Virus record (IMG/VR): IMGVR_UViG_3300044498_000050
DNA length: 42,729 bases
Origin: a virus
Reading direction: 5' to 3' (one strand)
The notes below the pieces were generated by a model. The model saw nothing but the letters and a program-made list of their open reading frames with translations, did no database searches and was not told the DNA's origin. Both the position numbers and the translations under genes were made by a program. This document shows, one piece after another, positions 1-42,729 of this stretch. Positions within the stretch are counted from its first letter, which is position 1, and the number at the start of each line of letters is the position of its first letter.

Positions 1-127
1 GGAAGCGTTGCCGCGTGCTGGAGCACCTACAGCCGGCATCGTGATATTCCCCAAGGGATCGGAGCATCGCTTGCTCTACACCTTCGTGATGCACAAGAGC
101 GCACGGACCCTGGGCATGGTGGACGCC
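1..127. repeat. 127-bp terminal overlap, identical to 42603-42729 (circular-contig closure or terminal redundancy)
   Basis: Read directly: the two strings are identical base for base. Unique genome length is therefore 42,602 bp. Confidence 0.95.
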
Positions 128-265
128 CAAGTGAAGGCCATCGGCTCTTCGGGCTTGTCTGACAGCACCCCCAGGTTGCAAAGCGCGGCCGCGTCTTTCG
201 TCAGGGCGTCGCCCGACATCCAGGAGGTGCTCGACGCCATGGACGAATTCGAAGAGGAGAATTGA
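1..265 (+). CDS. hypothetical protein, 3' portion of the junction-spanning gene that starts at 42199
   Basis: The open frame from ATG 42199 runs through the duplicated 127 bp and continues in the frame of track ORF 8..265, ending at TGA 263-265. The C-terminus is acidic (DAMDEFEEEN). Confidence 0.6.
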   Translation, partial: EALPRAGAPTAGIVIFPKGSEHRLLYTFVMHKSARTLGMVDAQVKAIGSSGLSDSTPRLQSAAASFVRASPDIQEVLDAMDEFEEEN

Positions 266-266
266 A

Positions 267-482
267 ATGCACATTCCAGTCAAGGATGTCGACAAAGACG
301 ACATCGTCAATTTTTTCAAGAAGCGCACGTGGCTGCGCGCCATGCTGAACCGCGACGGCGAGAGTGAGGACCAGGGCTACAAGCGCATTCTCAAGAACCC
401 GGATAACGTGGCCCGCTGGCCTATCGCATACCGGGCCTGCATCGTGGGATTCATCAACGGCTGGCTGCAGGCCAAGGAGTAA
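267..482 (+). CDS. hypothetical protein (71 aa)
   Basis: ATG lies downstream of a GAGGAG Shine-Dalgarno and is packed directly after the preceding stop. No recognisable motif. Confidence 0.55.
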   Translation: MHIPVKDVDKDDIVNFFKKRTWLRAMLNRDGESEDQGYKRILKNPDNVARWPIAYRACIVGFINGWLQAKE

Positions 483-485
483 AGC

Positions 486-1616
486 ATGCACGCACCCTTT
501 GCACCCAGCGCGGCCAAGCGCTGGATCAACTGCCCGGGGTCATTCGCCCTCGGGCTCCAGCGGCCTGACGATCCCGACAGCGAGTACGCCGCCGAGGGTA
601 GCCGTTTACACGAGGTGGCAGCCGCCATGCTCAACGACACCAGCGTGGCCGACCGTGGCACGCCGGAAGACCGGGCCTTCGTCAAGCCGTACACGGACTA
701 CGCCCTGGCGCGCATCAAGCTGGCCGACGCGTTCGCAGTCGAGGAGACCATCGAGCACGATGCGCTGCTCTTCGGCACGCCCGACCTGTTGTGCTACTTC
801 AAGGCCGACGGCCTGCTGGAGATCGTGGACCTGAAGTGCGGGGCCGGCATCATGGTGGACCCCATCGAGAACGACCAGATGCTGTGCTATGCCTACATGG
901 CCCTGGTGAGGATGGACAAGGAGATTGGCGCGTACCCGCCGCATGTGCGCCTCACGGTGGTGCAGCCGCCCGACGCCGAGGATCAGGTGAAGATCTGGGA
1001 CACCACGGCCAACCACGTCCTCAAGTGGGGCGCCAAGGCCGAGACTGCCATCGAGAAGGCCATGGCCGGCGGTGCCGATCTGGTACCCGGCGACTGGTGC
1101 CGGTTCTGCAAGGCCAAGTCGTTCTGCCCGAAGTTGCGCGGCGAGGTGATCGAGGCGCTCGGGGCCGCTGGCATGCCGGCGACCATGACCATGGGCGTGC
1201 TGGCGCAGTGGCTGGACCGGGCCGACCGCCTGGACTACTGGATCACGTCACTGCGGGAGATGGCCCACAAGGCTGCCTCAGAGTGCGCTGCGCTGGGAAA
1301 ACCTGGGGTTCCAGGCTACGTGCTAAAACCGAAGAGGGCGACAAGGGTGTGGAAAAGTGAGGACGAGGTGCTGATATTCGCGCGCCGCAGGCGCATCAAG
1401 ATCTGGCAGGACAAGTTGATGTCGCCGGCCATGGCCGAGAAGGCCCACCCCAACATGCCGCAGGAACTGAAAGACATGATCGTGTCGGTTTCCAGCGGCA
1501 CGAATCTGGTAAAGTCGCCCGAGGGTCAGGCCCAGGCTTTACCCGAACTGAAGTCTGAAGCAGCACCGATGGAGCGGCTGATGGCTAACTTTGAACTGTT
1601 GAAATACCGGAGGTAA
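486..1616 (+). CDS. PD-(D/E)XK Cas4/RecB-like exonuclease (DUF2800-type)
   Basis: N-terminal SAAKRWINCPGS. Nuclease core TPDLL...EIVDLK. QMLCYA (QxxxY). C-terminal cysteine cluster WCRFCKAKSFC plus the N-terminal Cys matches the 4-Cys Fe-S pattern of Cas4/AddB nucleases. AAGGAG RBS. Confidence 0.75.
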   Translation: MHAPFAPSAAKRWINCPGSFALGLQRPDDPDSEYAAEGSRLHEVAAAMLNDTSVADRGTPEDRAFVKPYTDYALARIKLADAFAVEETIEHDALLFGTPDLLCYFKADGLLEIVDLKCGAGIMVDPIENDQMLCYAYMALVRMDKEIGAYPPHVRLTVVQPPDAEDQVKIWDTTANHVLKWGAKAETAIEKAMAGGADLVPGDWCRFCKAKSFCPKLRGEVIEALGAAGMPATMTMGVLAQWLDRADRLDYWITSLREMAHKAASECAALGKPGVPGYVLKPKRATRVWKSEDEVLIFARRRRIKIWQDKLMSPAMAEKAHPNMPQELKDMIVSVSSGTNLVKSPEGQAQALPELKSEAAPMERLMANFELLKYRR

Positions 1617-1618
1617 TC

Positions 1619-2302
1619 ATGTCTCAAACGAATGGCGCCGCAGGCGGCGCAGTGGTCCTGTTCGACCCGACCAAATTCCAGGCCGTGGTCCAGAACATGG
1701 CGAAGGGCGCGACCGTACGGGTCGGGTTCCTGAAGATGAGCAAGGCCGGCGAGTGGTCCTACGGGACCGACGAGACCCCGCTGGGCGAGGACGACCACGT
1801 CTACGTGGACCCCATGGGCTTCGTGCATGGCTGGCAGTGCTGGGCCGACACCGAGCTTCCTGGCGTGTCGTCGGCGCTGCTGGACGACGTGGTGGTGCCC
1901 ATGTTCGAACCGCTGCCGCCCAAACCCGAGAAGATCCCGGAGACCGGCCGTAACTGGGCCGAGATGCGGGGCCTGTCGTGCCTGCTGGGCAGCGAAAAGC
2001 TGGTGTACAGCACGACCAGCGTCGGCGGCCTGAACGCCATGGCTATCCTGGCGGAGGAGTACGCCAAGCAGTTCCTCAAGAACCCCAAGAAGATGATCGC
2101 CGTGGTCAGCTTGTGTACCGACTCGTACAAACACAAGAATAAAACTTACGGGAAGATTTACACCCCGGTGTTGTCTGTCGTAGACTGGGTCGACCAACTA
2201 CCTGAGGTAACTGCCATGCCCAAGCCGTCGCTCCCGCCGCTTCCCGCCAAGAAGGCGCCCGCCAAGAAAGCGCCCGTCAAGGCCGCCAAGAAGGGCGCCT
2301 GA
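1619..2302 (+). CDS. hypothetical protein with Lys/Ala-rich basic tail; sits in the SSB slot of the replication module
   Basis: GGAGG RBS. C-terminus PAKKAPAKKAPVKAAKKGA. Lies between the exonuclease and the DNA polymerase. No OB-fold or SSB motif recognised, so the function is positional inference only. Confidence 0.5.
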   Translation: MSQTNGAAGGAVVLFDPTKFQAVVQNMAKGATVRVGFLKMSKAGEWSYGTDETPLGEDDHVYVDPMGFVHGWQCWADTELPGVSSALLDDVVVPMFEPLPPKPEKIPETGRNWAEMRGLSCLLGSEKLVYSTTSVGGLNAMAILAEEYAKQFLKNPKKMIAVVSLCTDSYKHKNKTYGKIYTPVLSVVDWVDQLPEVTAMPKPSLPPLPAKKAPAKKAPVKAAKKGA

Positions 2303-2307
2303 TGCCC

Positions 2308-2338
2308 AGGCCCGGGACATCCACCGGGCCTATTTCAT
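2308..2338 (+). terminator. hairpin terminator candidate
   Basis: AGGCCCGG (2308-2315) pairs with CCGGGCCT (2324-2331), followed by ATTTCAT. It lies in the 63-bp gap before the polymerase gene. Confidence 0.45.
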
Positions 2339-2365
2339 CACCAGGAATTCAGACTAGGTCTACAA

Positions 2366-4441
2366 ATGATCTGCCACCTCGACTACGAAACCCGCTCCGA
2401 CATCGACCTCAAGCTGGTCGGCGCTCACGTTTACGCTAGACACCCCAGCACCCGGATCCTGTGCTGCGCCTACAGCATCGACGGCAGCGCCGTGCAGGCG
2501 TGGCCGTCGGCCGCCGGCCACAAGATGCCGGCCGATCTGCGCGACGCCTACCGCGACCCGAAGTGCGAGATGCACGCCTGGAACGCCCAGTTCGAACGGC
2601 TGATCACGCGCCACGTGCTGGACAAGGATCTGCCGCTGGAGCGGTATCACTGCACGGCCGCCCTGGCGCGCGCGAGGGGTCTCCCTGGCAAGCTGGAGCA
2701 GGCCCTGGACTACCTCAAGGAAGCGCCGTCGCTGGCGGCCAAGAGGCGCGGCACCGCCATCATGCTGAAGTGGTGCAAGCCGCTGCCCCTGGGCGGCTAC
2801 GCCGACGACCCCAACGAGTACATGGAACTGCTCCTGTACTGCATGGACGACGTGCGCAGCGAGATGCTGGTCGGCGGCAAGCTGGTGCCGCTGTTCAAGC
2901 ACGAGCGCGAGGACTACTACCTGACCGAGCGCATCAACGACGCCGGCCTGCCGGTCGACCTGGGCCTCGCCCTGGCGGCCCAGACGTACGGTGCCCAGGA
3001 GCGCGCTGAACTGAGTGCGCTGCTGCGCGACAAGACCGACGGCGAGATCACCAGCCCGAGCCAGCACGCCAGGATCAAGACGTGGCTGAAGGCCAGGATG
3101 GAGGACTCAGTGTTTACACAGTTCTTCGTCAAGACTTCTCGGAAAAAATCTTCCGAAGGCGAGGTCACCGAAGTTTTGAAGGAGTCGACCGACAAGGCCG
3201 CTCGCGCCGATTTCCTGAACAGCGAGGAAGCCAAGGAAGCCGACCCCGAAGTGATCGAGATGATCGAGATCGTGGACGACGCCGGCAAGGCGAGCGTCGC
3301 GAAGTACGCCAAGATGGCCGGCCGCGCCAGCGATGGTGGTCGTGCGCAGGGTGCGTACATCTGCTACGGGGCCATCCAGACGAAGCGCTTCAGCAGCACC
3401 GGCATCCAGGTCCACAACTTCCCCAGGCAGACGCCCAAGGACGTGCCAGGGGCCGTGCTGGAGGTGCTGGAGCACCGGGTCCAGGGCAAGGTGATGCACG
3501 TGCTGGCGAGCCTGCTGCGGCCCACCATAAAGGCGGGGCCGGGGCGCACCCTGGTGTGGGGCGACTGGACCAGCGTCGAGGCCAAGGGCATGCCCTGGCT
3601 GGCAAGCGCCGAGGAAAAGCTGGAGTACTACCGCGACGGCATGGACGTGTACAAGTTCAACGCCATGGACATCTTCGGGGTCCAGTACAAGGACGTGACC
3701 GACGACCAGCGGCAGATCGGCAAGGTGGCCGAGCTATCGCTGCAGTTCGGCGGCGCTCGCGGTGCGCTCAAGGCCATGGCCCGGGGCTACGGCATCAGCA
3801 TCGAGAACGACATGGCCGACAGCGTGGTCTATGCATGGCGTCGTGCCAACGACTGGGCCATGGTGTTCAGCAAGGCGCTGTACGGGGCCTTCATGCAGTG
3901 CGTGCTGGGCACCGACACCAAGGTGGGCTACGTGGCCTACCGGCAGATCCTGCCGCTGTTCCCCGGCACCGTGAGCATCGCTTGCGACCTTCCAGGCTAC
4001 ACCACCCTGTACTACCACAACATCCGTGGGCACGTGGTCGAGAAGGGTCGGGCGCCGGTCGACGTGGTCGAGGACGGCCTGGGCTGGGGCGGCCGCGTCA
4101 TCGACTCGTGGGAGACCGAGGTGGTGTTCACGAAGAGCCTGCCGGGGGGCTTCCGCACCGAGCGCATCTGGCACGGCCTGCTGGCCGAGAACGTGACCCA
4201 GGCCACCTGTGCCACGCTGCTGCGCGACTGTGCGAAGCGCACCGCGACCGTGCTGGAACGGCACAACGTGGATGCCATTGTGATCGGTCACACCCATGAC
4301 GAACTGTTGCTCGACAGCAGCGAGGAGCATGCCGCGAAGGCAGCAGCGGCATTGCGGCGCGAGATGATGCGCGTGCCAGAATGGTTGGCCGGGTTCCCAC
4401 TCGGATGCGAGATCAAGACCGGACAGCGCTACGCGAAATGA
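2366..4441 (+). CDS. family A DNA polymerase with N-terminal DnaQ-like 3'-5' exonuclease
   Basis: DYETRS (Exo I). LVWGDWTSVEAK (motif A-like). RQIGKVAELSLQFGGARGA (motif B, R..K...F/Y G). VIGHTHDELLL (motif C, HDE). 691 aa. Confidence 0.85.
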   Translation: MICHLDYETRSDIDLKLVGAHVYARHPSTRILCCAYSIDGSAVQAWPSAAGHKMPADLRDAYRDPKCEMHAWNAQFERLITRHVLDKDLPLERYHCTAALARARGLPGKLEQALDYLKEAPSLAAKRRGTAIMLKWCKPLPLGGYADDPNEYMELLLYCMDDVRSEMLVGGKLVPLFKHEREDYYLTERINDAGLPVDLGLALAAQTYGAQERAELSALLRDKTDGEITSPSQHARIKTWLKARMEDSVFTQFFVKTSRKKSSEGEVTEVLKESTDKAARADFLNSEEAKEADPEVIEMIEIVDDAGKASVAKYAKMAGRASDGGRAQGAYICYGAIQTKRFSSTGIQVHNFPRQTPKDVPGAVLEVLEHRVQGKVMHVLASLLRPTIKAGPGRTLVWGDWTSVEAKGMPWLASAEEKLEYYRDGMDVYKFNAMDIFGVQYKDVTDDQRQIGKVAELSLQFGGARGALKAMARGYGISIENDMADSVVYAWRRANDWAMVFSKALYGAFMQCVLGTDTKVGYVAYRQILPLFPGTVSIACDLPGYTTLYYHNIRGHVVEKGRAPVDVVEDGLGWGGRVIDSWETEVVFTKSLPGGFRTERIWHGLLAENVTQATCATLLRDCAKRTATVLERHNVDAIVIGHTHDELLLDSSEEHAAKAAAALRREMMRVPEWLAGFPLGCEIKTGQRYAK

Positions 4442-4444
4442 CAA

Positions 4445-4478
4445 AGGCCCCGGGATTTCTCCCGGGGCCTCCCTTTTA
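4445..4478 (+). terminator. rho-independent terminator
   Basis: An 11-bp perfect stem, AGGCCCCGGGA (4445-4455) with TCCCGGGGCCT (4460-4470), a TTTC loop, then CCCTTTTA. Confidence 0.7.
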
Positions 4479-4511
4479 CAGGCCGCCACCACGCGGCACC
4501 CTGGAGCAACG

Positions 4512-6842
4512 ATGTCAACCCAAGATGACGCAAATGGTACCACGCAGCACCACTTCCTCTCACTCCTCGCCCAAGGCTGCCCCGCCGGCCGTCACTTCCT
4601 GGTCACACTGAAGACCGGCAAGCGGTTCCAGACGTGGGCCTGGAACGGCGAGCCTCTCAAGCCCGGGGCTTGGTACTTCTACACCGGGGCCAGCGACAGC
4701 AAGCACTTGCGCCGCGACGAGAACACGCACGCCGTGCGAGCCATCGTCATCGATGACGTGGGCACGAAGGTGGACGCCAGCAAGATCCACGCCGTCCCGA
4801 CCTGGATCCTGGAGACCAGCCCCGGCAACTTCCAATGGGGCTTCCTGCTGGAGGAGTGGACCGAGGACATCCAGGGTGCGGACGCCCTGTTCGCCGGCCT
4901 CGTGGCCGCCGGCCTCCAGGACAAGGGAGTGAACAAGGCCTGTCGGCTCTTCCGCATCCCGGGCTCGATCAACGACAAGGAGGGCAGGGACAGCTTCGAA
5001 GCGGTACTGCATGACTTCAATCCTCTCGCCGTTTACACGCTCGAGAGTCTCCAGATTGATCTAAAAATTTTGCCGGGTGCGCGTAAGCCGAAGCGCGAGC
5101 GCCCCGAGGTGCCGCCGGCCGCCGGCCAGGAAGATCCGGTGTTCAAGTGGCTGCACGACAACGGCCACGTGGTGGAGCGCAAGAACGCCGCCGGCTGGTG
5201 GCTGATCACGTGCCCGTTCGCTGACGAGCACACCGAGAAGGGCGAGGACCAGACCACGGCCAAGTACATGTGCCTGGGCGACAGCGACAACGGCAGGGGC
5301 AACGTCTGGTGCCACCACGGCCACGGCGAGAACAGGGCGCACTACAGCCAGAGGTTCTTCGACTGGGTGCAGGCCAGCGGCGGCCCCGCCAACCAGACAT
5401 TCAACAGCGCCATCTCCGAGAACACCCGGGCCGCCCTGGCGGCCATCGTGGGTGGCGCCGACACCTTCAAGGAAGGACCGGACCCCGTGGATCCTGCTGA
5501 CCTGTTCAACTTCGGCACCCTTCGCATCGCACTGGGTTCCGTCGACATCCTGAAGCTGCCCCAGGTCGAGCGCACGAAGGAGCAGGAGCCGAAGGCCGTC
5601 CAGCCGACCAGCTACAGCAACGTCGAGGCGGGGCTGGCGCAGTTGGATGTGCGGCCCAGGCTGAACCTGATGACGGCGCAGACCAGCTACATCCTGCCCG
5701 AGCACATCGACATGGCGCGCTTCGGCAACATGGAGGAGCACGAGATCGCGACCCTGATCGAGGGTGCGCTCACGGACATCTTCGGCTGGGCGCGCATGAA
5801 GAACGAGGCCAAGCTCAAGGTGTGCCTGGACCGGATTGCCAACAGCAACTTCTGGCACCCGATGCGCGACTGGATCCTGTCGAAGGAGTGGGACGGCAAG
5901 GACCGCCTGGAACTGCTGGCGAAGTCCGTGACCACACCAACCCCCGGCCCCTGGCGCATCTATTTACGTCGCTGGTTATTGCAAGGCGTCGAGGCAGCCT
6001 GCGGGTGGACGGTGCGCCGCCGCTCGCAGAAGGGCATGGTGCTCGTGCTCACGGGCAAGCAGCGCATCGGCAAGACCCGGTGGTTCACCTCCCTGGCGCC
6101 CGACTTCAGCAAGGTGGGCAAGAACCTGAACCTCAACGGCCACGGCGCCCGCGACAGCAAGCACGAGGCACTGCAGGGTGTGATCGTGGAGCTTGGCGAG
6201 CTTGACGCGACGTTCAAGAAGACCGACATAGCTGCGCTCAAGGCATTCATCACCGAGATCACCGACGAGTACCGCCTGCCCTATGCGGCCGGCTGGCTGA
6301 AGCGCCCCAGGTGTGCGTCCTTCTGCGGCAGCGTCAACGACAGGCGCTTCCTCAGTGACCACACCGGCAGCGGCCGCTTCCTGGTGATCGAGGCAGAGGG
6401 CAAGCTCGATGTCGACCACGGCGTCGACATGCAGCAAGTGTGGGCGCAGATGTACGTGGCCTGGGAGGGCGGCGAGCAGCACTGGCTGACCGATACCGAA
6501 GAGGACATGCGCGACGAGTTGTCGGGCAACTTCCAGACCGTGGACACGGTGGCCGACGACATCGAGGAAAGCCTGGGGCAACGCAAGGACACCGAGAAGT
6601 ATCCAATCCAGGTGATCGTCGGGCCGCAGCACATGCTTCGGCTATGCGATCTCGATGCCACCCTGCAGAAGAACACCACCGCAGCCGGCGTCGTTATGGA
6701 GCGGATCCTGGGGCGGCCGCGCAACCTGTATCGGCGCGGCGCGGCCACAAAGCAGAGCACCCGCTGGATCATCCAGGCCACCGAGCGCGAAGTGCGCGAC
6801 AACAAGTTGATCATCGCCAAGCCTGAGGTGTCCCATGAGTGA
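4512..6842 (+). CDS. primase-polymerase / VirE-D5-like superfamily-3 helicase
   Basis: N-terminal domain carries FRIPGSINDKEG and a Cys/His cluster (CPFADEH...CHHGHG). C-terminal P-loop VLVLTGKQRIGKTRWF (Walker A) and VIVELGELD (Walker B). GGAG RBS. Confidence 0.75.
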   Translation: MSTQDDANGTTQHHFLSLLAQGCPAGRHFLVTLKTGKRFQTWAWNGEPLKPGAWYFYTGASDSKHLRRDENTHAVRAIVIDDVGTKVDASKIHAVPTWILETSPGNFQWGFLLEEWTEDIQGADALFAGLVAAGLQDKGVNKACRLFRIPGSINDKEGRDSFEAVLHDFNPLAVYTLESLQIDLKILPGARKPKRERPEVPPAAGQEDPVFKWLHDNGHVVERKNAAGWWLITCPFADEHTEKGEDQTTAKYMCLGDSDNGRGNVWCHHGHGENRAHYSQRFFDWVQASGGPANQTFNSAISENTRAALAAIVGGADTFKEGPDPVDPADLFNFGTLRIALGSVDILKLPQVERTKEQEPKAVQPTSYSNVEAGLAQLDVRPRLNLMTAQTSYILPEHIDMARFGNMEEHEIATLIEGALTDIFGWARMKNEAKLKVCLDRIANSNFWHPMRDWILSKEWDGKDRLELLAKSVTTPTPGPWRIYLRRWLLQGVEAACGWTVRRRSQKGMVLVLTGKQRIGKTRWFTSLAPDFSKVGKNLNLNGHGARDSKHEALQGVIVELGELDATFKKTDIAALKAFITEITDEYRLPYAAGWLKRPRCASFCGSVNDRRFLSDHTGSGRFLVIEAEGKLDVDHGVDMQQVWAQMYVAWEGGEQHWLTDTEEDMRDELSGNFQTVDTVADDIEESLGQRKDTEKYPIQVIVGPQHMLRLCDLDATLQKNTTAAGVVMERILGRPRNLYRRGAATKQSTRWIIQATEREVRDNKLIIAKPEVSHE

Positions 6843-7110
6843 AGCAGCAATGGAGCAGCAGTGCCGGCGCTACGTCAGCAAGCTGGGCCTCATCTCGATC
6901 AAGTTGTACGGCGGCGTGGCCGGCGATCCTGACCGGGTGGTGCTGCTGCCCAACGGCCGCTGCCTGCTGGTCGAGTTCAAGATGCCCGACGGGCGCCTGT
7001 CGCCCAGGCAGGTGTACCGGCACACTGAACTGGAGGGCATCGGTCATCGTGTAGCCGTTGTCTACAGCACACAACAGTTCAAGGCCCTGCTTGACAGTAT
7101 CCTGGGGTGA
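6835..7110 (+). CDS. VRR-NUC domain nuclease
   Basis: 91 aa. DPDRVVLLPNGRCLLVEFKMPDGRLSPRQ matches the D...E-x-K VRR-NUC core. ATGA overlap with the primase stop. Confidence 0.7.
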   Translation: MSEAAMEQQCRRYVSKLGLISIKLYGGVAGDPDRVVLLPNGRCLLVEFKMPDGRLSPRQVYRHTELEGIGHRVAVVYSTQQFKALLDSILG

Positions 7111-7120
7111 AGGGTAGACT
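7091..7120 (+). promoter_or_regulatory. sigma70-like promoter candidate TTGACA-N18-TAGACT
   Basis: TTGACA at 7091-7096 and TAGACT at 7115-7120, 25 nt upstream of the helicase ATG. The spacer contains CCTGGGG. Confidence 0.35.
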
Positions 7121-7145
7121 GGGTCTTCAGTAGCTAGAGACAGAC

Positions 7146-8543
7146 ATGCAATACAACCCTCACCCCTTCCAGGCCAAGGCCATCCAGATGGTGTGCTCCA
7201 ACCCGGGCACGGCCATGCTGCTGGACCCTGGCATGGGCAAGACTGGCATCGCCCTGGCCGCGCACTGCGTGCTCCAGCATCACAAGGCCATCGAGGCCAC
7301 CCTGGTCATCGTGCCCATCAGGCCGATGTACCTGACGTGGCCGGCGGAGATCAAGAAGTGGACGCAGTTCAACCACCTCAAGGTGAGCATCGTCCACGGC
7401 ACACCCAAGGAGCGCGAGAAGGCCTTGAAGGCCAAGGCTGACATCTACTTGATCAACCCCGAGAACGTCAACTGGCTTCTGAACTGCGGCCTGACGTTCG
7501 GCACCCAGCCCGACATGCTGATCGTGGACGAATCCACTCGGTTCAAGAACGCCCAGAGCGTACGCTTCAAGGCCCTCAAGCACATGCTGCCGCACTTCAA
7601 GCGCAGGCTGATCCTGACCGGCACGCCGGCCCCGCAGAGCATCGAGGACATGTTCTCGCAGATGCAGATCGTGGACGAGGGCGAGCGTCTGGGCCGCTTC
7701 ATCACCCACTTCCGCAAGCAGTTCATGCTGGCCGAAGAGATCCGCATCGGCGGCGGCAAGACCATCACCCAGTGGTACCCCAAGCCGGGGGCTGACGAGA
7801 TGGTTGCGTACCGGATACGCGACGTTGCGCTGCGCCTGCAGGCAGAGGACTACCTGTCGATGCCGGCCATTTCGTATAACGTGATTCCAGTCGAGCTTCC
7901 CTCGCTGGCCCGTCAGGTGTACACCAAGCTGGCCGACGAACTGGTGGCGAAGACGGCCTGCGGCGTCACGCTCACGGCCGCCACTGCCGCAGCAGCGGTG
8001 ATGAAGTTGCGCCAGATCACCAACGGCTGGGCCTACCACGAGGGCGGCGAGTCGGTGCGCGTCCACAGCGCCAAGGTGAATGCCCTGGTCGAGCTTGTCG
8101 AAGAGCAGCAGGGCACCCCGCTGCTGGTGGCCGTGGCCTTCCTGCACGAGGTGCCGGCCATCAAGGAGGCCCTGGAAGAGGTGCTGCCGGCCGGCACCCA
8201 GGTGCCATACCTGGGCGGCGGCGTCACCCGTGCGGCAGCCGACAAGATCGTTGAAGACTGGAATGCTGGTAAGCTGCCGGTCTTGCTGGCCCACCCTACG
8301 TCGGTGGCCCACGGGTTGAACCTCCAGGCCGGCGGCCACGCCGTCTGCTGGTTCGGTCTTACATGGAACCTGGAGGAGCACATTCAGTTTGTTGCGCGCG
8401 TGTACCGTCAGGGTCAAACTAAGCCTGTGGTGGTACACTACCTCACGGCCCAGGGGACCGTGGACGAAGACATCGCCAAGGCCCTCGCAGAGAAGGCCGA
8501 TGTACAAGCCTCAATCCTCAATCGCCTGAAAGGTACGCCATGA
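7146..8543 (+). CDS. SNF2-family (DEAD/H-like) helicase
   Basis: DPGMGKTGIAL (motif I), LIVDESTRFKN (motif II), LILTGTPAPQSIEDMFSQ (motif III), HGLNLQ (motif V), ARVYRQGQTKPV (motif VI). Confidence 0.8.
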   Translation: MQYNPHPFQAKAIQMVCSNPGTAMLLDPGMGKTGIALAAHCVLQHHKAIEATLVIVPIRPMYLTWPAEIKKWTQFNHLKVSIVHGTPKEREKALKAKADIYLINPENVNWLLNCGLTFGTQPDMLIVDESTRFKNAQSVRFKALKHMLPHFKRRLILTGTPAPQSIEDMFSQMQIVDEGERLGRFITHFRKQFMLAEEIRIGGGKTITQWYPKPGADEMVAYRIRDVALRLQAEDYLSMPAISYNVIPVELPSLARQVYTKLADELVAKTACGVTLTAATAAAAVMKLRQITNGWAYHEGGESVRVHSAKVNALVELVEEQQGTPLLVAVAFLHEVPAIKEALEEVLPAGTQVPYLGGGVTRAAADKIVEDWNAGKLPVLLAHPTSVAHGLNLQAGGHAVCWFGLTWNLEEHIQFVARVYRQGQTKPVVVHYLTAQGTVDEDIAKALAEKADVQASILNRLKGTP

Positions 8544-8872
8544 AGTCCGCTCTCAATGAAGTCCCGATCCCTGCCAAGGGACCGGGTAGCCGCCAACCGA
8601 AGATCAAGTTGCCCATGCTCATGCCCAACGGCAAGAAGACCACGGCGCACCCGCTCCTGTGGCTCCTGAAGGAGCGCATGCCCGAGTACGCCACGAAGAG
8701 CACGGTGGCCCAAGCGCTGGGCGTCAAGCCGCAGTCGCTGTACAAGTGGGAGCACGCCTGCCGCAAGGACAGGAATTTCCCGGTGCCCATCATGCGGGCG
8801 AAGCAACTGGGCGAGTTCTTCCGCGTGTCGCCCAGCATGCTGCGGCCCGATGCCTTCAAGGAGGAAGCATGA
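8540..8872 (+). CDS. helix-turn-helix DNA-binding protein
   Basis: TKSTVAQALGVKPQSLYKWE is a Cro/C1-type HTH-like segment. ATGA coupling to the helicase stop. Confidence 0.55.
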   Translation: MKSALNEVPIPAKGPGSRQPKIKLPMLMPNGKKTTAHPLLWLLKERMPEYATKSTVAQALGVKPQSLYKWEHACRKDRNFPVPIMRAKQLGEFFRVSPSMLRPDAFKEEA

Positions 8873-9177
8873 GTGACGACGACATCGGACAGCCGGCACC
8901 GTTCAAGGTGTCGCTACGCGAGGACGACACGTCCGTGCGTATACTGATCGCCCGCAACGAGATGGTGATCCAGGAACCCAATCCTGGCATCCCTGACGAG
9001 TTCGTCGTGGCGATCATCAACCGGCAAGTGGCGTACCTGAACGAGGAAGTCAGGGACGCCATCCTCAACCTGGGGCGTACCATCGGCATCGCAATGGCGA
9101 TGGAACTCCTGGGGTTGGTTCCGGCGGGCGTTGTTATTCAGACGCCGGCTGAACCTAAAGCCTCAAAGTCACATTAG
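8869..9177 (+). CDS. hypothetical protein (102 aa)
   Basis: ATG 8869 follows GGAGGAAG and overlaps the previous stop (ATGA). It is in frame with track ORF 8659..9177. Confidence 0.5.
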   Translation: MSDDDIGQPAPFKVSLREDDTSVRILIARNEMVIQEPNPGIPDEFVVAIINRQVAYLNEEVRDAILNLGRTIGIAMAMELLGLVPAGVVIQTPAEPKASKSH

Positions 9178-9233
9178 AATAGCCGTCGCTGGCCCGGCTT
9201 CTCAGGCCAGCAAACCTTGCAAGGAAGTTCCAA

Positions 9234-9866
9234 ATGCAAATGATCCGTAATCTCGTGGCAGCCGCCGCCCTCTCCGCCCTGGCCGTTGGTTCCGCCTTCG
9301 CCCAGACAGCCGACACCAGCGCATCGAGCGGCTCGCTCTCCACCGTGGCAGGCGCATCGGCCTCGCTGCCGGTGGCTGGCCCGTCTGCCGGCGCAACGCT
9401 GGCGACCTCGACGGCAACCAACACGAGCATCGCCACGGCGAGCCAGACGAGCCCCCTGGGCCCGGACACTGCCAACACGAGCGCAGCAAGCGTCGGCAGC
9501 GACACCACGTTCAGCGTGTCTGTCGGCAACGGTGCCAGCGTGGCAATCGGCGCGCAGCAAGGGTCGGCCGATGCAACCGCATCGAGCAACCCCGGCTTCG
9601 GTGACCAAGCCAACTCGCAGTCCACGGTTGACGTGGGCTCGGGCAGCCTGTCGTCCAGCGGCCCTGGCGCCGGCCTGTCGTTCCACACCAACGTCGTTGG
9701 TGCCGCGACAACCGGTTCTGCCACGGCAACCCCGGGCTCCAGCACCACGACCACGACCAACGCTGTTGGTGCCGCTGCGTCGTTCGGTGTGAACCTGGGC
9801 AACGCCACTGGCGCCGGCCTTGCCGGCTTCACTGGCGGCTCGCTGGCAACTGCCGTCGCTCCGTAA
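9234..9866 (+). CDS. secreted Ala/Ser/Thr/Gly-rich low-complexity protein
   Basis: Sec-type signal peptide MQMIRNLVAAAALSALAVGSAFA-Q. The mature part is almost entirely A/S/T/G/N/V with no Cys. AAGGAAG RBS. Confidence 0.6.
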   Translation: MQMIRNLVAAAALSALAVGSAFAQTADTSASSGSLSTVAGASASLPVAGPSAGATLATSTATNTSIATASQTSPLGPDTANTSAASVGSDTTFSVSVGNGASVAIGAQQGSADATASSNPGFGDQANSQSTVDVGSGSLSSSGPGAGLSFHTNVVGAATTGSATATPGSSTTTTTNAVGAAASFGVNLGNATGAGLAGFTGGSLATAVAP

Positions 9867-9882
9867 GCAGCAGGAAGCCACC

Positions 9883-10545
9883 ATGCACAAGCTCATCATC
9901 GGGCTTGCCATGGTGGCAGCCTTGCCGGTCTGTGCGCAGACGGCCAACCCCGACAGGTCGGCCACAAGCTCATCGTCCAGCGAGACTGCTGCCTACGGCA
10001 ACAACATCACCTTCAACTCAAGCGCTCCCGAAGTGCAGCGCATCGAGACAGTCAACCGCTCCGATGGCACCCAGCGCATCGAGCAATCCGGGGAGACACA
10101 TCAATATGTCGAGTACGGTGGAACCCACCGCATCAAGTCCGCAGCCCAGGCTTACGCTCCGCCAGTGGGCGTCACTTCCCCTTGCGTTATTGGTTCTTCA
10201 GTTGGCATCGCTGGCATGGGCTGGGGCTTCTCTGGTGGCAGTGGTCACAAGGACGACGGCTGCGAACGGCGCGCCGCAGCGGCCTTGATGCATTCCTTCG
10301 GACATGCCGAGGCAGCCAGGGAGGTGCTGTGCGTGGACCCTACGGTGGCTGCGGCCTACGCACGGGCTGGCATGCCCTGCAGGGCTGTACTGTTGAGTCA
10401 GGCGGAGGTGCCTGTATCTTCCCGGACGGGCGCGTCGGTGACGACACCGGTCTGCTACGCGGACAAGAGGGTCGCGAAGCGGGCCGGGATGCCGGTGTGC
10501 CTCAAGACTGGCCCGTCGTATATTGACCCCTCTGCGGCGCCCTGA
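9883..10545 (+). CDS. secreted Cys-containing protein (220 aa)
   Basis: ATG 9883 after AGGAAG. Signal peptide MHKLIIGLAMVAALPVCA-Q. The mature region has a Ser-rich linker followed by seven Cys. Confidence 0.6.
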   Translation: MHKLIIGLAMVAALPVCAQTANPDRSATSSSSSETAAYGNNITFNSSAPEVQRIETVNRSDGTQRIEQSGETHQYVEYGGTHRIKSAAQAYAPPVGVTSPCVIGSSVGIAGMGWGFSGGSGHKDDGCERRAAAALMHSFGHAEAAREVLCVDPTVAAAYARAGMPCRAVLLSQAEVPVSSRTGASVTTPVCYADKRVAKRAGMPVCLKTGPSYIDPSAAP

Positions 10546-10579
10546 ACCCCTTCCTCCCTCCTCGCTGCCGCGAGTTTAA

Positions 10580-10608
10580 ACGGCCCCCTCGGGGGCCGTC
10601 TTCTTTAT
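10580..10608. terminator. bidirectional rho-independent terminator between convergent arms
   Basis: CGGCCCC-CTCG-GGGGCCG hairpin flanked by TTTAAA on one side and TCTTCTTTAT on the other. It sits between the plus-arm stop (10545) and the minus-arm stop (10605). Confidence 0.7.
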
Positions 10609-10709
10609 GGGAGGTTGGCAATCACCAACCAGATCACGCAGGTCCAGAAGGCTGCCAGGACGGCGGCGCAGCAGCGCCACACGAGCGCGCGGAAGTTGTG
10701 GTCGGTCAT
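10605..10709 (-). CDS. 34-aa single-pass membrane peptide
   Basis: MTDHNFRALVWRCCAAVLAAFWTCVIWLVIANLP. The ATG overlaps the upstream stop (ATGA). It is below the track cutoff as a standalone gene and is in frame with track ORF 10605..10865. Confidence 0.4.
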   Translation of the reverse strand: MTDHNFRALVWRCCAAVLAAFWTCVIWLVIANLP

Positions 10710-10873
10710 GCGGCCCCCGGCTCGACTACCGGCGGCACCACCTCCAGCGGGCGCGGCTTCTGCGCCTGCCGCAGCAGTTCCTGGATCAGGTCGTTGACCT
10801 CCGCGAACGGCCGCGTAGCCAGGGTCTGCAGGATCTGGTCGGCCTGCTTCTCCGTGATATTCCATTGGATCAT
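10706..10873 (-). CDS. hypothetical protein (55 aa)
   Basis: Hand-translated as MIQWNITEKQADQILQTLATRPFAEVNDLIQELLRQAQKPRPLEVVPPVVEPGAA. Strong AAGGAGAA RBS 5 nt upstream. Confidence 0.5.
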   Translation of the reverse strand: MIQWNITEKQADQILQTLATRPFAEVNDLIQELLRQAQKPRPLEVVPPVVEPGAA

Positions 10874-10944
10874 TGGGTTCTCCTTAATGCCGCATAACGT
10901 AATTGGCGGAGAACCAGTCTAGCAGGGTCGTGTACCCCAGGGTG

Positions 10945-12045
10945 TCAGAACGTGATACCGGCCTTCGTAGCCATCCACTGTTCCGCCGCCGTCACGTCGC
11001 CAGCGCTGGTCGCGGCGCCACGAATGATCAGACCGTACAGGCGCATCTCGGCCAGGAACTGGGTGCCGCCCCGGCAGCCGACCCAGAACGGATAGCTGCC
11101 GTAGTTGCCGCCACCCTGGTCGAACGTGTTGCTTGCCGTTTGCACGCCGTTGCTGCGTGCGATGTTGATGTCGGACGAGATGTCGGCTTGCCCGGTGATG
11201 ACGTTGGTGGACACGCCGGCCGCCGCCGTGGCTACAGTGACGTTGAAGTTGACCACGTTCCCGCGAGACAGGAACTCGTAGTTGGGCGAGTTGACATCGG
11301 GGTGGTTGAGATAGAAGGAGCCGGCGTTGTTGCCCAGGTTGGCAGACAACTCAAACTGCATCTGGTGGAACGTCTTGTCCGCCATCTTGGTCACGCCGAT
11401 CCACGCCGTGAGCGCATCGGTGGTGGACATGTTCATGTTGGCCGTGGTCACCATCCAGGTGTTCGCCCCGTCGAACTCCAGGTACCGCAGAGCACCGGCC
11501 ACAACGTAAAGCGGACGCGAGAACGTGGTGACCTGGACCAGATGGTTGCCGCGTCCGCTCTTGTCGTTGATGCGCCCCACTGGCTGGCCGCTGGCCGTCA
11601 CCGGCACCGTGCCAGCGCTGTCCTGGAACAGCGTGGTGATGTCGCTCGGATCCCACCAGCCGCCGGCCTCGCCGGCCGCGAACAGTTGCGCTGGGGTGAA
11701 CGCTGGGGCGCCCGTGCTCTGCATGGCTACCCTGCCAGCGGCCGTGATGGGGACTCCGTTGGGCGCGTAGACCACGGCGCTGCCGACCTCACCGACCACG
11801 CGACCGCTCGCGTCCACCGGCACGCCGGCCACCCAGAATGCAGGCGTGCCGCCCACGGCAATGGCGAGCCGGCCGGCGGCGTCGTAGGACAGGCCGGCAT
11901 AGCGGCCCGCCTGGGCGGTGTCGGTGGTGGCGACCTTGCTATCGGCCAGCAGCGGCGTGCCGGCGTTGAAGCTCACGGGCGGGCCCGTGTCCGTCCGCAG
12001 CGCTCCCCCGGGGGCAGCAGCGGCAATCGATCCGTTGAGTGCCAT
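10945..12045 (-). CDS. tail fibre protein 2 (N-terminal anchor plus one LamG/Laminin_G_3-like module)
   Basis: Starts at MALNGS. The first ~110 aa are paralogous to the start of the 1014-aa fibre. The C-terminal module has LEFDGANTWM, ARSNGVQ and MRLYGLIIRG...AEQWMATKAGITF, typical of LamG_3 jelly-roll domains. Confidence 0.7.
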   Translation of the reverse strand: MALNGSIAAAAPGGALRTDTGPPVSFNAGTPLLADSKVATTDTAQAGRYAGLSYDAAGRLAIAVGGTPAFWVAGVPVDASGRVVGEVGSAVVYAPNGVPITAAGRVAMQSTGAPAFTPAQLFAAGEAGGWWDPSDITTLFQDSAGTVPVTASGQPVGRINDKSGRGNHLVQVTTFSRPLYVVAGALRYLEFDGANTWMVTTANMNMSTTDALTAWIGVTKMADKTFHQMQFELSANLGNNAGSFYLNHPDVNSPNYEFLSRGNVVNFNVTVATAAAGVSTNVITGQADISSDINIARSNGVQTASNTFDQGGGNYGSYPFWVGCRGGTQFLAEMRLYGLIIRGAATSAGDVTAAEQWMATKAGITF

Positions 12046-12053
12046 GGCGTGCC

Positions 12054-15000
12054 TCAGGTTGACGTGAACGTGATGCCCGTCTTCTTGGCGAGCCACTGCT
12101 CCATGTCGGCAAGGGTCTGCGCCGTGGTGGCGGCATGCCTGAAGAACAGGCCGTACAGCCTGCCCTTGAAGGGCAGCGTGCTCCCGCCGCGCCGGCCCAT
12201 GTAGACCGGGAACGTGCCGTGCGGGCCGGTGCCCTGGTCGGCCAGTGTCTGCAGTGCCTGGACACCATCCACCCGGATGGCGGAGAAGTCCGAGGAGATG
12301 CCGGCCTGACACTGGACCACGTGCGTGCTGGGATGCGCCACGCCGTCCACGTCGAGCGTGGTGTCCACCGTGCCCTTGGACCGCCAGTAGAACCCGTCCA
12401 GGTCGCCGGGTGGTGCCTGGAGCGCCCAGGTGCCGACGTTGCCCGAGGAGGTTGCACTCAACTCGGCCACGAGGCCGACGCCCGTGTTCGTGTCGGTGAA
12501 CAGACCAGCCCAGAGGTTGATGATGCCGCCGCCCGCACCGAAGTTGGTGGATGCGCTGATCATCCAGTCGTCCACCCCGTCGAACTGGAGGGACCGCAGG
12601 CCACCGGAGTCGATGAAGGTCGGGCGCGAGCCCGCCGTGGCCTGAGTCAGGTGCAGCCCCCGGCCGCTCTTGTCCCTGATCAGTCCGACCGTCTGGCCCG
12701 AGGCCGTGACGGGGGTGGCACCGGCCGTGTCCTGGAACAGGGTGGACATGTCGCTCGGGTCGTACCAAGCCCCAAGCTCACCGACCGTGAACAGGTCGCT
12801 AGGCGTTAGGGAGATGGGAACCCCGGACTTCTCTGCCAGCCACCGTTCGATGTCGATCACGTGCTGCGCCGTGGACGCGAGGTTGCGCACGATGAGGCCG
12901 TACAGCCGGCCGCCGAAGGGCAGCGTGCTGCCGCCGCGCCGACCGACGTAGAACCCGAAGGTGCCGAAGTTGCCCGTGCCCTGGTCGGCTGATGCAGTTC
13001 CGGTCTGCACTCCATTCACACGTGCAATGTTGGTATCGCTCGATATGTCGGACTGCCCGGTGAAGACACTTGTGAACGATCCCGCCGTCACCGTGGACTG
13101 TGCCGTGCTGCCCGTCGCATTGGACCCACGGGAGCGGAAGTCGTAGCGGGCCGTGCTCGCCGGCTCCAGCAGGTAGAACGTGCCGGCGTTGGAGTCGAGG
13201 ATCGTGGAGTGCTCCATCATCATCTGATGGGCTGCCTTCTCCCCAGTCTTGTTGAACCCCAGCCAGACCGTGATGGCATCGCTCGCCGTCAACGACATGG
13301 GGTTGACGAGCATGAAGTCGTCGGTGCCGTCGAAGACCAGATGCGGCTTGCCGTTGGTGTCGATCTGGTAGATGGGCCGGTTGGCGGCCGTGGCCTGGAG
13401 GAGGTGGTTGCCCCGGCCACTCTTGTCATTGATCCTGGCAACCGACTGCCCGACCGTCGTGACAGGCGTCGTAGCGGCCGTGTCCTGGAACATGGTGGAC
13501 AGGTCGCTGGGATCCCACCAGCCGCCAAGCTCGCCGGCTGCGAACAGGTCGGGCGGGGAGATAGCCCCAGACGGCGGTGCCGTAGTGACGGCCTCCGCGA
13601 TGTTGGAGTACGGCCCCAGGTTGGGCACGGCATCCTCGGCACGCACCTGATACCGATAGGTAATGCCGGCCGTGAGCCCGGTGTCCACGAAGGGCGAGGC
13701 AGTGTCGGTACCTATCTGTGCGAAGTTTACACACGCAGCCCCGGTACACCGCTCGACCCTGTAGCCTGCGACTCCGACGTTGTCGGTGGCGGCCGTCCAG
13801 GTCAACGTGATCTGGGTGCCGCTATCAGGCGTCGCCACGAGGGACGTGGGTGCCGTGGGCGCGGTCTGGTCGGGCGTGAGTGCGGTCGCAATGTTGGAGT
13901 ACGGCCCCAGGTTGTTGGCCGCGTCCTGCGCACGGATCTGGTAGCGGTACGTGGTGTTCACCGTCCTGCCGGTGTCCACGTAGGGGCTGGCCGTGTCGGT
14001 GGCGATCTCCGCGAAGCTGGAGCAGGCGACGCCGGTACACCGCTCGATCCTGTACTGGGTGACGGCCACGTTGTCGGTGGCCGCCGTCCACGTCAGCGTG
14101 ATCTGCGTCTCGGAGTCGGGCGTCGCCACCAGGGACGTGGGCGCGGTTGGTGCGGTGTTGTCTGGCGTCGTGGCCGTGGCAATGGCTGAGTAGCCGCTGC
14201 GGTTGTTCGCCGCGTCGCGGGCACGCACCTGATACCGGTAGACCGTGTTGGCCGTCCGCCCGGTGTCGGAATAGTTCGTGACGGCCGGCGTGGCAATCTC
14301 CGCGAAGCTGGAGCACCCCGCGCCCGTGCAACGCTCCAGCAAGTAGGCAGTGACACCCACGTTGTCAGTCGAGCCCGTCCAGGTCAGGTCAACCTGTGTC
14401 TCGTTGACCGGCGTCGCCACGAGATTGCTGGGCGCGGTCGGTGCCGTGTTATCGGGCGTCGAGACTGAAGCGATGTTGCTGTAGCCGCTGAGATTGAGCG
14501 CAGCGTCCTGGGCACGGATCCGGTAGCGGTACGCCGTGGCGGCAGCCAGGGTGGCGTCCACGTAGGGCGATGCGTTGTCGGTGGCAATCTCCGCGAAGTT
14601 GACGCAAGCAGCGCCCGTGCAGCGCTCGATCCGGTACAGGGTAACGCCCACGGCGTCGGTCGAGGCCGTCCAGGTGAGGGTGGCCTGGGTCTCGGAGTTG
14701 GGCGTTGCCAGGAGCCCGGTCGGATCTGTCGGGGCCGTGCTGTCGGGCGGGACACCACCCGCCAAGGCCACGGCCCCCGTGGCCGTGATGGGGATGGCAT
14801 TGGGGGCATAGCGCACGGCCGCCGCGTTGGCGACCACCATGCGCCCCTGCTGGTCGATGGGGATGCCGGCCACGTAGGCCGTGATCGGGCCGGCGGACGA
14901 CTCGGCCAGCCGCCCAGGCGTGTCGTAGGACAGGCCAGCCAGCTTGGACAGGTTGGCCGTGGCCGTGGTGACCGTCAACTGGCGAGCAGCAGTCAGCGGC

Positions 15001-15098
15001 GTGCCGCCGTTGAACCCATCGGGCACGGTCACGTCCTCGACCGCCGCGATGATCTTGCCGGTGGCGTCTACGGTGGCGAGTGACCCGTTGAGCGGCAT
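12054..15098 (-). CDS. tail fibre protein 1 (anchor + 4 FN3 repeats + 2 LamG-like modules), 1014 aa
   Basis: Start MPLNGS at 15098 overlaps the upstream TGA (ATGA). Four ~97-aa repeats of type PDNTAPTAP..L.ATP..ETQ..LTW..STDNVGV..Y..ERC. Then two modules with FDG.DD...W, NGVQ and GRLYGL....A....W. Confidence 0.8.
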   Translation of the reverse strand: MPLNGSLATVDATGKIIAAVEDVTVPDGFNGGTPLTAARQLTVTTATANLSKLAGLSYDTPGRLAESSAGPITAYVAGIPIDQQGRMVVANAAAVRYAPNAIPITATGAVALAGGVPPDSTAPTDPTGLLATPNSETQATLTWTASTDAVGVTLYRIERCTGAACVNFAEIATDNASPYVDATLAAATAYRYRIRAQDAALNLSGYSNIASVSTPDNTAPTAPSNLVATPVNETQVDLTWTGSTDNVGVTAYLLERCTGAGCSSFAEIATPAVTNYSDTGRTANTVYRYQVRARDAANNRSGYSAIATATTPDNTAPTAPTSLVATPDSETQITLTWTAATDNVAVTQYRIERCTGVACSSFAEIATDTASPYVDTGRTVNTTYRYQIRAQDAANNLGPYSNIATALTPDQTAPTAPTSLVATPDSGTQITLTWTAATDNVGVAGYRVERCTGAACVNFAQIGTDTASPFVDTGLTAGITYRYQVRAEDAVPNLGPYSNIAEAVTTAPPSGAISPPDLFAAGELGGWWDPSDLSTMFQDTAATTPVTTVGQSVARINDKSGRGNHLLQATAANRPIYQIDTNGKPHLVFDGTDDFMLVNPMSLTASDAITVWLGFNKTGEKAAHQMMMEHSTILDSNAGTFYLLEPASTARYDFRSRGSNATGSTAQSTVTAGSFTSVFTGQSDISSDTNIARVNGVQTGTASADQGTGNFGTFGFYVGRRGGSTLPFGGRLYGLIVRNLASTAQHVIDIERWLAEKSGVPISLTPSDLFTVGELGAWYDPSDMSTLFQDTAGATPVTASGQTVGLIRDKSGRGLHLTQATAGSRPTFIDSGGLRSLQFDGVDDWMISASTNFGAGGGIINLWAGLFTDTNTGVGLVAELSATSSGNVGTWALQAPPGDLDGFYWRSKGTVDTTLDVDGVAHPSTHVVQCQAGISSDFSAIRVDGVQALQTLADQGTGPHGTFPVYMGRRGGSTLPFKGRLYGLFFRHAATTAQTLADMEQWLAKKTGITFTST
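13583..14747 (-). repeat. four tandem fibronectin-type-III-like coding repeats (~291 nt each; boundaries approximate)
   Basis: Repeat units are visible in the translation (LTWTASTD.., LTWTGSTD.., LTWTAATD.. twice), each with an ERCTGxxC pair of cysteines. Confidence 0.75.
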
Positions 15099-16462
15099 CA
15101 ATGCTCCAGTGCGTTTACACGCTCCCGCAGGCACTGAAGCTCGCGGATCATCAGCGGCACCAGCTTGGCGTTGTCCATGCCCCAAGGCATCGGCCCATCA
15201 GGACTGTCCCAACCGGGCGACACAGCCCCAGGGAAGACACCGTACACGTCCTGGGCGATCAGGCCGACCGGCACGTGGGCGCCATCGAGCTTCCAATCGA
15301 ACGAGACCACGGGGATGTTGTCGATGATCTTGCCCACGTCCTTGACTGGCCTGACGTTCTTCTTCATCCGAGCGTCAGATGAAGTGCTGTAGAACGTGCT
15401 GGTAAGGGTCGGATGGTTGATGTAGCCGGCCACGGTGACGTTGAGGCGGAAGGTCATGCTCGCGCCAGAGTTATCCACTCGCTGCGCCAAGTAGTTCGAT
15501 GAGACATCACCAGCAAGCGTGCCGACGACAGCAAGGCCGTTCCCTCCAGGTCCAACCCAGTTGACGGTGAACTGCGCGGCTGAAGCTGCTCCGTTGACAG
15601 CAACCTTGCCAGTGGACTCGATCCGCATGCGCTCCGACTGGTTGTTGAAGAACAGCATGGGGCTGACAAGCTCATTGACGATAAAGAAGTTATCGTCAGT
15701 GCCGCCGCTGCCGTACCCGATGTAGCCCTTGCGACCACTCGGGTCGAAGAACGACATGTACGCATTGCCGCCACCACGGGCTTGCGTGGACTCCAGGCGC
15801 ATCAACTCGGTTGAAGACCGGACGTGCAACGGCGCGAGCGCTATCGGCGCTGTAGGACCGATACCAACAAAGCCAGTCGGCTGAATGATCAGCCTTCCTG
15901 CGTTGCCCACGAGGAGGTACAGGGGCTGCGCGTCATGCGTCCCCAGGGCCGTGCTGCCACTCGTTGCCGAGAACAGGGCCTTGCGGACACCTCCCACGTA
16001 GAGGTTGATCCACGCCTTGGCAGTGCCGCCAATGTCGATAGTTGTCTCCCCGGCCACGGGAGGCGTGGTCACGGCCATGCCGACGCCGATGCTGCCGCCG
16101 AAGGCCGGCGCGGCAACCGGGCCGGTGATCGTGCCGAGAAGGGTCACATTGCCAAGCGTCGTGCCGTTGGCGTTCCACGTCTGCTGGGCCACCCCCTGGA
16201 TGGACATGCCGATCACGCCCGAAGACTGGCGGAACAACCCGCTGCTCGGCTCGGCAATGAAGGACAGGCTCGGCGCCGCCGCCGATCCGTCGGTCAGCCT
16301 GAAGGGGGCCGTCATGCCGCCCATGCCCGAGCGCGACAGCGAGTCGTCCAGGGTCGCCGCGATGTCGGCCAACGTATCGTTCGCCCACTCCGACTCGATG
16401 ACGGTGTTGGGTTCTACAGGAGGCAGCGGCAGCGTGTAGGCACCGGATACGTTACGAGGCAT
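15098..16462 (-). CDS. tail fibre/spike with C-terminal S74-type intramolecular chaperone domain
   Basis: C-terminal SSDARMKKNVRPV...VVSFDWK...GLIAQDV...L.RVNALEH matches the self-cleaving chaperone (Peptidase_S74) signature S-D-x-R-x-K. GGAG RBS. Confidence 0.8.
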   Translation of the reverse strand: MPRNVSGAYTLPLPPVEPNTVIESEWANDTLADIAATLDDSLSRSGMGGMTAPFRLTDGSAAAPSLSFIAEPSSGLFRQSSGVIGMSIQGVAQQTWNANGTTLGNVTLLGTITGPVAAPAFGGSIGVGMAVTTPPVAGETTIDIGGTAKAWINLYVGGVRKALFSATSGSTALGTHDAQPLYLLVGNAGRLIIQPTGFVGIGPTAPIALAPLHVRSSTELMRLESTQARGGGNAYMSFFDPSGRKGYIGYGSGGTDDNFFIVNELVSPMLFFNNQSERMRIESTGKVAVNGAASAAQFTVNWVGPGGNGLAVVGTLAGDVSSNYLAQRVDNSGASMTFRLNVTVAGYINHPTLTSTFYSTSSDARMKKNVRPVKDVGKIIDNIPVVSFDWKLDGAHVPVGLIAQDVYGVFPGAVSPGWDSPDGPMPWGMDNAKLVPLMIRELQCLRERVNALEH

Positions 16463-16486
16463 AGGGGGACTCCGGTTGCAATATCG

Positions 16487-18313
16487 TCACTGGTTATTCT
16501 CCAGCATGAGCGGCAGCGCCCCGCCGGCCGCGCTCGCACCGGGCAACTGACCCACCGGGCCGCCACGCAGGAGCCGCTGCCGCTCCTGCGCAGTGAGGAA
16601 CTGCCGCAGCGCATCTGGATCCTGGAGCAGCTTGGCAAGCTGACGCTGCGCAGCCTTCTCACCCTTGCGGCCACCCTCCTGCAAGGCGAACCGGGCCAGC
16701 CCCAGGCCGCTGGGCATCAGCGACTCCATGGCCGCCATCTGGGCAAGGTTCGACGCCGTGGTGCTGCCGCCGCCGGCCGTGCTCGTGCGCTGGGAGCGCC
16801 GCAGCACCTCGCCGGCTTCCACGTCCCGCAGCACTCCCTTGAGCACGTCCTCGCTGCTTGTGGACAGAACCTTCTTGCCCTTGCGCGGCCCGCGCTTCAG
16901 TGAGCCGGCTGCAGCTATTGCCTGCTTCAATGCCTGGGGCGTTATGACGGGCACGTCGTCCAGGCCAGCCACGGGCCTGCGCGGCAGGCCTGTGGCTGGA
17001 TCCAGGAACTTGGAGCGGATGTTGATGTCGGCTTTGGCGCCCTCGGCCTTGCCCATCTGCTCGGCGTATTCACGCTTCCACTGGCTGTACTTGCCTTCGG
17101 TGGCATACCTGCCTTTGGTGGCCCTGTCCAGCACCCGGTCCATAGCCTCGGTCAGCGAGCGCACAAACGGCTCGCTGGCCGTGGCCCGCACACCCTCGTC
17201 GCCAATGCCGGGTACGCCCTTCAAGCCGCCGGCCACCGTCTGCTTCATCATGTGCAGCAGCTTCGGGGTGACAACCCCAGCGCCCTTCATCGTCTTCTCG
17301 ATGTAGTCCACGGCGGCCTTCACGGTAGGCTTGCCGTGGTACTCGGCCGTGGTCTTCGTCGTCTGCAGCAAGTCGTGGAACTTGGTCATCTCGTTGTCGA
17401 AGTGCGCCGGCCCGGTCTTCTCGTAGACCCCTTCCACCTTCTTCCCGATATCGTTGGCCTGCCGCAGCAGATTCTCCAGGTCGGCTTCTCCCTGCAGACC
17501 CTCGTCCATGGCACGCCACTGAGCACGCTGCTGGGCCAGATCGTGCGGCATCCACTCCTCGCCGGCCAGCGTGCGCGAGCCGCGCTCCAGCCCAGCCAGC
17601 CTGGGATCCTGGGTGGCGACGGCCGCGCTCGGCCTGCCACCCGCTGCAGTGACCGCAGTATGAGGCGTGTAAACGTCGGCAGGGATGGGCTGATCGCCCA
17701 GTTCCTTGCGCAGCACGCCAGCGGCTTTGCGGGTGCCGACACGCTCGGCAGCGCGCTCGCCCAGGGCACCGGGCAGCGCTGCAGCGGCGCGCTCGCCTGT
17801 CTCGCCCACCGCACGCGCACCCCTGCCGGCCAGTTGCAGCGCCTTCGGGATCGCCCCGCCCAGGGCAGCCCCGCCTGCCCCGAGCGCACCCGCCGTCAGC
17901 CGCTCCTGGGCACCGCCCGGAGTGATGGCGGCGCTGCTGCCGGCGGCCAGGGCAGCCTGGACGCCGATGCCCCCAGGCACGAACGCCAGGGGCGCCAGCA
18001 TGCCGACGTTGCCGACAAGCTCGCCGGCACCAGCCTGCCAGCCCTTGGGCTTCGCCGCGTACTCCTCGGCCTCACGCTTCAACTCGGTGGTGTCGCCGCC
18101 GACCAGTTCCTTGACACCCCGATAGGCTTCCTTGCCGGCATGGGCGATACCACCACCGAACTGCGACCAGCCACCCTCCTCGGGCTCGACTGGGGCAGCA
18201 GGCGCGGCAGGCGCTTCGCCCCGGGAGGCGGACAGCCTGCGCAGGACTTCTTCCTTGCTCGTCCCCTCTGGGACGTTGCGGACGAGAGTGCCATCGGGCA
18301 TGCGGACGTTCAT
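16487..18313 (-). CDS. large internal virion / ejection-type protein (608 aa)
   Basis: Lies between the fibre genes and the other low-complexity virion genes. Contains Gly/Ala-rich hydrophobic segments (GMLAPLAFVPGGIGVQAALAAG). The function is positional inference. Confidence 0.5.
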   Translation of the reverse strand: MNVRMPDGTLVRNVPEGTSKEEVLRRLSASRGEAPAAPAAPVEPEEGGWSQFGGGIAHAGKEAYRGVKELVGGDTTELKREAEEYAAKPKGWQAGAGELVGNVGMLAPLAFVPGGIGVQAALAAGSSAAITPGGAQERLTAGALGAGGAALGGAIPKALQLAGRGARAVGETGERAAAALPGALGERAAERVGTRKAAGVLRKELGDQPIPADVYTPHTAVTAAGGRPSAAVATQDPRLAGLERGSRTLAGEEWMPHDLAQQRAQWRAMDEGLQGEADLENLLRQANDIGKKVEGVYEKTGPAHFDNEMTKFHDLLQTTKTTAEYHGKPTVKAAVDYIEKTMKGAGVVTPKLLHMMKQTVAGGLKGVPGIGDEGVRATASEPFVRSLTEAMDRVLDRATKGRYATEGKYSQWKREYAEQMGKAEGAKADINIRSKFLDPATGLPRRPVAGLDDVPVITPQALKQAIAAAGSLKRGPRKGKKVLSTSSEDVLKGVLRDVEAGEVLRRSQRTSTAGGGSTTASNLAQMAAMESLMPSGLGLARFALQEGGRKGEKAAQRQLAKLLQDPDALRQFLTAQERQRLLRGGPVGQLPGASAAGGALPLMLENNQ

Positions 18314-18315
18314 GG

Positions 18316-19734
18316 CTACAAGCTGTTGAAGTCAACCTCACCACCACCACCGTCAGTGGCACGCCGACCGCCACCCTTGCCACCCGCAGGCTCCTTGTAA
18401 CCTGGCGGTGCCCAGTAGCCCGACTGGTACTTCTGCGTCATGTGCTTCAGCGATTGCAGCGCAGACTGCCGTTCTCCCACGGTCTTCCTGGGGTTCGCGA
18501 CATCGGCCGCAGCCTGCTGGTACAACTCCCGGTCCTTGTCGGACTGCGGGCCTTCCATGCGCGGCTGCATCATCGTCAGCTTCGCGGCGATAGGCTCCAG
18601 CGCGCCGATGGCCTTGGCACCGCCCGTGGCGTAGCCGACATAGCGGGCAGCCCTGTCGATGTCCGCGCCAAGGCCGCTGCCGGTGGCGTTCTTCAGGTGC
18701 AACTCCGCTTCCCCAATTATGTTGAGCATGTCCGTGGGCGAAGCCTCCGAGACACCCTTGCCACCCTTGCCCTTGCCGCCGCCGCCAGCGCGCTCGGCAC
18801 GCCCGCCCTCCATCATCTCCGCGATGAACCGCTGAGAAGCCAGGGCCTCCCTGCGCAGCGCTGCATCGGCGTCGAGCTTCTCCTTCTGCAGGCGAGCGCG
18901 CTCCGCCGCCGACGCGGCCAGTTCCTGCGCCCGCTCGATGGACTTCACGCGCATGTCGGCGCGCTTGAGCTTCAGTTCCTGCTGGTAGGCGGGATCCTCG
19001 ATGAAGCCTGTCTCGGTCATGGTGCCGCCGGCCATCTTCAGCGGGTCGCGCGCCGCAGCGGCCTGCTTCAGGTGCTGGGCCTGGAACGGCTGCAAGCCGG
19101 CTTCGCCGGCCATCAACGCCAGGGCAAGCTGCCGTTGGCCGCCCAGGGCCTGCTTCTTGTACCCCTCCTCGGCAGCCGTCCGGTCGGGCGGAGTCAGCAG
19201 CGCCTCCTGCTCGGCCAGGGCAGCCTTGTGCTTGGCTTCCAGATCGTCCACGGGTGCTGCAGCGGCAGCCCCAGCGGGGGCAGCCCCGCCAGCGGCCGTA
19301 GCGGCCCCGCCAGCGGCCGTAGCGGCCCTGCCGGCCCCTCCACCCGCGCCCGTGGCCCTCGGAAGCGCCTTGCCCTTGCCAGCGGCCGCCGTGGGGGCCG
19401 CCGCTGTCTCGGGTGCCGGGATGTCCCCGAACGGCCGCGTGTCCTGCTCGATCACGGGGATCGGGATGTCGGGTACCGGCGGCATGGTCCGCTCCTGGCG
19501 ACCAGACGATGGGTAGATGCCGAAGGCGGCGCCCCCAGGTCCGGTGATGCCAGGGCGCTGCTCCGGTGGTTCAGGCGGGCCGAACTGCTGCGGTCCAGCG
19601 ATGTCACCCAGGGTCGGTTGTGGTGGCCCCGCTTGCTGCGGCGCACCACGCAGGAGATCCTGGTACGCCTCGCGTTGCTTACGCTGGCGCTCCTCCTGCG
19701 TAGGCTGGCCGAACACGTAGTCGAACAGGGCCAT
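18316..19734 (-). CDS. Ala/Pro-rich internal virion-type protein (472 aa)
   Basis: Tightly packed in the virion operon. Contains long poly-Ala/Gly tracts and coiled-coil-like segments. Confidence 0.5.
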   Translation of the reverse strand: MALFDYVFGQPTQEERQRKQREAYQDLLRGAPQQAGPPQPTLGDIAGPQQFGPPEPPEQRPGITGPGGAAFGIYPSSGRQERTMPPVPDIPIPVIEQDTRPFGDIPAPETAAAPTAAAGKGKALPRATGAGGGAGRAATAAGGAATAAGGAAPAGAAAAAPVDDLEAKHKAALAEQEALLTPPDRTAAEEGYKKQALGGQRQLALALMAGEAGLQPFQAQHLKQAAAARDPLKMAGGTMTETGFIEDPAYQQELKLKRADMRVKSIERAQELAASAAERARLQKEKLDADAALRREALASQRFIAEMMEGGRAERAGGGGKGKGGKGVSEASPTDMLNIIGEAELHLKNATGSGLGADIDRAARYVGYATGGAKAIGALEPIAAKLTMMQPRMEGPQSDKDRELYQQAAADVANPRKTVGERQSALQSLKHMTQKYQSGYWAPPGYKEPAGGKGGGRRATDGGGGEVDFNSL

Positions 19735-19740
19735 GGTGCG

Positions 19741-20397
19741 TTACCCCCCGAAGCCGAGACCCGAGCGAAGCCTGTCGAGAATGCCCGGACCCGGCTCGTT
19801 GACCGTCGTCGGTGCGTTGGGCAGACCCTTGAACCCCTGGGCCTCGCGGAAGCCACCAAAGGCTTTAGCACGCTCGCCGGCCAAGTCGGCCTCGGCCTTG
19901 TCGGCCCCGGCGCCCTGGTACGCAGCGCCACCAGCATGCGCCAGCGACGACAGGAACTCCATCGGGTGAGCGGCTTGGTTCCCGCGCATCCCAGGCATGC
20001 GAGCACCGCCACGCAACTGCTCGGCCAGGGCGCGCTGCTTGGTGGCCGCCTGCTGCTGCGGCTGTAGCGCACCCAGGCGGCTGTACAGGTCCATGAGCAT
20101 CTGGTCCTGGCCCCCAGGTGCCGGCGTCTGCGGCGTCGTCGGCGCGCCGGCTATCCCGGGCGCATTCGGGTCGATGCCAGGGGGCATGGCCCCCGGAGGA
20201 GGCGGCATGCCCCCAGGCGGTGCCGTCGGCGCTCCCATGGTCCCGGGCGGAGGTTGCTGCGGCCCCACCGGAGGCAGCCCCATGTCCGGGTTGATGCCGG
20301 CCCCGGGCATGCCGCCTGGAGCGGCCATCGGATCCGGCTGCGGGCCACCGAACTGACCGCCTTGGCGAAGCGCCTTCATGTAGTCAACTGCGGGCAT
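19741..20397 (-). CDS. Pro/Gly/Met-rich virion-associated protein (218 aa)
   Basis: The ATG directly abuts the upstream TAA. The N-terminal 100 aa are PGM-rich (GGMPPPPGAMPPGIDP). Confidence 0.5.
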   Translation of the reverse strand: MPAVDYMKALRQGGQFGGPQPDPMAAPGGMPGAGINPDMGLPPVGPQQPPPGTMGAPTAPPGGMPPPPGAMPPGIDPNAPGIAGAPTTPQTPAPGGQDQMLMDLYSRLGALQPQQQAATKQRALAEQLRGGARMPGMRGNQAAHPMEFLSSLAHAGGAAYQGAGADKAEADLAGERAKAFGGFREAQGFKGLPNAPTTVNEPGPGILDRLRSGLGFGG

Positions 20398-21075
20398 TTA
20401 AGCCTCCATCTCTGTCTCAACATCATCCCGCCACCGGGCTAAGAGACCGTTTACACGCTTGTGCTGTGCGAACGGCAGATTGGTGATGCGCTGGTGGTTG
20501 TCCTGAAGATACGCCGTGCAGTCCCAGCAGTCACGGGAGGTGGCTTCGTTCTGGTCATAGCCCGGGGGCATCAACTCCGGGGCCTGCTCCTCGACGTACT
20601 GGAAGACCCGCTGCCGGGTCCAGTCAGCCAGGGGGAAGCGAAGCTCGACACCCCTATCGACATGGCCGTCCAGCACCGGGGCACGCAGCCGATCCTCGTG
20701 GCGCTGCCCACGGTAGATGACGGTCGCGCCTAGCTCGCGGCTGGCCTGATCGAGCGGTTCCCAGAAGCCCCGGTTGCAGCAGGAGTAGGCATCCTGGTAG
20801 CGCACGTCCTTCTTGCCCCGCGCCAGTTGGCCCACGGCCGTCCAGCGAAGCGGCACCACGTCCACCGGATGACCGTACTCGCTGATGCGTCGGTACGAAT
20901 GCCGGGTGACGTAATGCAGAGAAGGGAACGCCGCATGGATCTTCTCCAGATAGTCCAGCGTGCTGCTGTAGACCCCATCTGTCACAACCGTCAGGACGGT
21001 CAGGTCGTCCATGTCGCGCAGCAGGAGCAGGCACGCCAGGGAGTCTATGCCGCCAGAGAACTGGAGGATCTTCAT
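20398..21075 (-). CDS. PP-loop ATP pyrophosphatase, PAPS-reductase-like family
   Basis: Canonical SGGIDS at residues 7-12. Layout is PAPS-reductase-like: (VIYRGQRHEDR ... FPLADWTRQRVFQYVEE ... PPGYDQ). Cys pairs SCC and CWDC are present. No gaps to either flanking virion gene. Confidence 0.7.
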   Translation of the reverse strand: MKILQFSGGIDSLACLLLLRDMDDLTVLTVVTDGVYSSTLDYLEKIHAAFPSLHYVTRHSYRRISEYGHPVDVVPLRWTAVGQLARGKKDVRYQDAYSCCNRGFWEPLDQASRELGATVIYRGQRHEDRLRAPVLDGHVDRGVELRFPLADWTRQRVFQYVEEQAPELMPPGYDQNEATSRDCWDCTAYLQDNHQRITNLPFAQHKRVNGLLARWRDDVETEMEA

Positions 21076-21077
21076 GA

Positions 21078-22118
21078 TCAGAACGCCATGATCCCGGCGG
21101 AAGCGATCCCGCCCAGCCCAGACATCAGGCCCTGCTTGCTGGCCGCCTTGGCGGCAGCAGCGTCCTGCTGCGCCTGATAGACATCCTTGGCGGCGCCCGT
21201 GTAGTCCACCCCGCCGACCGAGGCGCTCTTGGCGAAGTCGGGGGTCTCAAGCTGCCCGACCTGGGTGCCGGTCATGAGGGCGTTGTACTCGTTCAGACCC
21301 CGGCTGCGCTCACGCTCGGCTTCCGCCATCTGCTGCTGGCGCACCTGATTCTGGTACCCGGAGGTCTGCGCCTGCTGGCCGTACTTCTGAGCCTGGGCCT
21401 GATTCTGGAACTGGCCGCTGCCCAGCAGTTCCTGCCAGCCTTGCTGGCGACCCTGCATGCCCATGTTGAACTGGCGCTCCATCTCCTGGCCGCCGGTCTG
21501 CATGGCATCGAAGCGCGCACGGGACTGCTGGTCCTGCAAGCGCTGAAGCTCACGGTTGAACTGCGGCGTGCCCCGGGTCAGGCCCATGTTCTGCAGCTTG
21601 GTCTCCAGGCCCTGCTGCATCTGCTCGTGCTCGGGGCGCATGCGCTCCATCAGCATGCTCTCGATGCGCTGGCGCTCGGCGGCATCGGCCTGGGGCATCG
21701 CCCCGAGGCTCGCCATGTCCAGGCCAGCCATCATCCCTGCGCCGGCTTCGGGCGAGGCACCCAGCGCTTGCATGCCGCTGGTGTCGAACTGCTGGCCGAA
21801 GGATGTGCCGATACGCCCGAGTTGCTCCTGCGCGATGTTGGCCTTGGCGAGGTCGCCCGACTGCTGGGCGTCGAGCGTCGCCTGGGCCGCAGGATCCAGT
21901 TGCTGGGTCTGCGTCCACTTGGTCATCGGCTTGCCGGTAGCCGGATCGATCTGGGACGTGGACGCCCAAGACTCCGTGCCCCACGGCGTGACCACGTCAG
22001 GCCGGTTGGCCCAGTCCGCCTGGGTCTGCGCGTACTGGTTGCTCGCCTGCGTGGCCTCGGCCTGCGCCTTGAAGTCAGGCGGCGGCGGTGCCGGTGCGGA
22101 TTTACTGAGCCATCCCAT
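21078..22118 (-). CDS. Gln-rich internal virion / ejection-type protein (346 aa)
   Basis: Q/A/M-rich repeats and a C-terminal hydrophobic GGIASAGIMAF. GGAGA RBS lies inside the upstream gene. Confidence 0.5.
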   Translation of the reverse strand: MGWLSKSAPAPPPPDFKAQAEATQASNQYAQTQADWANRPDVVTPWGTESWASTSQIDPATGKPMTKWTQTQQLDPAAQATLDAQQSGDLAKANIAQEQLGRIGTSFGQQFDTSGMQALGASPEAGAGMMAGLDMASLGAMPQADAAERQRIESMLMERMRPEHEQMQQGLETKLQNMGLTRGTPQFNRELQRLQDQQSRARFDAMQTGGQEMERQFNMGMQGRQQGWQELLGSGQFQNQAQAQKYGQQAQTSGYQNQVRQQQMAEAERERSRGLNEYNALMTGTQVGQLETPDFAKSASVGGVDYTGAAKDVYQAQQDAAAAKAASKQGLMSGLGGIASAGIMAF

Positions 22119-22563
22119 GCTTGTCTCCTAGATGCTCACGCATGTACTTCGCCAGTGTGTCCTCGGGCGCCAGCGAACGGAAGTACTCGACTGCCGTCAT
22201 GTGCTTGTGAGGCGCGACCAGCAACACCACGGTGGTGAACACGTCGTAGGCAGAGCAGCGCAGGAAGTACGCCTGCTCCACCAGATCGCGCTTGCCGGAC
22301 TTCTCGAACTTGTTGGCCGTCAACCAGGAAGCCACGGCCTGCTGAACCGCCGGCCGCAGCGCCACGGCATGCCGCTGGAAGAAGGGATCGTCGGCGGCGC
22401 CGAACAGCGCCCACAGCATGGCCTTGTTGATGGCCTCGTCGTCCGGTGGCTTGTCCCGGTCGATGATGTCGTCCCAGGCCTCCATGAAGCCCCAGAAGGC
22501 TTCGATGAAGTCCGCCGCCCCCTTGTCACCAGCGGTCAGATCGAGCAACGTTGCACGTATCAC
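22102..22563 (-). CDS. hypothetical all-alpha protein (153 aa), GTG start
   Basis: GTG at 22563 overlaps the upstream TGA (GTGA) and follows GGAGG. The longer track ORF would overlap the upstream gene by 160 nt. Confidence 0.5.
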   Translation of the reverse strand: MIRATLLDLTAGDKGAADFIEAFWGFMEAWDDIIDRDKPPDDEAINKAMLWALFGAADDPFFQRHAVALRPAVQQAVASWLTANKFEKSGKRDLVEQAYFLRCSAYDVFTTVVLLVAPHKHMTAVEYFRSLAPEDTLAKYMREHLGDKHGMAQ

Positions 22564-24221
22564 AGGATGCCTCCACCTTCGACTACGGCCTGCCAGCCAA
22601 CGAAGATAGTATCGGCTGCCCCACGCACACGCATCGACAGCGACCCGTACCGGCCAGTGCCCACGGCCCCGACCCAGGCTTCGTAGGACGAAGTGGTCCC
22701 AGCCCACTTCGCCACGTCCCACAGGCCGATGTCCCAGAAGGAGTCAGCCTGGGGCAGGAAGGGCGGCGAGACGTTGGGCGGCTGGAGATTCCACTCCGCG
22801 TTCAAACGAGCGATCACGCCCGGTGCGGTGTTGGCGATGAAGCTCGGCTTGACCATCAGGAAGCGCTTGACGAACGTGCCCTCGCCAAGAGTCTGGAAGG
22901 AGGTGACCACCGATCCCTGCAGATCCTTGCCAGGGACATCGTCCACCTCGCCGTCCGACTCCCCTTCGAACAGGAGCCAGACGTTGCCCGCGTAGTCGCC
23001 CCCATAACTGCGGCCGTTGAACGTATCGACGGTGTTCATCGGGTAGCCACGCAGCATGCAGAAGGCCTTGTTATTGACTTCGAACGCCCACTGGATGTCG
23101 ATAACGCCGCGAAGCTCGGGCACCTTGATGACCAGCAACTGCTCGTGCGGGAGGAACTTCACCTCCCAGTAGAAGTCGCTGATGGTCTCGGCTACCTGGG
23201 CCGCCACTTCGGAATTGATCCGCGCTGCAGCCTGGGCATGCGTGTAGAAGCCTTCGCCCCGCATCAACTCGGTCATGAACGACAGGCCACGCTCGCTGAT
23301 GATCGCAATGTCGGCGTTGTACTGGGTGAAGAACCGGTGCCCGACCGGCACGCGCCCGATGTACCAGCGGCCCTGCAGGGCGAAGCCCGCATTCTCCAAA
23401 CCCTCCATCCCGGTGCCGTACACCAGCACGTCACCCTCGGTGCTGATGATCACCAGCTTGTTGTCCATGCCGCCGCCGGTTGCCCCGAGGCCGCCGGCAG
23501 CGCTGCCGTCGAAGGTCCAGTTGATGACGGCAGCAATGGACCCGCCATTGGGGAACAGCGACCCTACGTCGAACTCCTCCATGTTCCCGGCGATGACTCC
23601 CGTCGGCAGCGCCCACATGACGTTGGTGCCTGTCTGTGTAAACACCAACTGCGTCTTGAAGACCGTGACGAAGTTGAACGTCGTCGGGTCCACGTTGGAT
23701 ATCTGGCCGGTGCCCGACCCCATGGTGTGCTGAAGCCAAGCCACACCGTCATATGTCCAGTAGCCACCCCCAGGATTCACGGCCACCAGGAAGTGCTGGC
23801 CCGCGTTGGTGGTGTAGTTCAGCGATGTCCACTCCCCAGGCCGGATGGTGCTGGGCACGTTGATCAGCGTCGTCGGCACAACGCTGGAAGCGCGCTCCAT
23901 CGTCACGTCGTAGATGTTGCCGACCGAGTTGGCCGCGAAGTGCTTGGGAGACTCGGATGGCGACCGGTACGTCATCAGCGACCGGATCTCGCTGCCCATG
24001 TTGCTGACCCAGCGACGATAGCCTTTGCGCAGCATGCACCCCAGGTCGCGGGGGATCAGGTTGTTCAGCACGATGGCCGTCTGCGGGTTGCCCCCCGGCA
24101 GGGGCGACGAGGAATCGAGGCCAGCGATAGGCGAAGGGAACGCGTAAGCCTGATGCGACTGAGTCGCAAAGGAGCGCCTGGGGATGTACTTGCGCGGATG
24201 GGGCAGGGGGGTGAGTGCCAT
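22560..24221 (-). CDS. large tail/nozzle-type structural protein (553 aa)
   Basis: Start MALTPLPHP at 24221 overlaps the upstream TAA by 1 nt. Position after an adaptor-like gene, size and beta-rich composition suggest a structural role. No enzymatic motif seen. Confidence 0.5.
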   Translation of the reverse strand: MALTPLPHPRKYIPRRSFATQSHQAYAFPSPIAGLDSSSPLPGGNPQTAIVLNNLIPRDLGCMLRKGYRRWVSNMGSEIRSLMTYRSPSESPKHFAANSVGNIYDVTMERASSVVPTTLINVPSTIRPGEWTSLNYTTNAGQHFLVAVNPGGGYWTYDGVAWLQHTMGSGTGQISNVDPTTFNFVTVFKTQLVFTQTGTNVMWALPTGVIAGNMEEFDVGSLFPNGGSIAAVINWTFDGSAAGGLGATGGGMDNKLVIISTEGDVLVYGTGMEGLENAGFALQGRWYIGRVPVGHRFFTQYNADIAIISERGLSFMTELMRGEGFYTHAQAAARINSEVAAQVAETISDFYWEVKFLPHEQLLVIKVPELRGVIDIQWAFEVNNKAFCMLRGYPMNTVDTFNGRSYGGDYAGNVWLLFEGESDGEVDDVPGKDLQGSVVTSFQTLGEGTFVKRFLMVKPSFIANTAPGVIARLNAEWNLQPPNVSPPFLPQADSFWDIGLWDVAKWAGTTSSYEAWVGAVGTGRYGSLSMRVRGAADTIFVGWQAVVEGGGIL

Positions 24222-24442
24222 TACCGCACCGTGTCGTAGGGCCGTTGCTGGGACCACGCCTCGGCCATGGAATGCGCCTGGGCCTCGCAGTCCTCCAGCG
24301 CGCCGCTGGAGCAGACATAGTCCCCGCGCTGGTCGGTGCAGATGAACGTCCTGCGCCGGAATGCAGGCAACCGATTGTTGGGGTCTGGAACGTCTTCCAG
24401 AAGCTCGGTGATGGCCCAGCCAGGGGGGAGGTTCACGGCCAT
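24221..24442 (-). CDS. hypothetical protein (73 aa)
   Basis: Track ORF, packed between structural genes. Confidence 0.45.
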   Translation of the reverse strand: MAVNLPPGWAITELLEDVPDPNNRLPAFRRRTFICTDQRGDYVCSSGALEDCEAQAHSMAEAWSQQRPYDTVR

Positions 24443-24456
24443 TGCGTCACCAGTGA

Positions 24457-25230
24457 TCAGTGCTGGCGCATGCCGTACAGGCTTGCGTCAGGGAGGTTGC
24501 CGATGCCGATGTACGGGTAGTCGTGGCAAGGCCCAGCCATGTTCAGGATGTTGGCGCCCTTCTGCGCGCCGACCCTGGAGTCGAAGGCCAGCAGGAAGTC
24601 GCGCACCGCAGCGCTGGAGTCGAAGCCCTTGGCTTCAAGCCACTTGACCCGGGTGATCAGCGTCATCAGCACGCCGTCAAGCTGGAACGTGTCGCCGTCC
24701 TTGTCAGCCACGTTCTTGAACAGGGTCGGGTCATCGGCGTCCCTGACCAGGGCGCGCGACAGGTACATGAACTTGAACTTCTGCCCCGGGGCCGGCGGCG
24801 CGTTCAGGAACCACAGTTGGTTCTGGCGTACCTGCCACGTCAGCGTGAAGTTCGCGCTGATCGGGAAGGTCATGTAGGTCATCCAACCCTGAGGCGAGAC
24901 AGGCCCCACGGCAGGGAAGCGCATCGCACCGTTCCACTGGGTCTGGTCGATGAACCGGTAGAAGTCCTCAGGCAGCGGGAAGGCAGTCTCGACGGCTTCG
25001 TCGGTGGTTGGCACCGTCGAGAACACGTCTATCTCGCCCATCTTCGTGAGCATGCCCCACTCGTAGGCATTGAGCAGTTCCAGGGCGGCGAGATTCGCCA
25101 CCGTCTTCATCAACTGGATGTTGGGGTCGGGGCTGGACGCTGGGGCTGCGGGGATCGGCAACGACAGAAGTGAAGCGCATGTCTGGATGACCGACGCCAG
25201 CGATTGCTCGTTCGTCATCTGGTAGGGCAT
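24457..25230 (-). CDS. head-tail adaptor / tail tubular-type structural protein (257 aa)
   Basis: GGGAGAAG RBS. The assignment rests on position in the head-to-tail part of the operon only. Confidence 0.45.
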   Translation of the reverse strand: MPYQMTNEQSLASVIQTCASLLSLPIPAAPASSPDPNIQLMKTVANLAALELLNAYEWGMLTKMGEIDVFSTVPTTDEAVETAFPLPEDFYRFIDQTQWNGAMRFPAVGPVSPQGWMTYMTFPISANFTLTWQVRQNQLWFLNAPPAPGQKFKFMYLSRALVRDADDPTLFKNVADKDGDTFQLDGVLMTLITRVKWLEAKGFDSSAAVRDFLLAFDSRVGAQKGANILNMAGPCHDYPYIGIGNLPDASLYGMRQH

Positions 25231-25242
25231 GCGCTTCTCCCT

Positions 25243-25884
25243 TTACTTGCGGCCTTGCGGCAGTTGCGAGGGCGGGGTGACCTTGGCCGCCTGCTCCAGG
25301 GCCTGTGCAGCCTGCAGCTTGCGGTTCTCGGCTTCCAAGGCCTCGATCCTGGCAAGCAGGGCGTCGTTGCCCTTGGTCTTCTCGATGAAGCGCTTGGCCG
25401 CCGCCTTCAACTCGTGCGCACCCATGAAGTTCATGCCGCTGTCGGCAAGGTCGGCAAGCTGCTCGACAGTGCGGATCTTGAAGTGCAGTAACTCCTCGAC
25501 CTGGGACTCGGTCAGGAACGGCGCCACCTTCAGCGGCGTGCCGATGATCTGCTCCTTCTCGCCGGCCAGGAACTGCTGCCAGTGCTGCGGGAAGCGCTTG
25601 ATGTGCTGATCCCACACGGGCTCGCGGATGATCACGTTCTTCTCCCCGGGCATCATCATCTCAACGTACGGCACGTCCTTGTAGACTGGGCGTTGCTGCC
25701 TGTCGGACTCCGCCTGATCGATGCGCGGCTTCATGAAGAACTTCACGTGCAGCCTGTCGTCCCCGGGACCGGGCCACGCCATCTGCCCCGGGCTGCGGGC
25801 CGTCAGGCCGTTGTCGAACTTGGTCCAGTCGGTCGGACCAGAACTGGCTTGCAGGGCTTCAACCTGCGCTGCGTCGAGTGCCAT
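25243..25884 (-). CDS. hypothetical virion-module protein (213 aa) with C-terminal coiled coil
   Basis: Start MALDAAQ at 25884 after AAGGA. C-terminus ALLARIEALEAENRKLQAAQALEQAAK. Confidence 0.5.
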   Translation of the reverse strand: MALDAAQVEALQASSGPTDWTKFDNGLTARSPGQMAWPGPGDDRLHVKFFMKPRIDQAESDRQQRPVYKDVPYVEMMMPGEKNVIIREPVWDQHIKRFPQHWQQFLAGEKEQIIGTPLKVAPFLTESQVEELLHFKIRTVEQLADLADSGMNFMGAHELKAAAKRFIEKTKGNDALLARIEALEAENRKLQAAQALEQAAKVTPPSQLPQGRK

Positions 25885-25966
25885 TTGGGTTGTCCTTATG
25901 CGTGTAAACAAGCGACGCCGGGAGTAGAGCATGGCCGTGGGCGCCGCACGGCCATGCCCAGGATCG

Positions 25967-26410
25967 CTAGTTCCGCGTCCTCGGCGTTGCCACAGGCGGA
26001 GCGGGTTGCTGGAACAGCAGCGGCCCGAGCACCACCCAGCGATAGCCGACCTTCGGGATCCACACCAGCGCCAGCACGTTCTCGTTGTTGCCTATCGCAG
26101 GGGGCAGCGGCGGATACACCGATCCCGGCGGGAGCGTGATTGGAGGTTCACCCGGAGCGGGCTTATGGATCGGAACCCCAGGCCAGACAGAAGGTGGCAG
26201 ACCGACAGATGGATACGGCGGCGGCGCGGCGGGAAGCTGGACGGGATGCTCGGGCGTTCCAACGTTGCCTCCATCGGGTAGACCGTTCTCCGGGTACGGA
26301 GGGTTGCCATCTGGGCGGGGCCAGCGGCGACCGCTGTCGCTCCCCGGCAGACTGTTGTCCACCGACGCGCCCTCGATGGGGGTGATGACTACAAGCTTTG
26401 AATCAGCCAC
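25967..26410 (-). CDS. Pro-rich hypothetical protein (147 aa), GTG start
   Basis: GTG at 26410 lies 7 nt after AGGAG. The central part is about 40% Pro (PAAPPPYPSVGLPPSVWPGVPIHKPAPGEPP). Confidence 0.45.
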   Translation of the reverse strand: MADSKLVVITPIEGASVDNSLPGSDSGRRWPRPDGNPPYPENGLPDGGNVGTPEHPVQLPAAPPPYPSVGLPPSVWPGVPIHKPAPGEPPITLPPGSVYPPLPPAIGNNENVLALVWIPKVGYRWVVLGPLLFQQPAPPVATPRTRN

Positions 26411-26431
26411 GTTTAACTCCTAGGTTGAACA

Positions 26432-26590
26432 CTACTTCTTCCCCCGCAGCAGCTTCACCGTGGCCTTGCTCTTGTCGGCCGCATTGAACTCTTTAGCCAC
26501 GGAAGTTGGAACCCCAGCCTTCTTGGCGAAGGCCGGGTTGTGGGCGGCGGCTGCCATCAGCCGCCGTTGTGCCGGCGACTTGCTTGGCAT
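26432..26590 (-). CDS. small basic protein (52 aa), DUF3008-like
   Basis: Hand-translated as MPSKSPAQRRLMAAAAHNPAFAKKAGVPTSVAKEFNAADKSKATVKLLRGKK. The MP.KS.AQ.R.M..A.H pattern is one I recall from small phage/bacterial proteins. It is below the track cutoff. Confidence 0.5.
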   Translation of the reverse strand: MPSKSPAQRRLMAAAAHNPAFAKKAGVPTSVAKEFNAADKSKATVKLLRGKK

Positions 26591-26592
26591 GG

Positions 26593-27300
26593 CTACCGGG
26601 CCCGCAGCCGCGCAGGCGGCTCGATCTCGCCCTCGGTCTCCGGACCAACCCGCAGGATGGCCGGCGGCTCGGGCTCGGGCGGCGGCGGCTGCGGCCCCAT
26701 GGCCGGCGTCGCGCTGGCCGCCGATGCCAGTCCGAGAGTGGACTGGCCGGTGACCAGGGACACGCCCGAGCGGTTGACCCAGCCAGTCTCGACCACGGCA
26801 CCGTTCGCCACACCGGCAGCGGCCGTGACGATCTTGCCCAGGAAGCCAGTGAAGGCCGGTCCTGCGCCAGCGTCGCGGCTGCCACCATTGCCAGCGCCGC
26901 CGATGCCGAAGCCTGCGGTGTAGACCAGCGGCGTGCCATCCGGGTTGCTGCGCCCGCCTCCGATGTACATGAGGGTGCTGTTGGCCGACGCCGTGCCATC
27001 GGGCTTCGTGACGCCCAGGGTGTAGTCATCGGTGAAGCCGGCAGCCACGATGCTGGCCGGTGCCGTCAGGCCGATGGTGAGGTTGGCGCCGAACCCGATG
27101 CCGGTGGACAGGCCGCCAGTCGAGGCATTGCCGCTGGCCGGGTAGCCAGGGGTGCCTGGGCTGCCGCTGTTGGGCACCTGCACGTCGCGGTCGAAGGGCG
27201 AACCCTTGGGACCGGACAGGAGATCGAAGAGGACGGCTTGGCCCGCGCTCGGGTTGGCGAGACTCTGGGCGAGGGTGCTGCCTGGGAGGGATGCGGGCAT
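26593..27300 (-). CDS. Gly-rich capsid-associated protein (possible decoration/cement protein), 235 aa
   Basis: Immediately downstream of the capsid gene, with an AAGGAG RBS. G/A/T-rich beta-type composition and a Pro/Glu-rich tail. Confidence 0.45.
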   Translation of the reverse strand: MPASLPGSTLAQSLANPSAGQAVLFDLLSGPKGSPFDRDVQVPNSGSPGTPGYPASGNASTGGLSTGIGFGANLTIGLTAPASIVAAGFTDDYTLGVTKPDGTASANSTLMYIGGGRSNPDGTPLVYTAGFGIGGAGNGGSRDAGAGPAFTGFLGKIVTAAAGVANGAVVETGWVNRSGVSLVTGQSTLGLASAASATPAMGPQPPPPEPEPPAILRVGPETEGEIEPPARLRAR

Positions 27301-27358
27301 GTGGTGCTCCTTGTAGAGGGTGGCCCAGTCGGGGAGGCTTCCCCGCTGGGCCTCGTGC

Positions 27359-28330
27359 TCAAGCGCTGATCAGGCGACCTTGGAACTGAGCACCGGAACA
27401 GGTGAGGTTGCCACCCCAGGCCAAGATTGACACCTCGGCGTCCTGGTTCACGGCGTAGCGCTTGTTGGGGTCGAGCGACACCATGTCACGCTGACTGTGC
27501 GGGCGCAGGAAGATGAACTTGGTGTTCAGGAAGAACGCCGTCTTCGCAGGGCAGAAGCCGCCGATGCCGCCGTCCAGGACCACGTCGGCGTCCATGAACT
27601 TCAGCGACGGGAACCCCAGATTGCCGACCTCGGGCGATGCAAAGCGCTGTTGCGCCTGCAGGCTCGCCATGTACGTCTGCCACATGAAGTTGTCCACGGC
27701 GATCAGGTCGGGACGGTCGGTGCCGCGCACCAGGGACGCCCACAAGCCGTTCCAGGCCGCCTGGATGGTAGACGCCGTCAGTGCCACGCCGGCAGGCACG
27801 ATCTGGGAGCGCCAGAAGGCCCAGGCCACGTTCGAACGATCGATCCCGCCATAGGTGCCCGTGGTCGGGTCCACCGGCACGGCGGCGCCCAGGCCCGTCA
27901 GCGACTTGCCGGCGAAGGTCGTTCCATTGCCGTAGACGCCCTCGGCCATGAGGTTCGCCATGGTGGATTCCGCCACCGTGATGCGGGCCTCCAGCAGATC
28001 GATCATCTGCTCCTTGCCGGCGTTCTGGATGGTCTCCAGGCCACTCATGGTCACCGGGCAGGCCAACTGCTTGATGGTGAACTCGGCAGCGCTGATCACG
28101 TCCGACGCAGCGACCGGCAACAGGTCGTACCCGCTGTACCAGCCACCGTTGGAGTTCTGAGCGAAGCTCAGTTCCTGGTAGATGACGTTGCCGCCGCTGA
28201 ACGTCTTGCGGTTGCCGCGCTGGTCCAGCCGCATGTACAGGGCGTTGTTCTTGGTCACGTTGTCCGCGATCTTGCGGGTGCGCGACTGGATCGTCGTGGC
28301 GACGATGTCACTTACGTTGGGGAATGCCAT
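27359..28330 (-). CDS. major capsid protein candidate (323 aa)
   Basis: Follows the scaffold gene. Strong GGAGG RBS. Size and order (portal-scaffold-capsid) fit a capsid protein. The N-terminus MAFPNVSDIVATTIQSRTRKIADNVTKNNAL resembles podovirus capsid proteins as I recall them. Confidence 0.6.
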   Translation of the reverse strand: MAFPNVSDIVATTIQSRTRKIADNVTKNNALYMRLDQRGNRKTFSGGNVIYQELSFAQNSNGGWYSGYDLLPVAASDVISAAEFTIKQLACPVTMSGLETIQNAGKEQMIDLLEARITVAESTMANLMAEGVYGNGTTFAGKSLTGLGAAVPVDPTTGTYGGIDRSNVAWAFWRSQIVPAGVALTASTIQAAWNGLWASLVRGTDRPDLIAVDNFMWQTYMASLQAQQRFASPEVGNLGFPSLKFMDADVVLDGGIGGFCPAKTAFFLNTKFIFLRPHSQRDMVSLDPNKRYAVNQDAEVSILAWGGNLTCSGAQFQGRLISA

Positions 28331-28460
28331 TACAGCCTCCAGATGAGTTAAGCCTGCGTTTACACGCTACCATTCCATCCGGGCCTTCGATGGCCGATCC
28401 CGGGGGGCGTCGATGGCCGCTGCAGCGGTTCTACTTCCCCCAAGGCGGTTCTACTGCGCC

Positions 28461-29561
28461 TCAGACCCGCGAATGCGCTTCGATGGCCGCCTCGATAGAG
28501 TCTCGTATCGATGACGGTTCTGACGCAGTCGGGTTGCCAACCGGTGCAACCCCCCTGACGCTTACGGCTGCGGCACGTGCCCGCTGGGCCTTCTGCGTCA
28601 GTTGCTGGGCGTTTGCACCCTGCTGCCGCGCCATTATGACCTTCGACACCTCCGGGTGCAAAGCGCAAGCACGGTCGTAGACATCCTGCAATGGGAGATT
28701 CATGCCTTGCTTGTCGGCCACTTCGATGATGTCGGCCATCAAGACCCGCACGTCCTCCATGAACTCGTGCTTCGGATCCTGGGCGAAGGAGACAAGCTCG
28801 GTGCGCGCTTCCTCCTGGGTACGCTGCGCCTCGTAGTACTGCCGCTGCTGCGCCTGCTGCATCAGGGGCGCCAGGGCACGCTGCACCTCGGCCTGGACGT
28901 TGACCTGGGGTTGTCCCTGAGGGATGGCACCCACCAGGGCGGCATCGAGCGCCTCGATGTCCACGGCATAGGCTTTGACGCACTGGGCGATCACCTGGGC
29001 CTTCTCCAGGGGCGTGCCGAAGCGTAGGGTTGTCCCTACCTGCATCAGGTTGCCGATGGCCGTGATCGGATCCACGCCCTCGGCCTGGATGGTCATCCGG
29101 TACGGCTCGATGGCCCGCATGAACTGCTCGCCAGCGTTGCGCATGGGAGCGGTGTCGTTGGCCCAGCGCTGCATCTGCTGCTCGCGCTGGTGGATGAACT
29201 CCTGCACCGGTTGTGGCAGCTTGCCCCAGTGCTCGCGCACCGACGGCCCCCAGCCGGCCGGGGCCTGGACAGCGGGTGCCGCCGCTGGAGTAGTCGGGGT
29301 GACCAGCCCCGGCCCGCCGGGGGCGGGAGACGTTGGCGCCCCCGGCGTTGGTGCAGCGGCGGCATCTGGCTTCTTGAGGAACCGGCCCAGGCTGTCGCGC
29401 TCGCCTTTGGCCTTGGCCTCGGTCGGCTCGGGGGCCGGCGGGACCGGAGTGTCAACCGGTTTGTCAACCGGCGGCGGCGGCGCGGGCGGCACCTCGGTGC
29501 CGGTGTCCTCGCCTATAGCTGACTCAAGATCGGCTCGCAGATCGTCGTCTTCGGGGCCCAT
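28461..29561 (-). CDS. scaffolding protein candidate (366 aa)
   Basis: Acidic/Pro-rich N-terminus followed by long helical Q/A/E/R-rich segments. Lies between portal and capsid. AAGGAGAA RBS. Confidence 0.55.
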   Translation of the reverse strand: MGPEDDDLRADLESAIGEDTGTEVPPAPPPPVDKPVDTPVPPAPEPTEAKAKGERDSLGRFLKKPDAAAAPTPGAPTSPAPGGPGLVTPTTPAAAPAVQAPAGWGPSVREHWGKLPQPVQEFIHQREQQMQRWANDTAPMRNAGEQFMRAIEPYRMTIQAEGVDPITAIGNLMQVGTTLRFGTPLEKAQVIAQCVKAYAVDIEALDAALVGAIPQGQPQVNVQAEVQRALAPLMQQAQQRQYYEAQRTQEEARTELVSFAQDPKHEFMEDVRVLMADIIEVADKQGMNLPLQDVYDRACALHPEVSKVIMARQQGANAQQLTQKAQRARAAAVSVRGVAPVGNPTASEPSSIRDSIEAAIEAHSRV

Positions 29562-29593
29562 GGATTCTCCTTGTGAGGCGCTTAAACCGAGCG

Positions 29594-29989
29594 TCAGCGG
29601 TCACCCAGGTCGGCAATGACCTGGGCAATATCGTTACGCGTAATTGCACCGTGGCCCTCGCCCCGGCGGTACTCGTCGCGCTTCTTCTGGGCCTGCGCCC
29701 AGGTGTCCTTGAAGTCGTCGATGGTCGTCAGGTTGTGGCGCTTCATGTACTCGCGGTGCTTGGTGCGCGTGGAGATGTCCGTGCCGTCGGTGGCCCGCAG
29801 GCCCTCGTAGTGCCGGTCCCCGGCCAATGCGTTGTTCAGTGCAGCGCCCGTATTGCCGGGTGTGAACCATCGCTCGACCGTCTGGCCGCAGCACACGAAT
29901 GGCCGGGGATTGAAGCAGTGCTCGCGGATCGTGCGGTACACGCTGTACTCGCGCTCGCACTCCTGGCACCTGAAGTCGTAGGTAGGCAT
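29594..29989 (-). CDS. FmdB-type zinc-ribbon protein (131 aa)
   Basis: MPTYDFRCQECEREYSV...FVCCGQTVERWF gives a CxxC...CC knuckle pair like the FmdB/CxxC_CxxC_SSSS family. In frame with the 3' end of track ORF 29594..30715. Starts 2 nt after the portal stop. Confidence 0.6.
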   Translation of the reverse strand: MPTYDFRCQECEREYSVYRTIREHCFNPRPFVCCGQTVERWFTPGNTGAALNNALAGDRHYEGLRATDGTDISTRTKHREYMKRHNLTTIDDFKDTWAQAQKKRDEYRRGEGHGAITRNDIAQVIADLGDR

Positions 29990-29991
29990 GG

Positions 29992-32145
29992 TTAACCCTG
30001 TGGCGGCATCTCGGGCGGCGGCTGCATCGGCGGATTGCCAGGAGGCGGCGGAAGGCCCCCGGGAGGCCCTCCAGGCCCCGGAGGGCCGCCCGGGGGCCCT
30101 GCGGCTCCTGGCGGGCCGCCTGGGCCCCCTGGCGGGGGCATCTCGGGCGGAGGCTCGGGCGGGATGGCCGGCTGGACACCCATCTGCTGCGCCGCCGCCA
30201 GATCCAGGCCAGCGCTGACCCTCTTCTCCAGCGCTGTGGCGCGCGACTGGTCGGCGCTTGCCTTGTCCTTCTCGACCTTCGCCTCCTGCTCGGGGTCGGG
30301 CTTGGCCGGCGGCGGCTGGCTTGCGGCCAGGATGGCCTGATCGAGCACGGTCTCGATCTCCTTGGAGACCCTGAAGCCGCCCAGGCCCCACTTCATCATC
30401 TGCAGCAGCACCGGCACGGCCGTCGGCATGGTCTGCATCATGGTGCCGGTGTCGGACAGGAAGCCGCCGACGGCTTCCATGAACTGGGTGCGGCTGTCGC
30501 GCTCCTGCGCCCAGTCCACCATCGCCATGGTCTCGCTCTCGACCGTGATGCGGTACTTCTTGCTCTCGGCGCCGCTCTTGAGGTACTCCACGGCCTGCTG
30601 GGCCATGGGTGCGTCCTCGGACAGCATGATGTTTGAACGCTCGATGATGGTCTCGGCCTGGAAGTGGTAGCAGAAGATCTGGCTCCTGATGCGCTGGCCG
30701 GCGGCCACCCAGCACCCGATCTGCTGCTGCTTGAACTGCAGGCGGTTGCCACCGAACTGCGCTTTAAGCTGCTGCGCCCCGAGGGTCTCGTCGGGGTTCG
30801 TCATGCCACGCATGATGTCCCCGATCCCGAGCACCTCGTAGAGCGTGCCCTTGTGGGACTCGCGCTCCGCCGTCAAGCGCTCGATCACGCCGGCCACCAC
30901 GTCGATGGGCACGAAGTCGATGGACCCCTTGATGCCGCCCTTCTCCGCGAAGGCGGCCCAGTTGTCCACCGGGATCATCTGGTTCTCCAGGCCCTCGCTG
31001 AAGATGCGCCCGAGCGGCGTGCTGGTCTTGTCGTAGGCGCCGACCACCTTGCAGGCGCGGATGAGGTACTTCAGGCGCGTGGATAGCTCATCGATCTGGC
31101 TGTACTGGTCCTGGGCCATCAGGTAGTCGGCCCGGGGCATCAATTTGGACGTGGTGGTGTTGGCGATCAGCGGCTGCGGGCACGGGAAGAAGCCCCGGAG
31201 CTTCATCGGGTCTTCCTTGTGGTCGCAGATCAGGTTGTAGCCCATGACGTGCCAGTAGGCGCACTTGGTCGTCTTGTCCCAGATCTCAAAGACGCCCGCC
31301 TTCTCCCACGGGTCGTTCTGCGGCGAGATGTTGTCGCCACGGGCCTTCTGCTTGCTGATCGGCACGTCCTTGCCGATCTTGTCCCCGAAGCGCGCTATCA
31401 ACTCCTCGCGGTTCATGTACACGCGCCGCGCCACCCAGCGCACGTCCTGCCAGACCCTGGCCGGCGACCACCAGAAGTCTTCCCAGTAGACGTAGTCGGC
31501 CGGCGCGTCCTCGTGCGTGACGGCCTCGTACTCCACGGGCTCGGCCAGGACCACCTGGGACTCGGGATCGATCACGGGCTCGGTGCTGGTCTTCTCGGTC
31601 TCGACCTCGTAGCGGTACCAGACCTGTCCCAGGCCGACGATCAGGTAGTCGCCTACCGCCTGCCGCGTGATCTCCGGGTAGGTGCTCTCGTCGTCTTCTT
31701 CCACGTCGTTGTTGAGCATCCTCTGGAGGATGTTGCCCGCCACGCGTGCCACGTCGTCGTTGCTGTCCTTGTACGCGTTGCTGACATCGACCTTCGGCGG
31801 CTTCGCATACAGGCTCGACTTCAGCACCTCGGTGTTGGACCAGAACAGGTTGATCTTGCTGTCCGCGTTGTCGAGCGCAGCGCTGTCGCGCTCGTCCAGG
31901 TAGCGATGCACGAGGCGCCTGCCTTGCGTATGGAACTTGCTGAGTTCCTTCTTGGCGGCCTGGAGTTCCTTCTCCCACACCTCGGCCAGCTTGGTGGGAT
32001 CCTTCTTGGCCTCCTTGGCCTGCTTGTCAGGAAGCTGCTTGCCGGCCTCGACCTTGGACTTGGGGCTGCCCCCTTGCTTGGCGTAGCCTTGGGATTCGTC
32101 ACCAGGAACTGGAGGTTGGCCTGGAACCGGAGGTTGCATGGGCAT
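29992..32145 (-). CDS. portal protein candidate (717 aa) with Pro/Gly-rich C-terminal tail
   Basis: Directly downstream of terL (TGATG overlap), with a size typical of a portal. The last ~70 aa are PPEPPPEMPPPGGPGGPPGAAGPPGGPPGPGGPPGG... Confidence 0.65.
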   Translation of the reverse strand: MPMQPPVPGQPPVPGDESQGYAKQGGSPKSKVEAGKQLPDKQAKEAKKDPTKLAEVWEKELQAAKKELSKFHTQGRRLVHRYLDERDSAALDNADSKINLFWSNTEVLKSSLYAKPPKVDVSNAYKDSNDDVARVAGNILQRMLNNDVEEDDESTYPEITRQAVGDYLIVGLGQVWYRYEVETEKTSTEPVIDPESQVVLAEPVEYEAVTHEDAPADYVYWEDFWWSPARVWQDVRWVARRVYMNREELIARFGDKIGKDVPISKQKARGDNISPQNDPWEKAGVFEIWDKTTKCAYWHVMGYNLICDHKEDPMKLRGFFPCPQPLIANTTTSKLMPRADYLMAQDQYSQIDELSTRLKYLIRACKVVGAYDKTSTPLGRIFSEGLENQMIPVDNWAAFAEKGGIKGSIDFVPIDVVAGVIERLTAERESHKGTLYEVLGIGDIMRGMTNPDETLGAQQLKAQFGGNRLQFKQQQIGCWVAAGQRIRSQIFCYHFQAETIIERSNIMLSEDAPMAQQAVEYLKSGAESKKYRITVESETMAMVDWAQERDSRTQFMEAVGGFLSDTGTMMQTMPTAVPVLLQMMKWGLGGFRVSKEIETVLDQAILAASQPPPAKPDPEQEAKVEKDKASADQSRATALEKRVSAGLDLAAAQQMGVQPAIPPEPPPEMPPPGGPGGPPGAAGPPGGPPGPGGPPGGLPPPPGNPPMQPPPEMPPQG

Positions 32146-33509
32146 CAGATCCTCCCGTTGCGCTGGTTATGCGGATTGACCGTGGCGTGGAGCATGTCGA
32201 GCGTGAACGTGTGGCTCAACGGCGGGATTATGGGCTCCTGCCGTGCCGGTGCCGGCGGATCGAGCACGTTGAGCCTCGCCGCCCCCTCCATGTACGCGTC
32301 AGCCGGGTGGCTGGCCCAGTTGTGCTCTGGCTCCGACGAGAACGTCTTGGTCTCCTCGTCGTACTTGTAGGCATAGGCCCGCATCGCCATCAGGAACGGC
32401 TCGCAGACCGGCGCGTTGCTGATGCGCACCCGCCGCAGCATCAAGCGCCCCGCGTTCACAGAGTCAGACTTGCGCCTTTGCTCGTTTACACGAACTTCGC
32501 ACTTGTCCCAGGGAGGCTGGCGGAGGAAGGTCTCGACGCTGGAGCGCTTGGACTGGAACGTCTTGACGCGTGCGTCGTGGGGCAGCACGAGCACGTCGGC
32601 GCGGGGTTGCTTGCTGAGGCGGGCGGCCCACTCCTCGGCGTCCATGCCTGACCCATCGTCGTAGTGGAAGATCTCGTAGCCGCCCTTCAGCCGGCGCCAC
32701 CACACGAAGGCTGCCTTGTCGCGGTAGCCGATGTCGCTTGTGACCCAGACCTCGCCTTCCTGGGAGTTGTCGATGGGACAGATCCGCCCTTCCTTCTCCA
32801 TCTGCTCGATGTAGCGCCCGAAGATGGCGCCCACATTGGCGGCGGAGAAGTCGCAGTCGTACTCCTGGCGATAGAGTTCATCGGGCATCTCCGCGCGCTC
32901 GTCGTTGAGCACGGATTCAGGTATGTGCTGGGTGTCCTTGACGGTCAGGTGGGAGTGGAACCACGCCGGGTTCTTCTTCGCCAACTGCATGATGTCGTGG
33001 AAGTGGTTGTAACCCCGGGGTGTGCTGATGAAGGCTGCCCAGCCTCCGTTGCCGGCAAGGATCGGGCGGAATATGGACCACGCCCGGGGATCCGAGAGGG
33101 CGGACTCACTCATCACGAGGCCGAAGGGGTTGGCGCCGACGATGCTGTCGTAGTAGTCCGAGCCCACAAGCTGCCAGATCGCGCCGTTCTTCAGCGTGAT
33201 CTTCATCTCTGTCCTGTTCGTGTCCTGCCGGATGCTCTGGGGCATCGCGGTATCGATGATCTTCTGGCCGTTGTTATCGAAGCCGTCCCAGATGACCTTC
33301 CTGGCCTGCTTGTGGTTGGGCAGCATGTGGAAGTACATGCCTGGGCGTTCAAACATCATCTTGACGGTCTGGTGGACCATCGTCAGATCCTTGCCGTAGC
33401 GCCTCGGCCAGCAGGCGGCCGCCCTCAGGCCGCCGTGGTCGAAGTAGCGCATCAACTCCTTCTGCGGCGGCCTGGGCGTGAACCCGTTGGGCAGGATCAG
33501 GTCGGTCAT
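32145..33509 (-). CDS. terL: terminase large subunit
   Basis: N-terminal ATPase-like CWPRRYGKDLT (Walker A-like) and GLVMSESA (Walker B-like). Size 454 aa, immediately upstream of the portal. I prefer the MTDLILP start at 33509 because it forms ATGA with the upstream stop. Confidence 0.75.
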   Translation of the reverse strand: MTDLILPNGFTPRPPQKELMRYFDHGGLRAAACWPRRYGKDLTMVHQTVKMMFERPGMYFHMLPNHKQARKVIWDGFDNNGQKIIDTAMPQSIRQDTNRTEMKITLKNGAIWQLVGSDYYDSIVGANPFGLVMSESALSDPRAWSIFRPILAGNGGWAAFISTPRGYNHFHDIMQLAKKNPAWFHSHLTVKDTQHIPESVLNDERAEMPDELYRQEYDCDFSAANVGAIFGRYIEQMEKEGRICPIDNSQEGEVWVTSDIGYRDKAAFVWWRRLKGGYEIFHYDDGSGMDAEEWAARLSKQPRADVLVLPHDARVKTFQSKRSSVETFLRQPPWDKCEVRVNEQRRKSDSVNAGRLMLRRVRISNAPVCEPFLMAMRAYAYKYDEETKTFSSEPEHNWASHPADAYMEGAARLNVLDPPAPARQEPIIPPLSHTFTLDMLHATVNPHNQRNGRI

Positions 33510-33616
33510 ATGAACAGGCCGCCCAGCCACCATGCCAAGTGGACACCCAGCCAGACGGCCGCCAAACCGGTGATCACGTACATGATCACCTGGAACCAGA
33601 CGGGCGGCTCCTTCAT
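33506..33616 (-). CDS. 36-aa membrane peptide
   Basis: MKEPPVWFQVIMYVITGLAAVWLGVHLAWWLGGLFI. The ATG overlaps the upstream TGA by 1 nt and its own stop overlaps the terL ATG. Confidence 0.45.
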   Translation of the reverse strand: MKEPPVWFQVIMYVITGLAAVWLGVHLAWWLGGLFI

Positions 33617-33852
33617 CAGTACGCCCTCGCGCACTCCTGACGCCAGTGGTGCCGGTCCACGTAGCCGTTGCTGTACCTGCAGTACCGCACGCCGCGCTCG
33701 ACCCACTCGCGGGTCAGGTGGACGCGGCTGCGGTGCTCTGGCCGCACGTCGATGTCGATGGCCGGGATGGTGACGGTGACATCCCCATCCGGGGTGGTGA
33801 CGGCGCAGCCGGCGATGATGCCGATAGCGGCAATGGCGAGGAAGGTCTTCAT
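33616..33852 (-). CDS. lipoprotein (78 aa)
   Basis: MKTFLAIAAIGIIAGC has a lipobox (IAG-C). ATGA overlap with the upstream gene. The mature part has 2 further Cys. Confidence 0.55.
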   Translation of the reverse strand: MKTFLAIAAIGIIAGCAVTTPDGDVTVTIPAIDIDVRPEHRSRVHLTREWVERGVRYCRYSNGYVDRHHWRQECARAY

Positions 33853-34100
33853 TGCGGCCTCCGGGGCGGGAATGCGGGCTGGTACACACCAGGGAACAGG
33901 CGGTAGCACACGCGCGGCAGCCGCACGTCGCGGTTGCGATCACTGCGGCGGTTCATGATCCGGCAGTAGTCGCGCACGGCCTCGCGTATCTCCGGATCCA
34001 GGTTCCGATCACGTTCGCGCCAGCCGCCTGGGCCGGGTTGAGCGCTTGCGGCAGTCATCGCCGCGCAGGCCGCGAGGGCCAGAAGTAGTTGCTTGATCAT
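33849..34100 (-). CDS. secreted small basic protein (83 aa)
   Basis: Signal peptide MIKQLLLALAACAAMTAASA-Q. Arg-rich mature part with Cys residues. ATGA overlap with the upstream gene. Confidence 0.55.
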   Translation of the reverse strand: MIKQLLLALAACAAMTAASAQPGPGGWRERDRNLDPEIREAVRDYCRIMNRRSDRNRDVRLPRVCYRLFPGVYQPAFPPRRPQ

Positions 34101-34240
34101 GCCCATACCTTCCCGATTACCAATGATGCGACCCAGCACGCGAGGCCGGCGGCCACGAGACTGAAGTTGCCGGCCGGCACGCCCAGGGCGGCCAGGATGA
34201 ACAGCACGAGTGCTGCGATTAGAAGCGCGGTGGTGAGCAT
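34097..34240 (-). CDS. 47-aa two-TMD membrane protein (holin-like topology)
   Basis: MLTTALLIAALVLFILAALGVPAGNFSLVAAGLACWVASLVIGKVWA. GGAGGG RBS 6 nt upstream. Confidence 0.5.
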   Translation of the reverse strand: MLTTALLIAALVLFILAALGVPAGNFSLVAAGLACWVASLVIGKVWA

Positions 34241-34274
34241 GGATGCCCTCCAGGTAATGAATACGTGTAAACGC

Positions 34275-34907
34275 TCAAGCATGATGGACCCATATCGCAG
34301 GCGCGGCCTGCTCGATGACGCCAAGAGCCCGAGCATCGTCGCGGATGAACGGGGCCATGTGCCATGATGGCACATAGATGCGTTTAAACCCCAGGTTCTC
34401 AAGCACGGCGCTGTCGGGCGCGTCGTACTGCAGCGTACGCACGAAGGCCGTGGACGCATCGAACACGTCCAGGACCAGGATGGTGCCGTTGGTGGCCGCC
34501 ATGGCGCGGTCGAGCACCTTCGGCACGTTGCAGTGGCCGAGCACGTAGGCCAGCACGGTGATGTCGAACGGCTTGGCCGCGTCGGGCAGCACGTAGTCGT
34601 GGGCGTCGCACAGGACGCGCAGGCCGCCGGCCTGGACAAGCTCAAGCTGACTCGGGCTGCGGTTGACCAGGGTGAAGCGCAGATCCGGGCGCTCATCCTG
34701 CCAGTACGCCTCCATGCCGGCGACGCCGCAGCCCAGGGAGAGGATCCTGGCCTTGTGGGGCGGCGCCAGCAGATCGAGCACCGCATGCGAGTGCAGGCGC
34801 TCGTCGGTGTCCAACTGCCATAGCTGGAAGACCGTGCGGCCCTGGTCGAGATGCTCGCGTGTCGCCTGCTCGACCTCGACCTCGTCGTCGTAGAGCGGAT
34901 GGGTCAT
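34275..34907 (-). CDS. class I SAM-dependent methyltransferase (substrate unknown)
   Basis: Motif I ARILSLGCGVAG. Downstream FDITVLAYVLGH and GTILVLDVF are typical of the Rossmann-fold MTase core. No DPPY/NPPY or cytosine-5 motifs seen. The MTHPLYDD start forms ATGA with the upstream stop. Confidence 0.65.
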   Translation of the reverse strand: MTHPLYDDEVEVEQATREHLDQGRTVFQLWQLDTDERLHSHAVLDLLAPPHKARILSLGCGVAGMEAYWQDERPDLRFTLVNRSPSQLELVQAGGLRVLCDAHDYVLPDAAKPFDITVLAYVLGHCNVPKVLDRAMAATNGTILVLDVFDASTAFVRTLQYDAPDSAVLENLGFKRIYVPSWHMAPFIRDDARALGVIEQAAPAIWVHHA

Positions 34908-35425
34908 CCGTCGTTCCAGTCGCGCCAACCGCTATCGCCCGGTTGCATGCCCACGCACGCACGCACCTCGGCTTGCAGCTTGAGCATGCGCTGCTGATGC
35001 CGCTCGCCCATGCTGCGGGCATGCGCAGACGCCTGGGCCTGCTTGGCCTCGACCTCGGCCGCGAACATGGCGTGCTGCTCCGCTTCGCGCAGGCGCTTCA
35101 ATGCCGCCGCCAACTCGGCCTCGATCTCGGCATCGTCCAGGCCGACCACCCCTGCGGTACCGCACAGGACGGGCATCACCTTCGCACGCTCCATGTACCC
35201 GGAGTACGAGACCACGGCCTCCAGGCGTCCCGCCTGCAGGTCGCGCTCGCGACCAGCGTGGTCGCTCTTGGTCATGTGGGTGAGGCCGATGTACCTGCGC
35301 CTGGGGGCGCGCTGGCCGCAGGCGTCGGCCGGCATCGGCTCGCCCCACCAGCGGTTGTACTCGCAGGCGAGACCGTTGAAGTCTGGGGATGTTGCAGGGG
35401 GATAACCCATCATGTGGTCGCGCAT
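34904..35425 (-). CDS. hypothetical protein (173 aa) with C-terminal coiled coil
   Basis: Track ORF. First gene downstream of the iteron array. No recognisable motif. Confidence 0.5.
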   Translation of the reverse strand: MRDHMMGYPPATSPDFNGLACEYNRWWGEPMPADACGQRAPRRRYIGLTHMTKSDHAGRERDLQAGRLEAVVSYSGYMERAKVMPVLCGTAGVVGLDDAEIEAELAAALKRLREAEQHAMFAAEVEAKQAQASAHARSMGERHQQRMLKLQAEVRACVGMQPGDSGWRDWNDG

Positions 35426-35529
35426 GGTGCAAGCCTCAGGTTACATGGTCCGGTGGAATGGGTAAAATTTGGATGGGAACGTATGGTACCCAATCCAACA
35501 TGCGCGAGCGGGGATCGAATGCATCAGCC

Positions 35530-35690
35530 GACGCGCATATAAGCGCATGCGCATATAGGCGTACGCGCATGTACTACGTACGTCCATGCGCGTACTACGT
35601 ACGTCCATGTCAACATGGACGTGCGTAGTACTACGTACGTCCATGTCACTACGTACGTCCATGTCACTACGTACGTCCATGTCAGCCCCA
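35530..35690. repeat. iteron array: six copies of an ~18-bp unit ACTACGTACGTCCATGTC (one inverted) plus GCGCAT(ATA) repeats
   Basis: Direct copies at 35573-35588, 35594-35610, 35629-35647, 35648-35665 and 35666-35683. Inverted copy at 35613-35631, forming a 10-bp perfect palindrome with 35601-35610. GCGCAT at 35533, 35543, 35549 and 35565. Confidence 0.9.
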
Positions 35691-35721
35691 GGCTTGCGAT
35701 TACGCGTAACGTTAATGCGCA

Positions 35722-36096
35722 TCATGCGACCTTATGCACGACCACGGTAAGAGCGCCGCCGGCCGCACCTGTGACCTCTGATCGTGTGAGCTTGGGCGCC
35801 GCGAACTCCGCGAAGTGGCCGAGCGCACGAGCGGCGCCTACAGGATCCGGGGGGCGTGCGGGATACATGAGCTTGCCGTGCGCATCGTAGGTAGCTGGCG
35901 CGCCTTCGGCTATCTGCTCGACCCACTTGCGCACGTTATCCCTGTTGTCGTCGAGCAGGCGCTGTACCGTCTCCCGGAATTCGGTCGTGACCTTGTTAGG
36001 CGTGCCCTTGGCACGGCCGGCAGGCCGTGTGCCCTTAGCGGGTCCGCGCTTCTTAGGTTCGCCTACTGTAGGTTGCATGCCCATGGTCGCGAGCAT
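35722..36096 (-). CDS. terminase small subunit-like DNA-binding protein (start uncertain: 36096, 36084 or 36078)
   Basis: KKRGPAKGTRPAGRAKGTPNKVTTEFRE... followed by a helical region and ...APKLTRSEVTG. This resembles a small-terminase family I recall with a GRxKGxxNK N-terminus. It is the first gene of the minus arm. Confidence 0.45.
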   Translation of the reverse strand: MLATMGMQPTVGEPKKRGPAKGTRPAGRAKGTPNKVTTEFRETVQRLLDDNRDNVRKWVEQIAEGAPATYDAHGKLMYPARPPDPVGAARALGHFAEFAAPKLTRSEVTGAAGGALTVVVHKVA

Positions 36097-36499
36097 AGGC
36101 GCATGCTGCCGGCCTTGCAATCCCTGCCTAGGCAGTGAATTTTCACTCCTGGGCAGGCCGGCCGGCACCTGCAAGTACAGGCGCCGACACAGGCGCTCAG
36201 CCGCAGCCCCAGGATGGTTTCCCATAGGGCAGCCGGCCGGCCGACACAGCGACCCAGACCCATCCACCCCGTTTTCTATATACCCCCCCTAAAAAGCCGT
36301 AAGTAAATGTACACTTATCATCCTAACTCTCTCTTATATAGAAGTGCCTGTGTCGGCAGTGTCGGCAGTGTCACCCCTATAGGTTTTCACCCTGGGGTGC
36401 GGCTGTGTCGTGCCTGTGCCGGCCTGTGCCGACGGCCTGCCGGCAAAGAAAATGTGTAACAGTCCTCAGCCTGGGGCTACAGGTGCCGATAATGAAGAC
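36097..36499. promoter_or_regulatory. divergent early/late control region with AT-rich core and repeated operator-like motif
   Basis: This is the only extended AT-rich stretch in the genome (about 36271-36345, containing TATATA twice). CTGTGTCGGC-type repeats lie on both sides and in both orientations. The two arms diverge from here. Confidence 0.6.
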
Positions 36500-36856
36500 A
36501 TGAACACAGCACTGCTCGACACGGCCACCCCACAGGCCGAACCCCAAGCGCGCAAGCGCGGCCGGCCTGCCAAGTACGCAAGCGCAGCCGAGCGTCAGGC
36601 CGCATACCGTGCGGCGAACACCATCAAAACCTATCGCATCGACGGCAAGGCTGCCGGCACTGTGGCCGAGCTTGCGGCGCTGTACGAGTGCGATGAGACG
36701 CACGTCGTGAACAACTTGCTGCGCTTTGCGCTTGCGAATCGCAACTGGCGCGCCATGGGAATCGGTGGATGGGACATCACCGACAAGCGCCACGCTAGCG
36801 GCAAGCGCGCGGCACCCGTTCGCGACGATTCCCTTGATAGCTTTTCGTTCGTTTAA
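36500..36856 (+). CDS. small DNA-binding-type protein (start uncertain; alternative ATG at 36449)
   Basis: RKRGRPAKYASAAERQAAYR is an AT-hook-like GRP motif that recurs in small phage/plasmid regulators. First gene of the plus arm. Confidence 0.5.
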   Translation: MNTALLDTATPQAEPQARKRGRPAKYASAAERQAAYRAANTIKTYRIDGKAAGTVAELAALYECDETHVVNNLLRFALANRNWRAMGIGGWDITDKRHASGKRAAPVRDDSLDSFSFV

Positions 36857-36961
36857 ACGTAACAATTCAAGATAGCGCTAAAGCCTGAGGCTGCGGCGCC
36901 GATAATACTAGGGAGGGGGCAGACAGGCTCCCACCCTTAAACCTAAGTCTGAAAGTTGAAC

Positions 36962-37750
36962 ATGGCCAAATTCTCTAAGCTCTTCGTCGCACAGTGCGCA
37001 GCACTCGGCCTGCCGGCAGCTAACGGCTACACCATATACGAAGGCCCGTCGGCGCTTGATGGCGCGCCTATCGTCGTCATTGCGCTCGTGAAGTCGTCCA
37101 ATCGCAAAACCGGAAACATGGTGCAGACATACGTGCTGACGCAAGCCACCCGGCCGACGGCTGCCGTGAAGAGCGGCGCCGATGCATCGATATGCGGCGA
37201 CTGCAAGCATCGCCCGTTTCTTGGCGGATCCTGCTACGTGGTGGTCGCACAGGGACCGACCGTCGTGTACAAGCAATGGCAAGCCGGCGCTTACCCGCGC
37301 GCTACGGCTGCGCAAGTCGGCGCACTGCTGGCAGGCCGCATGGTGCGCATCGGCACGTACGGCGACCCTGCGGCCGCACCCGTCGGCCTGTGGCAAGCCC
37401 TTGTCGCACAGGCCGCAGGCCGCACAGGCTATTCGCACCAGTGGGCGAACCAAGCTCTCCCGGCTGCCGACCGCGCGGCGCTCGCCAAGCTCGTGATGGC
37501 ATCGGTCGACAGCGCCGAAGAGGCTGCGGCCGCTCGTGCTGCCGGCCTGCGGTACTTTCGCGTGATGCATGCCAGCGAAACCCTTGGCGCGCGTGAATTC
37601 GCCTGTCCCGCTAGCGAAGAGGCAGGCAAGCGCACCACGTGCGACAAGTGCCGAGCCTGTGACGGATCCGACCGTGCCGGCAAGGCTTCGCCCGCTATCG
37701 TTGCCCATGGCGGCAAGGCTGCCCGATTCATTCCCATCCTGAGCGTGTAA
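36962..37750 (+). CDS. conserved Cys-rich phage protein (GP88-like by recollection), function unknown
   Basis: ICGDCKHRPFLGGSCYVV ... RIGTYGDPAA ... TGYSHQW ... CPASEEAGKRTTCDKCRACDG gives two Cys clusters suggesting metal binding. Confidence 0.55.
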   Translation: MAKFSKLFVAQCAALGLPAANGYTIYEGPSALDGAPIVVIALVKSSNRKTGNMVQTYVLTQATRPTAAVKSGADASICGDCKHRPFLGGSCYVVVAQGPTVVYKQWQAGAYPRATAAQVGALLAGRMVRIGTYGDPAAAPVGLWQALVAQAAGRTGYSHQWANQALPAADRAALAKLVMASVDSAEEAAAARAAGLRYFRVMHASETLGAREFACPASEEAGKRTTCDKCRACDGSDRAGKASPAIVAHGGKAARFIPILSV

Positions 37751-37821
37751 ACGCTTCACGCTAGCCCCAGGGTTAGCCCCTGGGGTACACTTCCCCCCGA
37801 ACCATCAAAGGATCCCGCACC

Positions 37822-38205
37822 ATGCAAGCATTCAACGCCGACAGCATCACGTTTACCGGCAGCACGGAAGCCGTAATGACCACGTACACAGGCCACGACG
37901 GGTTTCCCGATGAGCCTGTCACCGAATACCTGCCTGTCGTTTACGCGCAAAACCCGCACGGCGACAGGAAAGGATGCTTTCTAGGCAAGGCGCGCCACAG
38001 TTGCCACGTGGCCGAAGAGGCTGCCGACAAGTGCGCTCGTGCGCTTGCCGCTCGTGCTGCTGCCGGCCTGCTGCCTGTCGGCTTCGTCACTGGCGCGCAC
38101 TGGTTCACCGCGCGGCCTGTGTACGGATCCGATGCTTACGTTGAGTACGGACAGGCCGACGACCTCGCATGGGAAGCCCGCGAAGAGGCCGACGACAGGA
38201 TCTAA
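37822..38205 (+). CDS. hypothetical protein (127 aa)
   Basis: Track ORF with AAAGGA RBS. Preceded by a hairpin plus TACACT element. Confidence 0.5.
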   Translation: MQAFNADSITFTGSTEAVMTTYTGHDGFPDEPVTEYLPVVYAQNPHGDRKGCFLGKARHSCHVAEEAADKCARALAARAAAGLLPVGFVTGAHWFTARPVYGSDAYVEYGQADDLAWEAREEADDRI

Positions 38206-38258
38206 GCCACCACCCTATAGCCCCCAAGCCGGGGGCTTAACGTTACGGAGAATTCAAA

Positions 38259-38696
38259 ATGACCAACGACGACATCATCAAAACCCGCGCCAAGGCTGCG
38301 GCCGACCTCTTCCGCGCGCACCTGATCAGGGATCTACGCGCCAGCATCGCGGCAAACGAGCGCGCACTAGAGCGCTTCTCGCGCGTGCTGCTAGGCCACG
38401 GCTACGTGGTCCAGAATGGGCACGGCGACACCATCACGTTCGACAGCAGCGCCGACGGCTTGGCAGTCAATCCGCACATGACCAGCCCGGGTGCTGCCAT
38501 GCGCTTCACGGAGAACAAGGCCAACGAGCTTGCACGCGTGACGCACGACGGCACGGGGCTGCCGTTTAAAGCCGTTCACGTGATCGATGCGCTCAAGCGC
38601 CAGATCGCGGCCGACCGTCGCATGCTGGTCGAGCTTGCCGGCCTGGAGCCTTCCCGCGCGCCCGCGCTCGTGAAGACCGACGACGACGGCCTGTAA
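38259..38696 (+). CDS. hypothetical protein (145 aa)
   Basis: Track ORF with ACGGAG RBS. Confidence 0.5.
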   Translation: MTNDDIIKTRAKAAADLFRAHLIRDLRASIAANERALERFSRVLLGHGYVVQNGHGDTITFDSSADGLAVNPHMTSPGAAMRFTENKANELARVTHDGTGLPFKAVHVIDALKRQIAADRRMLVELAGLEPSRAPALVKTDDDGL

Positions 38697-38704
38697 CCCC
38701 ACTC

Positions 38705-38734
38705 TTGACATGGAGAAGCCTGGGGCTGCATAAT
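38705..38734 (+). promoter_or_regulatory. sigma70-like promoter candidate TTGACA-N18-CATAAT
   Basis: TTGACA at 38705-38710 and CATAAT at 38729-38734. It overlaps a 9-bp inverted repeat GGAGAAGCC/GGCTTCTCC and lies 41 nt upstream of ATG 38776. Confidence 0.45.
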
Positions 38735-38775
38735 ACGGCTTCTCCCCCACCACACCACACCACAAGGATCCGATC

Positions 38776-39429
38776 ATGAGCTTCAACCCCGCAAACTTCC
38801 CTTTCACCATGCCCGCCCTGCCTGCCGCCACTGCTGCGGATCCCTCAGGCGAAGCGATCCAGTGCGCCGAGGAGTTGCACGCCGCCGCGTGCAGATTCGA
38901 AGCGCGCGGCCTGGGCGACCAGTTCGCCCGCAAGAGCGCCATGGCTGCCCGCGACATCGCCGCGAAGCTGGTGCGCTTCGGCTCCTTCGCCAGCGACGCA
39001 CAGCGTGAGTACGCTGCCAAGCTGGTCACGTGGTCGCTGCCCCGCGCGGCCGCTGCTGCCCCGGCTGTCGTGGCCGTGCAGCCGACCGAACTGCCGCGCC
39101 TGTATGCCCTGATGCAGCGCCTCGCGAAGCTGGAGATCGGCAAGCTTCGGATCCAGCGTGAGAACGGCGGCAGCCGCTGCTGGATCCGCCACGTTGACGC
39201 CGACAAGGCCGTCGGCAAGCTCGACGGCGGCGTGCTCACCCAGTGGCAGCGCCCAGGCGTCGACCATGTCGAGGTGCTGCTGGCGCTGCTGACCATCGAG
39301 GCCGATCCCGAGGCCGCCGCCGTCCTGCATGGCAAGGCTAGCGGCCGCTGCTCTGTCTGCTCTCGCGACCTGACGAACCCCGAGAGCATCGCTCGCGGTA
39401 TCGGCCCGATTTGCGCTGAGAGGTTCTAA
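38776..39429 (+). CDS. DUF6011-type protein (C-terminal GIGPxC zinc-ribbon-like motif)
   Basis: C-terminus CSVCSRDLTNPESIARGIGPICAERF. Confidence 0.55.
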   Translation: MSFNPANFPFTMPALPAATAADPSGEAIQCAEELHAAACRFEARGLGDQFARKSAMAARDIAAKLVRFGSFASDAQREYAAKLVTWSLPRAAAAAPAVVAVQPTELPRLYALMQRLAKLEIGKLRIQRENGGSRCWIRHVDADKAVGKLDGGVLTQWQRPGVDHVEVLLALLTIEADPEAAAVLHGKASGRCSVCSRDLTNPESIARGIGPICAERF

Positions 39430-39434
39430 CCCCC

Positions 39435-39457
39435 GGGGGCTTCGGCCCCCTATTTTC
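39435..39457 (+). terminator. rho-independent terminator
   Basis: GGGGGC-TTCG-GCCCCC followed by TATTTT, 6 nt after the stop codon. Confidence 0.6.
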
Positions 39458-39473
39458 GTCACTGGAGATTGAT

Positions 39474-39584
39474 ATGGAATTGTGGGCCATCGGGCTGGTA
39501 ACCCTAATCGTCGGCTTTGTCATCGGCTTCGCCCTGGGTTGGTGCTTCGCCTTTCGCATCATCACGGAATGGATGTACAAATGA
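39474..39584 (+). CDS. 36-aa membrane peptide
   Basis: Hand-translated as MELWAIGLVTLIVGFVIGFALGWCFAFRIITEWMYK. GGAG RBS. The stop overlaps the next ATG (ATGA). Confidence 0.45.
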   Translation: MELWAIGLVTLIVGFVIGFALGWCFAFRIITEWMYK

Positions 39585-39823
39585 GCACCAAGAAAGAGGC
39601 CGAGCAGGCCATCAAGCGCCTGATCAAGGAGGGGCTGGTGGTCGGCCAGGACAAGGGCGGCAAGCACCTCGTGCTGATCCTGCGCGGCGGCACTGTATAT
39701 ACGCGTGCCGGATCGCCCAGCGACTGGCGAGCAGTGCGCAACATGGAAAGCGACATCAGACGCTTGACTCGTCCGCAAGACTCAGGCTATACTGCGTCTG
39801 TCGTTTACACACTTGGAGATTGA
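39581..39823 (+). CDS. HicA-like (YcfA family-like) small protein, 80 aa
   Basis: KKEAEQAIKRLIKEGLVV...GGKHLVL...RAGSPSDWRAVRNMESDIRRL matches the K..E....L...G....G..H.....PSD.RA..N.....RR pattern I recall from phage HicA-like annotations. Confidence 0.4.
   Translation: MSTKKEAEQAIKRLIKEGLVVGQDKGGKHLVLILRGGTVYTRAGSPSDWRAVRNMESDIRRLTRPQDSGYTASVVYTLGD
39764..39793 (+). promoter_or_regulatory. sigma70-like promoter candidate TTGACT-N18-TATACT
   Basis: TTGACT at 39764-39769 and TATACT at 39788-39793, inside the 3' end of the HicA-like gene and 31 nt upstream of the SprT-like ATG. Confidence 0.4.
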
Positions 39824-39824
39824 G

Positions 39825-40415
39825 ATGAAGCAGATGAACCGTGAAGAGTGGCTGCAGCACGCTGTCAGCATGATCCGCGCCGACACCATGAAGCGCGACA
39901 GCGACATCACGATCCCGCCCGTGCAGGTGTCGTGCTCGTGGCCCGGTGGCGGCGACAGCCAGAAGCGCATAGGCGAGTGCTGGGGCAAGGACGCCAGCAA
40001 GGCCGACATCAACGAGGTGTTCATCAGCCCGCGCATAGAGGACAGCGCCAAGGTGTTGTCGATCCTGGCGCACGAGCTAGTGCATGCCGTGGACGACTGC
40101 AAGAGCGGCCACCGTGCGCCGTTCGTGCGCCTCGCCCAGCGGATGGGCCTGGACGGCAAGCCCACCATCATGGGCCTGCGCGTCGAGATCCTCACGAAGC
40201 TCACCGAGCGCATGGTCGCCAAGCACGGCGTGTACCCGCACCTGACGCTCGACAAGAGCAAGTCGCCCGTGAAGAAGCAGACCACCCGCATGATCAAGTG
40301 CGCGTGCGACAACTGCGGCGCCATCTGGCGCATGAGCCAGACCGTGATCGAGACCGTGGACGGCAACATGTCGTGCCCCGCCTGCCACGCTCGCGACAAC
40401 GTGATCGTCGGCTAA
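39825..40415 (+). CDS. SprT-like zinc metalloprotease with C-terminal zinc ribbon
   Basis: HELVHAVDD (HExxH) plus CACDNCG...CPACH. ATG 39825 after GGAG. Confidence 0.65.
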   Translation: MKQMNREEWLQHAVSMIRADTMKRDSDITIPPVQVSCSWPGGGDSQKRIGECWGKDASKADINEVFISPRIEDSAKVLSILAHELVHAVDDCKSGHRAPFVRLAQRMGLDGKPTIMGLRVEILTKLTERMVAKHGVYPHLTLDKSKSPVKKQTTRMIKCACDNCGAIWRMSQTVIETVDGNMSCPACHARDNVIVG

Positions 40416-40480
40416 ATACAACACCCCAGGTGAGCAACCTGGGGTATACTGAATTTCTCGCAACGTACTAAGGAACTGAC

Positions 40481-40834
40481 ATGAACACCACCACCATCAC
40501 CCGCCCGATGTCCGCCGCCTCCACGGCCACCCCCATGCTGGTCGACCGCTTCGGGCGCCTCAAGGCCGACGTGGCCGACGTGACCGCTGAACTGGACGCC
40601 ATCAAGGAGGTGCTCATCGAGCGCTCCGGCGAGGGCAAGTACGAGGGCGAACTGTTCCGCCTGTCGCTGGCGCACCAACTGCGCAGCACCACCGACTGGA
40701 AGGCCGTCGCCCAGGCGCTCGCCCTGAAGGCCGGCATCACCGACAAGGCGCTCGACGCCATCATCGCCACGAACACGAACTGCACTGCCGCCTGGGTCGC
40801 CCGCAGCAATGCCCGCGTCACCAAGGTAGCCTGA
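40481..40834 (+). CDS. hypothetical protein (117 aa)
   Basis: Track ORF with AAGGAA RBS. Preceded by a hairpin plus TATACT element. Confidence 0.5.
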   Translation: MNTTTITRPMSAASTATPMLVDRFGRLKADVADVTAELDAIKEVLIERSGEGKYEGELFRLSLAHQLRSTTDWKAVAQALALKAGITDKALDAIIATNTNCTAAWVARSNARVTKVA

Positions 40835-40968
40835 CTCGTCAGCGCATGGCACATGCGTGGCCCTGGGGGCCAGATCCTTATGGGGATGAGCCCGCCGCCC
40901 CTACAAATGTGCTTAGGCGGGCACCCTACCACCACCAAGCCACAGGCTTAACGTCACCAGGAATTATC

Positions 40969-41097
40969 ATGATCAAGACTCTCATCACCTTCGTCATCGC
41001 CGGCATCGGCTTCATCGTCACCGTGGACTACGCCCACGCCGAGCGCATCGTCTGCTACCGCGACTACAACGGCAACGCCGTTTGCGAAGTCCGGTGA
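40969..41097 (+). CDS. 42-aa signal/TM peptide with two Cys
   Basis: MIKTLITFVIAGIGFIVTVDYAHAERIVCYRDYNGNAVCEVR. In frame with track ORF 40846..41097. AGGAA RBS. Confidence 0.4.
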   Translation: MIKTLITFVIAGIGFIVTVDYAHAERIVCYRDYNGNAVCEVR

Positions 41098-41131
41098 TAT
41101 AGTCCGCACCCCTGCAACCTGAAGGACCATC

Positions 41132-42187
41132 GTGAAATTGAAACTCTGTGACCTCAAGGCGAACCCGTTTCGCCACCTCGCCCGGTACCCGCTGGACGAG
41201 CGCAAGATCGAGGCCCTCATGGGCTCGATCAACCAGACCACGTTCTGGGACAACCTGATGGCGCGGCCGACCGCCAACGGCCAGTACGAGATCGCATACG
41301 GGCACAACCGCCTGGAAGCGCTGCGCCGCCTCAAGGTCAAGGAGATCGACATCCCGGTGCGCGACCTGTCCGACGACGACATGGTGCGCATCATGGCGAA
41401 CGAGAACATGGAGGAGTGGTCGCACTCGTCCAAGATCGAGCAGGAGACCATCCGCACCGTGGTCGAGGGTTTCGCCGCCGGCAAGCTGCATCTGCCGAAA
41501 CCTCCGAAGAATGGAACGAGGCACGCTCGCCATGCGCCGACTTTCAGTATCGCGGAGGTAGACTCCTCGAGCAGTCTAGCCTACACCGTGAGCACCCTGT
41601 GCGAGTACCTGGGCAGCGGCTGGAGGGAGTACAAGATCGAAGCTGCACTCAATGCCCTGGAGATGATCGAGAGCAGCGTGGCTGACGAGTCGGTGTTCGA
41701 TGACCTGACCACCAAGCAGGCCCAGGTTGTCACGCAGCAGACGAAGCGGGTGCTCAAGGAGACCGGCGACACGAAGCTGGCCGGCAACATCGCCAAGGAA
41801 CTGGCCGGCGGCATGAAGAAGGCCACCACCGGCACGCGCACGGATGGCGGCAAGGCCAAGCTGCAGGACGTGACCATCCACAATGCCAAGCGCGTCACCG
41901 ACGAGATGCTGGGCAAGCACACCCGCAAGATAGCGCCGCCGAAGACGCTGCCCGACATCAACGGCTTCGCCCACGACATCGCGCACGAACTGCTCAAGAC
42001 CATCGACCAACAGTTCGGCGGCAGGCTGGATGCCGTGATCGAGCACGCCGAGCACCTGAGTGTCGACGCCCGCGAAGACCTCACCAAGGAACTGATGCGC
42101 GCGGCCAAGCGCCTGCGCGAAGCTGCCGAGTCCCTCAACCGTGCGAAGCCGGCCCCGGCCCAGCAGGATCCCCTCAGGCTCAACTAA
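41132..42187 (+). CDS. ParB N-terminal domain (ParB-like nuclease/CTPase fold) protein, GTG start
   Basis: L.ANPFR...YEIAYGHNRLEALRRL...IPV matches the ParB/Srx-fold core (G-H-x-R-x-x-A). The C-terminal 220 aa are helical and unassigned. GAAGGA RBS. Confidence 0.65.
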   Translation: MKLKLCDLKANPFRHLARYPLDERKIEALMGSINQTTFWDNLMARPTANGQYEIAYGHNRLEALRRLKVKEIDIPVRDLSDDDMVRIMANENMEEWSHSSKIEQETIRTVVEGFAAGKLHLPKPPKNGTRHARHAPTFSIAEVDSSSSLAYTVSTLCEYLGSGWREYKIEAALNALEMIESSVADESVFDDLTTKQAQVVTQQTKRVLKETGDTKLAGNIAKELAGGMKKATTGTRTDGGKAKLQDVTIHNAKRVTDEMLGKHTRKIAPPKTLPDINGFAHDIAHELLKTIDQQFGGRLDAVIEHAEHLSVDAREDLTKELMRAAKRLREAAESLNRAKPAPAQQDPLRLN

Positions 42188-42198
42188 AGGAAGCCACC

Positions 42199-42729
42199 AT
42201 GAATAGCCAACCTATACAGCCGCACCTAAGCGAGCGCGACGACGCCAACTCGCGCGATGTGTGCGATGCCATCGGCAACCTCGTAAACAAGCTCGTGCCC
42301 CATGGCTTGCCCGTGCCACTCACCTTGCGGCAGGTAGCCCAAGGCTTGCTGACCATCGACCAGATGGATCCCGAGACAGGCGTCGTCCATCCTCACCCCG
42401 GCGGCGCTGCCCGTGCCCGCCTTGCCCACTTCCTGGCCGACCTCATGCCGGATCGCAACATCTTCAAGGGTGGCTACAAGTTGTACATGGAGCGCAATGG
42501 GCTGCCTGTGGTGCCGGTGTGCTCGTGGTTTTTCGATAACGTGTACGCGCCGGCCGACGATGCCCTGTTGCAGCTACCGGGCATGACCAAGGCCGAGGTC
42601 AAGGAAGCGTTGCCGCGTGCTGGAGCACCTACAGCCGGCATCGTGATATTCCCCAAGGGATCGGAGCATCGCTTGCTCTACACCTTCGTGATGCACAAGA
42701 GCGCACGGACCCTGGGCATGGTGGACGCC
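42199..42729 (+). CDS. hypothetical protein, 5' portion of the junction-spanning gene (about 230 aa in total; continues to 265)
   Basis: ATG 42199 after AAGGAAG. The frame is open to the window end and so is not in the track. It continues through the duplicated 127 bp. Confidence 0.6.
   Translation, partial: MNSQPIQPHLSERDDANSRDVCDAIGNLVNKLVPHGLPVPLTLRQVAQGLLTIDQMDPETGVVHPHPGGAARARLAHFLADLMPDRNIFKGGYKLYMERNGLPVVPVCSWFFDNVYAPADDALLQLPGMTKAEVKEALPRAGAPTAGIVIFPKGSEHRLLYTFVMHKSARTLGMVDA
42603..42729. repeat. 127-bp terminal overlap, identical to 1-127
   Basis: Read directly. Confidence 0.95.

Follow-up and report, generated by a model that had tools for sequence, protein, structure and literature searches.

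A short DNA motif evenly dispersed around a phage genome, with mutually exclusive sequence types among relatives

Here, we report that a short motif, GTTTACAC together with its palindromic variant GTTTAAAC, is a cis-acting DNA signal needed by a phage clade about every 2.5 kb around the whole genome. What is read is the sequence itself rather than a hairpin or an RNA, and the reader is a highly specific factor whose specificity depends on the lineage; the motif matches no described phage signal exactly. Which factor reads it is a matter of competing explanations, and a phage-encoded primase is the candidate that we favor tentatively. The DNA analyzed (the window; 42,729 nucleotides, IMG/VR record IMGVR_UViG_3300044498_000050) holds the complete genome of an uncultivated phage, 42,602 bp in length, followed by a terminal overlap of 127 nt.

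Occurrence and rarity of the motif

GTTTACAC is found 14 times in the window, against 0.22 copies expected from dinucleotide shuffles (shuffle maximum, 3) and 0.52 under an order-3 Markov model. GTTTAAAC is found three times against 0.19 expected, and there are, in total, 17 sites placed about 2.5 kb apart. Among 36 related words tested, these two are the enriched ones; 17 of the 20 TTTAMA hexamers of the genome fall within the motif, and near-miss copies are scarce. The motif was brought up in a sequence-only reading of the same DNA, and its description was accurate: all 14 positions given for GTTTACAC or its complement GTGTAAAC are exact, the 12-mer CGTTTACACGCT is present five times at the places named, and GTTTAAAC lies at 10574, 34382, and 36851 as claimed. 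Recounting the flanks gave the same C at -1 in 10 of 14 copies and the same G at +1 in 10 of 14. The G+C content, estimated at about 65%, was computed as 65.1%, and the estimate of fewer than one chance copy of the 8-mer agrees with the 0.2-0.5 expected under composition-matched nulls. That reading had proposed two checks, a composition-matched null model and conservation in homologous phages; the count far exceeds the null, and site positions are kept among relatives. A literature search with the motif string returned primers as the sole matches.

Conserved positions and selection on the DNA

The sites hold their positions in more than 100 related viral loci. Best conserved is the one 27 nt upstream of the capsid gene start (28358-28365, plus strand), which lies inside a small hairpin with arms co-varying among relatives and is replaced by CTTTAAAG in C..G-type genomes. 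C..G-type relatives likewise have CTTTAAAG at about the same position as the site within the 553-aa gene (23636-23643, minus strand), and the site 17 nt upstream of the 213-aa gene start (25902-25909, minus) is GTTTAAAC or GTTTACAC in relatives. Orthologous sites are also found for the copy within the 608-aa gene (17667-17674, minus; in L038) and for the copy at the 3' end of the 225-aa gene (20449-20456, plus; in L018, L019, L023, L035, L037, and L038). At 28611-28618 (plus), the window carries a decayed copy, GTTTGCAC, where the site is intact in L001, L003, L013, L017, and L032. The cultured relative BUCT555 is without the motif.

Across these loci (>100), the motif comes in three mutually exclusive types, i.e., G-TTTAMA-C, C-TTTAAA-G, and A-TTTACA-C/T. 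C..G-type genomes use perfect palindromes exclusively, 13-15 per genome, and two types are present within a single sample (3300046740; L010 and L159). After a type switch, sites are re-created near their old positions. The terminase large-subunit gene illustrates what is being conserved. Its site (32484-32491, plus) is made by the rare codons CGT GTA AAC, encoding R-V-N, and the TerL peptide VRVNE is constant across motif types; CGT GTA AAC is nevertheless confined to G..C-type genomes, with an AAT variant in the A..C type and CGG/CGC GTC AAC, hence no site, in the C..G type. Because the motif-making rare codons are limited to the matching type while the peptide stays constant, selection acts on the DNA. 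The rare codons noted earlier in the DUF2800 exonuclease gene (gene start 486) are real as well: CGT TTA CAC is in frame at 603-611 and makes the site at 604-611 (plus). The earlier view of a non-random, functional motif that no annotation explains and that is read as DNA is therefore supported.

The types also say something about the reader. A..C-type sites are ATTTACAC, not ATTTAAAT, and GTGTACAC is unused, so that the reader appears to be asymmetric. This bears on the possibility, which we consider doubtful, that the sites bind some phage-encoded sequence-specific duplex-DNA-binding protein which would regulate globally, act as a transcription roadblock, or organize the genome from anchors at regular intervals, by analogy with mycobacteriophage stoperators or the RK2 KorB operators. 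Such a protein would suit the quasi-palindromic core, the ±1 flanks (complementary in 11 of the 14 copies), the weak ±2 symmetry, the perfect palindrome of the C..G type, the flipped orientation of an orthologous site in L016, and the enrichment of sites close to gene starts; mutually exclusive lineage types typify repressor-operator specificity, and the phage encodes two conserved AT-hook-like proteins and one HTH protein. However, a symmetric dimer fails to explain the unused GTGTACAC or the ATTTACAC of the A..C type, and neither the even spacing nor the absolute-strand bias described below would be expected of it. Nor does any protein co-vary with motif type in 35 families covering nearly the whole proteome, and a three-way invariant-column test on these families gave no credible match.

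Two individual proteins had been put forward as readers, and both fail as determinants of specificity. No related locus, not even the closest contig with the same motif, has the gene for the ParB-like protein (41132-42187; ParB_N), and the recognition helix of the HTH protein (8540-8872) is invariant in all three motif types; with one gene unique to this genome and the other helix unchanged, neither sets the specificity. The AT-hook-like proteins p146 and p124 were rejected too, as they do not partition by type and are near-identical between C..G and G..C genomes. No integrase or repressor was found in the genome, and a pattern-limited search of 185,579 species representatives found no prophage copies, which may also speak against a duplex-binding regulator; there was one distant match to a Burkholderia replicon (49% identity).

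Spacing, orientation and gene context

The gaps between sites are more even than chance in all nine contiguous genomes (CV 0.45-0.61; P 0.003-0.05 each), with a median gap of 1.5-2.9 kb in eight of them and 4.6 kb in the A..C-type one. There is an absolute-strand bias of 45:21 (68%; eight genomes) which favors the same strand in early as in late regions, though the sites counted share ancestry and hence are not independent. In the window, the split is nine plus and five minus, plus three palindromes. The orientation of the motif is not tied to transcription: 24 sites are co-oriented with genes and 42 opposed (eight genomes), and in the window, where seven copies in each orientation had been claimed, our gene model gives eight co-oriented and six opposed.

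About two thirds of the sites are intragenic, and early and late regions are both covered. Besides those already described, intragenic copies are found within the PolA gene (3112-3119, plus), within the primase-helicase gene (5031-5038, plus; an exact CGTTTACACGCT), and, antisense to the gene, within the 1014-aa fibre gene (13725-13732, plus). The palindromic variants lie in a convergent intergenic region (10574-10581), at 34382-34389, and at the end of an AT-hook protein gene (36851-36858). Others precede genes: immediately upstream of the SD/ATG of a fibre gene (15113-15120, plus; exact 12-mer), upstream of the 47-aa gene (34265-34272, minus), about 70 nt upstream of the 127-aa gene (37745-37752, minus; exact 12-mer), and between a sigma-70-like promoter (39764-39793) and the SD of the SprT-like gene (39803-39810, plus). 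Sites are enriched near gene starts (36% versus 10%) and to the same degree in non-coding DNA (31% versus 9%), so a weaker constraint from coding accounts for the former. The SD-ATG spacer is often occupied by the site in C..G genomes, but the window has it upstream of the SD, and there is thus no fixed geometry relative to genes. A late-gene activator site, one of the roles proposed earlier, does not agree with the intragenic majority, the mixed orientation, and the coverage of both early and late regions.

It is hardly credible that the motif is part of a promoter, a terminator, or an RNA-level hairpin element, even though TTTACA resembles a -35 hexamer, seven copies in the window are near gene starts, and the capsid-upstream copy sits within a conserved hairpin. 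No predicted sigma-70-like promoter or terminator coincides with any site, the flanks on inspection offer neither a partner hexamer that would make a -35/-10 pair nor a stem leading into a T-run, neither class is above chance, gene orientation is mixed (24 versus 42), and no RNA polymerase gene was found in the genome; an Rfam search matched no family. When folded as single-stranded DNA, three of the 17 sites clearly exceed shuffles in stability (z ≤ -3), including the fibre gene copy at 15113 (z -3.3), two do so marginally (z about -2), and the other 12 do not differ from shuffles; the best hairpin (-4.5 kcal/mol) is that at 37745-37752. Extended flank pairing is at background level with the exception of the capsid site. 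The hairpin as a general feature of the motif was rejected on these two tests.

Candidate readers and comparison with known systems

The genome encodes a primase-helicase (4512-6842, plus strand) with a RepB'-type AEP domain, a Cys/His zinc motif, and a VapE/SF3 helicase. Its homologs carry PF16793, and its AF2 model (pLDDT 87) matches S-2L PrimPol (E=1e-7) and RepB' (3h20/3h25), with E=3e-5 for RepB' with initiator DNA. Tentatively, then, the sites may be initiation (priming) signals for this RepB'-type AEP primase fused to an SF3 helicase. A fuller version, which we put forward with considerable reserve, is that about 15 fixed addresses serve as 8-nt template signals that hard-wire discontinuous synthesis, the word having been rewritten genome-wide at least twice as the clade diverged. 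In such a scheme, once the duplex is unwound, the primase would recognize 5'-NTTTAMAN-3' on the exposed strand and the primer would begin there; discontinuous synthesis would be tied to about 15 fixed addresses roughly one Okazaki-fragment length apart, and a site could be placed wherever coding permits, provided that no gap grows too long.

Several of the observations above are consistent with priming, i.e., the even, coverage-type spacing in nine of nine contiguous genomes, the 45:21 absolute-strand bias with a seemingly asymmetric reader, and the lack of fixed geometry to genes, with the gene-start excess arising from coding relaxation. [quoted passage not shown]

Against priming, the sequence of the primase is not linked to motif type. 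Fourteen residues, all within 36-268 and including an insertion after the DxD motif, are common to C..G lineages, and we had taken this as co-variation. That claim was retracted after a counter-example and a null test: a scan of the whole viral collection for the DxD loop insertion found it in a G..C-type genome (L229), and the six remaining shared residues rank 19 of 66 lineage pairs in a null over all pairs. The AEP and zinc domains are near-identical in L155 (A..C) and L157 (G..C); a column test of A..C versus G..C did rank the primase first, in a test of low power. AEP recognition motifs described so far are mostly 3-4 nt, and SF3 helicases track along the leading-strand template, both of which count against priming. 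Single-strand reading would not lead one to expect the weak dyad symmetry seen in the flanks (GC-core-GC), only three of 17 sites fold clearly as hairpins, unlike the ssi signals of RepB', and the strand bias comes from sites of shared ancestry.

The reader may instead be a host enzyme tracking along DNA, which would account for the lack of a co-varying phage protein, and the motif type would then reflect the host strain; this is unlikely in our view. As a Chi-like signal, for example, the motif could restrain an exonuclease of the RecBCD/AddAB type that acts for the host on injected DNA or on rolling-circle tails. The asymmetric 8-nt word, the coverage-type spacing, and the absolute-strand bias may be compared with Chi, and two types in one sample (L010 and L159) would be accounted for. 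On the other hand, the known Chi sites occur often in the genomes of their hosts, and few copies of an A+T-rich octamer would be expected if the host has about 65% G+C; perfect palindromes are, to our knowledge, unlike any known Chi, and closely related phages would need hosts with differing signals. Compared with Chi and KOPS, which are dispersed, strand-biased octamers read by an enzyme moving along DNA but are G-rich, strongly skewed features of host genomes, the present motif is A+T-rich, phage-borne, 68% skewed, and sometimes palindromic.

Localized single-strand nicks, made late in infection or at packaging by a phage nickase as in T5, phiKMV-like, and tf/LUZ24-like phages, are another quite improbable explanation. 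The likeness is considerable: about 14 copies of an 8-9-nt word, few near-misses, similar positions in related phages, lineage-specific variants (PMC3517423), and some strand bias. However, sites in the known systems are confined to one strand and unevenly placed (PMC3517423), whereas those described here, as seen in assembled sequence alone, are evenly spaced on both strands (9+/5- in the window; 45:21 overall) and palindromic in some lineages. A sequence-guided nickase would cut both strands of the C..G-type palindromes. No candidate nickase co-varies with motif type, and whereas T5 and phikF77 have viable mutants that lack nicks, the sites here are under strong purifying selection. It is very unlikely that the sites are targeted by a DNA modification enzyme. 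A SAM-methyltransferase-like protein (34275-34907) is encoded in all three types, but its Methyltransf_23/11/12/25 matches are weak, below Pfam thresholds and not to DNA-methyltransferase families, and it was rejected as specificity determinant as its tree departs from motif type; nor is there a reason why modification targets should be enriched, evenly spaced, or restored once lost. The sequence-only proposal of nick or modification sites is thus disfavored by both-strand placement, palindromes, and the methyltransferase-like tree, and it keeps a small share of the probability.

Tens of short specific sites scattered genome-wide, including far from promoters, and with lineage-specific specificity as here, are also known as cluster A mycobacteriophage stoperators, phiC31 CIR, and RK2 KorB operators. 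In those systems, the binding protein has been identified, a repressor or a ParB homolog, and it co-varies with the sites; stoperators are asymmetric, oriented with transcription, and found in temperate phages. Here, we found neither a co-varying protein nor genes for lysogeny, the ParB-like gene lacks conservation, and the sites are mixed in orientation.

For priming, the nearest comparison is ssiA/ssiB of RSF1010, used by the RepB' primase, since this phage also encodes a RepB'-family AEP domain by fold and family matches. The consensus GCGT-GTAA-ACGC resembles G+C-clamped mini-hairpins at priming sites (PMC13037366). The ssi signals, however, are 40-nt hairpins, one pair within oriV, and serve leading-strand starts only, whereas there are about 15 short, dispersed, mostly non-folding sites here, and no link between primase sequence and motif type was found.

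Short dispersed phage motifs are either old puzzles (the nick sites of T5, phiKMV, and tf) or textbook regulatory systems (stoperators). Strictly even spacing in all genomes examined, maintenance at synonymous positions against codon bias, three mutually exclusive types among close relatives, re-creation of sites once the type has switched, and the lack of a co-varying phage protein have not previously been described together. The system is falsifiable, as it comprises a single 8-mer, a single candidate enzyme family, and specificity variants that occur naturally, and it is suited to the question of how a genome-wide cis-code changes along with its reader. If the primase is the reader, replication enzymes can constrain coding sequence genome-wide, and these would be the first dispersed, evolvable priming signals shaping codon usage over a whole genome.

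A general rule that every phage with this replication module bears its own dispersed motif proved wrong, because the enriched 8-mers of distant relatives are clustered, origin-like iterons. The motif is dispersed, unlike replication-origin iterons, which are closely spaced repeats clustered in one patch; a separate iteron-like array is present in this genome at 35523-35700, and relatives have such arrays too.

The genome and its dispersed motif

The window holds a complete 42,602 bp phage genome (G+C 65.1%) plus a 127-nt identical terminal overlap, i.e., a direct repeat (1-127 and 42603-42729) whose simplest explanation is overlap in the assembly of a genome that is circular or circularly permuted. 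One gene block on the plus strand extends from 36.4 kb through the record origin to 10.5 kb and encodes small early proteins, a ParB_N protein, a DUF2800 PD-(D/E)XK exonuclease, a family A DNA polymerase, a primase-helicase, an SNF2 helicase, and a small HTH protein; the minus-strand block, from 36.1 kb down to 10.6 kb, carries the terminase, portal, capsid, tail, and fibre proteins. No close nucleotide relative was found among 50,697 phage records, and by protein the cultured phages closest to it are Stenotrophomonas phage BUCT555, whose capsid is 70% identical, and two phages of Myxococcus, Mx8 and Mx9. The motif is absent from BUCT555. The relatives used in the motif comparison are metagenomic contigs throughout, with more than 150 loci fetched from uncultivated viral contigs; the capsid protein and alignments of an AT-hook protein and of PolA served as anchors.

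The coordinates given for the motif in the sequence-only reading are all correct, and its over-representation holds against composition-matched nulls: GTTTACAC occurs 14 times on both strands versus 0.22 in dinucleotide shuffles (maximum 3) and 0.52 under an order-3 Markov model, and the 12-mer CGTTTACACGCT has five exact copies. Of the 36 words that fit N-T-[TG]-T-A-[AC]-A-N, just two are enriched in the window, GTTTACAC with 14 copies and the palindrome GTTTAAAC with 3 (0.19 expected), while GTGTACAC is not (1 versus 0.68), and 17 of the 20 TTTA[AC]A hexamers of the genome fall within G-TTTAMA-C. Flank complementarity is present at ±1 in 11 of 14 copies, weak at ±2 and absent further out.

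In many related loci the motif ranks first or close to first among 8-mers, with one type per genome and the others absent: G-TTTA[C/A]A-C (G..C type) in 73-75 loci, C-TTTAAA-G (C..G) in 25-32, and A-TTTACA-C/T (A..C) in eight. L051 and L055 are distant contigs of the C..G type. The type does not track capsid phylogeny, and the same metagenome sample can hold both types. Sites recur at positions near 32487, 28365, 25950, 23650, 20457, and 17674 in window coordinates, among others, and at some of these the word is exchanged as a unit between types. The reader, i.e., the factor that recognises the motif, seems asymmetric, because GTGTACAC, a palindrome "weak" at both ends, is not used and the A..C type alters only one end of the word. 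A related contig without any of the three types (L027) has four dispersed GTGTACAC copies (1052, 1860, 7455, and 12805; 0.4 expected), which may be a fourth type.

Conservation at synonymous positions, a check proposed in the sequence-only reading, is borne out in the terminase gene, where the codons follow the motif type. The peptide V-R-V-N-E is constant across all close relatives; R-V-N is encoded by CGT GTA AAC in G..C-type genomes, two of these codons ending in A/T in a genome with GC3 of about 88%, by CGG or CGC followed by GTC AAC, without the motif, in C..G-type genomes, and by CGT GTA AAT, their own type's variant, in two A..C-type genomes. Taken together, the results show the motif to be a DNA-level signal under strong selection, with its sequence matched to a lineage-specific reader, and show that the property maintained is presence at regular intervals, not exact position or orientation.

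Spacing and placement of the sites

The smallest gap between GTTTACAC copies in the window is 1,388 nt (P = 3.5e-4), and the gap coefficient of variation is 0.45-0.61 in nine of nine contiguous genomes, relatives or window (about 1 if random; P 0.003-0.05 each), positional statistics, like those of strand bias, being inflated by shared ancestry. The median gap is 1.5-2.9 kb in eight of these genomes, while the A..C-type one has 4.6 kb, and early and late regions are equally covered. Such regularity points to a "coverage" function that depends on distance. The promoters of T7 are not evenly spaced.

Of 136 sites, 36% are no more than 70 nt upstream of a gene start (10% expected), and non-coding DNA holds 31% (9% expected). 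In C..G genomes the word often occupies the spacer between SD and ATG (GG-CTTTAAAG-ATG); copies in the window are found mid-gene or ahead of the SD by 4-17 nt. Because the non-coding enrichment equals that at starts and the geometry differs by type, we read the sites as placed wherever coding allows, with no gene-specific role. Sigma-70-like promoters and intrinsic-terminator-like signals in the window neither coincide with the sites nor exceed chance, and no Rfam family is present; that the motif is a promoter, terminator, or RNA element is extremely improbable. Two strong sigma-70-like promoters lie upstream of plus-strand genes, TTGACA-18-CATAAT (38705-38734) and TTGACT-18-TATACT (39764-39793), the latter with a motif copy 10 nt beyond its end.

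Both orientations occur relative to the local gene, 24 sites running with it and 42 against it. One absolute strand is favoured 45:21, in the same direction in late (33:12) and early (12:9) regions; because the sites share ancestry, the evidence is weaker than the nominal P of 0.004 suggests. The asymmetry of the word and this strand bias point to a reader enzyme that travels along DNA or reads a single strand. Known nick systems are confined to one strand (PMC3517423), and perfect palindromes, as found here, would be cut on both; for these two reasons we consider nicking quite unlikely. The tf nick sites are, in addition, not evenly spaced (PMC3517423). That the motif copies are modification sites is very improbable.

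Search for the reader

Whole-protein and column-level association tests were run over all ORF families. The ParB-like protein (351 aa, 41132-42187), a candidate of the sequence-only reading, is excluded as the reader, its gene being unique to the window: no homolog of this ParB_N-domain protein occurs in more than 100 related loci, the closest same-motif contig included, and the gene appears, by its distribution, to be a recent acquisition. The other candidate, the HTH protein (8540-8872), occurs in every type, but its helix region, RPQSLYKWER.C..DRNFPLP, does not vary between them, and it does not set the specificity. That some duplex-binding protein reads the motif we regard as doubtful. Neither the methyltransferase-like protein nor two small conserved AT-hook-like proteins flanking the divergent intergenic region (35722-36096, minus strand; 36416-36856, plus strand, likely start 36501) partition by motif type; the AT-hook-like N-termini contain KKRGPAKGTRPAGRAKGTPNK and RKRGRPAKY, and the two proteins are present in all types.

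The primase was initially singled out by 14 private residues common to two independent C..G backbones, all within residues 36-268 and including an insertion directly after the catalytic DxD motif. A scan of the entire viral collection for this insertion gave 11 matches, i.e., nine of C..G type, one spurious, and one, L229 (IMGVR_UViG_3300046656_000165), a G..C-type genome that breaks the co-variation. With all 66 lineage pairs as the null, the six surviving residues come at rank 19; an A..C and a G..C genome have nearly identical AEP and zinc regions, and a stricter three-way test gave no credible column among 35 families. The L229 primase (4200-6473) is a natural mosaic: up to about residue 130 it most resembles a C..G-type lineage (75%), and beyond that point G..C-type lineages, which shows recombination inside the gene.

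With no co-varying protein, the options left are that specificity changed through a few residues, or that the reader comes from a very small ORF, from the host, or is not a protein. A host tracking enzyme that reads the motif in the manner of Chi would account for the absent phage co-variation; a word so rich in A+T is implausible, though, for a host rich in G+C, and we hold this explanation to be unlikely.

Co-variation aside, the N-terminal 320 residues of the primase-helicase (4512-6842, plus strand) are a RepB'-type archaeo-eukaryotic primase. Its homologs carry PF16793, and a confident model (pLDDT 87) matches the AEP domain of cyanophage S-2L PrimPol (E = 1e-7) and RSF1010 RepB', including the complex with initiator DNA (E = 3e-5). 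The spacing of the motif is about one Okazaki-fragment length. The RepB' catalytic domain binds six specific template nucleotides, and its synthesis begins at a defined thymine with dATP (PMC8567376); the enzyme of phage NrS-1 has an 8-nt recognition site (PMC8718748), and several priming sites are marked by mini-hairpins (PMC13037366). This highly specific phage primase family is the most concrete candidate among strand-reading or DNA-moving readers, and the reading we tentatively favour, as no more than possible, is that the motif sites would be priming signals for the phage's own primase. In BUCT555 (L237, 9891-15328), a 756-aa protein annotated "integrase" lies beside PolA in the place expected for the primase-helicase. 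BUCT555 also has an adenylosuccinate synthetase homolog and a DUF550 protein, a pair that is the PurZ/MazZ signature of 2-aminoadenine (Z-genome) phages; none of the window genes scanned is of PurZ/MazZ type.

Hairpins and iteron arrays beside the motif

When 17 sites were folded as ssDNA, three were clearly better than shuffled sequence and two more marginal, and extended palindromy is at background level except at the capsid-upstream site. There, a conserved capsid 5' region (28331-28460) contains a small hairpin ~27-40 nt ahead of the ATG, whose arms co-vary among relatives (GCGT/ACGC, GGGGC/GCCCC, GCGGC/GCCGC, and TGCAT/ATGCA) and are kept even where the loop is not the motif; we treat this hairpin as an element separate from the motif. 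Downstream of it lies AGGCTTAACTTCAT, resembling the T7 gene 10 "epsilon" enhancer, and upstream a direct repeat of GGCCATCGA.

An iteron-like array between two minus-strand genes (35523-35700), distinct from the dispersed motif, repeats the 18-nt GTACTACGTACGTCCATG five times in direct and once in inverted orientation, has three 16-nt units of the form ATxxGCGxxxGCGCAT besides, and is probably the replication origin (or a pac site). Several distant capsid and PolA/primase relatives each have a lineage-specific patch of 8-9-nt iterons, often at 9-nt spacing (L059:2013-2290, L077:839-2420, L074:54-401, L046:431-1207, L216:14788-15300, L218:12932-13254, L186:16155-16524, L187:13109-13498, and L181:16633-16998). 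Their iteron words are CACCTAAC, CCACTAAC, CTAACTAA, TAACATAA, TGTCCACA, ATGACCCA, GTAAGTCA, GTGGGGTA, and ATGGGTCA, and these patches look like origins whose iteron sequence varies by lineage.

What the first reader, a model, noticed from the sequence alone, without database searches (positions are those of the whole stretch)
33506..34240. Four small envelope-targeted proteins translationally chained into terL, with no recognisable endolysin in the genome
Immediately upstream of terL lies a run of four small genes: a 47-aa two-TMD protein, an 83-aa signal-peptide protein, a 78-aa lipoprotein (lipobox IAG-C) and a 36-aa TM peptide. Three of the four junctions, including the one into terL, are ATGA overlaps; the lipoprotein to 36-aa peptide junction is a 1-nt TGATG overlap. 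The cassette is preceded by a GTTTACAC motif copy at 34265.

The topology resembles holin plus spanin-like components. Three things are odd. There is no muramidase, amidase or transglycosylase motif anywhere in the 42.6 kb. The cassette sits at the head of the packaging operon rather than at the end of the late genes. Its stoichiometric coupling to terminase is unusual.

Either lysis uses an unrecognised enzyme, or this is a different envelope-directed system (exclusion, or signalling between the envelope and packaging).
Basis: partly seen in the sequence, partly recalled or inferred. Interest (0 to 1): 0.62.

Follow-up and report, generated by a model that had tools for sequence, protein, structure and literature searches.

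The report
Small envelope-protein cassette upstream of phage terminase
A complete 42.6-kb soil phage genome carries four tiny, conserved membrane, periplasmic and lipoprotein genes just before its large terminase gene; they are most likely part of its cell-bursting (lysis) machinery, placed much as in phage T7, while the wall-degrading enzyme of this whole phage clade is still unidentified.

Summary
Four real genes of 47, 83, 78 and 36 aa lie at 33506-34240 (minus strand) with the stated ATGA/TGATG overlaps, an invariant lipobox and purifying selection. The window is a complete circular genome (127-nt terminal overlap). No ORF matches a muralytic family in Pfam, PHROGs or NCBIfam, and the unassigned ORFs have no PDB sequence match. 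The one 'amidase' PHROG hit is a mislabelled P22 gp10-like tail protein.

T7 has the order holin, terS, spanins, terL, with its endolysin 26 kb away. Overlapping junctions occur throughout this late operon.

The signal-peptide protein (g83) and the lipoprotein (g78) always occur together. They also appear as a pair in front of an unrelated terL in another phage, so they form a mobile two-gene module. Both are ORFans with no fold match.

Close relatives carry other tiny membrane peptides in the same terS-terL slot, or nothing. A complete relative without the pair also lacks a recognisable endolysin.

Best reading (about 45%): a late envelope/lysis module with a spanin-like pair, plus an unrecognised endolysin encoded elsewhere. 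Rivals are exclusion or receptor masking, other cargo, and truly endolysin-free lysis. No earlier scan note on other DNA describes this cassette.

The parts
34097..34240 (-). g47: 47-aa inner-membrane peptide with two hydrophobic segments and no charged C-terminal tail. Present in 6 of the 10 contexts that carry g83/g78.
   Evidence: hydropathy; presence table; dN/dS about 0.15. No family hit in Pfam, PHROGs or NCBIfam.
33849..34100 (-). g83: 83-aa exported protein. It has an Ala-rich N-terminal hydrophobic segment with an invariant A-x-A|Q-P site. The mature part is about 63 aa, Arg-rich (net +7, pI 11), with two invariant Cys and a Pro-rich tail.
   Evidence: (9 clusters, all at least 68% identical). 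AF2 model: helix 36-55 at pLDDT 86-93, a short helix 63-68, and a disordered cleavage region. No BFVD fold match.
33616..33852 (-). g78: 78-aa lipoprotein precursor with lipobox [IL][AST]G-C. The lipid Cys16 and Ala at +2 are invariant, as are two further Cys (58 and 74). The mature part is 63 aa.
   Evidence: The exhaustive HMMER search found only about 5 representative clusters. AF2 model: flexible linker plus a three-stranded beta-meander at pLDDT 86-92. No PDB or BFVD fold match. Absent from 185,579 species-representative bacterial and archaeal genomes.
33506..33616 (-). g36: 36-aa single-pass membrane peptide. Its stop overlaps the terL start (ATGA).
   Evidence: Present in all complete in-clade contexts and absent from L032.
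32145..33509 (-). Large terminase subunit (454 aa). It has no clear Shine-Dalgarno sequence of its own and starts at the ATGA overlap with g36.
   Evidence: phrog_2, 1e-31; Terminase_6C.
34265..34272 (-). One of 14 copies of the dispersed GTTTACAC motif, in the 34-nt gap between the methyltransferase-like gene and g47.
   Evidence: No sigma-70-like promoter on the coding (minus) strand and no terminator anywhere in 32000-36600; one plus-strand promoter-like site at 35440-35468, at chance level.
34275..34907 (-). Class I SAM methyltransferase-like gene. This is lineage-specific cargo, found only in the window and L042.
   Evidence: sub-threshold Methyltransf hits; N-terminal part of phrog_424.
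34904..35425 (-). 173-aa unknown protein that follows the terS-like gene. Divergent homologues occur in relatives that carry the cassette.
35722..36096 (-). TerS-like gene, which marks the upstream edge of the variable terS-terL cargo slot.
   Evidence: conserved in relatives; weak match to the pre-terL protein of ppBjS10J-1.
10605..10709 (-). 34-aa single-pass membrane peptide, ATGA-coupled to a 55-aa ORF at the far end of the late arm. It is an alternative candidate for a holin-type function.

Best explanation
The four genes are a late-expressed envelope (lysis) module that sits in a variable cargo slot between the small and large terminase genes, as the holin and spanin genes do in T7.

Its core is the two-gene pair g83 (exported, basic, disulfide-bonded helical hairpin) plus g78 (outer-membrane lipoprotein with a flexible tether and a small disulfide-bonded beta domain). 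I infer that the two proteins bind each other in the periplasm and carry out the last lysis step, breaching the outer membrane once the wall has been degraded. This would work either as a very short two-component spanin (if the g83 signal stays uncleaved) or as a lipoprotein-plus-soluble-partner variant (if it is cleaved).

g47 and g36 are inner-membrane peptides that I infer act as holin/antiholin-type or accessory membrane factors.

The wall-degrading enzyme is encoded elsewhere in the conserved backbone by a family that current profile libraries do not recognise.

Shown: gene reality, topology signals, conservation, strict g83/g78 co-occurrence and mobility, late-operon position, and absence of detectable muralytic domains.
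Inferred: g83-g78 binding, outer-membrane disruption, and the roles of g47 and g36.
For: - g83 and g78 co-occur in 10 of 10 contexts. In L032 they move as a pair in front of an unrelated terL, without g47 or g36.
- The order (exported or anchored protein first, lipoprotein second) with a 4-nt overlap matches the 'separated' two-component spanin architecture.
- The combined periplasmic length of about 126 aa lies inside the published 62-300 range. Two periplasmic Cys in each partner is a common spanin pattern (PMC6139136).
- The T4 o-spanin is 83 aa with predicted secondary structure (beta and a C-terminal helix), and lies far from the T4 holin and endolysin.
- T7 has the same map logic: holin, terS, spanins, terL, with a remote endolysin.
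- The genes lie inside the late operon with no internal coding-strand promoter or terminator.
- Apart from one 34-aa peptide at the end of the late arm, they are the only membrane or exported proteins found on the late strand.
- All four are under purifying selection. The Ala at +2 of g78 is invariant, which by the E. coli Lol rule (my own knowledge) predicts outer-membrane sorting.
- In L003/G001 the same slot holds three chained TM peptides plus a 52-aa ORF with net charge +12. That resembles the phiKT disruptin class (56 aa, +7; bioRxiv 10.1101/515445) and suggests non-orthologous replacement of an outer-membrane-disruption function.
- No integrase was found, and g78 is absent from the species-representative bacterial genome set. 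The genes are therefore expressed in a lytic cycle, not from a prophage.
Against: - No endolysin lies nearby or anywhere detectable, so the 'lysis cassette' lacks its usual anchor gene.
- g83 has a weakly hydrophobic N-terminus (19-residue hydropathy 1.56) and an invariant A-x-A|Q site, so it is probably cleaved. A defining i-spanin feature would then fail.
- Its structured part is a short helical hairpin, not a long coiled coil. g78 has a compact beta domain, not a Pro-rich extended one.
- g47 and g36 lack the charged C-terminal tail typical of holins and match no holin family.
- Relatives with 77-84% identical terL lack the pair, and L010 has no membrane gene in the slot at all. The module is therefore dispensable at this position.
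- No sequence or fold similarity to any known lysis protein was found.
Confidence: 0.45

Rival explanations
1. Superinfection exclusion or receptor masking. The outer-membrane lipoprotein g78, with its periplasmic partner g83, binds and blocks the phage's outer-membrane receptor, as Cor (phi80, N15) and Llp (T5) do. This would prevent re-infection and stop progeny being inactivated on cell debris. g47 and g36 would be Imm-like or Sp-like inner-membrane blockers of DNA entry.
For: - g78 is a small (63-aa mature) lipoprotein predicted to go to the outer membrane, with a compact folded domain, like Cor and Llp (my own knowledge of those proteins).
- The module is patchily distributed and exchanged by recombination: in L002, dS of the cassette is 0.04-0.2 against 0.67 for terL. 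This is typical of accessory host-range or exclusion cargo.
- It is dispensable at this position in relatives.
- The phage also encodes two further Sec-exported proteins, which suggests a broader investment in the envelope.
Against: - Known Cor and Llp act alone, whereas here a strictly co-inherited partner exists.
- The genes sit in the late operon, coupled to terL, with no coding-strand promoter of their own. Exclusion genes are usually early or prophage-expressed.
- No homologue occurs in any species-representative bacterial genome.
- There is no sequence or fold similarity to any annotated exclusion protein.
Confidence: 0.2
2. Accessory cargo with some other envelope role, neither lysis nor exclusion. 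Examples would be modulating host envelope stress, vesiculation or cell-wall turnover during late infection. On this reading the terS-terL slot is simply a recombination hot-spot that collects small genes.
For: - The slot's content varies from lineage to lineage: a methyltransferase in the window and L042, different TM peptides in L003 and L007, and a 245-aa soluble protein in L010.
- All four families are narrow ORFans.
Against: - There is strong purifying selection, and the pair is retained after transfer to an unrelated phage backbone, again directly 5' of terL.
- The slot's cargo is mostly membrane-active small proteins, which is more specific than random cargo.
Confidence: 0.18
3. Endolysin-free lysis. 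The clade has no muralytic enzyme of its own, and the small envelope proteins kill the cell by recruiting or de-repressing host autolysins, or by blocking wall synthesis. Precedents are corticovirus PM2 and the single-gene lysis proteins of small phages.
For: - Two complete genomes of the clade (the window and G001) show no peptidoglycan-hydrolase domain, not even a virion-associated one.
- The genomes encode an unusual number of tiny membrane peptides and exported proteins.
- A precedent exists: Krupovic et al. 2007, Mol Microbiol 64:1635 (citation seen; its content is from my own knowledge).
Against: - Absence of HMM hits is weak evidence. A structure-based survey recovered putative endolysins from phages with no sequence-detectable ones (PMC12596118).
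- About 30 ORFs remain unassigned, and only two could be folded here.
- G001 lacks g83/g78 yet must still lyse its host.
- The syntenic BUCT555 uses an ordinary M15 endolysin.
Confidence: 0.08
4. Signalling or physical coupling between the envelope and DNA packaging, with the cassette proteins made in fixed ratio with terminase.
For: ATGA coupling of g36 to terL. The g83-g78 pair again lies directly 5' of an unrelated terL in L032.
Against: - terL is coupled to whatever gene precedes it, including soluble proteins.
- Overlaps are general in this operon.
- Overlap does not fix stoichiometry.
- Periplasmic and outer-membrane proteins cannot contact cytoplasmic terminase.
- T7 shows the same juxtaposition for ordinary spanins.
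Confidence: 0.02

Closest known systems
Two-component spanins with 'separated' architecture (T4 PseT.3/PseT.2; T7 gp18.5/gp18.7 for map position)
   Same: - Adjacent gene pair in the late operon, with the exported or anchored protein first and a small outer-membrane lipoprotein second.
- Periplasmic Cys in both partners.
- Combined periplasmic length inside the known range.
- Located between terS and terL as in T7, and remote from any endolysin as in T4 and T7.
   Different: - g83 has a probable signal-peptidase I site and a weak hydrophobic segment in place of a stable TMD.
- g83 has no long coiled coil.
- g78 carries a folded beta domain, not a Pro-rich unstructured chain.
- No sequence or fold similarity to any known spanin.
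phiKT gp28 'disruptin' (cationic outer-membrane-disrupting lysis peptide)
   Same: Mature g83 is similar in size and charge (63 aa, net +7, against 56 aa, +7). It is partly helical and encoded among lysis-type small genes.
   Different: g83 has a Sec signal, two conserved Cys, nine Pro and an obligate lipoprotein partner. gp28 has no signal sequence and acts alone. The 52-aa, +12 ORF in the L003/G001 slot is a closer look-alike than g83.
Cor (phi80/N15/HK022) and Llp (T5) receptor-blocking lipoproteins
   Same: Small phage-encoded outer-membrane lipoprotein with a compact mature domain (properties of Cor and Llp are from my own knowledge).
   Different: Strict pairing with a second exported protein, late-operon expression, and no sequence or family match.
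Class II holins / pinholins (T7 gp17.5, phage 21 S68)
   Same: g47 has two hydrophobic segments and sits at the head of the module, next to the terminase genes, as T7 gp17.5 does.
   Different: g47 is only 47 aa, has one charged residue and no charged C-terminal tail. It is absent from 4 of 10 cassette-bearing contexts and has no family match.
PM2 lysis system (endolysin-independent lysis in a dsDNA phage)
   Same: No phage-encoded muralytic enzyme is detectable; small membrane proteins are the candidate effectors.
   Different: PM2 is a tailless, membrane-containing corticovirus. Here the absence rests only on failed homology detection. The content of the PM2 paper is from my own knowledge; only the citation was seen.

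Membership tests
Two-component spanin: o-spanin | N-terminal lipoprotein signal with a lipobox Cys, and no inner-membrane retention signal at +2 | tested here: met
   g78 matches a PROSITE-style lipobox pattern. G15, C16 and A17 are invariant in 14 sequences.
Two-component spanin: i-spanin | Type II inner-membrane protein with a stable, uncleaved N-terminal TMD | tested here: inconclusive
   g83 has one N-terminal hydrophobic helix (residues 3-18). Its hydropathy is weak (1.56 over 19 residues), and it is followed by an invariant A-x-A|Q-P-G segment that is disordered in the model. Cleavage is likely but was not measured, and no SignalP or TMHMM was available.
Two-component spanin | Adjacent i- then o-spanin genes (embedded, overlapped or separated) | tested here: met
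   g83 precedes g78 with a 4-nt ATGA overlap, and the two are always adjacent (10 of 10 contexts).
Two-component spanin | Periplasmic domains long enough to bridge the periplasm; periplasmic Cys for disulfide-linked dimers | tested here: met
   63 + 63 mature residues against the published 62-300 range. Two invariant periplasmic Cys in each partner; 507 of 528 known systems have at least one.
Two-component spanin | Complements a lambda Rz/Rz1 defect; required for outer-membrane disruption | not testable with these tools
   Needs the lambda Rz(am)Rz1(am) complementation assay.
Unimolecular spanin (T1 gp11 type) | One chain with an N-terminal lipobox and a C-terminal TMD | tested here: not met
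   g78 has no C-terminal hydrophobic segment. The TMD peptide g36 is a separate gene in another frame, and the arrangement is conserved in relatives.
Holin | Small membrane protein with at least one TMD and a charged, hydrophilic C-terminal domain, adjacent to the endolysin gene | tested here: not met
   g47 and g36 have TMDs but only 1 and 2 charged residues respectively and no C-terminal tail. No endolysin is adjacent, and there is no match to holin families in Pfam, PHROGs or NCBIfam. Failing the family test does not exclude hole-forming activity.
Disruptin (phiKT gp28 class) | Small, cationic, amphipathic-helical peptide without an export signal that disrupts the outer membrane on its own | tested here: not met
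   Mature g83 is 63 aa with net charge +7, but it has a Sec signal, Cys and Pro, and an obligate partner.
Cor/Llp-type exclusion lipoproteins | Sequence or family membership; acts alone on an outer-membrane receptor; expressed early or from a prophage | tested here: not met
   No PHROG, Pfam or NCBIfam match. Strictly paired with g83. Late-operon position. Receptor binding is not testable here.
Endolysin (any muralytic family), anywhere in the genome | Recognisable lysozyme, transglycosylase, amidase or peptidase domain | tested here: not met
   No hit in Pfam, PHROGs or NCBIfam across the plausible ORFs, and no PDB sequence match for the unassigned ones. phrog_5107 'amidase' is a mislabelled gp10-like tail protein. 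A fold-level test was run only for g78 and g83.

The most novel reading that the evidence does not exclude
This clade of tailed dsDNA phages has no endolysin at all. On this reading, lysis is driven by the small envelope-targeted proteins. The exported basic protein g83 and the outer-membrane lipoprotein g78 would hyper-activate or de-repress host autolysins or attack the outer membrane, and the tiny inner-membrane peptides would collapse the membrane potential or block wall synthesis. That would be a PM2-like or single-gene-lysis-like strategy not yet described for a tailed phage.
Probability: 0.07. Interest if true: 0.85.

Novelty: new variant of a known kind. Interest (0 to 1): 0.4.

Why it matters
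If g83+g78 disrupt the outer membrane, they would define a new and very small spanin-type system. Its 'inner' partner looks secreted rather than membrane-anchored. That would challenge the idea that a continuous inner-to-outer-membrane bridge is needed, and it can be tested directly with the standard lambda Rz/Rz1 complementation assay.

The terS-terL slot in this clade behaves as an exchange site for alternative small membrane-active modules: a lipoprotein pair, chained TM peptides, and a highly cationic peptide. That makes it a natural comparison set for outer-membrane-disruption solutions.

Separately, two complete genomes of this clade lack any detectable peptidoglycan hydrolase, even for entry. 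This points to an undescribed muralytic family, or less likely to endolysin-free lysis. Either is worth a fold-level screen.

Tried and rejected
- phrog_5107 'amidase' (565 aa) as the missing endolysin: rejected. It has no Pfam domain, and its homologues are deposited as tail tube B, neck or stabilization protein, i.e. P22 gp10-like.
- Endolysin beyond the window ends: rejected. The genome is a closed circle.
- Endolysin in the slot where syntenic BUCT555 keeps its holin and M15 endolysin: the window and its clade carry a 52-aa ORF, a Pro-rich 147-aa ORF or head-fibre-like ORFs there instead.
- Sec-exported 220-aa protein as an exported lysin: 32 homologues share a Gly-zipper, four-Cys core with almost no invariant catalytic-type residues, so it does not look like an enzyme. 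It was not folded.
- PDB sequence search of 15 unassigned proteins joined with GS linkers: every hit was to the linkers, which is an artefact of the trick. A second run on five virion/ejection proteins without linkers gave zero hits.
- Ejection-protein alignment for folding: only one relative was found, so this was abandoned.
- g78 family in bacterial genomes and in the metagenome collection: none, and three short contigs respectively; no new contexts. The hits L033 and L034 were spurious, antisense to a baseplate gene.
- Foldseek searches of g78 (PDB, BFVD) and g83 (BFVD): nothing significant.
- BLAST of the cassette proteins against the T7, BUCT555 and ppBjS10J-1 lysis proteins: nothing.
- Extra 531-544-aa ORF after the portal gene in L045 and G001: no Pfam domain.
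- An upstream ATG that would give a 61-aa g47 isoform (a dual-start idea): the extension is not conserved in L001, so it was not pursued.
Full report
WHAT IS THERE

On the minus strand, immediately 5' of the large terminase gene (32145-33509; phrog_2 at E 1e-31; Terminase_6C), lie four small ORFs:
- g47 (34097-34240): MLTTALLIAALVLFILAALGVPAGNFSLVAAGLACWVASLVIGKVWA, two hydrophobic segments.
- g83 (33849-34100): an N-terminal Ala-rich hydrophobic segment ending in A-S-A|Q.
- g78 (33616-33852): lipobox I-A-G-C.
- g36 (33506-33616): one hydrophobic segment.

g47/g83, g83/g78 and g36/terL are ATGA overlaps, and g78/g36 is TGATG. GGAGG-type ribosome-binding sites precede g47, g78 and g36. One of 14 GTTTACAC copies (0.22 expected by chance) lies at 34265-34272, in the 34-nt gap before g47. 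The region 32000-36600 contains no terminator-like site and no sigma-70-like promoter on the coding strand; the single plus-strand promoter-like site (35440-35468) is at the chance level. The genes are therefore read as part of the late operon, which starts at the divergent control region near 36.2-36.4 kb.

THE GENES ARE REAL AND CONSTRAINED

Against L001, L002 and L028, dN/dS is 0.14-0.6 for all four genes. In L032, synonymous sites are saturated (pS 0.78-0.88) while g83 and g78 remain 67% and 74% identical.

In 14 g78 sequences the lipobox Gly-Cys, the Ala at +2 and two further Cys (58 and 74) are invariant. In 10 g83 sequences the A-x-A|Q-P-G site and two Cys (46 and 65) are invariant.

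THE GENOME IS COMPLETE AND HAS NO RECOGNISABLE MURALYTIC ENZYME

The first and last 127 nt of the window are identical, so this is a circular assembly of 42,602 unique nt. Nothing can be hidden beyond the ends.

I scanned the plausible ORFs against Pfam, PHROGs and NCBIfam, each ORF against at least one of these libraries and most against two. I also ran the unassigned soluble proteins and five virion/ejection proteins against the sequences of all solved structures. No lysozyme, transglycosylase, amidase or peptidase family appears, not even the virion-associated one usual in podoviruses.

The single lysis-category hit is phrog_5107 'amidase' for the 565-aa protein at 22560-24257 (E 6e-82). 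This is a propagated label. The protein has no Pfam domain. Depositors call its homologues in Mx8, Mx9, BUCT555, and the Sulfitobacter, Rhizobium and Brucella phages tail tube B, neck, head-closure or stabilization protein, which makes it the P22 gp10-type tail hub.

A published survey shows that phages with no sequence-detectable lysis proteins often yield candidates once structures are compared (PMC12596118).

WHERE RELATIVES KEEP THEIR LYSIS GENES

Stenotrophomonas phage BUCT555 is syntenic with the window across the head-tail core (major capsid protein 70% identical). Its holin and M15 endolysin lie between homologues of window genes 26593-27300 and 25243-25932. In the window and its close relatives, that slot holds a 52-aa ORF, a Pro-rich 147-aa ORF or head-fibre-like ORFs, and never an endolysin.

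G001 is a complete relative (40,524 nt, terminal repeats, rated 100% complete). It shares the window's backbone but lacks all four cassette genes. Its lineage-specific ORFs also show no muralytic domain.

The missing enzyme is therefore a feature of the whole clade and is independent of the cassette. If an enzyme exists, it is most likely a backbone protein of an unrecognised family.

DISTRIBUTION OF THE CASSETTE

Both g78 and g83 are narrow ORFan families:
- g78: 13 clusters in 5.8 billion proteins, all at least 69% identical.
- g83: 9 clusters in the same collection.
- An exhaustive HMMER profile search of 1.84 billion representative proteins adds only a few more ~80-aa lipoproteins of the same build, plus one 108-aa protein that repeats the C-terminal 'EW[VI]..G...C.Y..G...C' motif.
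- None occurs in 185,579 species-representative bacterial and archaeal genomes.

Across all contexts fetched:
- g83 and g78 co-occur in 10 of 10 contexts.
- g36 accompanies them in every complete in-clade context.
- g47 is present in 6 of 10.
- The methyltransferase-like gene upstream is present only in the window and L042.

In L032, a contig with lower G+C and a terL only 28% identical, the g83-g78 pair again abuts terL, without g47 or g36. In L002 the cassette is much closer to the window (dS 0.04-0.2) than the neighbouring terL is (dS 0.67), which shows recombinational exchange.

Relatives with 77-84% identical terL carry other things in the same terS-terL slot:
- L003/G001: three chained 32-40-aa TM peptides plus a 52-aa ORF with net charge +12.
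- L007: one TM peptide.
- L010: a 245-aa soluble protein and no membrane gene.

The slot is thus a variable cargo site that mostly collects small membrane-active genes. The conserved, mobile unit is the g83-g78 pair.

STRUCTURE

AlphaFold2 on the g78 family gave mean pLDDT 71. The model shows a low-confidence tether of about 25 residues after the lipid Cys, then a confident (pLDDT 86-92) three-stranded beta-meander at residues 44-76.

AlphaFold2 on the g83 family gave mean pLDDT 72. The model shows the N-terminal hydrophobic helix, a disordered cleavage-site region, a confident helix at 36-55 packed against a short helix at 63-68 (each carries one conserved Cys, so a disulfide is inferred), and a Pro-rich tail.

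Foldseek found nothing significant for either protein in the PDB or BFVD libraries. Both are small, novel folds. Neither looks like lambda Rz (long coiled coil) or Rz1 (Pro-rich, unstructured). The published census stresses, however, that spanins are structurally diverse, and the T4 o-spanin is an 83-aa protein with predicted secondary structure.

ARE THE THREE 'ODD THINGS' ODD?

1. No endolysin. Yes, at profile level (see above).

2. Position at the head of the packaging genes. No. The annotated T7 record reads holin 17.5 (two TMDs), terS 18, Rz-like spanins 18.5/18.7, terL 19. The T7 endolysin is gp3.5, in the early/middle region. T4 spanins are likewise remote from its holin and endolysin. 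From my own knowledge, the lambda and P22 lysis cassettes also lie directly 5' of the terminase genes. The window's order (terS-like, two cargo genes, two-TMD peptide, exported protein plus lipoprotein, TM peptide, terL) is a close positional analogue of T7.

3. Translational chaining into terL. Real, but not special. ATGA or TGATG overlaps also join p173/methyltransferase, terL/portal, the 73-aa ORF/gp10-like gene and the fibre genes. In relatives, terL abuts or overlaps whichever gene precedes it. Overlap also does not fix stoichiometry.

INTERPRETATION

The best-supported reading is a late envelope (lysis) module whose core, g83 plus g78, performs the outer-membrane step. The supporting points are:
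- strict pairing and mobility of the two genes;
- the gene order, with the lipoprotein second;
- the predicted outer-membrane sorting of g78;
- conserved periplasmic Cys in both proteins;
- a combined periplasmic length (126 aa) within the published 62-300 range;
- late-operon expression;
- the T7-like map position;
- the apparent replacement of the pair, in a sister lineage, by a disruptin-like cationic peptide in the same slot.

The main weakness is that g83 looks like a cleaved secretory protein, not a membrane-anchored i-spanin. The strict i-spanin test is therefore inconclusive at best. I do not file the pair as a spanin family member; I say only that it most likely works like one. g47 and g36 fail the usual holin criteria (no charged tail, no family match) but remain the obvious late inner-membrane candidates, together with the 34-aa peptide at 10605-10709.

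I put this reading at about 0.45. The rivals are:
- Cor/Llp-like exclusion or receptor masking, 0.2. For: patchy, recombining distribution and a folded lipoprotein domain. Against: late expression and an obligate partner.
- Other accessory cargo, 0.18.
- Truly endolysin-free lysis, 0.08.
- Envelope-to-packaging signalling, 0.02.

COMPARISON AND NOVELTY

The closest known systems are separated two-component spanins (T4, and T7 for position), the phiKT disruptin, Cor/Llp lipoproteins and class II holins. The cassette matches none of them by sequence, profile or fold.

I rate it a new variant of a known kind: a phage late envelope or lysis module. Interest is moderate. The pair is directly testable by lambda Rz/Rz1 complementation. 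The clade-wide lack of any detectable peptidoglycan hydrolase points to an undescribed muralytic family or, with low probability, to endolysin-independent lysis in a tailed phage.

LIMITS

- Only two structure predictions were allowed, so the decisive fold screen of the roughly 30 unassigned ORFs could not be run.
- No SignalP, TMHMM or multimer prediction was available.
- The host is unknown. The only clues are a weak hit of the exported 220-aa protein to a Variovorax replicon and a PEP-CTERM exported protein in G001.

Noticed in passing
window 1-127 and 42603-42729: The first and last 127 nt are identical, which marks a circular assembly. The genome is complete at 42,602 nt, and an ORF runs across the junction (42199 through the wrap to 265, 222 aa, acidic C-terminal tail).
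   Followed up: yes
window 22560-24257 (-): The 565-aa P22 gp10-like tail-hub protein matches phrog_5107, which is labelled 'amidase' in the lysis category. RefSeq copies of Mx8, Sulfitobacter and Brucella phage records carry the same label. The protein has no Pfam domain, and GenBank depositors call it tail tube B, neck or stabilization protein. The annotation is probably propagated and wrong.
   Followed up: partly
window 34275-34907 (-) and 20398-21075 (-): The methyltransferase-like protein matches only the N-terminal part (positions 11-77) of phrog_424 (460 positions, 'PAPS reductase'). The PP-loop protein 14 kb away matches positions 164-342 of the same profile. The two may be a split version of a fused protein and so act together.
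   Followed up: no
L003 3522-3989 (= G001 about 6250-6720): In this sister lineage the terS-terL slot holds three translationally chained 32-40-aa TM peptides and a 52-aa Arg-rich ORF (net +12, no signal peptide, GC3 0.88). The last resembles the phiKT disruptin class.
   Followed up: partly
L002 3416-5359 versus window 32145-34100: Synonymous divergence of g36 and g78 (dS 0.04-0.2) is far lower than that of the adjacent terL (0.67). A recombination breakpoint lies at or near the g36/terL junction.
   Followed up: partly
window 9234-10545 (+): Two Sec-exported proteins end the early arm. The 220-aa one has a conserved Gly-zipper, four-Cys core (YAPPVGVTAPC...GMGWG...C.RR...C...PC). It has 32 homologues, one of them on a 448-kb bacterial contig, plus a weak hit in a Variovorax paradoxus replicon. 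It does not look like an enzyme.
   Followed up: partly
window 39474-39584, 39813-40415 and 40846-41097 (+): In the early arm, an HExxH SprT-like zinc-ribbon protein (phrog_6361; conserved in G001 and L045) lies between two tiny TM peptides. It is the only backbone-conserved unknown protein with an obvious hydrolase motif.
   Followed up: no
window 22102-22566 (-): An all-alpha ORF of about 155 aa (phrog_21390) occupies the position where G001 has a different 139-aa ORF that I judged GNAT-like by eye (no Pfam hit), and where BUCT555 and Mx8 have an annotated GNAT acetyltransferase.
   Followed up: no
L045 10576-12210; G001 10688-12283: Some relatives carry an extra 531-544-aa ORF with no Pfam domain between the portal and zinc-ribbon genes. 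The window lacks it.
   Followed up: partly
G001 29628-29822 (+) and 29906-30832 (-): G001 has a 64-aa two-TMD protein at the end of its late arm. The Pfam scan of its lineage-specific ORFs also gave PEP-CTERM, He_PIG and arabinofuranosidase-like hits. I attribute the PEP-CTERM hit, without confirmation, to the convergent 308-aa exported protein. PEP-CTERM suggests a Gram-negative host with an exosortase.
   Followed up: no
window, 14 sites (e.g. 604, 28358, 34265, 39803): GTTTACAC occurs 14 times on both strands against 0.22 expected. Its orientation does not follow the direction of transcription.
   Followed up: partly

Follow-up and report, generated by a model that had tools for sequence, protein, structure and literature searches.

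What does a dense array of short repeats beside a presumed small-terminase gene tell us, and does it mark the place where a phage begins to package or to replicate its DNA? The question is raised by a stretch of viral DNA of 42,729 nucleotides (the window, as we call this whole stretch), which represents a complete circular phage genome of ~42.6 kb, the circularity being given by a 127-bp k-mer overlap. Both genes that flank the array are on the minus strand, which places the array on the 3' side of the TerS-like gene and on the 5' side of its neighbour, g173. The non-coding gap between them (35426-35721) is identical in 8 other assemblies of the same phage, and in the related lineage L022 it measures 278 bp, with one tandem unit fewer. 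Searches with the DNA of the region, in near and in distant modes, gave no match among GenBank phages. The region around the cassette is mosaic and a hotspot of variation. The original prediction considered the array as a protein-loading site and offered a choice between a terminase recognition site of pac or cosB type and an iteron origin, which was to fix the genome ends and the mode of packaging.

That the repeats are real is beyond doubt. With up to 3 mismatches allowed, the 18-mer ACTACGTACGTCCATGTC is matched 6 times (100 shuffles give an expectation of 0.00), five of the matches being direct and one inverted, with four of the six copies perfect, and no match was found anywhere else in the window outside the gap. 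As predicted, three units are perfectly tandem (35630-35647, 35648-35665 and 35666-35683, all direct, free of mismatches and gaps) and spaced copies start at 35573 and 35594; the block begins at 35630, not at 35629, and the inverted copy, which is indeed present, occupies 35612-35629 instead of 35613-35631. The palindrome ACGTCCATGT-CA-ACATGGACGT was also predicted correctly (35601-35622), and the 19-nt arms around it (35592-35610 and 35613-35631) are 95% complementary over a 2-nt spacer. Avoidance of restriction sites was considered as the source of the density of palindromes and discarded, as elsewhere in the genome ACGT, GTAC, CATG and GCGC show no depletion. Contig ends were likewise set aside as evidence on termini: the window is circular, and breaks of Logan contigs within the tandem block are an assembly effect induced by the repeats.

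The iterons, which we call A, do not stand alone (Table 1). All four GCGCAT(ATA) repeats noticed earlier ahead of the array are there, at 35533, 35543, 35549 and 35565, and are better described as 2.5 copies of a 16-nt period, the B repeats, made of long alternating purine-pyrimidine runs with the GCGCATGCGC palindrome at 35543. A single box, C, contains a GGTACC dyad and an ACGTYC half-site resembling the half-site of the A unit. The 60 nt from 35441 (35441-35500) are 55% AT, which is percentile 99.3 of the genome, whose maximum is found elsewhere, at 36272-36372. As to the borders, the AAGCCTGGGGCT motif also punctuates most of the early intergenic gaps of this phage, and the GAGG that now serves g173 as ribosome-binding site lies within AACCTGAGGCTTG.

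Table 1. Features of the gap between the TerS-like gene and g173 and of the two flanking genes (positions in the window; a dot stands for no strand).
Feature	Position	Strand	Length	Remarks
g173	34904-35425	-		First gene past the cassette; also in array-less relatives
Whole non-coding gap	35426-35721	-	296 bp	Separates the TerS-like stop from the g173 start
Cassette	roughly 35430-35695		~265 bp	Inside the gap 35426-35721; missing in close relatives
g173-proximal border motif	35430-35442	-		AACCTGAGGCTTG in gene orientation; inverted relative to the other border
AT-rich patch	35441-35476	.		TTTTACCC-type run; flanked by box C and the g173 ribosome-binding site
Box C	35477-35499	-	23 bp	GTTGGATTGGGTACCATACGTTC in gene orientation; single copy
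B repeats	35531-35570	.		16-nt period, 2.5 copies; 10-bp palindrome GCGCATGCGC and TATA-type linkers
Spaced A iteron	35573-35590	-		Direct; 2 mismatches, both in the 3-nt linker; 15-nt core perfect
Spaced A iteron	35594-35611	-		Direct; 0 mismatches; 21 bp from the next copy
Inverted A iteron	35612-35629	+		2 mismatches; forms with the 35594-35611 copy a near-perfect 40-bp palindrome
Tandem A iterons	35630-35683	-	3 perfect units of 18 bp	Each GACATGGACGTACGTAGT in gene orientation
TerS-proximal border motif	35684-35695	-		AAGCCTGGGGCT (AGCC-N3-GGCT palindrome); cassette edge
Ancestral TerS-g173 spacer relic	35696-35721	-		TGCGCATTAACGTTACGCGTAATCGC; array-less relatives have a homologous spacer of 28-30 nt; old ribosome-binding site decayed
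TerS-like gene	35722-36096	-	124 aa (public assemblies)	Synteny with TerL in distant relatives

Could the array be a gene, or act as RNA? One reading frame, giving the repeat peptide DMDVRS..., overlaps the TerS stop in the window by ATGA and is open over the cassette in 5 of the 5 lineages checked, and the RNA of the cassette folds more stably than its shuffles (z = -5.6). On either strand, though, two of the three frames of the repeat units contain no stop codon, the positions of the stops vary, public gene callers place no gene there, and GC3 of this frame is 0.58 against about 0.85 in real genes. Neither the composition by codon position nor the conservation follows a frame: in L039 the DNA of box C is the same but is read in another frame. 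For the RNA, Rfam yields only miRNA-precursor models at 20-32 bits, short of the gathering thresholds of 55-100, and the hairpin needs the inverted copy, which is the least conserved unit between the lineages (degenerate in L019). It is therefore hardly conceivable that a protein or a structured RNA is what the cassette is for, and the two open frames across the array (GC3 0.58 and 0.66) are artefacts of the repeats, as was supposed.

Comparison of the phages that carry the array says what is conserved in it. It occupies the same junction in six related lineages, and the 15-nt core ATGGACGTACGTAGT is identical in all direct copies but one, while copy number, orientation and spacing of the A sites all vary: there are 3 tandem copies in the window, 2 in L022, 1 in L019 and 4 in L038, and 3-6 units altogether in each of the four further lineages whose array is complete (that of L040 is cut off at a contig end). 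The A block is always accompanied by GCGCATGCGC palindromes, with up to four perfect cores in relatives, and by box C, which in L074 has one difference from the scanned 18-mer core. In the alignment of five lineages 21 of 23 columns of box C and 17 of 25 columns of B are invariant, compared with 30 of the 97 other cassette columns (31%), and the identity of neighbouring genes at third codon positions is 48-82% (that is, 18-52% differ). The AT patch remains AT-rich in all lineages, its sequence being kept only in part. Such uneven conservation, set against the third codon positions next door, shows selection on discrete DNA sites, so that the protein-loading part of the original prediction holds, and A, B and C, under site-specific purifying selection, are in all likelihood protein-binding sites. 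In IMG/VR the exact iteron, B unit and box C gave only single chance matches in unrelated contigs, and a paired-iteron pattern run over metagenome and species-genome collections returned one true homolog, L019.

The relatives that do without the array are even more informative. The cassette is missing in L032, L033-L036, L005-L007, L041-L044 and L076, where the TerS-like gene is followed by the next gene within 0-30 nt; phages whose TerS-like proteins are 74-81% and whose TerL proteins are ~85% identical to those of the window are thus without it. Neither A sites nor box C were found in up to ~25 kb scanned in L005, L032, L033, L035, L041, L044 and L069; an A-like array may perhaps still lie in other parts of those genomes, of one of which about 25 kb were covered. 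In the array-bearing phages the junction alignment reveals the ancestral spacer, kept with a decayed ribosome-binding site, and a replacement site supplied by the cassette; the junction shows a derived insertion of ~265 bp between the TerS-like gene and g173. Because close relatives manage without the cassette, it is probably an acquired accessory control site and probably not the main start of packaging or replication of this phage.

A clean insertion with inverted borders suggests, at first glance, a selfish or formerly mobile non-coding element of the MITE type, bounded by AGCC-N3-GGCT motifs and possibly by a 4-bp TTGC duplication, whose repeats would have no phage function. Bacterial BOX and Correia-type elements are modular and vary in the number of internal tandem copies, as the cassette does; together with pneumococcal BOX, Neisseria Correia and the mycobacteriophage MPME it is a small non-coding insertion with inverted ends and a possible short target duplication, it affects the ribosome-binding site of a neighbour, and its distribution among mosaic relatives is patchy. 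The TTGC-like tetranucleotides are found on both sides, but 4 bp are too short for significance and the motif is common in the phage. The border motif is its general intergenic motif, unlike what is known for those elements, and to find it inverted at the two ends may be a coincidence. It also weighs against an element of this kind that the cassette sits at a single junction, with no further copy in a second context in IMG/VR, metagenome contigs, 185,579 species genomes or plasmids, and that the strong differential conservation of A, B and C argues for a function in the phage. We regard a merely selfish insert as very unlikely.

Is the cassette then a terminase recognition site (pac, or cosB with something like cosN)? 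The TerS-like protein would bind A and/or B and bend the DNA, TerL would cut nearby, for instance at box C, and packaging would start here. The gene at 35722-36096, beside g173, is plausibly a small terminase, as had been proposed: its homologs lie directly 5' of TerL in 2 GenBank phages and 9 IMG/VR loci, and the protein combines a basic GRxKGxPNK arm with three helices behind it (alignment; AF2 model, pLDDT 74), while Pfam, PHROGs, NCBIfam, a PDB profile search and a Foldseek search of the PDB with the AF2 model returned nothing significant for it. The cassette thus stands in the place expected for a packaging signal, immediately 3' of a terminase gene assigned as TerS by synteny only, and 1.9 kb from TerL. 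The anatomy, too, recalls known sites. Lambda cosB has several ~16-bp sites, one of them inverted, plus a distinct site about 100 bp away. Lambda cosB (R1-R3, bound by gpNu1 plus IHF) and SPP1/SF6 pac (boxA, boxB, boxC) share with our locus short repeats clustered by the small-terminase gene, an inverted copy among them, and the single distinct box found here about 100 bp off could correspond to the cut site. In SPP1 pac there are three sets of direct repeats (PMC4737164). Mx9, the closest characterised relative by TerL (37%), packages by headful from a pac site (PMC10281127); the nearest TerL matches, Mx9 and BUCT555 at 37% and T5-like phages at about 24%, are too distant for a packaging class to be assigned from them. 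It also counts for such a site that variation concentrates in this region, and homologs of p264, a protein encoded close to the array, are located within about 3 kb of the physical ends in phages with defined termini, which fits a terminus somewhere near the cassette.

What speaks against a packaging site is, above all, the relatives themselves, with their homologous terminases and without the cassette, its A sites or its box C. The array does not follow the TerS-like subtypes either: two of them share the invariant iterons, and the TerS-like protein of array-less L032 is nearer to that of the window than either array-bearing subtype is. The site is thus neither common to relatives with the same type of terminase nor co-varying with TerS. 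The known sites lie 5' of the small-terminase gene or inside it, and the cassette is on the 3' side of the TerS-like gene. Conservation of the SPP1/SF6 repeats, which are short, is only moderate, and the DNA-binding domain of TerS recognises them almost non-specifically (PMC4737164); the 15-nt units here are longer and invariant. Phages of the same layout may moreover point to a terminus in the divergent region 5' of TerS. All this makes a packaging start at the cassette an improbable reading.

An iteron-type origin, primary or auxiliary, comes out as somewhat less improbable, yet still unlikely. Here an initiator would occupy A, auxiliary factors would occupy B and C, the AT patch would melt and the RepB-primase/VapE helicase would load. 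Origins of this class (lambda ori; RK2, pSC101 and P1; IncQ/RSF1010 oriV; P4 ori/crr) have at least three units of about 17-22 bp with a dyad, and the window has six of 18 bp, likewise with an internal dyad. Iterons of lambda and of plasmids are direct and inverted and vary in copy number, and so do the 3-6 direct, inverted or partial copies of the array among relatives. The succession of iterons, GC-rich spacer and AT-rich patch (99th percentile of the genome) resembles IncQ oriV; among the proteins of the phage is a helicase with a fused RepB-type primase domain, and P4 ori/crr is bound by the P4 primase-helicase. The cassette is also only 0.4-0.9 kb from the divergent control region between early and late genes.

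Several observations weaken the case for an origin. No initiator gene adjoins the cassette, and none of the proteins flanking the array matches an initiator or Rep-like family; the A sites occur nowhere else in the genome, their tandem spacing is 18 bp and not about two helical turns, and no similarity to PLSDB plasmids was found. The L033/L069 phage, which is array-less, shares homologs of the DUF2800 nuclease, PolA, the primase-helicase and SNF2 with the window but shows no A, B or C in ~25 kb, so that the array is not conserved among relatives with the same replication module. There is no co-variation with the primase-helicase (73% identity in an array-bearing relative, 66% in an array-less one) or with its C-terminal tail (50-62% against 58-73%), and the type of PolA is incongruent with the array (34% against 75%), having been swapped inside the array-bearing group. 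Finally, the most AT-rich DNA of the phage lies about 600 bp off, within another repeat architecture: the divergent control region at 36.1-36.5 kb has symmetric repeats, with lineage-specific flanking ones, in a layout kept in 7 of the 7 lineages compared and present in every relative compared.

The phage also encodes a ParB_N-domain protein of 351 aa (41132-42187), and one may think of a partition site serving a plasmid-prophage lifestyle. Centromeres, too, are repeat arrays, with both direct and inverted units in varying number, and F sopC, P1/N15 parS and R1 parC resemble our array in being partly palindromic. Models of ParB match the N-terminal domain only, far below the family cut-offs, and among the scanned proteins (mainly of the early and replication regions) there is no ParA, integrase or repressor, so that a linked or co-occurring ParA and ParB pair, as well as signs of a plasmid-prophage lifestyle, were not found. 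The array-bearing phage L068 has no homolog of the ParB_N protein, and we rejected the centromere reading as scarcely credible.

Thus the array tracks neither the TerS-like subtype, the primase-helicase, the PolA type nor ParB_N, and the choice between pac and origin, in the form in which it was posed, is not supported; nor does the array have to fix the genome ends, since close relatives keep homologous terminase and replication genes without it. On balance, we are inclined to see the cassette as an acquired, accessory, multi-site protein-binding module of one sub-lineage of uncultivated soil phages. The packaging and replication signals universal to the group would then have to reside in DNA common with the array-less relatives, most plausibly in the divergent control region or in the TerS-like gene, and for annotation the packaging start and the origin should be looked for there first.

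From our analysis a scheme of how the accessory module works may be suggested. In one sub-lineage of the soil phage group, a non-coding cassette of ~265 bp would have entered the short stretch that separates the TerS-like gene from g173. It would present three kinds of elements: A, iterons of 15-18 bp with a ACGTACGT dyad in 3-6 direct and inverted copies; B, with up to four perfect GCGCATGCGC cores at a period of about 16 nt in most lineages; and C, a single box of 23 bp, with a GC-rich spacer and then the AT-rich patch behind it. Dimers of a sequence-specific DNA-binding protein may sit on the A units, a second specificity may read B and possibly C, and joint occupancy of A and B/C may assemble a nucleoprotein complex where the late operon for packaging and morphogenesis begins. 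The TerS-like protein, the primase-helicase and the ParB_N protein are all improbable as the binder; a host factor or a linked early protein, for instance p264 or p127, is more likely. Genes for p264, p127 and a methyltransferase (a generic class-I SAM enzyme in which no DNA-methyltransferase signature was found) co-occur with the array, which may reflect physical linkage alone, because all are within 4 kb. Neither g173, whose N-terminal two-thirds evolve fast and whose C-terminal ~45 aa are invariant, nor p264 matched PDB sequences.

As to the process served by the accessory module, an auxiliary origin of the iteron type, the best anatomical fit, and a transcription or replication gate for the late operon are both tentative suggestions of equal standing, and an auxiliary site of packaging initiation ranks below them as a fainter one. 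A scan of the cassette on the gene strand gave no promoter of sigma-70 type and no intrinsic terminator, so a transcriptional role has no direct support. A promoter-like match on the plus strand was dismissed, since its spacing is not kept in relatives by reading of their sequences. By eye, box C, the B repeats and the palindrome (the centre of which, GTCAAC, is not symmetric) fit no sigma-54, ECF or T7-like promoter, dif/Xer site or protelomerase site.

We may even suggest, as a rather speculative extension, that the cassette is a portable cis-acting site module, a non-coding insert bounded by inverted motifs that brings in an array of binding sites together with a replacement ribosome-binding site. 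If so, the unit spread by transposition or recombination would be a 'site cassette' and not a gene cassette; it would install a new protein-loading platform, such as an additional origin, an enhancer of packaging or a decoy titrating a DNA-binding protein of the host or of a competitor. The accessory reading has consequences also without this extension. If it holds, a dense iteron array by a terminase gene is not a safe call of pac or origin, because comparative data can overturn such an inference. It would also mean that a non-coding site module can be gained as one unit inside a mosaic hotspot, and the cassette, with three invariant motif classes and natural copy-number variants, offers a compact target for finding a new DNA-binding specificity.

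Arrays sharing the core were also met in unrelated DNA, namely the Prevotella/Segatella contigs L017, L018, L020 and L021, and in L016, and were put aside as uninformative on function. Both of the Prevotella/Segatella loci with family-matched neighbours are chromosomal, with genes for glutamate dehydrogenase, a TonB-dependent receptor and an outer-membrane protein.

Comparison of related phages indicates that the array in the gap between the TerS-like gene and g173 is a genuine and selected cassette of multiple putative protein-binding sites. The original prediction had described it correctly, apart from one-base slips in the coordinates. The 18-bp iteron (A) occurs here in six copies, with none expected by chance and none elsewhere in the genome: three tandem units, two spaced copies and an inverted one that forms 19-nt arms round a 2-nt spacer, all preceded by a repeat of 16-nt period built on GCGCATGCGC. 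The array region is the genome-wide maximum both of alternating purine-pyrimidine tracts (61% of a 200-bp interval against a mean of 3.3%) and of 6-bp palindromes (18 per 200 bp against 3.5), and within this genome ACGTACGT and TACGTA are confined to it. One frame is open across the cassette in all lineages; in either orientation, two of the three frames of the repeat units are free of stop codons, and the stop positions differ between lineages. Together with a GC3 of 0.58 and with box C, whose DNA is unchanged in the array-bearing lineage L039 though the frame differs, this marks the region as non-coding, rules out a protein-coding reading and makes the ORFs across the array artefacts, as had been supposed. 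An Rfam search of the cassette returned only sub-threshold noise; its RNA exceeds shuffled sequences in stability (z = -5.6), and this stability depends on the inverted copy, the least conserved unit.

No DNA-level match to the region was found among GenBank phages or plasmids. The same phage is present in at least ten public metagenome samples, and assemblies that span the gap agree in its sequence with a single exception (L022), which has two tandem units instead of three. According to our analysis the array occupies the same junction in five further lineages (L019, L037/L038, L039, L040 and L074/L075); architectures are listed in the table in gene orientation. The core ATGGACGTACGTAGT is identical in every direct A copy except one in L074, which has a single mismatch, and past the palindrome repeats (B) the order is always a GC-rich spacer, the almost invariant 23-bp box C GTTGSATTGGGTACCATACGTYC, an AT-rich patch and the g173 ribosome-binding site. 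Third-codon positions of the neighbouring genes are 48-82% identical between the window and the other array-bearing lineages, and between the window and L019 the iteron block is 95% and the flanking coding DNA 53-76% identical. Among gap-free columns in the proximal half of the cassette, 21 of 23 are invariant in box C, 17 of 25 in B and 30 of 97 in all others; such uneven conservation indicates selection on discrete candidate protein-binding sites and not on the whole stretch.

Features of the array, its surroundings and its relatives (A> and A<, direct and inverted A units; positions in nt of the window)
Feature	Position	Detail
Gap	35426-35721	non-coding
A units	35630-35683	three, perfectly tandem
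Window architecture		A> A> A> A< A> A> / B
L022 architecture		A> A> A< A> A> / B
L019 architecture		A> (degenerate A<) A> A> / B B
L038 architecture		A> A> A> A> A< A> / B B
L039 architecture		B / A< A> A> (partial A<) A< / B B B B
L074 architecture		A> (partial A<) A< A< A> A> / B B B
TerS-like gene	35722-36096	minus strand
g173	34904-35425	minus strand
TerL	32145-33533	minus strand
Portal	29992-32145	minus strand
PolA	2366-4441	plus strand
p264	36956-37750
ParB_N protein	41132-42187
Divergent region	36097-36500	TerS-like gene to p148
AT-rich core	36272-36372
10-mer GCCGACACAG	36183, 36240
10-mer CTGTGYCGRC	36348-36433	at least 5 copies
AGCC-N3-GGCT (AAGCCTGGGGCT)	35684, 36467, 36881, 37763, 38226, 38716	and others
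TTGACA-N18-CATAAT	~38700-38735	near-consensus promoter
Lower-GC3 stretch	35722-38205	TerS-like, p148, p264, p127
Terminal overlap	1-127, 42603-42729	exactly identical
Tandem repeat	13678-14714	291-nt period, 3.6 copies, 71% match
ORF with this repeat	12054-15185	1043 aa, minus strand
Portal tandem repeats	~30049-30139	short

Tandem arrays of 22-23 bp with the core ACGTACGTCCATG were also seen in unrelated low-GC contigs (L017, L018, L020 and L021, Prevotella/Segatella) and in L016. The L020 units contain the full 12-bp palindrome GGACGTACGTCC, and the L020 and L021 arrays lie in chromosomal intergenic DNA beside genes for a TonB-dependent receptor, an outer-membrane protein and glutamate dehydrogenase. 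The search pattern behind these five matches itself required the core twice, so the likeness may be coincidental.

The choice offered earlier, a pac/cosB-like terminase site or a replication origin, holds only for the outward features. Anatomically the array is closest to an iteron origin, with dyad-core iterons, auxiliary palindromes and a GC-rich followed by an AT-rich stretch, and in position it is like a terminase site, but it fails the comparative tests for a primary origin or pac site. It is absent from L032 (TerS-like protein 81% identical by BLAST), L033-L036 (74%), L005-L007, L041-L044 and L076. In array-less relatives the next gene starts within 0-30 nt of the TerS-like stop, and the DNA available for those scanned, about 25 kb in the case of the L033/L069 phage, contains no A site, ACGTACGT or box C. 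Junction alignment gives the ancestral spacer of array-less phages as ...GGAATTGC-CACC-ATG; array-bearing phages retain it with a decayed ribosome-binding site, and after it come the cassette, a GAGG ribosome-binding site that is new, and (T)TGCACC-ATG. One sub-lineage appears to have gained the cassette by insertion.

Two inverted AGCC-N3-GGCT copies border the cassette, with TTGC-like tetranucleotides on both sides, and the cassette may have a mobile origin; it turned up in no second context, and we consider it very improbable that it is a selfish element. This palindrome is enriched genome-wide (29 matches, 5.2 expected), marks most early intergenic gaps and might act as an operator or promoter element or form the boundary of a cassette. 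One copy sits in the spacer of a near-consensus promoter; others lie within hairpins or upstream of GCCGATAAT.

The presence of the array tracks neither of the binders first suggested for it, the TerS-like protein by subtype or the primase-helicase as a whole or by its tail. Identity between the TerS-like subtypes of window/L038 and L039/L019 is 71-73%, but the iterons are invariant in both, and L032, which has no array, encodes a protein 77-81% identical to the window subtype. An origin-binding domain of the primase-helicase would be expected in its last ~125 residues; identity to the window enzyme is 73% overall and 50-62% in this tail for the array-bearing L037/L068 phage, 66% and 58-73% for the array-less L033/L069. 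PolA is 34% identical in array-bearing L068 and 75% in array-less L069, and the ParB_N protein has no homolog in L068. The iterons are thus indifferent to the candidate variant carried. PolA is swapped between close relatives, the phage with 34% identity having a TerL 96% identical to that of the window and the phage with 75% being more distant; ParB_N, p92, p85 and p71 are likewise a mosaic of presence and absence among L068, L069 and the window. Co-occurrence with the cassette is confined to p264, p127 and a methyltransferase, and since all lie within 4 kb, linkage alone may explain it; methyltransferase homologs are also found in array-less L005-L007.

We propose that the cassette is an accessory platform on which protein would load at the start of the late operon; its binder would most likely come from the host or be a linked early protein. 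An auxiliary origin is a tentative reading, and a gate controlling the entry of transcription or replication into the late genes is just as tentative; a packaging enhancer is somewhat more doubtful than either.

Universal signals probably lie in the divergent region, which is a candidate for a universal origin, for an operator region or for the start of packaging. Its core is the most AT-rich DNA of the genome, contains an inverted TTCTATATA/TATATAGAA pair and is flanked by opposed copies of a 10-mer different from A. All seven lineages compared, with or without the array, retain the divergent layout and with it the p148 promoter element AGCCTGGGGCT...GATAAT, and the short flanking repeats differ by lineage, as would be expected of a co-evolving protein-site pair. 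The closest characterised TerL relative (37%) is that of Mx9, a headful pac packager. The Cys-rich p264 (PHROG 2554, weak DUF7227) is one of a widespread family of hypothetical proteins in phages, and homologs of it lie 0.1-3 kb from the physical genome ends in phages with defined termini, such as Caulobacter phage S2B, Roseobacter phage CRP-118 and many mycobacteriophages. Both would fit a packaging start somewhere in the neighbourhood, and neither singles out the cassette.

The TerS-like label was accepted on synteny, because homologs lie directly 5' of TerL, often overlapping it, in 2 GenBank phages and 9 IMG/VR loci. In the protein, whose family is well conserved, three helices follow a disordered basic arm; it gave no Pfam, PHROG, NCBIfam or PDB-sequence match, and its AlphaFold model (pLDDT 74) no significant fold match. 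The fast-evolving g173, with only six homologs among 5.8 billion proteins, shows 54-64% identity within the array-bearing group, in phages that share TerL, portal and p264 at 89-96%; its last ~45 residues (AHARSMGEAHQQRMLKLQAE...GDSGWRDWNDG) do not vary, array-less phages included.

The window covers a complete phage genome in circular assembly (unique length ~42.6 kb, G+C ~64%), and its 127-bp terminal overlap is an assembler k-mer overlap, so its ends are uninformative on physical termini. The plus strand carries the early and replication genes from ~36.4 kb across the window ends to ~8.9 kb, among them those for a DUF2800 nuclease, PolA, a RepB-primase/VapE helicase, an SNF2 helicase and a VRR-NUC protein. 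The late genes occupy the minus strand, descending from 36.1 kb to ~9 kb, and start in the order TerS-like, gap, g173, class-I methyltransferase, small genes, TerL and portal. GC3 is ~0.70 from the TerS-like gene to p127 and ~0.85 elsewhere, which suggests that the divergent region is surrounded by a module of distinct composition, possibly an exchanged one. Among the late genes, the ORF with the 291-nt repeat probably encodes a repeat-containing tail fibre or spike protein, and the short portal repeats encode a proline/glycine-rich low-complexity C-terminal tail.
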